A program made the position numbers and the translations under genes. From a virus (Duplodnaviria > Heunggongvirae > Uroviricota > Caudoviricetes), in the IMG/VR virus record IMGVR_UViG_3300033804_000036: a DNA stretch of 26,405 nucleotides. One strand, written 5' to 3'. The notes under the pieces were generated by a model. It was not told the DNA's origin. It saw only the letters and a program-made list of their open reading frames with translations, and searched no databases. Below are positions 1 through 26,405 of the stretch, one piece after another; positions within the stretch are counted from its first letter, which is position 1, and each line of letters begins with the position of its first letter.

Positions 1-617
1 ATTTTCTCGCCGAAAATCCTTCCTGACATTGCAACATCCCGCTTAATCACGTAGACGGCGCCGTTAGGATAAAACAGTAACGGAAGATTCTGGCTGACAA
101 GGTTGTCGCCCTCGAGATCAATGTTCAGAAAAGATTCTAGTTCATGCCCGAAAGGCTTCATGGAAAACATCCAGTAAGGATGCTGAGAAACCTTTGTGAC
201 TGACAAAACCGTGTCGACACCAGTTGTCTTGGCAATCTGGACACAGCGGTCAATGTCCTCGGGAGTTCTGAAAGGGCTTGTAGGCTGAAGCATGACAACA
301 TGACTTATTGTTCTCTGCTTTTTCTTCTCAAACTTTCGGATAGCATGAATCGTCGGCAGAATACTGTCAACGTCTTCCCCCAGCTTAGCCGGCCTTTTGA
401 AAGGAGCATGACCACCATACTGTTTCGCTATTTTTCTGATTTCATCATCGTTCGTGCTGACCAAGCAGTAGTCCAGGCTTTTCGCGTTTTTAGCAGCTTC
501 AATAGTCCAAGCAATTAATGGTCTGCCGCCTAGTTCTTTAATGTTTTTACGCGGTACACGTTGCGATCCGCCTCGAGCCAGAATAACTCCTAGAACAGCA
601 CCGCTATTATTTGACAT
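1..617 (-). CDS. neuA: Acylneuraminate (CMP-nonulosonate) cytidylyltransferase, NeuA/PseF family; runs off the left edge
   Basis: Not in ORF track. Hand translation from ATG 617: MSNNSGAVLGVILARGGSQRVPRKNIKELGGRPLIAWTIEAAK...VSTNDDEI...MLQPTSPFRTPEDID...YPNGAVYV, containing the ARGGS-x-R-x-x-x-KN, LQPTSP and NGAVY family motifs. Confidence 0.93.
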   Translation of the reverse strand, partial: MSNNSGAVLGVILARGGSQRVPRKNIKELGGRPLIAWTIEAAKNAKSLDYCLVSTNDDEIRKIAKQYGGHAPFKRPAKLGEDVDSILPTIHAIRKFEKKKQRTISHVVMLQPTSPFRTPEDIDRCVQIAKTTGVDTVLSVTKVSQHPYWMFSMKPFGHELESFLNIDLEGDNLVSQNLPLLFYPNGAVYVIKRDVAMSGRIFGEK

Positions 618-618
618 T

Positions 619-657
619 GGTTCCCGAAAAAAGAAATATAGGGAATCTGCTTATAAG
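619..657 (-). promoter_or_regulatory. Promoter of neuA-like gene: palindromic TATA CTTATAAG (650-657) and variant leader motif GGGAACC (619-625)
   Basis: 24-nt TATA-to-motif spacing, matching the other promoters in the window. Confidence 0.55.
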
Positions 658-792
658 CGTTAAGGCGTCAGCGTTATAGTCTGCGTTGATCCGTCGATGT
701 GGATGACGGTTACTGTTATCGTCTGGTTGAACCCGAGTTTAACTGAAACATTTCCCGTGAAGCTTACGGTTGCTGTAGCTCCTAAACCCCCG

Positions 793-2088
793 CTACAGAG
801 ACAGTGCCACTAGGCCCAAGCCTATCAGCACAAGCAGCCCGTAGTTCGGTGTGGGCGGAGGTGTGACAGCCGTAAACGTGGCAGTTAATGTTTGATTGTT
901 CATCTCGGAAGTGATTACCAGCGACAACGGGTTGTCTATGGGAAGCGCAGCCGAACCTGTCAGAGACCATGACGTGAAAGTGTAGCCAGTTCCAGCAGTC
1001 GCAGCGAAGTTAACTGTGTCGCCTACGTTGAATTGATGCGGACCGGTTGAAGGTGATACTGTTCCGCCTCCGTCTGGAGACACAGCTATGCTCAACGTTA
1101 TCTGCGGTATAGGTATCGAAGTGAACAGTGGAGACAAAGTTTGCCCAGCCATGGCAGACGTGATCGTTAAGGGCAACGGGTTTGTTGAACCGATGTTTGA
1201 CGAGCCGAGTTGCCAATGGTCCAGTTGATAGCTTGAGTTAGGCGTTGCCGTAAACATGTATGACTGGCCAACAGTGTAGCTCGCGGTTCCAGACGGGCTT
1301 ACCGTGCCGTTAGCACCTGCAGTCACGGTCAACTGTATCGTTGGCACAGCAAAGTACAGGTTAATAGGTATTGTTTGGCCTGCAACGATGGTTATTGTTT
1401 GGGCAGGCAACGTTTGGTTTTGATATGTAGCCGTCACTGTGTAGGTTCCAGCAGTAACCGTGAAAGTGAGCGGTGTACCACTGGTTGTTGTGGTTCCTGA
1501 TTGTCCGTCCAAGGTTACGCCCGCACCAGCAAGAGGGATGCTGCCCTGAAATGCATTAACAACTACGTACGCATTTTGCGATGGAGGAGGTGCCGCAAGG
1601 TCGACAGAAGCGTAGATGCTGACGATAATAGGTGCTGTTCCAGCAATCGTTGGCAGAGCAGATGGGAGTGTACCATCATAAGCTTTTGTTGTGATGCTTA
1701 CGTACATGTGCTGGTCGCTAACTGTTCCTGACCCCCAAGCACCCGCAGCCCACCCATTTGCGCCATTGCCAGCCGGAGTCTGCATCACGAGCCAGTACCA
1801 GTTATTATTGACTAGACTGAACGTGCCGGTAAGCTTAATAGTGTTCCACGTGCTCGCCGTAAGACCTGCGTATTCAACGCTGTCTGCAATCTTCGCTCCA
1901 GAGGTAACATCATAGATGCCGAAGACACCCCTGTTGTAGCCGCCATAGTCAACCTGAGGCAAGTAGACGTTGATACTTCCCGTATAGGTTCCTGTGGTGC
2001 CTGTAAACTGAAATTTACAGCCGTTTAATGCACCTCCAAGGTAGTTGATGACAGTCTCAACTATCTGGTTGCCAAGAATAGTGGTCAT
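793..2088 (-). CDS. Thr/Gly-rich multi-domain beta protein: N-terminal beta-sandwich, Ig/InlB B-repeat-like domains, C-terminal TM anchor; putative virion spike
   Basis: 431 aa; repeats such as ATPNSSYQLDHW and ATAGTGYTFTSW followed by NPL; Pro linker then YGLLVLIGLGLVALSL at the C-terminus; no N-terminal signal peptide; GGAGAACC leader at 2092-2099. Confidence 0.75.
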   Translation of the reverse strand: MTTILGNQIVETVINYLGGALNGCKFQFTGTTGTYTGSINVYLPQVDYGGYNRGVFGIYDVTSGAKIADSVEYAGLTASTWNTIKLTGTFSLVNNNWYWLVMQTPAGNGANGWAAGAWGSGTVSDQHMYVSITTKAYDGTLPSALPTIAGTAPIIVSIYASVDLAAPPPSQNAYVVVNAFQGSIPLAGAGVTLDGQSGTTTTSGTPLTFTVTAGTYTVTATYQNQTLPAQTITIVAGQTIPINLYFAVPTIQLTVTAGANGTVSPSGTASYTVGQSYMFTATPNSSYQLDHWQLGSSNIGSTNPLPLTITSAMAGQTLSPLFTSIPIPQITLSIAVSPDGGGTVSPSTGPHQFNVGDTVNFAATAGTGYTFTSWSLTGSAALPIDNPLSLVITSEMNNQTLTATFTAVTPPPTPNYGLLVLIGLGLVALSL

Positions 2089-2217
2089 GTTGGTTCTCCA
2101 AAAGTATTTTATCTAGGAAGCTTTAAAAGGGTTTGGTTTAAGCCAGCCAGGTGACAGAGGAATGGCAGCGGTTGCTGATGCTGGAATAGGCAGTGGTGTA
2201 GTGAACAAATCAATAAC

Positions 2218-2688
2218 TCATGTACCTGACTGGTTGTAGGATATTCCTTTGACATATATCATGCCAGTCGTGTTTCCCGGCGCACCAGTCCATTCAACAC
2301 CATAATATAAACCAAAGAGAGTTACAGCTGGAATGTTCAGATATGCTCCTGCACCTGTCTGATTAGGCTCTATGTAAAGCGTAGATCCAGCCTTTGCAGC
2401 CGCGCCTTCGAAAAGAATGTGAGTTGCTGCGTTTATGGCGGTTCCATCAGTTGTGTTTTTGTAGACTCGCAGTCTGTATGTTACAGCATTTGTGGGAACT
2501 AGGTAATAGGTTATAGAATTTATAATGGCTCCAACGTTCAAAGAGTTCAAGTTGCTAAACTGGAAAGGTTGAGTTATAGAATCGCCGAAGCCTTTGCTTA
2601 CATCAAAATAGTGTTCTGCACCTGTAGTGCTTCCGATCCACCACCAGCAGGGAATCTGTCTGGCTAAATTTCCAATTTGTAATGTCAT
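2218..2688 (-). CDS. Hypothetical beta-rich protein (156 aa), putative virion component
   Basis: Likely start MTLQIGN at 2688, overlapping the upstream TGA (ATGA), rather than the track start 2766. Confidence 0.65.
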   Translation of the reverse strand: MTLQIGNLARQIPCWWWIGSTTGAEHYFDVSKGFGDSITQPFQFSNLNSLNVGAIINSITYYLVPTNAVTYRLRVYKNTTDGTAINAATHILFEGAAAKAGSTLYIEPNQTGAGAYLNIPAVTLFGLYYGVEWTGAPGNTTGMIYVKGISYNQSGT

Positions 2689-3326
2689 GTTGAAAGAGCC
2701 ACCCCTACCGCATGAACAAACAGATAACCTGTTCCTACGTAGAGCATCACGTCTATTGTAGTGCATTTCAATGGAAAAGTGTAGGGCACTATTCGAGCTA
2801 TGAAATGCGGAACTCTTTTAGCACCATTGAATCTTACCCAGCAATCGTTGGTTGCCCAAAGAGCTATTTGCGTTGCCTGAAACAATGGAACAGCAGAGTC
2901 GGCTGCATGTGCATTTGTGCCAATGATGTATTGAACATCGGTTGTTAAGAAATTTATCCATGCAAAATCATCATACACTCCTTGATTTGACACGACAGGC
3001 AGAGGATTCAGTTCTCCAACTCGTTGGTAACCGCCTGTTGCTAATTCATAGGATAGTTCGACAGGGGTGTGTTCCTTCACTTCCCCTTGTTCGTTGCCGA
3101 CTATTACATCGCGGAATTCTCTGACGTCTTCCATAGCCATGACTTTAAGTTTAACCCATTTACGTCCGCCCGCCATAGTCAAGTCTCTCGGGCCGACAGG
3201 CAGTCTAACGTAGCCTTTAGTGCTGCTTGTAATGTCTTCAAGACTCATGCCAAGCATGCCCATTTCAACAGGTATCACTTGAACATTAGCATTGGAAACT
3301 GGCTTAGCAGGTTGTTGATGAGCCAT
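2685..3326 (-). CDS. Hypothetical protein (213 aa) with beta-rich C-terminal domain, putative virion component
   Basis: First gene after the leftward arm of the divergent promoter; GGAGAACC-AACAG-ATG leader. Confidence 0.7.
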   Translation of the reverse strand: MAHQQPAKPVSNANVQVIPVEMGMLGMSLEDITSSTKGYVRLPVGPRDLTMAGGRKWVKLKVMAMEDVREFRDVIVGNEQGEVKEHTPVELSYELATGGYQRVGELNPLPVVSNQGVYDDFAWINFLTTDVQYIIGTNAHAADSAVPLFQATQIALWATNDCWVRFNGAKRVPHFIARIVPYTFPLKCTTIDVMLYVGTGYLFVHAVGVALST

Positions 3327-3331
3327 CTGTT

Positions 3332-3402
3332 GGTTCTCCTAGACTATATTTTAATTGAGAAGCTTTAAAAGTATTCCTCATAACAGATTAATCAGGAGAA
3401 CC
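3332..3402. promoter_or_regulatory. Symmetric bidirectional promoter with a single central TATA box
   Basis: CTTTAAAAG at 3363-3371 reads as TATA on both strands; inverted GGAGAACC motifs at 3332-3339 (-) and 3395-3402 (+), each 23 nt from the box. Confidence 0.75.
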
Positions 3403-3420
3403 AACTGGAGTTGAAAGGTA

Positions 3421-3795
3421 ATGCCTGAATCAGATCAGCCTCTGCTAGAAAGCGCACGTGTCACAACCAACAGCACCACGTATGTTGACCTAATAAAATA
3501 CAAGGTTGACCCGAACAAAATGGTGTTCGTTCGGGACGTCACAGTCGAATTAAATTCTACGTCTGGAAGCCCAACTGTCAGCCTCAGCATCAACGGCGAA
3601 ACGAAACTTAGAGATTTTCAGCCGGTTGACACTGACTTGAAAATGGCTTTCGGCGGACACCTCGCGTTCCGCGGCACGTTGAGAGATCCAGCCATCTGGA
3701 TAAGAGTCAAGAATGACGGGACGACAAACACGACTTTCACGGTTGTGATAACAGGTGTCACAGTCGACTTTACGCCTGTGAAGAGGCCGCCGTGA
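3421..3795 (+). CDS. Small beta-rich protein (124 aa), possible single jelly-roll minor capsid protein
   Basis: Alternating hydrophobic beta-strand pattern; first gene of the rightward operon. Fold is inference. Confidence 0.6.
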   Translation: MPESDQPLLESARVTTNSTTYVDLIKYKVDPNKMVFVRDVTVELNSTSGSPTVSLSINGETKLRDFQPVDTDLKMAFGGHLAFRGTLRDPAIWIRVKNDGTTNTTFTVVITGVTVDFTPVKRPP

Positions 3796-3805
3796 GGTGA
3801 AATGA

Positions 3806-4123
3806 GTGAAAACAGCAGTTTTTAACACGCGTGTGCAGGCGGCAACAAACTTTTTCACGGCAGACCTTACGCCTTCATACACGCCCTGCATATTCCGCAT
3901 CTACATCACAGTCGACACAGGCGGAGTGTTAAGTATTCGCAGAACAAACGGGGGAACAACCGTCGCTGAAAACCTGAACGGCGGATTAGCTCTCTCAGCA
4001 AACTGCGCGTACATGTGGGACATAGTGGTTGACCAAGGAGACACGATAAACTTCCAGACAACCGTCACTGCCACAGTGCTCAAATTATCAGTTGACGAAG
4101 TAAGCGTAGGCACGAGTGGATAA
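3806..4123 (+). CDS. Small beta-rich protein (105 aa), putative virion component
   Basis: GTG start with SD GAGGTGA at 3794-3800; tightly coupled to neighbours. Confidence 0.65.
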   Translation: MKTAVFNTRVQAATNFFTADLTPSYTPCIFRIYITVDTGGVLSIRRTNGGTTVAENLNGGLALSANCAYMWDIVVDQGDTINFQTTVTATVLKLSVDEVSVGTSG

Positions 4124-4125
4124 GA

Positions 4126-5664
4126 ATGGTGAAGTATCCGCCGCAGGGCAATCTTCCATTAGCAGCCCCAGGGATAGGGTCTCCAACGTGGGTCGGCTGG
4201 ACTGATGGAATCAACGTTTATGCTGAAAACACGGTAACTGGACAAGAATTGACTGCCGCGAATTTGCCTGCTCTTGTTACCGCCGTCAAGTCAGCGGTGG
4301 GTTCGTCTGGTGGAGGGTTGTACATGAAACGGGCCACGTATCCTTTGCCAGCCACGTTGGATTTAAGCTTGAACAATTTGGAGTTTGTCTGCGAAGATGG
4401 AACGCTTTTGCAAGCTGCTGACGCAGCAAATCCCGCTATTCAATGTCTCGGCTCATTGTCAACTTTCATTTTTAAAACAGTTTGGAAAGGATTCAGCCTT
4501 GTCAAAACTGGAACCACCAACATCAATACTGGTTTACTGATAAAAAACGCGCATAGCCTAGACTTGCATGACGTTGACGTTCAGTATTTTCAAGATTCGA
4601 TGCAATTGTCAGAGTCGGAGCACGTTCACATTTTTGGCGGAAGCAGATTCAGAGATTTCAAACGTTATGGAGTGTACATGCCTAACACAGCCTATAACGG
4701 CGCCAACATTTTGCTAGACGATTTAGAAACCGCAACGTCCCAGACTAATTCTGAAAACGTCCACATGGAATCTTTAGCCGACAACGTTTCTTGGAACAAC
4801 GTTGTTTTCAACGCGTGCAAATTTTGGAATTCAGGAACTGGCGGTTACGGAGTACGCTTAACAAGCAGTGGAATATTACGGAATCCAGTATGGGGCTTGA
4901 CTTTTAACGGTGGAATGTTTGAACGAACCCCTACTGCATTCAGCATTGACGGGTCAGCCATGGTAGCAGGAGTAGAACTGAATTGTCCAGTACTGTTCGG
5001 ACCTATGACAAACGGCATCGTAGTCAACGAAGCAACTGGGGCAACAAAACTTTTAGTGAAAAGTCCCTTTTTGAGCAGTGTTACAAACGGATTCTTGGGA
5101 ACAAACGGAGAAATACGCATCCTGAACAGGGCGTATCTCCAATCTGTAACAACCGCCTACAGCGGCGCAGTTCACGGTTTACCCATGCCGAACAAATACC
5201 ATTGGGACATGAACAGCCCTCCAACCACAACCACGGCCGCATTCACTGCTGGGAGAGTTTACATGAGTCCCATATACATTCCCATGCTTCTCAGAGCTAG
5301 AAAAATAGGGTTCGTGATAGATAGTGTGAACGCAAACTTCACAGTAGGCTTATATCAAGACAACGGATCAACCCCTGTCGGAGGAACGCTTATAGTTCAA
5401 TCTGCAAGCACTGCTGGCGCAGGAACATTCACAAGAATGGAGAACACAATAGCAGACACCTATCTTGAAGAAGGATTATATTGGATAGCCATAGAAGCAG
5501 ATGCGGCAGCAGTATGTTTGAGGGGATCTGGAGACACTTATGTTGGAGGCAGCTATGTTGGAAGTTATTATGATAGAGGCGGAGGTTACGGAACACTTAC
5601 AACACCTTGTCCAGCCCTAAGCGGCACTGGCGCAACAGCCAGCGAATATTTACTAACAGGTTAG
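4126..5664 (+). CDS. Right-handed beta-helix (pectate lyase-like/tailspike-like) protein with C-terminal beta-sandwich; putative receptor-binding spike
   Basis: 512 aa; GGGLYMKRATYPLPATL resembles the start of Pectate_lyase_3-type domains; Asn/Gly-rich rung-like repeats; C-terminal domain with GLYQD...GLYWIAI. Confidence 0.7.
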   Translation: MVKYPPQGNLPLAAPGIGSPTWVGWTDGINVYAENTVTGQELTAANLPALVTAVKSAVGSSGGGLYMKRATYPLPATLDLSLNNLEFVCEDGTLLQAADAANPAIQCLGSLSTFIFKTVWKGFSLVKTGTTNINTGLLIKNAHSLDLHDVDVQYFQDSMQLSESEHVHIFGGSRFRDFKRYGVYMPNTAYNGANILLDDLETATSQTNSENVHMESLADNVSWNNVVFNACKFWNSGTGGYGVRLTSSGILRNPVWGLTFNGGMFERTPTAFSIDGSAMVAGVELNCPVLFGPMTNGIVVNEATGATKLLVKSPFLSSVTNGFLGTNGEIRILNRAYLQSVTTAYSGAVHGLPMPNKYHWDMNSPPTTTTAAFTAGRVYMSPIYIPMLLRARKIGFVIDSVNANFTVGLYQDNGSTPVGGTLIVQSASTAGAGTFTRMENTIADTYLEEGLYWIAIEADAAAVCLRGSGDTYVGGSYVGSYYDRGGGYGTLTTPCPALSGTGATASEYLLTG

Positions 5665-6789
5665 AAGATTCAGGTATTTCCTCATGTCTTTCTTTGTTTT
5701 GTTCCATCTGTGAACGTCGAAGAGAAGCACGTTCTGTTTAGCCCACCCAGCGTTGGGGCAAACAGTCTCACGGGATCTGCGGTGTCTATGGAAAACGGTG
5801 CTTTCAGGAATTAATTTCCTGTAATAACCGACGTTCTGTCCTGGTACGCCTTGAGAGATTCCAACGTCCTTCATATGTTGCAAAAATGCGTCTCTATCCC
5901 ATGTTGAAAGAACAGGCATCAGATAGTAATTTGGACGGACACCCTTAGGAAGTGGATAGTTGTAGACGGATTTGAACGGCAGCTTCAAATGTTGAAGGAA
6001 AAACTCTGCGTTTTCTCTTTGTATCCTGTTAAAGTCATCTAGTTTATGCAGTTGCATAATGCCGAAGGCGGCTTGAGCTTCAGTCATCCTTGCGTTAGTG
6101 CATACCACGTCGGTCATCGTGCCGTAGATGTTGCCGTGGTTCCGAATGTTCAACGCGCGCTCATAGAATCGAGGATCGTCAGTGACTATCATTCCTCCTT
6201 CGCCGAGAGTTGTCATTGTTTTTGATTCTTGAAAAGAAAACGTGCTCATGTTGGCGAACACGCCGGTTTTTTCTCCTCTGTACGTTGCGCCTAACGATTG
6301 AGCAGCATCTTCGAGGACAAGCACGTCGGCTCTGCTTGCTATCTCATTGATTTCATCGTAGTCACAGGGCATACCGTTCAATGAAACTGGAAGTATCAGC
6401 TTGGTTTTAGGCGACATCGCCTTTTTGATTTGCTTCGGGTCGATGTTCAAAGTGTTTTTCTGAATGTCTGCAAACACTGGTGTTGCTCCGACGCGAAGAA
6501 TCGCCGTACCCGTAGCCACAAAACTAAGGGGAGTAGTGATAACTTCGTCTCCCCGTTTAATGCCCAACGCGGCCAACGCAACTTCTAAAGCAGTGGTCCC
6601 GTTGGAAACGCTTACGGCATATTTGCAGCCGATGTAATCTGCAAAGTTTCTTTCGAATGCCTGAACAAATTCTCCGCCCTTGAAATCCATAAAGAACCTG
6701 CTCAGTTTCCCAGTCAGAATGACCTGTTCAACTATCTTTAGCTCGCTGCTATCAAACCGGTCCAAGTTGGTTCTCAGAAGCATATTCAT
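5653..6789 (-). CDS. DegT/DnrJ/EryC1/StrS-family PLP-dependent sugar aminotransferase
   Basis: Motifs VSNGTTALEVAL, GDEVITTPLSFVAT, LEDAAQ, SFQESKTMTTLGEGG (PLP lysine). Confidence 0.93.
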   Translation of the reverse strand: MNMLLRTNLDRFDSSELKIVEQVILTGKLSRFFMDFKGGEFVQAFERNFADYIGCKYAVSVSNGTTALEVALAALGIKRGDEVITTPLSFVATGTAILRVGATPVFADIQKNTLNIDPKQIKKAMSPKTKLILPVSLNGMPCDYDEINEIASRADVLVLEDAAQSLGATYRGEKTGVFANMSTFSFQESKTMTTLGEGGMIVTDDPRFYERALNIRNHGNIYGTMTDVVCTNARMTEAQAAFGIMQLHKLDDFNRIQRENAEFFLQHLKLPFKSVYNYPLPKGVRPNYYLMPVLSTWDRDAFLQHMKDVGISQGVPGQNVGYYRKLIPESTVFHRHRRSRETVCPNAGWAKQNVLLFDVHRWNKTKKDMRKYLNLLTC

Positions 6790-6863
6790 AGCTTCTGCTT
6801 AAAAAAGTTTGCAAACACAAGCCTTAAAACACTTTCAAAATAGAGTAATTTTGGAGAACCTCA

Positions 6864-8243
6864 ATGAGCGGCTCAGAAGCGATCCTCATCATCCAACAGG
6901 CAGGCTCCGTGGCAGGCGGCGCAACAAATCCCGCGTATGGACAGTACACTTACATGTATCCTTTTCCAACAGTTACAATCAGAGCAACGCCGTCGGCGAA
7001 CTATGCTTTCGACCATTTTGAAGTTAACGGAGTCGTGCACGCCGAAAACCCCATGGTTCTCTCGCTCAGCGAAAACTCTCTTTCGCTTGCAGTAACGGCA
7101 TACACAGTTGTAGTTGACGTCTACTGGAATGTTACATCTACACAGCCTACTCCACCAGCACCGCCGATATCAGATTCAGGACAGGGAAACCTGCATGTTA
7201 ACCCGCTTTCAGCCGACGGCAGCAACGTCACTCCTGAAGCCGAGATTTCTTATCCAGAAGGCTCTCCAGAATTCGCGTACATTCTAGAAGTGATAGGAAA
7301 CTGGAGTTATTACACTTCGCCGCAGGCTGCTGTTCCGAACACGGCATGTCGAACAACAGTGTCTGCAACTGACGCAGACGGAGCTTCAGCAGGCTCAGCG
7401 GTAAAAGTAAGCTCGGCCATAGCATACATCTACGGGTACATGCCTGGCAGCGAAAACTGGACGCCTAACAGTTGCACAGCGTTCATTCTGCCAGACGTTC
7501 CAACAGTCCAGATCATAGGTGCAAGCGGAACCTACAACGTGACTACAGCCTTGACGATGCAGGGCAACCTGAACTTTCAAGGATCACAGACTGGAAGCGT
7601 CTCAACTGTTTCAACAACACCGCCGCCAACCACGTTTACGCTGACACTGGTTCAATCAACTGGCGGAACAGTTTCTGCGCCTCAACTGACAGGTTTCACG
7701 TCCACCGCGCCATACGACACGATTGATATCACTGCTGCGCCGACCGTGACGAGTCTGGCGATAACAGGCTACACGTTTGACCATTGGATAGTGGATGGCA
7801 CAGCGATATCTGACACTCGAAACCCGCTTCCTCTGCTGATGAACAGTGATCACACGGTTCAAGCAGTCTTCAGTCAGGGAACAGGGCCGACAGCCTATTC
7901 AGACGTGACTATAACAGTCACGGGGCAGGGAACAACAACTCCTGCTGCAGGCAACTATCCGAACACGTACCTGCAGATAGCCACACTGGATATATCAGCC
8001 ACGCCAGCATCCGGCTGGACCTACCAGAAAATGCAGCGCAACGGCGCAGACTGGACAGGAGCTAACCCAGGCGAATTCCTAAACCTCGGCATCACCGAAA
8101 ACATCAACGTCATCTTCACTGAACAGACCACAACACCGCCACAGCCAGCGGATAACACTATGCTCATTGCAGGGGTAGCGGTTGCAGGCGCCGTAGTTGT
8201 CGGCGGAGCATACGCTTATTCTAAAAGAAAGAAGAAGAAATAG
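6864..8243 (+). CDS. Thr/Pro-rich Ig/InlB B-repeat-like protein with C-terminal TM anchor and basic tail; putative virion spike
   Basis: 459 aa; ATPSANYAFDHF, TGYTFDHW, ATPASGWTY repeats; ends MLIAGVAVAGAVVVGGAYAYSKRKKKK; no signal peptide; GGAGAACC leader at 6853-6860. Confidence 0.78.
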   Translation: MSGSEAILIIQQAGSVAGGATNPAYGQYTYMYPFPTVTIRATPSANYAFDHFEVNGVVHAENPMVLSLSENSLSLAVTAYTVVVDVYWNVTSTQPTPPAPPISDSGQGNLHVNPLSADGSNVTPEAEISYPEGSPEFAYILEVIGNWSYYTSPQAAVPNTACRTTVSATDADGASAGSAVKVSSAIAYIYGYMPGSENWTPNSCTAFILPDVPTVQIIGASGTYNVTTALTMQGNLNFQGSQTGSVSTVSTTPPPTTFTLTLVQSTGGTVSAPQLTGFTSTAPYDTIDITAAPTVTSLAITGYTFDHWIVDGTAISDTRNPLPLLMNSDHTVQAVFSQGTGPTAYSDVTITVTGQGTTTPAAGNYPNTYLQIATLDISATPASGWTYQKMQRNGADWTGANPGEFLNLGITENINVIFTEQTTTPPQPADNTMLIAGVAVAGAVVVGGAYAYSKRKKKK

Positions 8244-8498
8244 TTATCCCATAACCGTGAATTTTCCTTCTTGTCTCGGCTGGTCAATGATTACAGGTTC
8301 CCTTATGGGTGCACGGACAAGCTGCTGTTGAGCAGCCATACGTTCTATCGCGGCAGATACAACACGGTCAACCTCTATTCGGGCCTCTGACCTGGCAACG
8401 CCTCGGAAATGATTTTCGATAAGCAGTTCTATCACAGCGCTTATCGCGCCCGCCGCAACCAGAATACCAAGCCATTTAGCCCCTTCTTTCCAATCCAT
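8244..8498 (-). CDS. Small membrane protein with N-terminal TM helix (84 aa)
   Basis: Start likely MDWKEG at 8498 (TAATG overlap with the upstream stop); TM WLGILVAAGAISAVIELLI. Confidence 0.7.
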   Translation of the reverse strand: MDWKEGAKWLGILVAAGAISAVIELLIENHFRGVARSEARIEVDRVVSAAIERMAAQQQLVRAPIREPVIIDQPRQEGKFTVMG

Positions 8499-8728
8499 TA
8501 TCTTGCCTCTCGAAACTCGCATTTCACAGCAACAGTTGTAAGTGCAACACGAAGCTCATCTGCCATTTGATTGACAGCGGCACAGTCGAATTTTTCCCGG
8601 CCAGGAACATCAAGAGCCTCAGATTCTCGGTCCACAGTTTCGCACAGTAGTTTTAGCACGGCGGTTGTGCCAGCATTCCCATGCGTAGCTATGAAGTTGC
8701 AGATTGGCTCTAGTTCTTTTTCGACCAT
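8498..8728 (-). CDS. Hypothetical helical protein (76 aa)
   Basis: Coupled on both sides within the 9479-8244 operon. Confidence 0.65.
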   Translation of the reverse strand: MVEKELEPICNFIATHGNAGTTAVLKLLCETVDRESEALDVPGREKFDCAAVNQMADELRVALTTVAVKCEFREAR

Positions 8729-8884
8729 CTATACACCTTTGCAGACTTCTTCCATTTTCTGCTCGAGACATTTCACTTTGACTCTGCCCTCAACAGTGCA
8801 CTGGTCCACAATATCGTCGAACATTTCCATGATGCACCGTTTATAGGCAGGCGCGTCAATCGTGAGTTCATGTTCTTCAGCCAT
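8729..8884 (-). CDS. Small Cys-containing hypothetical protein (51 aa)
   Basis: Not in track. MAEEHELTIDAPAYKRCIMEMFDDIVDQCTVEGRVKVKCLEQKMEEVCKGV; starts 1 nt after the upstream TAA and its TAG abuts the next ATG. Confidence 0.7.
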   Translation of the reverse strand: MAEEHELTIDAPAYKRCIMEMFDDIVDQCTVEGRVKVKCLEQKMEEVCKGV

Positions 8885-8885
8885 T

Positions 8886-9245
8886 TTATCCCACCATCAA
8901 ATGTGAGAATTCTCCGCCGCCAATTACAAGTGGAGGTATCGGCTGCTCGGTGGCCGGTGTAGTGTTGTTTCCGTTTCCGTTACTGTTAGGTTTATAGACG
9001 AAGACCACGTAGCCGAACAATGCCATTGTGGCGGCTAGTCCGCCCCACATGATTTCTGTGCCGTGATGTCTGTCGCCGAGTATTGCGCCCAGCACCGTCA
9101 GTAGGCTTGTGCCGATTCCCGCGTAGAGCACTGGCAACTCTTCTTTATGTTCTTCTTTGCTCCATGCGATAGTGAATGTTGACGGACAGTTCAGTGCAAG
9201 CGCGGTCAGTGCAACAACTGCCCTTTCAACATTATCATGGTTCAT
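8886..9245 (-). CDS. Small multi-pass (about 3 TM) membrane protein (119 aa)
   Basis: Three hydrophobic segments, followed by an Asn/Pro-rich tail. Confidence 0.7.
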   Translation of the reverse strand: MNHDNVERAVVALTALALNCPSTFTIAWSKEEHKEELPVLYAGIGTSLLTVLGAILGDRHHGTEIMWGGLAATMALFGYVVFVYKPNSNGNGNNTTPATEQPIPPLVIGGGEFSHLMVG

Positions 9246-9254
9246 GTCTGATCA

Positions 9255-9479
9255 CTATTTGCATTTCTCGTCGACTAACGGTGTTTTCAGTCCGACGCGT
9301 TTAGCTGCAGTGCACCAACGACCCCAGAACCCTTGGCATTTGATTGTGTCGTCACGACTGTAGTATGTAGCCGCCGCCCTAACATGTTCCTCAGTGTCCA
9401 GCGGGTAGTTAAGAGTTTTCGGACAGCCCATCTGGCCTTTCTCTTTAAGCTCTCGCCTATGCTCAACTGTATCTGGCAA
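9255..9479 (-). CDS. DUF6582-like small protein (74 aa)
   Basis: YPLDTEEHVRAAATYY matches my recollection of the DUF6582 motif; TTG start after GGAGAACC leader at 9483-9490. Confidence 0.6.
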   Translation of the reverse strand: MPDTVEHRRELKEKGQMGCPKTLNYPLDTEEHVRAAATYYSRDDTIKCQGFWGRWCTAAKRVGLKTPLVDEKCK

Positions 9480-9531
9480 GCTGGTTCTCCAAGTAAAATC
9501 TTTTAAGCTAGAACGCTTTTAAAGGTTATCC

Positions 9532-9705
9532 ATGCCAACAAAAGACGAGCAGATTGAAGCCTTGAAAAAAGAAAACGAGAGTTTAAGAGAACAACTTAGA
9601 TACTGCAAAATCGCGGTTGAAGGCAAACCTTCCGGCCCAGATACGACACAAAGCGGAAATGAACCTGTCTTGGCGAAATCTTCCGAAGAAACTAAACAGT
9701 CCTAG
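9532..9705 (+). CDS. Small coiled-coil protein (57 aa), probably leaderless
   Basis: Not in track. MPTKDEQIEALKKENESLREQLRYCKIAVEG...; TATA TTTTAAGC (9501-9508) is 23 nt before ATG; stop interlocks with the convergent HNH gene stop. Confidence 0.65.
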   Translation: MPTKDEQIEALKKENESLREQLRYCKIAVEGKPSGPDTTQSGNEPVLAKSSEETKQS

Positions 9706-10376
9706 ACTTGTCCTCGATACACAACATCCCAATTAACTTTAAATCGTCGTCTAGCATCATGTAGCGCATTGCAAACACGACATGTAATTTCCAAGTCAAT
9801 AGTTGAAATCTTGCCTTCCCGAAGCAATTTGAAATATTTTGACCTCCCTCCCGCATCCTTGATTGCTTTTGGTCCGCCACCATTTTTGTGGTTTATTTCG
9901 AGGACAGGCAGATAGTCACAGTGGCAATTGACACATTCAGGCTTCTCTTTTCCAGAAATTTTCCGGAATATCTCCAGTTTGAGTTTCTGGTAAGCCTTTT
10001 TATTATTCCGCTTGTATCGGTCTCTATAATATTGCCACTTCTCTTCGTCGATAATCCAGCCTGTTGCTGTTTTACCCCTATCTCTCGGATAATTTTCATC
10101 TTTCATGCGTTGACAGCAATGAGAACAGTAAACACCATTTCTGTCCAAAGGTCTGCTACATCTCAAACACAGACCTTGACCGCTTTTTACAGATTTCTGT
10201 TTCTTTAGTTTAGTGGCGCAAAGACTGCATGTGAGGCGGCCTTCCCTGTCGCGAGACCCTCCACAATGTGTGCAAAGACCATGCTCAATTCGGAATGTAT
10301 GCCTCCGAATTGAGCGAGCATGTTGATATTCATAATGTTTTTTAGGATCACCGAATGGCATAACATAACTAGCCAT
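9702..10376 (-). CDS. HNH-like endonuclease with multiple CxxC zinc-binding repeats
   Basis: CTHC, CSLC, CLRC, CSHC in the N-terminal half; C-terminal CVNC...LEINHKNGGG...CRVCNALH. Confidence 0.7.
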   Translation of the reverse strand: MASYVMPFGDPKKHYEYQHARSIRRHTFRIEHGLCTHCGGSRDREGRLTCSLCATKLKKQKSVKSGQGLCLRCSRPLDRNGVYCSHCCQRMKDENYPRDRGKTATGWIIDEEKWQYYRDRYKRNNKKAYQKLKLEIFRKISGKEKPECVNCHCDYLPVLEINHKNGGGPKAIKDAGGRSKYFKLLREGKISTIDLEITCRVCNALHDARRRFKVNWDVVYRGQV

Positions 10377-10385
10377 CCGTTCTAT

Positions 10386-10607
10386 TTAAAACTTTAGCCA
10401 ACCCGCGCGATATGCCAAATAGACTTCTCCGGCGATGATGATGCCGTGCATGGCTAGAAGTATCCAGAAAGAAGTTGCAGCGTCGAGTCCTGGAAAACCT
10501 GCTTCAGTTTTTTTCGGCTGTTGAACAGGAAGTTTTTGTATTGGTTGAGGCGGCGCTGGAACAGTGCCGGTAACTCTGTATTCTCTTGGAAGCGGTTGCT
10601 GAGACAT
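10386..10607 (-). CDS. Small Pro/Gln-rich protein with C-terminal TM helix (73 aa)
   Basis: Start likely MSQQ at 10607; the track's MENQ prefix is the GGAGAACC leader (10610-10617). TM FWILLAMHGIIIAGEVYLAY. Confidence 0.7.
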   Translation of the reverse strand: MSQQPLPREYRVTGTVPAPPQPIQKLPVQQPKKTEAGFPGLDAATSFWILLAMHGIIIAGEVYLAYRAGWLKF

Positions 10608-10665
10608 CTGGTTCTCCACTACAAGCTTATGATAACAACGCTTTAAATTAGTTTCGCTGAGTTGA

Positions 10666-10737
10666 GGAGCGGCAGGCAGACAAGTCGTGTTCCTTATTAG
10701 GGAGAAAGGAGTTACAAAATGTACTGTCTACCACTCC
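10666..10737 (-). ncRNA. Candidate 72-nt structured RNA (or structured leader)
   Basis: Ends pair (GGAGU/GCUCC; GGUAGACA/UGUCUGCC with G-U wobbles on the minus strand); inner hairpins UACA/UGUA and UCCUU/AAGGA; begins 23 nt after a TATA-like box at 10761-10768. Manual folding only. Confidence 0.35.
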
Positions 10738-10791
10738 AATAGCGTTTTACTCCTGAAAGGTTTTTAACCTTTACGCGAAATAGGATCTGTT

Positions 10792-10950
10792 ATGAAGCCT
10801 CCGAAAGCCATAGTTGTCGAGCCGAAAGCTCCGCCAGACATAAAAGGCATTACGCATCTCCCCGTACCTGTATGCTACATTAGACATGCCTACATGAACA
10901 GGAAAACGGGAACGGTTGTTCATCAATCAGTTATCTGTCGTAAGAAGTAA
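10792..10950 (+). CDS. Small basic hypothetical protein (52 aa), probably leaderless
   Basis: Not in track. MKPPKAIVVEPKAPPDIKGITHLPVPVCYIRHAYMNRKTGTVVHQSVICRKK; GAAAGG + TTTTTAAC (10761-10768) is 23 nt before ATG. Confidence 0.6.
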   Translation: MKPPKAIVVEPKAPPDIKGITHLPVPVCYIRHAYMNRKTGTVVHQSVICRKK

Positions 10951-11485
10951 TCGAATAAGTTCGCTTCATTTTTCTTATTGTCTGGTGAGGAATAAAAATC
11001 ATGTCGTCAGGCACGCTCATGTCGAGGTACATGCCGCTGCCTACAACAGCGCGTTTGCCAACTGTGACGCCTGGCATTATCGTGCTGTTTGAACCTACAA
11101 AACTGTTTTTCTCGCAGATTATAGATCCTCTTCGTATGGCCCTTTTTTCTTCAGGGCTTGCGTCGTTCATAAACAGGCTTTTCGGAGTGTCGGAGGCTGT
11201 TAGTAACGTGCAGTTGTAGCCGACAACCACGTTTTCGTTCAGTATTATTTCGTCGCGTCCAGCCAAAACAGTGCCCGCGCCGATCTGGCTTCCAGCCTTC
11301 ATAGTCAATTTTGGAACGAGAACAACCACACTACCGAGAAGCGTGTTTTTACCCATCATCAACGTGATGTTCGGACGGAAATGCGCTCCCCTGTAAATCG
11401 TTGCCGTCTTATGAAAACTGCTTTGAGGCCCGAACTGCGAAGCAAAAATATGCGCTGGATAACTGTAGCTTGTTCCAACCTCCAC
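10931..11485 (-). CDS. Hexapeptide-repeat (left-handed beta-helix) acyltransferase
   Basis: LbH repeats, e.g. IICEKNSFVGSNSTIMPGVTVGKRAVVGSG. Confidence 0.88.
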   Translation of the reverse strand: MEVGTSYSYPAHIFASQFGPQSSFHKTATIYRGAHFRPNITLMMGKNTLLGSVVVLVPKLTMKAGSQIGAGTVLAGRDEIILNENVVVGYNCTLLTASDTPKSLFMNDASPEEKRAIRRGSIICEKNSFVGSNSTIMPGVTVGKRAVVGSGMYLDMSVPDDMIFIPHQTIRKMKRTYSITSYDR

Positions 11486-12528
11486 TACAGACTCCCCACA
11501 ATATAGTCTTTCGGAACCTCATCAAGCGTCACACACTGATACCTTTTACGGGTGGCAGACCAGTTTAACGCTAGAGCGGTTCGAAGACAGTTGAAAGCGT
11601 CCCAGCCAGTGGATGAGCTACCGCTAAACCTAGCGATTTCCTCGTAAGCGTTCAGGATTAGAGACCTGTTTAGAACAGGCACATGCTCTGAGACGTAGTC
11701 TGCCAACTCTTTGAGGCCACTGTAATTTTTGCTGTCTTCAACCTTGGCAACTCGAAGATGCAGCCCATTATCTGTCACGGTTATTCTGCCTTTCTCGCCA
11801 TGAATGTCAAGTTCAAACAGCACGTATGGACGTTCAGGACCGCTCAGCAGAACAGCTTCTACATGTGGATAAGTGACTACGCCGTTTATGTTCCAGTCGT
11901 CTGTTTGTTTCATATACTCTGATTTGTGCACGGTTCCAAACGCCTGCACGACAACGGGGTCATGGCTTAAAAGAAAATTGAAAAGATCAAGCATATGTGT
12001 TCCCGTTCGCAGTAGAGGACCGGGATGTGTCCCAATTACTGAGAGGACAGGTTCAATGGAAGCGACAAGTTGTTTTGCCCGACGATACACGGTGCTCCAT
12101 CGTCTAGTGAAATTCACGACCAAACGAATGCTCCTGCAGGCTTTCAGTATTTGTTCACCTTCAGCTATGGACGTTGCAAGAGGTTTCTCCAGAAAGATTG
12201 TTTTCACACAGGAATACTGGGCGATATGCTCAACTATTTCGGCATGAGTGTTTGTGGGAGTGGCTATAGCTACGAGTTCAGGCTGAAACTTGGACATTAA
12301 TCGTTCTACTGAACGGAAACAGTGTTCCAGCCTAAAATACCGCTTTGCTTTCAGTAGACGATGAGGGTTAATGTCGCAGGCAGCCACGTTGCTTATTCCG
12401 TAAAGCTGAATTTGACAGCCCAGATGTGAAGCAGGCTGCAAATCCCTGGCGTAAACCTGTGAAAACTCGAAGCCTACCCTTCCCAGCCCGACAACTGCTG
12501 CTTTCATGTTAACACCGGCTGCTTTCAT
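11485..12528 (-). CDS. Gfo/Idh/MocA-family NAD(P)-dependent oxidoreductase
   Basis: KAAVVGLGRVG Rossmann motif, IATPTNTH, FLEKPLA, NFTRRW, GTHMLDL; start likely 12528 (ATGA overlap) or 12507. Confidence 0.9.
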   Translation of the reverse strand: MKAAGVNMKAAVVGLGRVGFEFSQVYARDLQPASHLGCQIQLYGISNVAACDINPHRLLKAKRYFRLEHCFRSVERLMSKFQPELVAIATPTNTHAEIVEHIAQYSCVKTIFLEKPLATSIAEGEQILKACRSIRLVVNFTRRWSTVYRRAKQLVASIEPVLSVIGTHPGPLLRTGTHMLDLFNFLLSHDPVVVQAFGTVHKSEYMKQTDDWNINGVVTYPHVEAVLLSGPERPYVLFELDIHGEKGRITVTDNGLHLRVAKVEDSKNYSGLKELADYVSEHVPVLNRSLILNAYEEIARFSGSSSTGWDAFNCLRTALALNWSATRKRYQCVTLDEVPKDYIVGSL

Positions 12529-12541
12529 GTTAACACCGGCT
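12497..12541. repeat. Perfect 21-bp tandem duplication (GCTGCTTTCATGTTAACACCG x2) at a gene junction
   Basis: Units 12497-12517 and 12518-12538; yields MKAAGVN-MKAAVV. Confidence 0.92.
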
Positions 12542-12995
12542 CCAAGACTGGAGGCAACAAGAGATCTTCGACTCTGCGCCAATCCCATAGAGGAAATTTC
12601 AAGGTAAAACCGTCAACTTCGGTTGGCGGCCTTAAAACAAAATCAGAAAAATTCTTGAACGTACCATCTTCTTTCAGGTCTTGAAGACGTCTTCCAAGAT
12701 ACAAAATGTCAAACGGTCTAGACGATCGCTGCTTTGCCCACTCAATAATAGTGTTGCCGTAGACGTTGCATGAAAACCTGTGCGGATTAACGTCTTCGCG
12801 AATATCCCATTTTTCATGAAACCCGGTTCCACGGAGAACCTTGAAGTTTTCTCCTTTCAGCATAATGTTAATCGGTTTCGGCGTATGATCTCCTGGACCT
12901 TTGCATACGATGAGAAAGGGTGTAATCCCTTCCTTACGTAACATTTCACGAATCCACAGAGATTCCAATCCAAACCCATACGCTAAAGCGATCAT
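12525..12995 (-). CDS. Hypothetical protein (156 aa), possibly a divergent PP-loop/adenine nucleotide alpha-hydrolase-like domain
   Basis: Likely start MIALAYGFGLES at 12995 (ATGA overlap with the zinc-ribbon gene); strand plus GFGLES loosely resembles SGGxDS. Confidence 0.5.
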   Translation of the reverse strand: MIALAYGFGLESLWIREMLRKEGITPFLIVCKGPGDHTPKPINIMLKGENFKVLRGTGFHEKWDIREDVNPHRFSCNVYGNTIIEWAKQRSSRPFDILYLGRRLQDLKEDGTFKNFSDFVLRPPTEVDGFTLKFPLWDWRRVEDLLLPPVLEPVLT

Positions 12996-13129
12996 GTCTT
13001 CTTCATCCTTCCAATCTGTTCCCCACAGTTCAAGCAAAAATAGATTTCCCATTGAGGATAGTACCGTTTCCAGTAGGGATGCCTGTTAGGTCCCACCAGT
13101 TTTCCACCGCAGTTCGGGCAATCATCCAT
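12992..13129 (-). CDS. Small zinc-ribbon protein (45 aa)
   Basis: Not in track. MDDCPNCGGKLVGPNRHPYWKRYYPQWEIYFCLNCGEQIGRMKKT; two CxxC; GGGAG upstream; stop overlaps the next start. Confidence 0.75.
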   Translation of the reverse strand: MDDCPNCGGKLVGPNRHPYWKRYYPQWEIYFCLNCGEQIGRMKKT

Positions 13130-13172
13130 GTGCGCGCGCTCCCAAGAAGTTCCCTATGCATATCATGTTAGT

Positions 13173-13619
13173 CTAGAAAAAACTCAAGTTCTTTCGAAAA
13201 AAGATTTTAGTGCCATATTGTCCGCCGCACATTATTCCCATAGCCATTTTAGACTCTTCAAAAATTTCTTCGGATAAGGCTTCTGGTGAACAGTAGACGG
13301 CGCCACACATCCAAGCAACTATAAAATCTTCACATCTGTCGCCAACATAGACGAGAGTATCCTTCTTTCCCATATGTTTCCGTACGAAGTTTAAACCACT
13401 GTGTTTGATGGCGATGTAGTTTGCTCCTTTCTCAAAACGTACAGCACGCATGCCAAAAGTTGACCTTATCATGCGCTCTTGATCAGCACTATCTCTTTTA
13501 CTCAACAACCATAGAACTGCACCCTTCTTTTGAAGACGCAAACAAAGATCATAAGTTACAGGCCCATGAAAGCGAAAAAGTGTTCCGTCAACGTCAAAAG
13601 CAATATGAAGCCTAGCCAT
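13173..13619 (-). CDS. HAD-superfamily hydrolase/phosphatase
   Basis: Motif I FDVDGTL; motif IV-like YVGDRCED. Confidence 0.8.
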   Translation of the reverse strand: MARLHIAFDVDGTLFRFHGPVTYDLCLRLQKKGAVLWLLSKRDSADQERMIRSTFGMRAVRFEKGANYIAIKHSGLNFVRKHMGKKDTLVYVGDRCEDFIVAWMCGAVYCSPEALSEEIFEESKMAMGIMCGGQYGTKIFFRKNLSFF

Positions 13620-14628
13620 ATTCTTTCAGAACCTCCTCTAATGGCTGTGCCTTGAAGTATGGCGACTTCAGAATGTAAGCGTCTCCTTCTTTTGCCTGTG
13701 TATGTAGGCAGCCATTGCCTGTTGCGTTGATGGTCATTTTTTTAGCGGTTACTATGTGTGTTGCAAGCATGTTACGATAGCCTTTCCAAATCGGGTTTAT
13801 CAAGTATCTCGGATGCTCGCCTTTTTTGAAGTAGTGACCGTCGGAGATAGTGGCTATGAAATCCGGGTTTGTTTCGAGTTGATGTAGAACGGCGGCTGCG
13901 TCGCACGCTTTCTTTTCATCATGGTATTTCGTCATGAAAGACGCAACCCAAGAAGTAAAATAGACTGCGTCTTTGATGTCGAGAACCTGTTCGCTGAAGT
14001 CGAAGCCTACCAGAATTATCGGTTCACATTGAAGCGCAACCGCTAAATTCCAGAGGAAAGCGCCCACGTTGCCGATGCCGCTCATCAGAGGCTTACCGTT
14101 CGTCAACAAAAAGAGAAGATAACTTTGTGTATCATAATATTCTTTGCCCTGCTTGTCTTTTGGAACATCGAGCATCGGAGTGTACCACCAGATTTTGCCG
14201 CCGTAACCTTTCCATTTCTGAATTATCTTTGGATCTGCAAAACCGCTGAAAACAGCGTTCATCTGCCCCGCATATTTCCTGACTATAGGACTCGTGTAGA
14301 AACCGGCGATTTTGTAACTGGCATCAACTGAACTCGTAGCGTAGGGTATGATGCATGCTTTGAGGCAGGCAGCCAATGTTCTGTCACAGGACAGGACGGG
14401 ATGACGCCATTTTTCCTGCACTATCAGATTAAGCTGATCCAGTTTTTTTAAACTTGGACCGGCCCCAACAACGATGCAGGGTTCCTTTTTCGCCGGCAAA
14501 TCCTGCAGGTTAAGACCGTCGCGGACAAGCGGCAGATTTCGGTACAGATGATCCATCCATAGGGGAAGAAGGGTGTTTTTTGTGTTTTTTCCAACCATAG
14601 GGGAAGCTGAAGGCACAATGACACTCAA
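13612..14628 (-). CDS. DUF115 / Maf-like (MptE-like fold) putative glycosyltransferase
   Basis: CIVVGAGPSL, SCDRTL, SVDAS, GNVGAFLWNLA, ILVGFDFS, INATGNG: the typical DUF115 motif series. Confidence 0.8.
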   Translation of the reverse strand: MSVIVPSASPMVGKNTKNTLLPLWMDHLYRNLPLVRDGLNLQDLPAKKEPCIVVGAGPSLKKLDQLNLIVQEKWRHPVLSCDRTLAACLKACIIPYATSSVDASYKIAGFYTSPIVRKYAGQMNAVFSGFADPKIIQKWKGYGGKIWWYTPMLDVPKDKQGKEYYDTQSYLLFLLTNGKPLMSGIGNVGAFLWNLAVALQCEPIILVGFDFSEQVLDIKDAVYFTSWVASFMTKYHDEKKACDAAAVLHQLETNPDFIATISDGHYFKKGEHPRYLINPIWKGYRNMLATHIVTAKKMTINATGNGCLHTQAKEGDAYILKSPYFKAQPLEEVLKEYG

Positions 14629-14705
14629 GTTTTCCGCCTGATATCAGCAAGTCGTCTCTTCAACTGTTCATTGCTCATCTGACGCAGTGTTACAATCTGT
14701 TTCAC
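14625..14705 (-). CDS. 26-aa mini-protein coupled at both ends
   Basis: Not in track. GTG start overlaps the radical SAM TGA; its TGA overlaps the next TTG start; MKQIVTLRQMSNEQLKRRLADIRRKT. Confidence 0.5.
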   Translation of the reverse strand: MKQIVTLRQMSNEQLKRRLADIRRKT

Positions 14706-16339
14706 GGGTTACCGCCTGACTTTTGAGTTTCCCGAGCTTCTAGAGTTTCGTCAAACTTTTTCAGGCGTTCCAAATTTGCAACTGCAATGCTGAAACTTTT
14801 CAGGTCTGTTCGCAGCAAAGACTGTAGGCCAGCAAGTTCTACATCGCTGAAATCGGTTAGGTTGCAACTAATTCTTGTAGCGTCATCAAGCAGTAGGATC
14901 CAGCGTTTCAGCGCCTCATCTCTAATCTTCTCTTTCATCGCAGGCAGATTCTTCATGAGACTGCTTTTAGACGGCATTTCAACAGGTAATTCCCATTTCA
15001 GTTTCATGAAAGTGCCGAGGTCGGGGTCAGCGAGAAACTCTTTTTCTTCTGTTGTCATGTGCTGCTCGATGATTTTGTCCTTGTATTTGTCGTACAATTC
15101 CGTGCCGGGATACGGCTGCAGCAGGAACGGTACGCAGTGAATCTGATTGTCTATGAAGAATTGTAGTGTGGCAATAACGTCGCGGATGGTTTCGCCTGGG
15201 AAGCCCACGATGAAACTCATCACCGGGTTGACTGAAGCCCCATGTGTCGCTTCTATCGCCGCCGACATTTGCTCCGGCGTTTGTCCCTTGCCCATCTCGT
15301 TGAGAATGCGGGAACTTGCAGTTTCTCCGCCGTAGCTTATGTAGCTCAGGCCGACATCATGACCTTTAGCCAACATTTCCTGATCAACTGTTCTGCTGTG
15401 TCCAACGATGCCCCAGTGCAGCTTCGTCGCCAAATCGTATTCTTCAAGTTTGCCGCAGAAATCGTAGAACCATTTCCTGTTGACGGTGAAGTTTTCGTCT
15501 ATGAAACTGATGAAGTTGACAGAGTACGCTACACGTAGATGCAGCAGAAGCCGGGCAACATAGTCGGGGCTGTGTTGACGGAAAAGTTTTCCTTGAAATT
15601 CTTTGCCGTAGACTTTGGTTTGGCAGGACGGATGGAAACAGAAGTAACATTTGTAGGGGCAGCCTAGGCTTGCCATTGCGTCGAGACGACGTAGGGGTTC
15701 ACCTTCATTCATCGGGATTAAACCCATCGATTCTTGACTGTACGGGATCGCGCTGTACTGTAGGTAAGTGGTGATTGGCGCCCAGTCGTAGGCTGGAAAC
15801 GGGATTTCCTCATCCATTTTTTCTTCAGGTATAAGCGGTCGCATCCCGCTTAGCCTTGTGTTTTTGCCTTCGCGGTAGACGAGTCCTTTGATTTTGCTCC
15901 AGTTTTTGTCGTCAAGATGTTCAAGAATCTCCCGCCATGTTACGTAGGCTTCGCCGACTGCGCCTATGTCGAATTCAGGCATCCACCGCATGATGTCAAA
16001 CGGCTGGCTGGACATGAATCCTCCGCCGCCGACGATTAAGGCGGCTGGATATTCTTCGCGGCACACTTTTACGATGGGCATGATAGCTTTGACCTGTGTG
16101 GTTAAACCGCTGATGGCTATGACGTTCCAGGTTTCCTTCTGGTCTTTCTTCTTCTTGATTTCCTGTCGGAAAGCGTCTATCGGCCAACGGTAGGCGTTGT
16201 TGTCGATGAAGCCGATGCCGTAGCCCATCTGTTCAGTTATGCCTACAAGCTGCAGCAGGCCGTATGGCGGATGCTGCGGCGGTTCTTCGGTTCTTATCTC
16301 GGGGAAAATATGTAGGACATATGTTCCGTATTCGGTCAT
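14702..16339 (-). CDS. Cobalamin (B12)-binding radical SAM protein, class B methyltransferase-like
   Basis: N-terminal B12 domain (PPYGLLQL, IAISGLTT, VGGGGF, VGEAY); CPYKCYFC CxxxCxxC; FIDENF, GGETAS, FIVGFPGET, PYPGT. Confidence 0.9.
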   Translation of the reverse strand: MTEYGTYVLHIFPEIRTEEPPQHPPYGLLQLVGITEQMGYGIGFIDNNAYRWPIDAFRQEIKKKKDQKETWNVIAISGLTTQVKAIMPIVKVCREEYPAALIVGGGGFMSSQPFDIMRWMPEFDIGAVGEAYVTWREILEHLDDKNWSKIKGLVYREGKNTRLSGMRPLIPEEKMDEEIPFPAYDWAPITTYLQYSAIPYSQESMGLIPMNEGEPLRRLDAMASLGCPYKCYFCFHPSCQTKVYGKEFQGKLFRQHSPDYVARLLLHLRVAYSVNFISFIDENFTVNRKWFYDFCGKLEEYDLATKLHWGIVGHSRTVDQEMLAKGHDVGLSYISYGGETASSRILNEMGKGQTPEQMSAAIEATHGASVNPVMSFIVGFPGETIRDVIATLQFFIDNQIHCVPFLLQPYPGTELYDKYKDKIIEQHMTTEEKEFLADPDLGTFMKLKWELPVEMPSKSSLMKNLPAMKEKIRDEALKRWILLLDDATRISCNLTDFSDVELAGLQSLLRTDLKSFSIAVANLERLKKFDETLEARETQKSGGNP

Positions 16340-17613
16340 GTTTTATGCTCCTCCAAAAACTCTGAGAATTTCATGCTTGTTATTCCCTGTCCAAACAGGG
16401 TTCCGCCTTCGGTGCAGTTGACGGTTCCGCCGTAAAGCCTGTACCAGAGGTCGGTTATTTCTTGCAGGTTGAGGAAAGCCTGTCTGTAATGGAAGAAGAC
16501 TAGATCAGCGTATGCATGTTCTTTGAAGACAGGATGGTAAAATTTGGGGTAGGTTTTTCTGATTATGTCCACGTTGCCTTTGGCTTCTGCGAGGATTTTG
16601 TCGAAGTACTGCGTCTGCTCGAGAGGTGTTCCTTCAGGATAGCCGAAGTCGATTCCAATCAACGCTATCGGTGACCGTTTAAGCACTTGCATGGCAAAAA
16701 TCCATGCGCATGCACCGGCGTTTCCGCCGCTGTTCATGGCGGGAACTCCCATGTCATATTTCGGCGTGGTTGACAGTAACCGTTGAAGTCTTGTCCACGT
16801 TTCGTTCTGTCGCCAATCGTCGAAGGTTGGGTTGAACCAGTAGATTTTTAGCCCGGCTTTTCGGCCTGCTAGGTAAACGTCATGGTTGATGGTGACTGAA
16901 GCTATCCAGCCGTTAATCATGCTAGCGGCTTGTTCGACAAGCGGGTTGTCAAACCATTTCTTGATGATAGGAGCGCCGTCGACGCTTACAACGTAGTGTG
17001 GGACTACGTCGTTTTCAAGGCAGGGTATCAACGCGCCGTCGCTTGCAACAACTATGCCCTTATATTCGCCGTTCTTCATTTTTTCGGCTAACAGCTTCAG
17101 GTGTCCATGCTTGAAAAGGCTTGGGCCTCGTCCGACAACGACGGCCGAGCCTTTCGGCGGACATTTCACTTTCATGCCTTTAATTTCGCCCATTCTGCCT
17201 TCTTTAGCTTCAGCGTTAGCATATTCTGGTTCGCCTTCAAGAAGGGGAGTCCATTCAACAAGGTCTGAAACAGTTGTCTGCCTGTAGTTTTCGGGGATAG
17301 AAATTATCACTCTGCCATCGACGATGTGTTCGGTTATGTCGTCGCCGTAGCGAATGTTCAGAATGTTGTCCCCGAAATTATGCATCCAAGTTTGCATCAG
17401 AACCTTGAAGCTTCCGTACATTATACGTTCATGTAGGCTGGGTTCGATGTTGACGTCTCGCGCCAGATATTTGAACCATTCACTCCAGCCTGTAGCGCCG
17501 ACCGCGTGGGATTTCAGAGCGCGCAGTTTGCGGAAAGTCCAGTAGTCAACCTTTGTTTGGGGGATGTAAACTTCGCGTCTGAACGCTTCCTGCAGTTCCT
17601 GCTCAAACGTCAC
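16336..17613 (-). CDS. DUF115 / Maf-like protein with N-terminal RHH-like domain
   Basis: AVVVGRGPSL, ASDGAL, SVDGAP, GGNAGACAW, ALIGIDFG, NCTEGG; N-terminus TFRKLRALK...GWSEWF. Confidence 0.78.
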   Translation of the reverse strand: MTFEQELQEAFRREVYIPQTKVDYWTFRKLRALKSHAVGATGWSEWFKYLARDVNIEPSLHERIMYGSFKVLMQTWMHNFGDNILNIRYGDDITEHIVDGRVIISIPENYRQTTVSDLVEWTPLLEGEPEYANAEAKEGRMGEIKGMKVKCPPKGSAVVVGRGPSLFKHGHLKLLAEKMKNGEYKGIVVASDGALIPCLENDVVPHYVVSVDGAPIIKKWFDNPLVEQAASMINGWIASVTINHDVYLAGRKAGLKIYWFNPTFDDWRQNETWTRLQRLLSTTPKYDMGVPAMNSGGNAGACAWIFAMQVLKRSPIALIGIDFGYPEGTPLEQTQYFDKILAEAKGNVDIIRKTYPKFYHPVFKEHAYADLVFFHYRQAFLNLQEITDLWYRLYGGTVNCTEGGTLFGQGITSMKFSEFLEEHKT

Positions 17614-18095
17614 TTCGGCTGATTCTCCAAAAATTTCTTCAGTTTTATAACGGCAGGATGGTTCACATGATCAGGCTCTCTGCGAGGGGGATTAGTTGTG
17701 ATAATCACATCTCGTGGATGCAGCAGAAAACCGACAAGCTGTGCAACTTCTTCTCGTGACAATGAGATGCTCGGTTTCGGCTGCTTCATAAGTCCAGTAA
17801 TCTCTTCTGGTGTTGATGGTCTTGGAGGATGCATTCCGTCAAAGTAGAAGACGCTGTCCGCATCAGTGCCAGCTTGGAAGGCTGCATTGTGCAGGTATGG
17901 CAGTTCACCGTCTATGAATAGGAATTCGATGAAAAGGTCAAATTGGCCGTTCACCAGACGAGAAACAATATCGTCAAAAGACTCGCGTCCACGCCGCATT
18001 TTGTCAAGTTCATTCTTGTTTTCAACGGAAACAGCGATGGTTGTCAGCTTAGGCTGCTCCGTCTTCTTAACTTTCTCCTCAGATTGGGCAGACAA
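17610..18095 (-). CDS. Ribbon-helix-helix domain protein, putative transcriptional regulator
   Basis: TTIAVSVENKNELDKMRRGRESFDDIVSRLV is typical of archaeal RHH (CopG/VapB-like) domains. Confidence 0.65.
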   Translation of the reverse strand: MSAQSEEKVKKTEQPKLTTIAVSVENKNELDKMRRGRESFDDIVSRLVNGQFDLFIEFLFIDGELPYLHNAAFQAGTDADSVFYFDGMHPPRPSTPEEITGLMKQPKPSISLSREEVAQLVGFLLHPRDVIITTNPPRREPDHVNHPAVIKLKKFLENQPK

Positions 18096-18152
18096 GAAGA
18101 TCGGAACTATCTTATAGAAACCACTTCTATAAAAGCGTTATAGAACTTATAT

Positions 18153-18314
18153 CTACTCAACCTTGTCAGTGTCAAGAAGCTTCGTCTTAGTTTTCTTAGG
18201 TTCAATGAAAACACTGCTTCCGCCCAGATGACCCATCGCCATACGGGCAAAAGCAGACGTTGCATCAACGTTTTTTTTGCGTTCACGACTTTCGCTGGTA
18301 ATTATTTCACTCAA
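18153..18314 (-). CDS. Small hypothetical protein (53 aa)
   Basis: Not in track. TTG start overlaps the upstream TGA; MSEIITSESRERKKNVDATSAFARMAMGHLGGSSVFIEPKKTKTKLLDTDKVE. Confidence 0.55.
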   Translation of the reverse strand: MSEIITSESRERKKNVDATSAFARMAMGHLGGSSVFIEPKKTKTKLLDTDKVE

Positions 18315-19414
18315 ACCTGACCCTCAACAATATTTGGCATCTTTAAGTTTTTAACTTTTTCTAGCCACTCGTGGAAAGGCATACATGTTATTCCAGGACC
18401 GAACAGTGTGCCTTCTTCTGAACAGTTGAAAGTTTCAAACCATGCAGGAACTTTACGGGCGAGAGTAAGCCAGCCAGCGCGGTATGTCTGGAAAACCTTG
18501 TCGGCGTAAGCGTAAGTTTTGAAGCAGGGATTATATGTTTTCTTGTACATTTGAGAAGCCGTGTAACTGTCGCAGTGTCTTATCCACATGCTGAAGTAGG
18601 GAGTGTCCTGAAATTTAGTTCCGTCTGGATAGCCTAGGTCAATGCCGATGAGCGCAATCGGAGAACGGCGCAGAAGAGTGTGGTTTAAAACCCAGATGGT
18701 GCAGCCGACGTTTCCTCCGCAACTCACTGCCGGAATACCGTTTGGGTTTTGATGGCTGACCGTCATAAGATTTTGCAGACGTGTCCAAGATTCGCTGCTC
18801 TGCAGTCCATCCATCATTCCGTCAAACCAGTAGATCTGCACCTTGTTCTTTTTACAGATTTTCACGACATCTGGGTTCACACTGTTCACAAGACATGTTT
18901 TGATTTGCGAACCGTACTTCTCTACAAGCGGATGATCGTACCATTTCGTTATTATAGTTTGACCGTCAACCGTGGCTGTTAAATCTGGAATTATTCCCCT
19001 CTCGAGAAGAGGGATAAGCATGCTGTCGCAGGCGCATATGAGACCGTGATATTCTTTATGGTCAATCGCTGATTGCAGCAAGTCTAAATGTTTATGCATG
19101 TGGATGCTTGGACCTGAACCGACAACGATGCTGGGGCCTTTCGGCACGATTTCAGGATGTTCAGGAACCAGTTTGGATATTGAGTCGCCTTCCAAAATAT
19201 CCGTTAAGTTGTGGGCGAAATTGGTGCACCACAGTCCCATTAATCCTCGTCCAGAAGCTCTTTCCTCAGCAGACGCCTTCGGCGAAATGTCTTTCGACTT
19301 GAAAGTAAGCCAGTCACCCCATGTTCGGGCTTTATACCCATCATCTTCCTTCAACCTTTTTAACCGTTCAAAAGTTGTTGGGGGAACATCAACCACAATA
19401 CGTTTAGTGAGCAT
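18311..19414 (-). CDS. DUF115 / Maf-like protein with N-terminal RHH-like domain
   Basis: SIVVGSGPSI, ACDSML, TVDGQ, GGNVG, ALIGIDLG, NCSEEG; N-terminus RIVVDVPPTTFERLKRLK...TWGDWL; apparently leaderless (TATA-like box about 21 nt upstream). Confidence 0.78.
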   Translation of the reverse strand: MLTKRIVVDVPPTTFERLKRLKEDDGYKARTWGDWLTFKSKDISPKASAEERASGRGLMGLWCTNFAHNLTDILEGDSISKLVPEHPEIVPKGPSIVVGSGPSIHMHKHLDLLQSAIDHKEYHGLICACDSMLIPLLERGIIPDLTATVDGQTIITKWYDHPLVEKYGSQIKTCLVNSVNPDVVKICKKNKVQIYWFDGMMDGLQSSESWTRLQNLMTVSHQNPNGIPAVSCGGNVGCTIWVLNHTLLRRSPIALIGIDLGYPDGTKFQDTPYFSMWIRHCDSYTASQMYKKTYNPCFKTYAYADKVFQTYRAGWLTLARKVPAWFETFNCSEEGTLFGPGITCMPFHEWLEKVKNLKMPNIVEGQV

Positions 19415-19450
19415 AACAAATAATGCGTTGCTATATTTTTAAGCCTTATC

Positions 19451-19461
19451 AAAAAAAGGGG
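19451..19461 (-). terminator. Oligo-T archaeal terminator (CCCC-T7) after the tandem paralogues
   Basis: Plus strand A7-G4 lies just downstream of the 19472 stop. Confidence 0.6.
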
Positions 19462-19471
19462 AGAGTTGACT

Positions 19472-19948
19472 TTAAGGCGAAGATGTGATGAAGCCGACCC
19501 ACTGCGCTACAATCGAGTATATTGATGCTCCGTAAGCGCTTGTTGAGTGTCCGATGTTCACTTGGAAGCATGATCCTGAGATTTGCGCCCATAGGAATGG
19601 ACTTTCTATTGTGCTGAACGATGTCTGTATGAATTTCGGTATGAAAGCGATTGGCACAATCTGGTATCCTGTACCGTAAGCTCCTGCACCAAACCAAGCT
19701 GACATCGCGCCGAAAGCGCTGACTACGATAACGTTGCTCTGTGCCGTGGAAGTGGTTGCCGAGGCCACGTACATTGAGTCTGTGATGCTGCCCATGATGA
19801 AGCCTCCGAAAGGCAATGTGAGACCTATACCGGTGCCGAGACCTGCGCTGGCCCCGTAGCTTGCGAATGGAAATCCGCCTGCAATCGCTGTTATCGGCTG
19901 CTGACCTGTCCGCCTAAAGTTAGTCCTGAGAAAACCGCCTGTTGGCAT
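19472..19948 (-). CDS. Gly/Ala/Ser-rich tandem paralogue 3, putative virion fibre/structural protein
   Basis: 158 aa; same N-terminus MPTGGFLRTNFRRTGQQPITAI and C-terminus WVGFI(T/C)SSP as the other two. Confidence 0.75.
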   Translation of the reverse strand: MPTGGFLRTNFRRTGQQPITAIAGGFPFASYGASAGLGTGIGLTLPFGGFIMGSITDSMYVASATTSTAQSNVIVVSAFGAMSAWFGAGAYGTGYQIVPIAFIPKFIQTSFSTIESPFLWAQISGSCFQVNIGHSTSAYGASIYSIVAQWVGFITSSP

Positions 19949-19990
19949 GTCAAGTCACTCCTATGGAGACGAGCATATGAACCCCACCCA
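19882..19990. repeat. 109-bp perfect direct repeat, copy A (copy B 20404-20512; first 66 bp also at 20947-21012)
   Basis: Base-by-base comparison; spans the 3' end of one paralogue, the spacer/SD and the 5' end of the next. Confidence 0.92.
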
Positions 19991-20470
19991 ACGGAAGTCT
20001 ACGAGAGAATAGCACGCTGGCACAGCACTTAACGTGGAAGCTGCGACGAGAACTCCGAATGTTGAGTCGCCTGGCACTGACATGCTTGCCCATATGAAGG
20101 GTCCGCCGCCTGCGCCTGATGGTGAAGAAGCGTTGGTGATTCCTGCCATAATTCTTGGTATGAAAGCTACTGGCAGAATTCTGTATCCTGAAGTGTAAGC
20201 ACCTGCACCGAACCATCCGGACATTGCACCGTAAGCACTGATAACCATTAGATTGCTTGCGCCTGCATAGTAGCCTAAGGCTGAAGCATCTCCTGATGTG
20301 AGGTTAACGCTGCCCATGATGAGACCGCCGAATGGCATGTTGGTTCCTGTTCCTGTTCCAATGCCCTGAACGCCAGCATAGCTTGTGAATGGGTAGATTC
20401 CGCCAATCGCTGTTATCGGCTGCTGACCTGTCCGCCTAAAGTTAGTCCTGAGAAAACCGCCTGTTGGCAT
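19961..20470 (-). CDS. Gly/Ala/Ser-rich tandem paralogue 2
   Basis: 169 aa; SD GGAGTGA upstream. Confidence 0.75.
   Translation of the reverse strand: MPTGGFLRTNFRRTGQQPITAIGGIYPFTSYAGVQGIGTGTGTNMPFGGLIMGSVNLTSGDASALGYYAGASNLMVISAYGAMSGWFGAGAYTSGYRILPVAFIPRIMAGITNASSPSGAGGGPFIWASMSVPGDSTFGVLVAASTLSAVPACYSLVDFRWVGFICSSP
20184..20245. repeat. 62-bp internal constant block, identical to 20700-20761
   Basis: Encodes VISAYGAMSGWFGAGAYTSGY in paralogues 1 and 2. Confidence 0.9.
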
Positions 20471-20512
20471 GTCAAGTCACTCCTATGGAGACGAGCATAT
20501 GAACCCCACCCA
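20404..20512. repeat. 109-bp perfect direct repeat, copy B
   Basis: Identical to 19882-19990 (offset 522). In addition, 20376-20469 is identical to 20919-21012 (94 bp). Confidence 0.92.
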
Positions 20513-21013
20513 GATGAAGTCTATCAGTGAACATTCGGATCCCGTGACGCTGTAAGTTGAAGCGGCGATGTTCACCCCGAAGCACGAGTCGGTTCCTGTT
20601 GACACACTTGCCCATAGATAAGGTCCTTGTTCTCCTGACGTTGTTGGGGAAGAGGGAAGAGCTATTTGTTTTGGCATTATGTTTATTGGTAAAATCTTAT
20701 ATCCTGAAGTGTAAGCACCTGCACCGAACCATCCGGACATTGCACCGTAAGCACTGATAACTATCACATGTGTTACGGTTGCTCCACCATATCCTGATTG
20801 TACCCATGAACAATCCTGTGATCCTATAACGCTGCCCATGATGAGGCCGTTGTAAGGCAAGTTAGTCCCTGCGCCGAATCCACCATAGCTACCTTGAACA
20901 TAAGACAGAGCGCTGGCTGCATAGCTTGTGAATGGGTAGATTCCGCCAATCGCTGTTATCGGCTGCTGACCTGTCCGCCTAAAGTTAGTCCTGAGAAAAC
21001 CGCCTGTTGGCAA
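20483..21013 (-). CDS. Gly/Ala/Ser-rich tandem paralogue 1
   Basis: 176 aa; TTG start after GGAGAACC (21018-21025). Confidence 0.75.
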   Translation of the reverse strand: MPTGGFLRTNFRRTGQQPITAIGGIYPFTSYAASALSYVQGSYGGFGAGTNLPYNGLIMGSVIGSQDCSWVQSGYGGATVTHVIVISAYGAMSGWFGAGAYTSGYKILPINIMPKQIALPSSPTTSGEQGPYLWASVSTGTDSCFGVNIAASTYSVTGSECSLIDFIWVGFICSSP

Positions 21014-21065
21014 AGTTGGTTCTCCTTTTTCTTGATTCCCCTTTCGGGTTTTACCTAGAAAATGC

Positions 21066-21087
21066 TATAACATAGACGCTTTTTAAA
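21066..21087 (-). promoter_or_regulatory. Promoter element TTTAAAAAGCGTCTATGTTATA, identical to 23988-24009
   Basis: 22-bp exact match upstream of two different transcription units. Confidence 0.8.
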
Positions 21088-21108
21088 CCCTTTGCACGAT
21101 TATAAGTG

Positions 21109-21348
21109 TTATAGCAAAACATAGTTGCCAGATGAGGAATCTACTGGCAAGTCGCGTACTGACCGTGTTCTAATGTGGTCGACGCCTTTAACGAAAAGTA
21201 CGTCGCCGACTTTTGCGGCGCTGCCTGCTGTGCACGCGCACAGCCGTTGAACGGGTAAAATGCAGGGTTGTCCAGTGGGAACGTTGCGAGCATAAGTCGC
21301 TTTTCTGACAGTGTCAACGCCTCTGACGAACAAAAAGTCTTCCGGCAT
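21109..21348 (-). CDS. Small protein with internal duplication (79 aa)
   Basis: FLFVRGVDTVR / VLFVKGVDHIR; start likely ATG 21348 after GGTGA SD. Confidence 0.6.
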   Translation of the reverse strand: MPEDFLFVRGVDTVRKATYARNVPTGQPCILPVQRLCACTAGSAAKVGDVLFVKGVDHIRTRSVRDLPVDSSSGNYVLL

Positions 21349-21357
21349 CGAAGTCAC

Positions 21358-21777
21358 CTAGAGCATTATCGGTGAGTCGTCTCGTACTGGAATGTCGTTG
21401 GTGATTGGTTTTATGCCTGAAGCGGCACGTTTAGACCATGCTTGATTGTTGCTGTCGATTATTTCGCCGTCGCGTCCTCTTGCAGTCGGTGTGGGCGTTA
21501 TGACCAGGGCGTTTTGGCCTTCAGGTGGCTGCTGAATTTCCGGGATATACGGGGTTGTCGGCTCGTAAATGCCTGTTTGCTGTAGTTCTCCAGTGTACCG
21601 GGCAAGATTTTCAGGCTGAGTTAGTCTGCCGTAAGGTTTGTCGAGGTTTCCGTAATACTGGGCTTGCGGAGAAACTTCTCCAAACTTCATTCGCCTATAA
21701 ATCGCGTCGAAGTTGGGATCTCGAGACTCATCAGTAGACATCGATATCTCCGCTCCGCAGTTAGGACAGCGCGTCAT
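21358..21777 (-). CDS. Hypothetical protein with N-terminal CPNC motif (139 aa)
   Basis: MTRCPNCGAEI followed by a Pro/Gln-rich region. Confidence 0.65.
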   Translation of the reverse strand: MTRCPNCGAEISMSTDESRDPNFDAIYRRMKFGEVSPQAQYYGNLDKPYGRLTQPENLARYTGELQQTGIYEPTTPYIPEIQQPPEGQNALVITPTPTARGRDGEIIDSNNQAWSKRAASGIKPITNDIPVRDDSPIML

Positions 21778-21790
21778 CTAATCAACTCGG

Positions 21791-21798
21791 AAAAGGGG
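21791..21798 (-). terminator. Putative CCCC-TTTT terminator
   Basis: Lies just after the 21806 stop; same motif at 19451 and 22849. Confidence 0.4.
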
Positions 21799-21805
21799 TG
21801 GGTGT

Positions 21806-22249
21806 TTAGTTTTCGGATGCGCTCATGATGAGTATGCCGCCGACTCTGACGTGGCAGCTTGCAGCAGTGCAGTCTATCCAGAGGTCGTTGCCAACTGTAA
21901 TGCAGTCCATGGCAAACAACGCTGTTTCAAGCGGGTTAACTCTGAATCCGCATAGAGTTGCGTAGCAGCTTGCCGCAGGACCTCCAGTGTACACCATTAG
22001 GTGTTGTGCAACAGTGTTTTCATTGTCAAACCACCAGGTTCTCGGCTTGAACCATGTTGAGCTTGGAACGCTCAGCAACAGGCTTGCAGTTCCAGAGTTT
22101 GGCGTGGTGAAACCGCTAGGGTTTACGGTTAACGAAGTTGCCAACGTGTGAGCAGGCCATTCGCTGTCGATCAGAGCTATGTCTCTGACAATTCTTTGTC
22201 GAGCTTTGTCTTCAACTTCTGGCTGAACAAAATTTGGCATCCATATCAC
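21806..22249 (-). CDS. Beta-rich protein (147 aa), possible jelly-roll capsid-associated protein
   Basis: Strand pattern; GGTGA SD; cotranscribed with the candidate capsid genes. Fold is inference. Confidence 0.55.
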   Translation of the reverse strand: MIWMPNFVQPEVEDKARQRIVRDIALIDSEWPAHTLATSLTVNPSGFTTPNSGTASLLLSVPSSTWFKPRTWWFDNENTVAQHLMVYTGGPAASCYATLCGFRVNPLETALFAMDCITVGNDLWIDCTAASCHVRVGGILIMSASEN

Positions 22250-22813
22250 CTACGGGGTGTTCTTTACTCCTCCAAACACGATTTTTTTGTGCACGCCGCC
22301 TTGACGTAACTGGCTGATTGTACCTGCATCCGTGATTTTTTCAATGTCGTATTTCATGCCGCGGAACCAGATTTTCGGCTGTAAAGTAACCACTGAACCG
22401 TTTTTCATGTTGACTGCTGGAATCCAGTCGTGGATAAGCCAGAACTGGTATAGCGGGTCAGGGTCGAACCATGGGCTTTTGCTGCCGCTTATGAAGCCGA
22501 TTTCCTTGTTTATGTCTACGCCAAACCTGTTTTGTCCTGTCGGAATTTTCAGGTAGTATTTCACTATGTCAGTTGAGTCAGTTCCCCATCTTACCTGAAA
22601 TAGGTGTAGGGGATCGTTGTCCGGCTCTATGGTGCTGATGTTTACGAAGCCGCTTTGGTTGCCTGGAGATACTGTGCTGAAAAGGTTTGGAGATTCTTCG
22701 CCTGTGACGAAGTCGAACGGTTCTCTCCGTGCGATTCGATAGAACGCGTTGTACGGGTCGTCGATGTAGACAACCCAACCTTCCTTCAAATATCCGTCTT
22801 CTTCATCTCTCAA
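22250..22813 (-). CDS. Putative capsid protein 2 (187 aa, possible single jelly-roll)
   Basis: Beta-rich; similar size to the adjacent 188-aa gene; SD GAGGAGTGA. Function inferred from context only. Confidence 0.45.
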   Translation of the reverse strand: MRDEEDGYLKEGWVVYIDDPYNAFYRIARREPFDFVTGEESPNLFSTVSPGNQSGFVNISTIEPDNDPLHLFQVRWGTDSTDIVKYYLKIPTGQNRFGVDINKEIGFISGSKSPWFDPDPLYQFWLIHDWIPAVNMKNGSVVTLQPKIWFRGMKYDIEKITDAGTISQLRQGGVHKKIVFGGVKNTP

Positions 22814-22848
22814 ACTTGTTCACTCCTCTCGTAAAGAGAGCCTACTAC

Positions 22849-22858
22849 AAAAGGGGGG
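22849..22858 (-). terminator. Putative C6-T4 terminator between the two candidate capsid genes
   Basis: Within the 126-nt spacer after the 22940 stop. Confidence 0.4.
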
Positions 22859-22939
22859 ATTAAGGGACGCATTACGGTAGGGCATGCCATACTTCGCCGC
22901 TCCTTTAATTTGTGTGTGAGGGAGCTACTTTTAGGCAGG

Positions 22940-23506
22940 CTATATTTCGCCTATCAGGTAGCTTCTCTTGGCAACGACGAAGCCGAGCAGTCCGAAACGT
23001 TTGATTCCAGCGGTTGTGCAGCGGACTTTGACAGTAACCATTTTTTCGGGGCGTACGATGATCGGGTGGCTGAAGTATGCGGTTGCAAAGTCCCAACCGT
23101 ACATTTCCTGTATGTCGATGACAGGGTATTCGATACCGTCTGCGATGATCTTCACTGCTTCTACGTCTGGGTTTTGGTCGTAATTGAAGAAGCCGGTGAT
23201 GATTACGTAGCATGAGTCGCTGAGTATAGCGCTGTTGATAACGCTGTACCAGGCTTGGCCTGCGGCGATGCTGAACATCCACGCGTCAGACGTAGAATAG
23301 CCGAGTGGCCAGTAGGCGCTGGTTCTGCATATATCCTTGGGCTGAAGTCGCTTGATTCCGAAGCCTTTAGTTGGAAAGACACCATCAAATTTTTCTGGTG
23401 CCCAAAGGCTTTCTGCATCTGCTATTGCCGTTTGGACTGCCTGTTGAATGTTAGCGTTGTCGCTTGCATCCCAATCTTTAAAGATTACGGGATAGTTTAG
23501 TGGCAT
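22940..23506 (-). CDS. Putative major capsid protein 1 (188 aa, possible single jelly-roll)
   Basis: Helical N-terminus then beta-strand pattern (YVIITGFFNY, VEAVKII, PIIVRPEKMVTVKV, FGLLGFVVAK); in a strongly promoted unit, followed by a terminator-like motif. Confidence 0.5.
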   Translation of the reverse strand: MPLNYPVIFKDWDASDNANIQQAVQTAIADAESLWAPEKFDGVFPTKGFGIKRLQPKDICRTSAYWPLGYSTSDAWMFSIAAGQAWYSVINSAILSDSCYVIITGFFNYDQNPDVEAVKIIADGIEYPVIDIQEMYGWDFATAYFSHPIIVRPEKMVTVKVRCTTAGIKRFGLLGFVVAKRSYLIGEI

Positions 23507-23520
23507 ATTTCTCTATTCTC

Positions 23521-23964
23521 CTATACTACTTTTGTTCCTCCGCTAAGCGTGCCTCCGCCTATCACAAGCGCTCCTGTTCCGCCCGACATTGTCGGTGCGG
23601 TCGGAGTTATGTATGGGCGTGCGGGCACGTATGCGGCTGCTGATGCGCGAGAGCTTCCGATGCTGCCGGACCTGAATGTTGCCCATCCTGCAAAGTCTGC
23701 GATGCCGAAGCCTATAGCCGCTGCTGAACCGAAGAGTAGCACGTTTCTCATCGTGCCTTCAGACTTTGTGAAGCCGTATGCTCCGATGAGTCCTAATGTT
23801 CCCAGAACGAAGGGGAACAATGTGCTGTATGGTACGCCGAACAAGTTGCCTCCAGGAACGTTGCCGAGGAAATAGAAATGTGCTGCACCGAAAATGGCTG
23901 CGCCGACACCTGCGGCTAGAATGCCATATCCTACCTTCTTCCAAGTGCCTCTTTCCATTGCCAT
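23521..23964 (-). CDS. Three-TM membrane protein, paralogue A (147 aa)
   Basis: KKVGYGILAAGVGAAIFG / TLFPFVLGTLGLIGAYG / NVLLFGSAAAIGFGIA. Confidence 0.78.
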   Translation of the reverse strand: MAMERGTWKKVGYGILAAGVGAAIFGAAHFYFLGNVPGGNLFGVPYSTLFPFVLGTLGLIGAYGFTKSEGTMRNVLLFGSAAAIGFGIADFAGWATFRSGSIGSSRASAAAYVPARPYITPTAPTMSGGTGALVIGGGTLSGGTKVV

Positions 23965-23969
23965 CTGTT

Positions 23970-24016
23970 GGTTCTCCTAGAACAAGATATAACATAGACG
24001 CTTTTTAAAGCTTACC
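23970..24016 (-). promoter_or_regulatory. Promoter: TTTAAAAA (24002-24009) + 24 nt + GGAGAACC (23970-23977)
   Basis: Shares 22 bp with 21066-21087 and 18 bp (CGCTTTTTAAAGCTTACC) with 24796-24813. Confidence 0.8.
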
Positions 24017-24060
24017 TTAGAAAGAGGCTGGACTAGGCTAGAAATTGACTGTTTGATGTG

Positions 24061-24067
24061 AAAAAAA
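24061..24067 (-). terminator. T7 terminator after membrane paralogue B
   Basis: Plus-strand A7, 4 nt beyond the 24072 stop. Confidence 0.55.
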
Positions 24068-24071
24068 GTGT

Positions 24072-24761
24072 TTAGTGGTGTTTTCCGCCCTGTCCGCCTA
24101 CTAACAAGAAAACGTCGAACGGCACGTCTGGCGCTGTTCTTCCCAGTGGGTTGTCAATCGGCAGTGAGGCAGTGTAGTTGCCCATGCCAGATCCATAGCT
24201 TTGACCTAGCCCCGCAGAAGTTGTCGGACCATAAGTACCCATACCTTCAAACTGGCTGGAAGGCAAATGCATCGACGAAGGAACTGATATTTTCTCTCCT
24301 AGCATGTATGAAGGAGAATGGGTTCCCATGACAGCATATCTGCCTGACGGCTGATGCACTGGATATCCAGCTTCAGTTGGCGGCGATAACACCGTTCCTA
24401 ACCTTGCTTGGGTCTGAGGCGACAAATATCCTGAACGCGCAACCGACGCTGAGGCAGAAGCCGCGTTGAACGTGCCCCAACTTGTCAATTCAGCAATTCC
24501 GAAGCCTATAGCCGCTGCTGAACCGAACAGTAGCACGTTGCGGGCTATACCTTCTTTCTTCGTGTATCCGTATGCACCTATGAATCCTAACGTGCCGAGA
24601 AGGAATGGAAACAGAGTTCTATACGTGACTCCCAAAAGGTCTCCTGACGGAACGTTTCCGACGAAGTAGAAATGTGCTGCACCGAAGATTGCTGCACCTA
24701 CACCGGCAGCTAAAACGCCGTACCCGACTTTTTTCCATGTACCTTTCTGAAACTTTGCCAT
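24072..24761 (-). CDS. Three-TM membrane protein, paralogue B with long Ser/Gly/Pro-rich tail (229 aa)
   Basis: Near-identical TM region to 23521-23964; start likely MAKFQKG at 24761 because MMENQQ is the GGAGAACC leader. Confidence 0.78.
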   Translation of the reverse strand: MAKFQKGTWKKVGYGVLAAGVGAAIFGAAHFYFVGNVPSGDLLGVTYRTLFPFLLGTLGFIGAYGYTKKEGIARNVLLFGSAAAIGFGIAELTSWGTFNAASASASVARSGYLSPQTQARLGTVLSPPTEAGYPVHQPSGRYAVMGTHSPSYMLGEKISVPSSMHLPSSQFEGMGTYGPTTSAGLGQSYGSGMGNYTASLPIDNPLGRTAPDVPFDVFLLVGGQGGKHH

Positions 24762-24766
24762 CTGCT

Positions 24767-24813
24767 GGTTCTCCATCATAACTTTTTGTCTTACACGCTT
24801 TTTAAAGCTTACC
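24767..24813 (-). promoter_or_regulatory. Promoter: TTTAAAAA (24799-24806) + 24 nt + GGAGAACC (24767-24774)
   Basis: The upstream gene's TAA (24809-24811) is embedded in the conserved promoter block. Confidence 0.78.
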
Positions 24814-25453
24814 CTATCGGCGTCGGCTGAACCTGTTCACGCCTTTTTTTGCTGCGTTTCCACAGGTAGTAGGCCAATGCTCCTACGCCGACTACGCCGA
24901 CTCCGACTGCTACCCAAGTCCAGTTTACGCCTCCGCCCGTGTCTGCGGATTCTAAAGAAGGAGGGTAAACAAAGTTTGTTTCAACCAACATGACGTCGAC
25001 TGAATACGTGTCTTCGATGATCTCGTGTTTTTCCAGAAGCCAGCCTGTGATCTTGTCCCAAATGTAGGTTTCATGAACGTTTCCAGCCTCGTAAGAGGCA
25101 ACTAACGCTTTTCGAGCAACCGCGTTTACGACAACGTCCACTTCAGCCTGGATAGGCACTTCCATCGTCGCAGAAGATTCGACGGGCAGCCAAACGTAGT
25201 CGCCGATTTTAAGGTTAGGCGGAATTATTGTTCCTTTGCCCACTTCGTAAATGCTTGTGCGCGGGTTGAAAGTGAAAGTCAACGTGTTTGTTGAACGGTC
25301 GCTGTTAAGACCTACCGCCGTGACGGTGACCGTGTCGTTGGACAGGACAGTGATGACTGTGTACGTAGTTTGCACTAGACAAGCGTCAGACTGTGATGGA
25401 GTATAGGTCCATCCAAGCTTCACGTAATCGCCTGATTCAACGCCTAGACCCAT
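24809..25453 (-). CDS. Beta-rich protein with C-terminal TM anchor and basic tail (214 aa)
   Basis: WTWVAVGVGVVGVGALAYYLW-KRSKKRR; no signal peptide. Confidence 0.72.
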   Translation of the reverse strand: MGLGVESGDYVKLGWTYTPSQSDACLVQTTYTVITVLSNDTVTVTAVGLNSDRSTNTLTFTFNPRTSIYEVGKGTIIPPNLKIGDYVWLPVESSATMEVPIQAEVDVVVNAVARKALVASYEAGNVHETYIWDKITGWLLEKHEIIEDTYSVDVMLVETNFVYPPSLESADTGGGVNWTWVAVGVGVVGVGALAYYLWKRSKKRREQVQPTPIG

Positions 25454-25463
25454 TCATAACACC

Positions 25464-26405
25464 TCAAAGAGCGGTTATCCACGCTCCAGCGGTGATGGTC
25501 ATGTCTTGATCAACTGTTGTGGTCCACGGGTTGTTAGTGGAGTATGAGGCTGTTGGCATGTTGCTGTTGGCGTTGATGATTTTCTCCCATTCAAACGTGT
25601 ATCCTGCAGGTATGGTTCCAGTGATTGTCGCAGTAAACGTTACTGACGCCCCAGCAGGAACCGTGTATGCACCTGCCCCGCCGAGGAGGACGCCGCCTGA
25701 CATTGCCTGCACCGTGATGCTGACCCCTGGTGGCACTGTTGGGTTTGTAATCGTCAATGTTACGGTTCCTCCGCCAGTGCCAGTGCCGCGGAAATAGAAG
25801 CCTTCAGGCCATGGCGGGGCGTGAAGCCCGATAAGGCAGGTTGCTGATCGAGGAAGACTCTTAAGACCGATAGGCATCCATTCAGCAGTCACGTAATGGA
25901 GAGATGGTGCCGCAGGCGTCCATTCCTTGTTGCTTCCGTAATCTCCAGCCGGGCAGTTTGCCGCGTCTGTCACGTTTGCAGTGCAGACACCCAGATCGCT
26001 TGCTTCGCATAGTGCTTCTGTTCCAGTGTAGGTTTGTCCGTCTGTAAGTCTTTCACTATGCGTGAATACTAGATCGCATATCCATGAGCGGTAGAAATGT
26101 TGTTCGGATAGCGGGTTTTTGTTGAGAAGCCGGTATGAAACGGCGACGGCTGCTACACCGTCAGCATTGGTTCTTATATACAATGGTTTAGAGTCGCATC
26201 CTGATTGTCCAGCGAGAAACAGTTGGCCGCCGAGCGGAACGTCAGGTGGTGTTACGTAGATTGCAAGTTCAATGTTGGGTATTGGCTGGCTGTTCGAGTC
26301 GAGAACTGCCCATTGGAAAATGGAGATATCATAGTTTTCTGGGTCGTCATACCATTTAGGTGTTCCGTCCGCGTTGTAAAAGTAGCCTTCGCTTGAACAG
26401 TTTGT
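25464..26405 (-). CDS. Ig-like (Big_1/invasin-like) domain protein, 5'-truncated by the window edge
   Basis: The frame of track ORF 25464-26183 stays open to 26405; added sequence includes VLDSNSQPIPNIELAIY, just before TNADGVA, an Ig-like motif pair. Confidence 0.7.
   Translation of the reverse strand, partial: TNCSSEGYFYNADGTPKWYDDPENYDISIFQWAVLDSNSQPIPNIELAIYVTPPDVPLGGQLFLAGQSGCDSKPLYIRTNADGVAAVAVSYRLLNKNPLSEQHFYRSWICDLVFTHSERLTDGQTYTGTEALCEASDLGVCTANVTDAANCPAGDYGSNKEWTPAAPSLHYVTAEWMPIGLKSLPRSATCLIGLHAPPWPEGFYFRGTGTGGGTVTLTITNPTVPPGVSITVQAMSGGVLLGGAGAYTVPAGASVTFTATITGTIPAGYTFEWEKIINANSNMPTASYSTNNPWTTTVDQDMTITAGAWITAL

Follow-up and report, generated by a model that had tools for sequence, protein, structure and literature searches.

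Bacterial Maf enzymes, which glycosylate flagellin, recognize their acceptors via GlfM and the TPR domain. Maf catalysis depends on residues corresponding to E324 and D415 of structure 5mu5 (bioRxiv 10.1101/2020.06.03.131540). Among archaeal virions, a legionaminic acid derivative is known from one alone, HRPV-1, whose VP4 protein acquires it by the host N-glycosylation route, and the enzyme transferring legionaminic acid in archaeal N-glycan synthesis has yet to be identified (PMC6137143). Glycosylation of particle proteins with a sialic-like sugar by enzymes that the virus itself encodes is undescribed for archaeal viruses.

The window analysed here, a stretch of 26,405 nucleotides (26.4 kb), is the right-hand end of a virus-like element, 90.4 kb long, from uncultured archaea; a 100%-identical contig (L001) provides the sequence to the left of base 1. 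Its best reading, which we hold to be about as likely right as wrong, is a glycosylation system that is encoded by a virus, resembles Maf, and attaches a nonulosonate in the cytoplasm. This reading is based on the identities of the genes, similarity of fold, synteny kept among relatives, and a common leader motif, all computed here. The element, presumably viral, would thus probably coat the proteins of its own particle with sugar while they are still intracellular.

Gene Order and the Capsid-Like Operon

The features of the window are summarized in Table 1. The order membrane protein, 188-aa protein, 187-aa protein, protein of about 145 aa, small proteins, RHH-like protein, DUF115 protein, and radical SAM enzyme is shared by six or more related elements from metagenomes (L002/L006/L009, L004, L007, L008, L010, and L012), and the sugar genes follow this order in L002/L009, L004, and L012. 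They are contiguous in relatives and are split in the window by element-specific inserted genes. The original prediction had placed them at three sites within a virion gene module; the split is there, but it is peculiar to this element, and the three-place layout is a derived state that arose from these insertions. The label "structural" for the genes between the sugar enzymes is provisional. Four of the five ORFs in the block between neuA and degT have no homologue in the relatives searched, and the fifth, at 3421-3795, is matched once and weakly, in L006 (27% over 125 aa); from the second insertion, the ORF at 8886-9245 has homologues elsewhere in relatives.

Table 1. Features of the window, with strand and supporting evidence
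Feature	Coordinates	Strand	Evidence or remarks
NeuA/LegF-like CMP-nonulosonate synthetase	3..617	-	Pfam CTP_transf_3 E 2.9e-23
431-aa Ser/Thr-rich protein (24%), almost uncharged	793..2088	-	Pfam PF18998 E 1.3e-20; two Flg_new_2 repeats, hydrophobic C-terminus
Element-specific divergent ORFan block between neuA and degT	2218..5664	both	No Pfam family; ORFs 2218-2766, 2685-3326 (-); 3421-3795, 3806-4123, 4126-5664 (+)
DegT-family PLP aminotransferase (LegC/PseC-like)	5653..6789	-	Pfam E 1.8e-90
459-aa Ser/Thr-rich protein	6864..8243	+	Pfam PF18998 E 6.2e-9; Flg_new_2 repeat; C-terminal membrane anchor (TM at residue 431), then Lys/Arg tail
Part of second insertion: small ORFs and 224-aa Cys-rich HNH-like protein (9702-10376)	8244..10376	-	CxxC pairs, ...INHKNG... 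motif; no Pfam family
Left-handed beta-helix (LbH) N-acetyltransferase, LegH/PglD/NeuD-like	10931..11485	-	Pfam Hexapep E 3.6e-13
GFO/IDH/MocA NAD-dependent sugar oxidoreductase	11485..12588	-	Pfam E 3.2e-17; putative tailoring step
Minimal HAD-type phosphatase	13173..13619	-	Weak Pfam/NCBIfam matches; DxDGT and GDxxxD motifs in translation
DUF115 group C, 338 aa, no N-terminal extension	13612..14628	-	Pfam PF01973 E 1.5e-18
B12-binding radical SAM enzyme, class B, methyltransferase-like	14702..16339	-	Pfam Radical_SAM and B12-binding
DUF115 group B, 425 aa	16336..17613	-	Pfam PF01973 E 6.7e-15
RHH-like protein, 161 aa	17610..18095	-	Weak Pfam VAPB_antitox/DUF7557 matches, residues 18-49
DUF115 group A, 367 aa, RHH-like N-terminus; modelled	18311..19414	-	Pfam PF01973 E 5e-19
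Three tandem Gly/Ala/Ser/Thr-rich, nearly uncharged paralogues, 158-176 aa	19472..21013	-	Alignment
Conserved core trio, 147 + 187 + 188 aa	21806..23506	-	188-aa protein: 69 homologues, 47-89% identity, most >=50%
Two paralogous membrane proteins, 147 + 235 aa	23521..24779	-	TM segments; head the capsid operon

The 188-aa protein is modelled as a single jelly roll (AF2 pLDDT 77.6). Its best VIA match is the SPV1 capsid protein (6oj0_T; Z 8.1, 135 residues aligned), a borderline score that the tool itself grades "middling", and SPV1 also has the best global TM among the Foldseek matches listed (0.48/0.50); Foldseek against the PDB gave nothing at E <1e-3. Look-alike clusters in the Atlas carry viral or archaeal labels. 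The model thus points to a probable major capsid protein. Homologues of the membrane proteins, 41-73% identical, precede the 188-aa gene in L002, L004, L007, and L008. The position of the sugar block, just downstream of this conserved jelly-roll gene with an archaeal virus capsid protein as the best structural match of its product, supports the interpretation originally given, namely that the element glycosylates its own virion proteins.

Predicted Sugar Pathway

Pfam confirms each gene named in the original prediction, the HAD weakly, with its motifs visible. The window holds the N-terminal 205 aa of NeuA; the whole gene (249 aa, L001 11472-12221) extends to the left. All NCBIfam matches fall under their curated cut-offs: the best for NeuA is PseF (127 bits), DegT matches the LegC family (218 bits) and PseC (214 bits), the LbH acetyltransferase the NeuD/PglB/VioB subfamily (E 1.2e-10), the radical SAM enzyme the BchE/ApyD/PhpK type, and the GFO/IDH/MocA protein, weakly, inositol 2-dehydrogenase and archaeal UDP-GlcNAc 3-dehydrogenase. 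DegT is 67% identical to its copy in L002/L009 and the HAD 47% to that of L004; the GFO/IDH/MocA gene is kept in L002, L004, and L012. The radical SAM gene has homologues in L002, L004, L007, L010, and L012, and adjoins DUF115 in 6 of 7 related elements.

NeuB, a NeuC-type Epimerase_2, WbqC, and a fourth DUF115 protein (group D) are encoded within 6.9 kb to the left of base 1 (L001). NeuB is short (271 aa) and divergent, lacks the SAF domain, and scores far under the NCBIfam cut-offs. The synthase and the dehydratase had been suggested to lie beyond base 1 or to come from the host; the former holds for NeuB, which is just to the left, but not for the 4,6-dehydratase, which was found neither in the window nor in those 6.9 kb. 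In two relatives a dehydratase (Polysacc_synt_2) stands between NeuB and NeuC. The enzyme families match the anticipated nonulosonate pathway and, as sequence-based assignments, support one of the legionaminic type. We favour a Leg-type over a Pse-type pathway because the acetyltransferase is of the LbH and the hydrolysing epimerase of the Epimerase_2 family, in place of PseH and PseG (established knowledge and the pathway scheme of PMC6137143).

In the route we propose, with steps predicted from family membership, synthesis would start with a 4-keto-6-deoxy sugar from UDP- or GDP-GlcNAc, which relatives would make with their own Polysacc_synt_2 dehydratase and which the host probably supplies here. 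DegT would add the amino group, the LbH enzyme would N-acetylate it, the NeuC-type epimerase would release and epimerise the sugar, the short NeuB would condense it with PEP, and NeuA would activate it with CMP. The GFO/IDH/MocA protein, WbqC, the HAD, and the B12 radical SAM enzyme, probably a methylase, may tailor the product.

Candidate Transferases

The DUF115 proteins form four old, starred orthologous groups, A to C in the window and D just to the left; the three window genes match PF01973 (MptE-like/DUF115) at about E 1e-15 to 5e-19. Group C forms a starred clade with its L002 and L004 orthologues. Group B, 53-62% identical to the copies in L002, L004, L007, and L008, occurs in all seven related elements with a locus covering the region, in L012 as an unplaced DUF115. 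Its L004 and L007 copies carry inteins that interrupt the invariant GGN-x-G motif, which argues for a strongly constrained gene.

In fold, the AF2 model of DUF115-A (pLDDT 86.7) resembles the flagellin glycosyltransferase Maf (5mu5; VIA Z 23.1, rmsd 3.4 over 256 aligned residues) more than the pterin kinase MptE (8sd5; Z 15.1, 199 residues); sialyltransferases score Z ~7.8. Foldseek agrees (5mu5, E 1.7e-9), and neighbours in the AlphaFold DB are long "motility associated factor glycosyltransferase"/DUF115 proteins with Maf architecture. The sole NCBIfam match of all four proteins, under its cut-off, is the PseD flagellin-modification model (E 4.5e-16 to 8e-3). Between Maf and MptE, the fold and the NCBIfam match come down on the side originally taken. 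The window encodes no other glycosyltransferase family, and the DUF115 proteins are the sole candidate transferases of the region.

Candidate Acceptors and Promoters

The four Maf-like DUF115 proteins would transfer the CMP-sugar to Ser/Thr of signal-peptide-less element proteins in the cytoplasm. We infer the identity of the sugar, the transferase activity, and the acceptors. The prime candidates, and first choice as acceptors, are the three small paralogues encoded directly upstream. Their N-terminus (GGFLRTNFR), centre, and C-terminus are conserved and the segments between vary; stand-alone proteins of this kind, 77-183 aa long, form 84 clusters. Small proteins with the N-terminus GG(Y/F)LRTN(F/W/Y)R are encoded just upstream of RHH-DUF115, both in the window and in L002, L004, L008, L010, and L012. 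In L011 the motif stands in three tandem copies and DUF115 was not detected. The Thr/Ser-rich, tail-anchored Flg_new_2 proteins would be the second choice: the 431-aa protein is a candidate surface protein and acceptor, its repeat region alone being common to proteins upstream of the capsid operon in relatives, and the 459-aa protein is a candidate membrane-anchored surface protein. As had been noted, these neighbours of the enzymes are rich in Ser and Thr (S+T fractions 0.24 and 0.23 for the 431- and 459-aa proteins and 0.19-0.22 for the paralogues, versus 0.10-0.13 in the enzymes), and a heuristic Kyte-Doolittle scan found no N-terminal hydrophobic segment in them. The RHH-like protein, always encoded directly upstream of group B DUF115 (homologues in L002, L004, L007, L008, and L010), is a candidate regulator or acceptor-specificity factor; together with the RHH-like N-termini of A and B, it may provide acceptor recognition.

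The 11-mer GGAGAACCAAC stands immediately before the start codon in five operons (2089, 3329, 3395, 21015, and 23967), with 8 matches at <=1 mismatch versus 0.42 expected, and a CTTTTAAAGC-like box lies ~25 nt upstream; the leaders at 3329 and 3395 flank one TATA-like box. This leader connects the operons of the small paralogues and of the capsid with the inserted genes for Ser/Thr-rich proteins, which speaks for co-regulation. The neuA gene does carry the variant of this layout ascribed to it (GCTTATAAGC ... CGGGAACCAATG).

Alternative Readings

Instead of transferring sugar, the DUF115 proteins might act on a small molecule, for example the precursor of a sugar or cofactor in concert with the B12 radical SAM enzyme, either as ATP-dependent kinases or pyrophosphokinases like MptE or as some other enzyme that uses a nucleotide. 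A family sequence profile finds MptE alone in the PDB (E 1.8e-7), single-sequence searches give weak matches to MptE alone, and the universal unit of RHH-like protein, DUF115, and B12 radical SAM enzyme stands without sugar genes in the DNA seen of L007, L008, and L010. The MptE match is, however, confined to the GxGPS nucleotide-loop region, and a similar motif occurs in Cst-II-type sialyltransferases; the model is clearly more similar to Maf, with 57 more residues aligned, and NCBIfam matches PseD alone. Pterin and folate genes are absent nearby, four paralogues would be odd for a single metabolic step, and no transferase would remain for the CMP-sugar pathway, so that we consider such a function highly improbable. 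It is also quite unlikely that the contig represents a cellular island for surface glycosylation, plasmid-like or integrated, whose "structural" genes encode ordinary cell-surface proteins. Flg_new_2 repeats and C-terminal anchors are indeed common in archaeal and bacterial cell-surface proteins, and one relative is part of a MAG deposited at NCBI; terminase and portal are absent, Pfam and PHROGs recognize no hallmark, and IMG/VR and INPHARED hold no relatives. A clear packaging ATPase was not found, the sole hint being a weak DUF87 match in one relative (E 9.5e-4). Yet the surface-like proteins lack signal peptides in the heuristic scan, contigs of 40-110 kb carry little else than ORFans and contain inteins and genes for homing endonucleases, the protein conserved best is a jelly roll that is matched most closely by an equally large capsid protein of an archaeal virus, and the 185,579 species-representative genomes of GTDB contain no relative.

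The element could also place its sugar on host structures (S-layer protein, pili, archaella, or a lipid-linked oligosaccharide for the host AglB) and not on its own particle, masking receptors (superinfection exclusion) or indirectly dressing virion proteins that the host glycosylates. The HRPV-1 precedent favours this, and a DUF115 enzyme could be the missing archaeal N-glycan legionaminyl transferase; the DUF115 proteins lack the protein-acceptor domains of Maf, and L007 keeps DUF115 with no small paralogues detected. We nevertheless regard a host target as unlikely: the transferase genes are fixed beside the capsid operon and, here as in five relatives, co-ordered with small Ser/Thr-rich proteins that the element encodes, four old orthologous groups fit several defined protein acceptors better than one lipid-linked glycan, and genes for a Dol-P glycosyltransferase, a flippase, and AglB are absent from the window.

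Comparison with Known Systems

For glycosylation of the element's own particle proteins, the Maf-like fold, the adjoining jelly-roll gene, and the same arrangement in at least six related elements partly support what was originally proposed, but the likeness to Maf stops at the acceptor-binding domains. Maf proteins of ~600 aa have N- and C-terminal acceptor (flagellin)-binding domains, whereas the DUF115 proteins of the element, at 338-425 aa, do without these. The small paralogues, with conserved ends and variable Ser/Thr-rich middles, are laid out like flagellin.

Gene Content and Layout of the Window

The window, which forms the final 26.4 kb of a 90,405-bp contig, holds 32 plausible genes, and a tRNA scan of it found none. 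Pfam recovered in place every enzyme gene that the original prediction had named.

Enzyme and DUF115 genes of the window and how each was recognized
Gene	Position	Evidence
NeuA-type cytidylyltransferase	3-617 (cut by window edge)	Pfam
DegT aminotransferase	5653-6789	Pfam
Hexapeptide acetyltransferase	10931-11485	Pfam
GFO/IDH/MocA oxidoreductase	11485-12588	Pfam
Minimal HAD	13173-13619	Weak Pfam match; DxDGT and GDxxxD motifs seen
PF01973 (MptE-like/DUF115), DUF115-C	13612-14628	Pfam
B12-binding radical SAM enzyme	14702-16339	Pfam
PF01973 (MptE-like/DUF115), DUF115-B	16336-17613	Pfam
PF01973 (MptE-like/DUF115), DUF115-A	18311-19414	Pfam

The intervening genes belong to no Pfam family, except that 793-2088 and 6864-8243 contain Flg_new_2 repeats. 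A number of them are rich in Ser and Thr (combined fraction 0.19-0.24; enzymes, 0.10-0.13) and have very few charged residues, and a simple scan of these Ser/Thr-rich proteins found no N-terminal hydrophobic segment. PHROGs profiles yielded nothing useful on the ORFans. A scan for bacterial-type promoters and terminators did no better than on shuffled sequence; such a scan is not applicable to archaeal DNA.

The sugar genes had been placed at three separate sites. This is true of the window, where blocks at 793-5664 and 6864-10376 split them, but the split is derived, since the sugar genes are contiguous in related elements and most genes of the separating blocks (one of them HNH-like) have no homologues there. 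A 224-aa Cys-rich protein at 9702-10376, within the second inserted block, has several CxxC pairs, an HNH-like ...INHKNG... motif, and no Pfam match; it is probably a homing endonuclease. At 23521-23964 and 24072-24779 lie paralogous membrane proteins with near-identical N-terminal halves, which are represented in relatives by one copy, heading the capsid operon.

Conservation in Related Elements

We compared seven related loci, drawn from six elements besides the window's own (L002/L006/L009, L004, L007, L008, L010, L011, and L012); L002, L006, and L009 are parts of one 109.8-kb contig. Both DUF115-A and the 188-aa protein of the capsid operon have homologues on metagenomic contigs only, with Hainich groundwater among the source sites. 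The common gene order runs from a membrane protein through the 188-aa, 187-aa, and approximately 145-aa proteins to small Gly/Ser/Thr-rich proteins, an RHH-like protein, DUF115, and the B12 radical SAM enzyme, followed in L002/L009, L004, and L012 by more DUF115 genes and sugar genes. CMP-nonulosonate genes are linked to DUF115 in L002/L009, in L012, and in the window together with L001, an identical contig assembled from another data set that reaches further left; within the DNA fetched, L004 has tailoring genes only. Four orthologous groups (A to D, starred in the DUF115 tree) are common to several elements, which indicates that the DUF115 paralogy is old and that each copy has been kept.

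Inteins, some with LAGLIDADG domains, lie in or beside the invariant GGN-x-G of group B DUF115 proteins in L004 (11840-14083) and L007 (12386-16129), at sites that differ slightly between the two, and the L007 protein has a second intein after its GYPEGT...YF segment. Others interrupt the B12 radical SAM gene of L012, a MAG-borne relative (6294-8984), and a 1063-aa protein of L004 (1-437) that is placed as is a 541-aa, weakly HerA-like P-loop protein in L006.

The Sugar Pathway

L001 extends 6.9 kb to the left of the window, with 100% identity, and there encodes the rest of NeuA, a 271-aa NeuB, a 95-aa ORFan, a NeuC-type Epimerase_2 protein, WbqC, small ORFs, and DUF115-D. The original prediction had suggested that the NeuB-type synthase may lie left of base 1 or come from the host, and left of base 1 it was indeed found. 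The prediction offered the same two sources for the dehydratase: a tblastn search of the window and L001 with a relative's Polysacc_synt_2 protein gave no match for a 4,6-dehydratase, either in the window or in the 6.9 kb to its left, and host supply is still one option. A Polysacc_synt_2 4,6-dehydratase (250 bits) lies between NeuB and NeuC in two relatives, L009 and L012, making the legionaminic (Leg)-type set complete in them. In the window's element the gene seems to have been lost or replaced, and either the 4-keto-6-deoxy intermediate is host-supplied or a dehydratase gene lies elsewhere on the contig. The 95-aa ORFan (L001:13206-13493, about 1.1-1.4 kb left of base 1) occupies the place between NeuB and NeuC that the dehydratase has in the relatives.

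The pseudaminic route, unlike the legionaminic one, uses the GNAT enzyme PseH and the hydrolase PseG. The best NCBIfam matches of the DegT protein are LegC and PseC, the LbH acetyltransferase is of NeuD/PglB type (NCBIfam), and the hydrolysing 2-epimerase belongs to the Epimerase_2 family. Counterparts of LegC, LegH, LegG, and LegF are present as family-level matches, all of them below the NCBIfam equivalog cut-offs. NeuB scores 52.8 bits in Pfam over profile positions 1-163 of 241, and 49 bits in NCBIfam against a cut-off of 400; Pfam found no SAF domain in its 271 aa. The CMP-legionaminic pathway LegB/C/H/G/I/F is that of Campylobacter jejuni and of Halorubrum sp. PV6 (pathway scheme, PMC6137143). 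Judged by family assignments, the enzyme set follows legionaminic-acid rather than pseudaminic logic, and the most fitting name for its predicted product is a Leg-type nonulosonate with further tailoring. Candidates for the tailoring steps are GFO/IDH/MocA, WbqC, HAD, and the class-B radical SAM enzyme, from which we predict a modified, possibly methylated sugar derivative.

Entry of a 2,3-diacetamido sugar into NeuB, produced by GFO, DegT, and LbH acting at C3, was also considered and rejected by chemical reasoning, as N-acylation at C6 of the nonulosonate would block pyranose closure. In L009 (11587-12203) the homologue of neuA is divided between two called ORFs (141 and 68 aa) rather than forming a single ORF of 249 aa; a frameshift or a pseudogene could account for this, as could faulty assembly.

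DUF115 Proteins: Maf or MptE

The PF01973 domain makes up most of each of the four DUF115 proteins, which are 338, 425, 367, and 358 aa long (Pfam E values of 1.5e-18, 6.7e-15, and 5e-19 for the window genes and 4.6e-23 for DUF115-D). They had been read as Maf-like glycosyltransferases with the pterin kinase MptE as the alternative, and on this choice fold, AlphaFold DB neighbours, and NCBIfam side with Maf, whereas the PDB profile search sides with MptE. DUF115-A, the one protein of the four that was modelled (AF2, pLDDT 86.7), matches the catalytic domain of Magnetospirillum Maf (5mu5) at a VIA Z of 23.1, with 256 residues aligned and an rmsd of 3.4, compared with 15.1 (199 aligned) for MptE (8sd5) and about 7.8 for sialyltransferases. 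Foldseek ranks the model's matches in the same way (E 1.7e-9 for Maf versus 4.9e-5 for MptE), and in AlphaFold DB its neighbours are long proteins that bear the name motility-associated-factor glycosyltransferase or DUF115. In NCBIfam all four proteins match the PseD flagellin-modification model only, and a sequence search with DUF115-D reaches proteins of 590-622 aa in which PF01973 is central, as in the Maf architecture. The family profile searched against the PDB retrieved MptE only (E 1.8e-7, over about 59 residues round the GxGPS loop); three single-sequence searches gave weak MptE matches only, and Maf in the PDB was not reached by sequence.

MptE is a single domain of approximately 230 aa with a cofactor context; the DUF115 proteins differ in size (338-425 aa) and in having sugar and capsid-like neighbours, and Pfam found no pterin genes in the window. 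None of the four has the complete Maf architecture of approximately 600 aa with N- and C-terminal acceptor-binding domains; in place of such end domains, DUF115-A and -B have short RHH-like N-termini. The window contains no flagellin gene. The DUF115 alignment (A1) contains the GGN-x-G motif and invariant D130, D150, and D259, which are candidate equivalents of the catalytic acidic residues E324 and D415 of 5mu5; Maf has a conserved Ser besides. Taken together, the evidence points mostly towards Maf, and the modelled fold argues that the DUF115 domain is Maf-like. Because they are short and lack the Maf end domains, these proteins are at best Maf-like in action and not full members of the family. 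Since Pfam found no other glycosyltransferase family in the window, they are the sole candidates for use of the CMP-sugar.

Candidate Acceptors and a Common Leader

Five exact copies of the leader GGAGAACCAAC each stand directly before a start codon, and allowing at most one mismatch gives 8 matches against 0.42 expected. The sites precede the 431-aa gene, both members of a divergent pair (3329/3395), the operon of the three small paralogues, and the capsid operon; this common leader ties the Ser/Thr-rich genes in regulation to the capsid operon. A variant of the layout stands at neuA, as the original prediction had remarked. TATA-like boxes approximately 25 nt upstream of the leaders suggest an archaeal host. 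Between divergent ORFan operons at 3327-3420, inverted copies of GGAGAACCAAC (3329-3339 on the minus strand, 3395-3405 on the plus strand) flank one CTTTTAAAG box.

Charged residues are scarce in the three small paralogues (19472-21013; KRDE fraction 0.04-0.06). Their N-terminus, centre, and C-terminus are conserved, and variable stretches rich in Ser, Thr, and Gly separate them. Their family comprises 84 clusters of stand-alone proteins of 77-183 aa. Its GG(Y/F)LRTN(F/W/Y)R N-terminus is found directly upstream of RHH-DUF115 in L002, L004, L008, L010, and L012; L011 has three tandem motif proteins and no DUF115 detected in its 2.3 kb, and no motif protein was found in L007. An ESM Atlas search with a small paralogue provided leads only, to viral tail-fibre-tip or lectin-like clusters at 0.86-0.91, and a complex prediction with DUF115-A scored 0.00, which is uninformative either way given a pLDDT of about 45 for the partner's own fold. 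We regard the small paralogues as the strongest candidate acceptors. By analogy, their conserved ends and variable, presumably exposed middle would reproduce the layout of flagellin, the natural acceptor of Maf, and specificity elements of the GlfM or TPR type could be provided by the RHH-like protein and by the similar N-termini of DUF115-A and -B. In bacteria, GlfM and TPR have this role for Maf enzymes (bioRxiv 10.1101/2023.12.03.569772).

A RiPP-like reading would involve tandem precursors that share a conserved leader, along with a radical SAM enzyme and a small recognition protein; we rate it lower because the small proteins, besides being 140-180 aa in length, are conserved at the centre and C-terminus as well. 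Direct repeats (153, 112, and 56 nt; 63-90% identity to the reference copy) are common to the three small-paralogue genes (19636-21074), at spacings of about 520-543 nt; the two copies of the junction repeat (19857-20009 and 20379-20531) share 90% identity, and the repeats are compatible with gene conversion. In L008 (17701-18444), three tandem ORFs of approximately 75-85 aa, each starting GGYLRTNYR, lie just upstream of RHH-DUF115; they may represent truncated family members or be frameshifted.

The Capsid-Like Protein

The 188-aa protein is the most conserved of the group, with 69 homologues at 47-89% identity, most of them at least 50%. Its model (pLDDT 77.6) has an N-terminal helix and a clear jelly roll. 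Of 48,161 PDB chains, the SPV1 capsid protein matches it best, at a borderline Z of 8.1 (135 of 178 residues, 16% identity), with P23-77 VP17 and HCIV-1 ranked below. In Foldseek no PDB match passed E 1e-3, and SPV1 had the best global TM among the matches listed (0.48/0.50); searches of BFVD and the PDB with the model pointed to no convincing single family. Jelly rolls are common folds. Look-alike clusters in the Atlas (TM 0.73-0.86) are labelled viral or archaeal, and an ESM Atlas feature search with the 187-aa protein returned nothing consistent.

The window has no packaging ATPase; the 541-aa P-loop protein upstream in a relative resembles HerA/DUF87 weakly (E 9.5e-4, below the Pfam cut-off). 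No terminase or portal was found, and PHROGs gave no match. Relatives were likewise absent from IMG/VR (scanned with DUF115-A, the 188-aa protein, and its alignment), from INPHARED phages (megablast of the window, tblastn of DUF115-D and the 188-aa protein), and from GTDB species representatives (188-aa alignment). We consider it probable that the element is a capsid-forming virus.

Interpretation and Significance

The interpretation originally proposed is partly supported: the genes are as first described and the modelled DUF115 fold is Maf-like, and all function is what we infer from them. We give an even chance to a virus-encoded, Maf-like cytoplasmic system by which the element decorates its own surface proteins with a tailored Leg-type sugar. 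The sugar could instead be used to remodel host-surface or lipid-linked glycans, which we think unlikely. The contig may be a non-viral island, a slightly less probable account to be weighed against the conserved jelly roll on one side and the missing hallmark genes on the other. Least probable is that DUF115 is a non-transferase enzyme, for which the MptE-only profile match has to be set beside the ranking of the modelled fold.

Our reading of the element as glycosylating its own surface proteins has a wider form, which is tentative and doubtful in its entirety: an unrecognised lineage of large (90-110 kb) archaeal viruses with an SPV1-like jelly-roll capsid protein and a core module in which a Maf-like transferase, an RHH-type protein, and a B12 radical SAM enzyme are always present. 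The RHH-type protein would act as a specificity factor in this core morphogenetic module, dedicated transferases A to D would O-link the virus-made methylated legionaminic-type sugar in the cytoplasm, and dedicated small subunits of flagellin logic, with conserved ends round a variable glycosylated middle, would decorate the particle surface.

Surface nonulosonic acids govern recognition, adhesion, and evasion. If the wider reading is true, no earlier system encoded by a virus would precede this one in archaea for glycosylating proteins with a sialic-acid-like sugar. A virus with a pathway and cytoplasmic O-transferases of its own would decorate its virion in a new way, compared with the host-borrowed sugar reported on an archaeal virion (PMC6137143). 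The DUF115 proteins are candidates for the missing archaeal legionaminyl transferase and, lacking flagellin-binding domains, could be useful for learning how Maf enzymes select acceptors. The conserved neighbourhood offers a marker set for large archaeal elements missed by current virus-detection catalogues (IMG/VR, INPHARED).

Comparison with Known Systems

The bacterial Maf/PseD/PseE proteins include Magnetospirillum magneticum Maf (5mu5), the Maf proteins of Clostridium botulinum and Geobacillus, and Shewanella Maf-1/Maf-2 with GlfM. Like these systems, the element has a central PF01973 domain of the same fold, several paralogues at one locus, and a linked CMP-nonulosonate pathway. A further likeness would be action in the cytoplasm on Ser/Thr-rich, polymer-type proteins that lack signal peptides and vary in the middle between conserved ends. 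In position, the small cis-encoded partner beside one paralogue resembles Shewanella GlfM (bioRxiv 10.1101/2023.12.03.569772). Unlike Maf with its approximately 600 aa, the proteins are 338-425 aa long, with RHH-like N-termini in place of the TPR/flagellin-binding end domains, and the system is without flagellin, has a probable archaeal host and a virus-like carrier, and is always coupled to a B12 radical SAM enzyme. MptE, the archaeal 6-hydroxymethyl-7,8-dihydropterin pyrophosphokinase, shares the Pfam family, the GxGPS loop, and a related fold, but it is smaller and serves cofactor metabolism, whereas the element has four paralogues in a sugar and capsid context that match Maf better.

With the Leg pathway the element shares the aminotransferase, LbH N-acetyltransferase, hydrolysing 2-epimerase, and NeuB- and NeuA-type enzymes, to which relatives add the Polysacc_synt_2 dehydratase; it differs in having no dehydratase in the DNA seen, a short, SAF-less NeuB, and extra tailoring genes. 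SPV1 (Portogloboviridae) and P23-77 and HCIV-1 (Halopanivirales) are archaeal and bacterial viruses that have an internal membrane and capsid proteins of the single-jelly-roll kind. Like them, the element encodes a jelly roll, of approximately 188 aa with an N-terminal helix, adjoining small membrane proteins and another conserved protein of equal size. In contrast to those viruses, its lineage has far larger genomes (90-110 kb), and the match is weak, with a packaging ATPase only hinted at.

Literature searches found neither a Maf nor a nonulosonate system described as encoded by an archaeal virus or a phage, and the Bathyarchaeia virome paper mentions none. The closest described case is the VP4 spike of HRPV-1, which carries on an N-glycan 5-N-formyl-legionaminic acid, a sugar important for adsorption (Kandiba et al. 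2012, as cited in PMC6137143). There the sugar and the N-glycosylation machinery are host-made and the virus encodes no pathway, whereas the window's element itself encodes both the pathway and candidate O-transferases.

What the first reader, a model, noticed from the sequence alone, without database searches (positions are those of the whole stretch)
16336..19414. Ribbon-helix-helix-like DNA-binding domains fused to Maf-like glycosyltransferases
Seen: two of the three DUF115 proteins have N-terminal extensions (RIVVDVPPTTFERLKRLK..TWGDWL; YIPQTKVDYWTFRKLRALK..GWSEWF). These align by pattern with the stand-alone RHH between them (TIAVSVENKNELDKMR..SFDDIV). The third DUF115 (13612-14628) starts directly at the shared W-x-x-(N/H)-(F/L)-x-x-N segment. 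Inference: enzymes that double as CMP-sugar-sensing regulators, transferases tethered to DNA or nucleoprotein (glycosylation at the packaging site, or even DNA modification), or RHH used for dimerisation. I do not know this fusion from characterised Maf proteins.
Basis: partly seen in the sequence, partly recalled or inferred. Interest (0 to 1): 0.75.

Follow-up and report, generated by a model that had tools for sequence, protein, structure and literature searches.

The report
RHH-like handle on viral Maf-type transferases
Two sugar-transferase genes of a probable archaeal virus carry a conserved 45-residue N-terminal add-on that is predicted to fold like a ribbon-helix-helix unit. Such units normally pair up and often bind DNA, but here the likeness shows only in predicted structure, and neither pairing nor DNA binding has been tested.

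Summary
There are three PF01973 (MptE-like/DUF115) ORFs. Two of them (18311-19414 and 16336-17613, minus strand) have an N-terminal extension that the third (13612-14628) lacks. Between them lies a 161-aa protein whose orthologues are clear DUF7557/VapB-type RHH proteins.

The extension is a real, conserved module. A profile of it found 46 proteins among 1.84 billion. In all 46 it sits at the extreme N-terminus. All those examined are PF01973 enzymes, intein-bearing versions of them, or short fragments mostly from tiny contigs. A marine sister clade lacks it.

Its body (residues 47-362) matches the central domain of Maf glycosyltransferase 5MU5 (Z 23.2), so the extension is not the ordinary Maf N-domain.

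- **Sequence evidence for RHH is not significant:** no Pfam hit in 26 members, and hhalign against the neighbouring RHH gives P about 0.02-0.035.
- **Fold evidence is consistent:** AlphaFold2 and the ESM Atlas model both give an extended segment followed by helix-loop-helix. About 27 of the 38 nearest PDB chains are RHH proteins, but at low Z (2.5-4.0).

My best reading is an RHH-like dimerisation handle that works with the co-inherited RHH protein. DNA binding is possible but untested. This is a new variant of known kinds. The scan has not noted this fusion on other DNA.

The parts
18311..19414 (-). Maf1: 367-aa PF01973 (MptE-like/DUF115) enzyme. Body residues 47-362 are Maf-like.
   Evidence: Pfam E 5e-19. 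AF2 mean pLDDT 91. 5MU5 central domain Z 23.2, rmsd 3.6, 257 aligned.
19277..19414 (-). N-module of Maf1 (residues 1-46): extended segment 1-11, helix 12-24, conserved loop D-G-[FY]-G-D-[KR]-[ST], helix 32-41.
   Evidence: AF2 on a 26-sequence alignment, pLDDT 82. Same helices in the full-length model. Nearest PDB folds are mostly RHH, Z 2.5-4.0. ESM Atlas neighbours are RHH clusters, TM 0.53-0.67. Column conservation.
19431..19442 (-). A/T-rich TATA-like box (TTAAAAATATAG) about 20 nt upstream of the Maf1 ATG. An oligo-T tract lies further upstream, after the preceding gene.
   Evidence: Read from sequence. Promoter function is inferred.
18153..18314 (-). o53: conserved 53-codon ORF (TTG start overlapping the Maf1 stop), motif VGGSxVYIEPKKTK.
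   Evidence: tblastn finds syntenic orthologues in at least 15 loci, E down to 3e-14. Also visible in the upstream regions.
18112..18151 (-). Double or triple TATA-like element (TTCTATAA / TTATAGAA / TTCTATAA) upstream of the RHH161 start. Candidate promoter and/or operator.
   Evidence: the repeat finder D4, I1, I2. The pattern has 7 matches against 0.12 expected. A similar pair precedes RHH161 orthologues in at least 15 loci.
17610..18095 (-). RHH161: 161-aa protein with a DUF7557/VapB-type RHH domain (residues about 15-50, window 17946-18053) and a conserved C-terminal region of unknown fold. Its stop overlaps the Maf2 start.
16336..17613 (-). Maf2: 425-aa PF01973 enzyme. It has an N-module variant (an extra leading helix, then the strand-helix-loop-helix equivalent) and an insertion of about 50 aa before the Rossmann core.
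   Evidence: Pfam E 6.7e-15. Alignments A1 and A4. Orthologues 53-63% identical in loci.
17446..17613 (-). N-module of Maf2 (residues 1-56).
   Evidence: Aligned with the Maf1-type module. Not modelled on its own.
14702..16339 (-). B12-binding radical SAM enzyme. Its start overlaps the Maf2 stop. It is paired with Maf-like genes in many loci, including many marine loci that lack the N-module.
   Evidence: Pfam. Synteny.
13612..14628 (-). Maf3: 338-aa PF01973 enzyme without the N-module.

Best explanation
Maf1 and Maf2 are short Maf-type sugar transferases of a virus-like element linked to Bathyarchaeia. In one lineage they acquired a 45-residue N-terminal module.

The module most likely folds as a ribbon-helix-helix-type unit: strand, helix A, an enlarged G-x-x-x-[KR]-[ST] turn, then helix B. 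This fold is only stable as an intertwined dimer. So its first consequence would be that the enzymes pair through their N-termini, either as homodimers or as a Maf1:Maf2 heterodimer.

The genuine RHH protein encoded next to them (RHH161) is the first gene of the RHH161-Maf2-radical-SAM unit. It is the more likely transcription regulator of that unit.

Shown: the fusion, its conservation, its restriction to this enzyme clade, the Maf-like body, and the RHH-like predicted topology.

Inferred: the RHH fold itself, dimerisation, and the division of labour with RHH161.
For: - **Topology:** two predictors agree.
- **Structural neighbours:** about 27 of the top 38 among 48,161 PDB representatives are RHH proteins (NikR, VapB12, TacA, MazE6/9, PutA RHH, RelB, Arc, ParG), aligned over 40-44 of 46 residues.
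- **RHH-type sequence features:** hydrophobic residues alternate in the strand (positions 6, 8, 10). Helix A is capped by a conserved D-G. A conserved [KR]-[ST] sits at the start of helix B. Core aromatics follow at i, i+4 and i+8.
- **Buried surface:** eleven large hydrophobic residues in 40 positions are too many for a lone two-helix hairpin to bury (inference).
- **Linker:** pLDDT is low (62) between the module and the body in the full-length model.
- **Distribution:** the module is always at the extreme N-terminus of PF01973 proteins or N-terminal fragments of them.
- **Co-occurrence:** RHH161 is present in 22 of 39 loci with the module and 0 of 41 without.
Against: - No significant sequence or profile similarity to any RHH family.
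- Z scores of 2.5-4.0 are below what the aligner's own notes treat as reliable. A 46-residue strand-plus-hairpin may match RHH chains easily.
- Foldseek found nothing in the PDB.
- The strand is not assigned as strand in either monomer model.
- The inter-helix loop is 3 residues longer than in classic RHH proteins.
- No multimer model could be run, and I could not see whether the module docks on the catalytic body.
- The co-occurrence with RHH161 is clade-level, so it is not independent evidence.
Confidence: 0.5

Rival explanations
1. PutA-like bifunctional enzyme-regulator or DNA-tethered transferase. The module is a working DNA-binding RHH, so Maf1 and Maf2 bind viral DNA. They would do this either at their own promoters, giving feedback on the glycosylation genes, or non-specifically, placing the enzymes on the genome or nucleoprotein.
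For: - RHH-like predicted fold.
- Mean net charge +3.3, with nearly invariant K/R17, K22 and [KR]30-[ST]31 at the helix B N-terminus, where RHH proteins contact phosphate.
- The PutA RHH is among the structural neighbours.
- Repeated TATA-like elements lie upstream of the RHH161-Maf2 unit.
Against: - The positions of the strand that would face DNA are highly variable, and position 9 is Asp or Glu in about a third of sequences.
- A dedicated RHH protein is already encoded in the same unit.
- The module has not spread to any other protein family among 1.84 billion proteins, unlike typical DNA-binding RHH domains.
Confidence: 0.2
2. Not an RHH. The module is a helical hairpin with a floppy N-terminal tail. 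It either docks on the catalytic domain or serves as a handle for a partner: the acceptor protein (the tandem 158-176-aa paralogues upstream), the small o53 protein, or the C-terminal domain of RHH161.
For: - No sequence membership in any RHH family.
- No strand is assigned in the models.
- The strongly conserved, enlarged loop D-G-F-G-D-K-S-W looks like a binding surface.
- The module is co-inherited with o53, RHH161 and the paralogous small proteins.
Against: - The structural neighbour lists from two independent models are dominated by RHH proteins, not by generic hairpins.
- The alternating hydrophobic pattern ahead of helix A is what an RHH ribbon needs.
Confidence: 0.25
3. Annotation artefact. 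The N-module would be a separate small gene, or an untranslated leader joined to the enzyme ORF by a wrong start choice.
For: Maf2 starts with GTG. Several 47-51-aa database proteins consist of the module alone.
Against: - There is a single uninterrupted frame in more than 60 homologues, with the module always continuous with the body.
- The Maf1 ATG lies about 20 nt behind a TATA-like box.
- The short proteins checked sit on contigs of 450-1509 bp or lack a recorded contig, so they are probably contig-end fragments.
Confidence: 0.03

Closest known systems
PutA (E. coli proline utilisation A): N-terminal RHH domain fused to metabolic enzyme domains
   Same: A roughly 45-residue RHH-type unit sits at the extreme N-terminus of an enzyme. 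The PutA RHH (2RBF) is among the structural neighbours of the module.
   Different: The PutA RHH is a recognised family member with proven operator binding. Here there is no sequence membership, the enzyme is a Maf-type transferase, a separate RHH protein is encoded alongside, and DNA binding is untested.
Maf (motility accessory factor) flagellin nonulosonic-acid glycosyltransferases, e.g. Magnetospirillum magneticum Maf, PDB 5MU5
   Same: The central Maf_flag10/PF01973 domain is shared (Z 23.2). The genes sit among sugar-nucleotide genes: a NeuA-type cytidylyltransferase, a DegT aminotransferase, an LbH acetyltransferase and a Gfo/Idh/MocA oxidoreductase.
   Different: Bacterial Maf is about 630 aa with a Rossmann-like N-domain and a helical C-domain (PMC11339370). 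These proteins are 338-425 aa and lack both. They carry the 45-aa module instead, and they come from an archaeal virus-like element with no flagellin.
DUF7557 / VapB_antitox (PF24434, PF02697) archaeal RHH proteins
   Same: The neighbouring 161-aa protein belongs here: 14 of 17 orthologues, best E 7.9e-12. The N-module aligns to it in the expected register.
   Different: That alignment is not significant (P about 0.02-0.035). The module's inter-helix loop is 3-4 residues longer. RHH161 has an extra C-terminal region of about 100 aa with unknown fold.
Viral MptE-like/DUF115 proteins of uncultured tailed phages and giant viruses (BFVD entries)
   Same: The catalytic fold is the same (Foldseek E down to 2.9e-13). 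So Maf-like enzymes in viruses are not new.
   Different: I found no sign of this N-module outside the Bathyarchaeia-linked clade: no tblastn match in GenBank phages and none in IMG/VR.

Membership tests
PF01973 (MptE-like / DUF115 / Maf_flag10) | Pfam profile match above the gathering score (34.6 bits) | tested here: met
   69.1, 55.7 and 67.6 bits for the three ORFs.
Maf flagellin glycosyltransferases | Central domain with the Maf fold | tested here: met
   5MU5 residues 234-520 align to model residues 47-362 with Z 23.2, rmsd 3.6 and 257 aligned. The MptE kinase 8SD5 gives Z 15.1.
Maf flagellin glycosyltransferases | Three-domain architecture: Rossmann-like N-domain and helical C-domain flanking the central domain | tested here: not met
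   The proteins are 338-425 aa against 632. The alignment covers only chain residues 234-520. The architecture is described in PMC11339370.
Maf flagellin glycosyltransferases | Transfer of a CMP-activated nonulosonic acid to Ser/Thr of an acceptor protein | not testable with these tools
   Context only: CTP_transf_3, DegT, LbH and Gfo/Idh/MocA genes lie in the window. No NeuB/PseI-type synthase was identified.
Ribbon-helix-helix superfamily (N-module of Maf1 and Maf2) | Significant sequence or profile match to an RHH family | tested here: not met
   0 of 26 members hit any RHH Pfam at E<=10. The PDB profile search found nothing relevant. hhalign against the RHH161 family gave probability 2-3%, with an empirical 7 of 200 shuffles reaching the score.
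Ribbon-helix-helix superfamily (N-module of Maf1 and Maf2) | Strand - helix A - tight turn - helix B topology of about 45 residues | tested here: inconclusive
   Helices 12-24 and 32-41 follow an extended, alternately hydrophobic segment. The neighbours are mostly RHH but at Z 2.5-4.0 and TM 0.53-0.67. The turn is enlarged by 3 residues. The strand is not assigned in a monomer model.
Ribbon-helix-helix superfamily (N-module of Maf1 and Maf2) | Intertwined dimer with a two-stranded antiparallel ribbon | not testable with these tools
   No multimer prediction is available here.
Ribbon-helix-helix superfamily (N-module of Maf1 and Maf2) | Sequence-specific DNA binding through the ribbon | not testable with these tools
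   Only indirect evidence: the outward strand positions are variable and often acidic.
DUF7557 / VapB_antitox RHH (stand-alone 161-aa protein) | Pfam profile match | tested here: met
   The window copy is just under the cut-offs (27.2/27.9 and 23.6/25 bits; A). The family passes: 14 of 17 orthologues hit DUF7557 (best 7.9e-12) and 12 of 17 hit VapB_antitox (B). The ESM Atlas neighbours are DUF7557 clusters.

The most novel reading that the evidence does not exclude
A virus-encoded pair of protein glycosyltransferases has captured a highly diverged RHH domain, possibly a duplicate of the adjacent RHH gene. Through it they either bind the viral genome or promoters directly, which would couple sugar transfer to DNA or to their own expression in a PutA-like way. 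Or they assemble with the RHH161 protein into a mixed RHH complex that joins the regulator and the enzymes.
Probability: 0.18. Interest if true: 0.75.

Novelty: new variant of a known kind. Interest (0 to 1): 0.5.

Why it matters
If the module is a true RHH, I know of no other glycosyltransferase that carries this small dimerising, DNA-binding fold. A full-text search for the combination also turned up none.

It would give a concrete handle on how a large archaeal virus organises or regulates its own protein-glycosylation machinery. It also defines a compact conserved gene set that can be expressed and tested: small paralogous proteins, Maf(N), o53, RHH161, Maf(N), B12 radical SAM, Maf.

If it is only a dimerisation or partner-binding handle, it is a modest lineage-specific domain accretion.

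Tried and rejected
Genomic context came from the search for related loci instead.
- **No relatives in several collections.** IMG/VR viral contigs held none. tblastn against GenBank phages gave no match. No whole genome is held for the window. PHROGs gave nothing for ten proteins of the region.
- **Searches with the N-module that found nothing useful.**
  - Pfam scan of single segments and of 26 members: no RHH family.
  - Profile against PDB sequences: only chance-level rows.
  - Foldseek of the 46-aa model against the PDB: 0 matches.
  - ESM Atlas search by features: no usable hit.
- **Stand-alone copies of the module.** The 47-51-aa database proteins looked like stand-alone copies. The four with a recorded contig lie on contigs of 450-1509 bp, so I treat them all as probable fragments.
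- **Longer proteins with the module.** The 690-1250-aa hits looked like new architectures. They are the same enzyme interrupted by inteins.
- **Ordinary Maf N-domain:** rejected.
- **MptE-type pterin kinase as the closer relative:** rejected in favour of Maf (Z 15.1 against 23.2).
- **Literature:** no paper describing an RHH-glycosyltransferase fusion, or Maf-like genes in Bathyarchaeia viruses, was found. The search covers open-access texts only.


Full report
**What is in the sequence**

All genes between 10931 and 26405 run on the minus strand. From 21013 down to 13612 the order is:
- three tandem paralogues of 158-176 aa (19472-21013);
- Maf1 (18311-19414, 367 aa);
- a small ORF (18153-18314);
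- a 161-aa protein, here called RHH161 (17610-18095);
- Maf2 (16336-17613, 425 aa; its GTG start overlaps the RHH161 stop);
- a B12-binding radical SAM enzyme (14702-16339; its start overlaps the Maf2 stop);
- Maf3 (13612-14628, 338 aa).

Maf1, Maf2 and Maf3 all pass Pfam's threshold for PF01973, the MptE-like family formerly called DUF115 or Maf_flag10. Elsewhere the window holds a CTP_transf_3 cytidylyltransferase, a DegT aminotransferase, an LbH acetyltransferase and a Gfo/Idh/MocA oxidoreductase. So a sugar-nucleotide context is real.

No whole genome is held for the window. The encoding contig is 90.4 kb. Earlier notes of this scan read it as a large archaeal virus, probably of Bathyarchaeia. 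In agreement, the only named relatives are binned as Bathyarchaeia or Bathyarchaeota.

**The extension is real and is a domain-sized fusion**

Maf3 reaches that helix 14-24 residues after its start.

Homologues 36-58% identical to Maf1 keep the extension. Seventy-nine metagenome loci were fetched.
- In the sediment and groundwater loci the extension is present in two flavours. The Maf1 type starts M-P-K-K directly at the strand. The Maf2 type has an extra leading helix.
- About 40 marine loci encode relatives 32-37% identical over the catalytic body. These start only about 20 residues before the W helix and lack the extension.

A 48-position profile of the extension (alignment A2) was searched against 1.84 billion representative proteins. 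It found 46 hits at E<=1e-3, and every one matched at residues 1 to about 56. They sort into three groups:
- proteins of 350-420 aa, the size of the PF01973 enzymes;
- proteins of 690-1250 aa, which are the same enzyme interrupted by Hint/LAGLIDADG inteins;
- short proteins, several of which are visibly N-terminal fragments of the enzyme; those checked mostly lie on contigs of 450-2047 bp.

So the module is confined to this enzyme clade and I found no convincing stand-alone form.

**The body is Maf-like and the extension is not the usual Maf N-domain**

A full-length AlphaFold2 model (38-sequence alignment, mean pLDDT 91, pTM 0.84) was compared with solved structures.
- Residues 47-362 align with residues 234-520 of Maf glycosyltransferase 5MU5: Foldseek E 1.4e-10; VIA-align Z 23.2, rmsd 3.6 A, 257 aligned.
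- This is well above the archaeal MptE pterin kinase 8SD5 (Z 15.1) and eukaryotic sialyltransferases (Z about 8).

Bacterial Maf has a Rossmann-like N-domain and a helical C-domain (PMC11339370). Neither is present here.

**Is the extension an RHH? Sequence says 'not shown', predicted structure says 'probably'**

Sequence evidence:
- None of 26 module sequences hits any RHH Pfam family, even at E<=10.
- A profile search of PDB sequences gives only chance-level rows.
- Profile-profile comparison with the RHH domain of the neighbouring protein family (A3) gives probability 3.3%.
Seven of 200 column-shuffled controls reach it. That is suggestive at best.

Structure evidence:
- AlphaFold2 on the isolated module (pLDDT 82) and within the full-length protein gives the same picture. 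There is an extended segment at 1-11, a helix at 12-24, a 7-residue loop, and a helix from 32 to 39 or 41.
- Foldseek found nothing for the 46-residue model.
- An exhaustive VIA-align run against 48,161 PDB representatives gave 157 chains with Z>=2. By my count about 27 of the top 38 are RHH or RHH-like proteins. They include NikR, VapB12, PcfF, TacA1/2/3, MazE6/9, the PutA RHH, pCXC100 ParB, RelB, AmrZ, NikA, DinJ, Arc, CdbA, MatP, ParG and TCP domains. They align over 40-44 residues at rmsd about 3.1-3.5 A.
- The ESM Atlas's own single-sequence model of Maf1, cut to residues 1-48, has MobC, HicB-RHH, NikA-like, FitA-like, TacA1 and NikR clusters as nearest neighbours (TM 0.53-0.67).

The Z values (2.5-4.0) are low in absolute terms and the tool warns against over-reading them. 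The argument rests on the enrichment and on the agreement of two predictors, not on any single score.

Column statistics fit an RHH core:
- alternating hydrophobic residues at 6, 8 and 10;
- F/Y15, L18 and L21 in helix A;
- a conserved D25-G26 cap;
- [KR]30-[ST]31 at the start of helix B;
- W32, aromatic 35, L/F36 and L/I39 in helix B.

The G-x-[ST] turn of classic RHH proteins is enlarged to G-[FY]-G-D-[KR]-[ST].

**The neighbour really is an RHH and travels with the module**

The window's RHH161 is a hair below Pfam's cut-offs when scanned alone. But 14 of 17 orthologous segments hit DUF7557 (best E 7.9e-12) and 12 of 17 hit VapB_antitox. The ESM Atlas neighbours are DUF7557 clusters. Its C-terminal region of about 100 residues is conserved but has no family.

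Orthologues lie directly upstream of an N-module Maf gene in many loci, including the Bathyarchaeia MAG contig L080. RHH161 was found in 22 of 39 loci with the module and in none of 41 without. This is a clade-level association, not independent events.

**Signals**

A TATA-like box (19431-19442) lies about 20 nt before the Maf1 ATG.

Upstream of RHH161, three copies of TTCTATAA / TTATAGAA (18112-18151) form overlapping inverted and direct repeats. The pattern TATAR-N3-6-YTATAR has 7 matches at three places in the window against 0.12 expected. A comparable pair precedes RHH161 orthologues in at least 15 loci. It may be a promoter type of this virus group, an operator, or both. I did not resolve this.

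**How it most likely works**

An RHH unit cannot fold alone. If the prediction holds, the minimum consequence is N-terminal dimerisation of Maf1 and Maf2, possibly with each other, since both types usually occur together.

I rank a pure DNA-binding or regulatory role lower, for three reasons:
- the would-be DNA-facing strand positions vary freely and are acidic in about a third of sequences;
- the same unit already encodes a canonical RHH protein;
- the module has not spread to any other protein family.

A non-RHH hairpin that binds a partner (the acceptor, o53 or RHH161) remains a serious rival. Nothing here supports CMP-sugar sensing or DNA glycosylation.

**Limits**

- No multimer prediction was possible, and I had no access to model coordinates or PAE.
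- The literature search covered open-access texts only.

Noticed in passing
Syntenic orthologues occur between Maf1 and RHH161 in at least 15 loci. It has a Gly-Gly-Ser centre and sits close to the B12 radical SAM gene in this cluster. I wondered about a modified small protein or peptide, but did not test this.
   Followed up: partly
window 2511-2525, 18112-18151, 21100-21114: A paired TATA-like element (TATAR-N3-6-YTATAR) gives 7 matches against 0.12 expected. It also lies upstream of RHH161 orthologues in other loci. It may be a promoter type of this virus group or an operator.
   Followed up: partly
proteins P0029, P0030, P0031, P0036, P0037, P0042, P0050, P0053, P0061 (homologues elsewhere): Many homologues of these Maf-like enzymes are interrupted by Hint/LAGLIDADG inteins, some with extra HTH domains. 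P0029 reaches 1247 aa and may hold two.
   Followed up: partly
L007:13909-19102 and L012:6776-9595: The orthologue of the B12 radical SAM gene matches in several separated pieces spread over 3-5 kb. That suggests inteins or inserted elements in that gene too.
   Followed up: no
window 19472-21013 (-): Three tandem paralogues (158, 169, 176 aa) share the N-terminus MPTGGFLRTNFRRTGQQPITAI and Gly/Ser/Thr-rich middles. They have no Pfam or PHROG family. One to three copies sit directly upstream of Maf1 in many loci, making them candidate structural proteins and glycosylation acceptors.
   Followed up: partly
loci L036-L079 (marine metagenomes): A Maf-like gene without the N-module is paired with a B12 radical SAM gene, often divergently, in many marine contigs. 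So the transferase-radical-SAM pair is older and wider than the RHH-like fusion.
   Followed up: partly
window 793-2088 (-) and 6864-8243 (+): Two proteins carry divergent InlB B-repeat (Flg_new_2) domains and are interleaved with the sugar genes.
   Followed up: no
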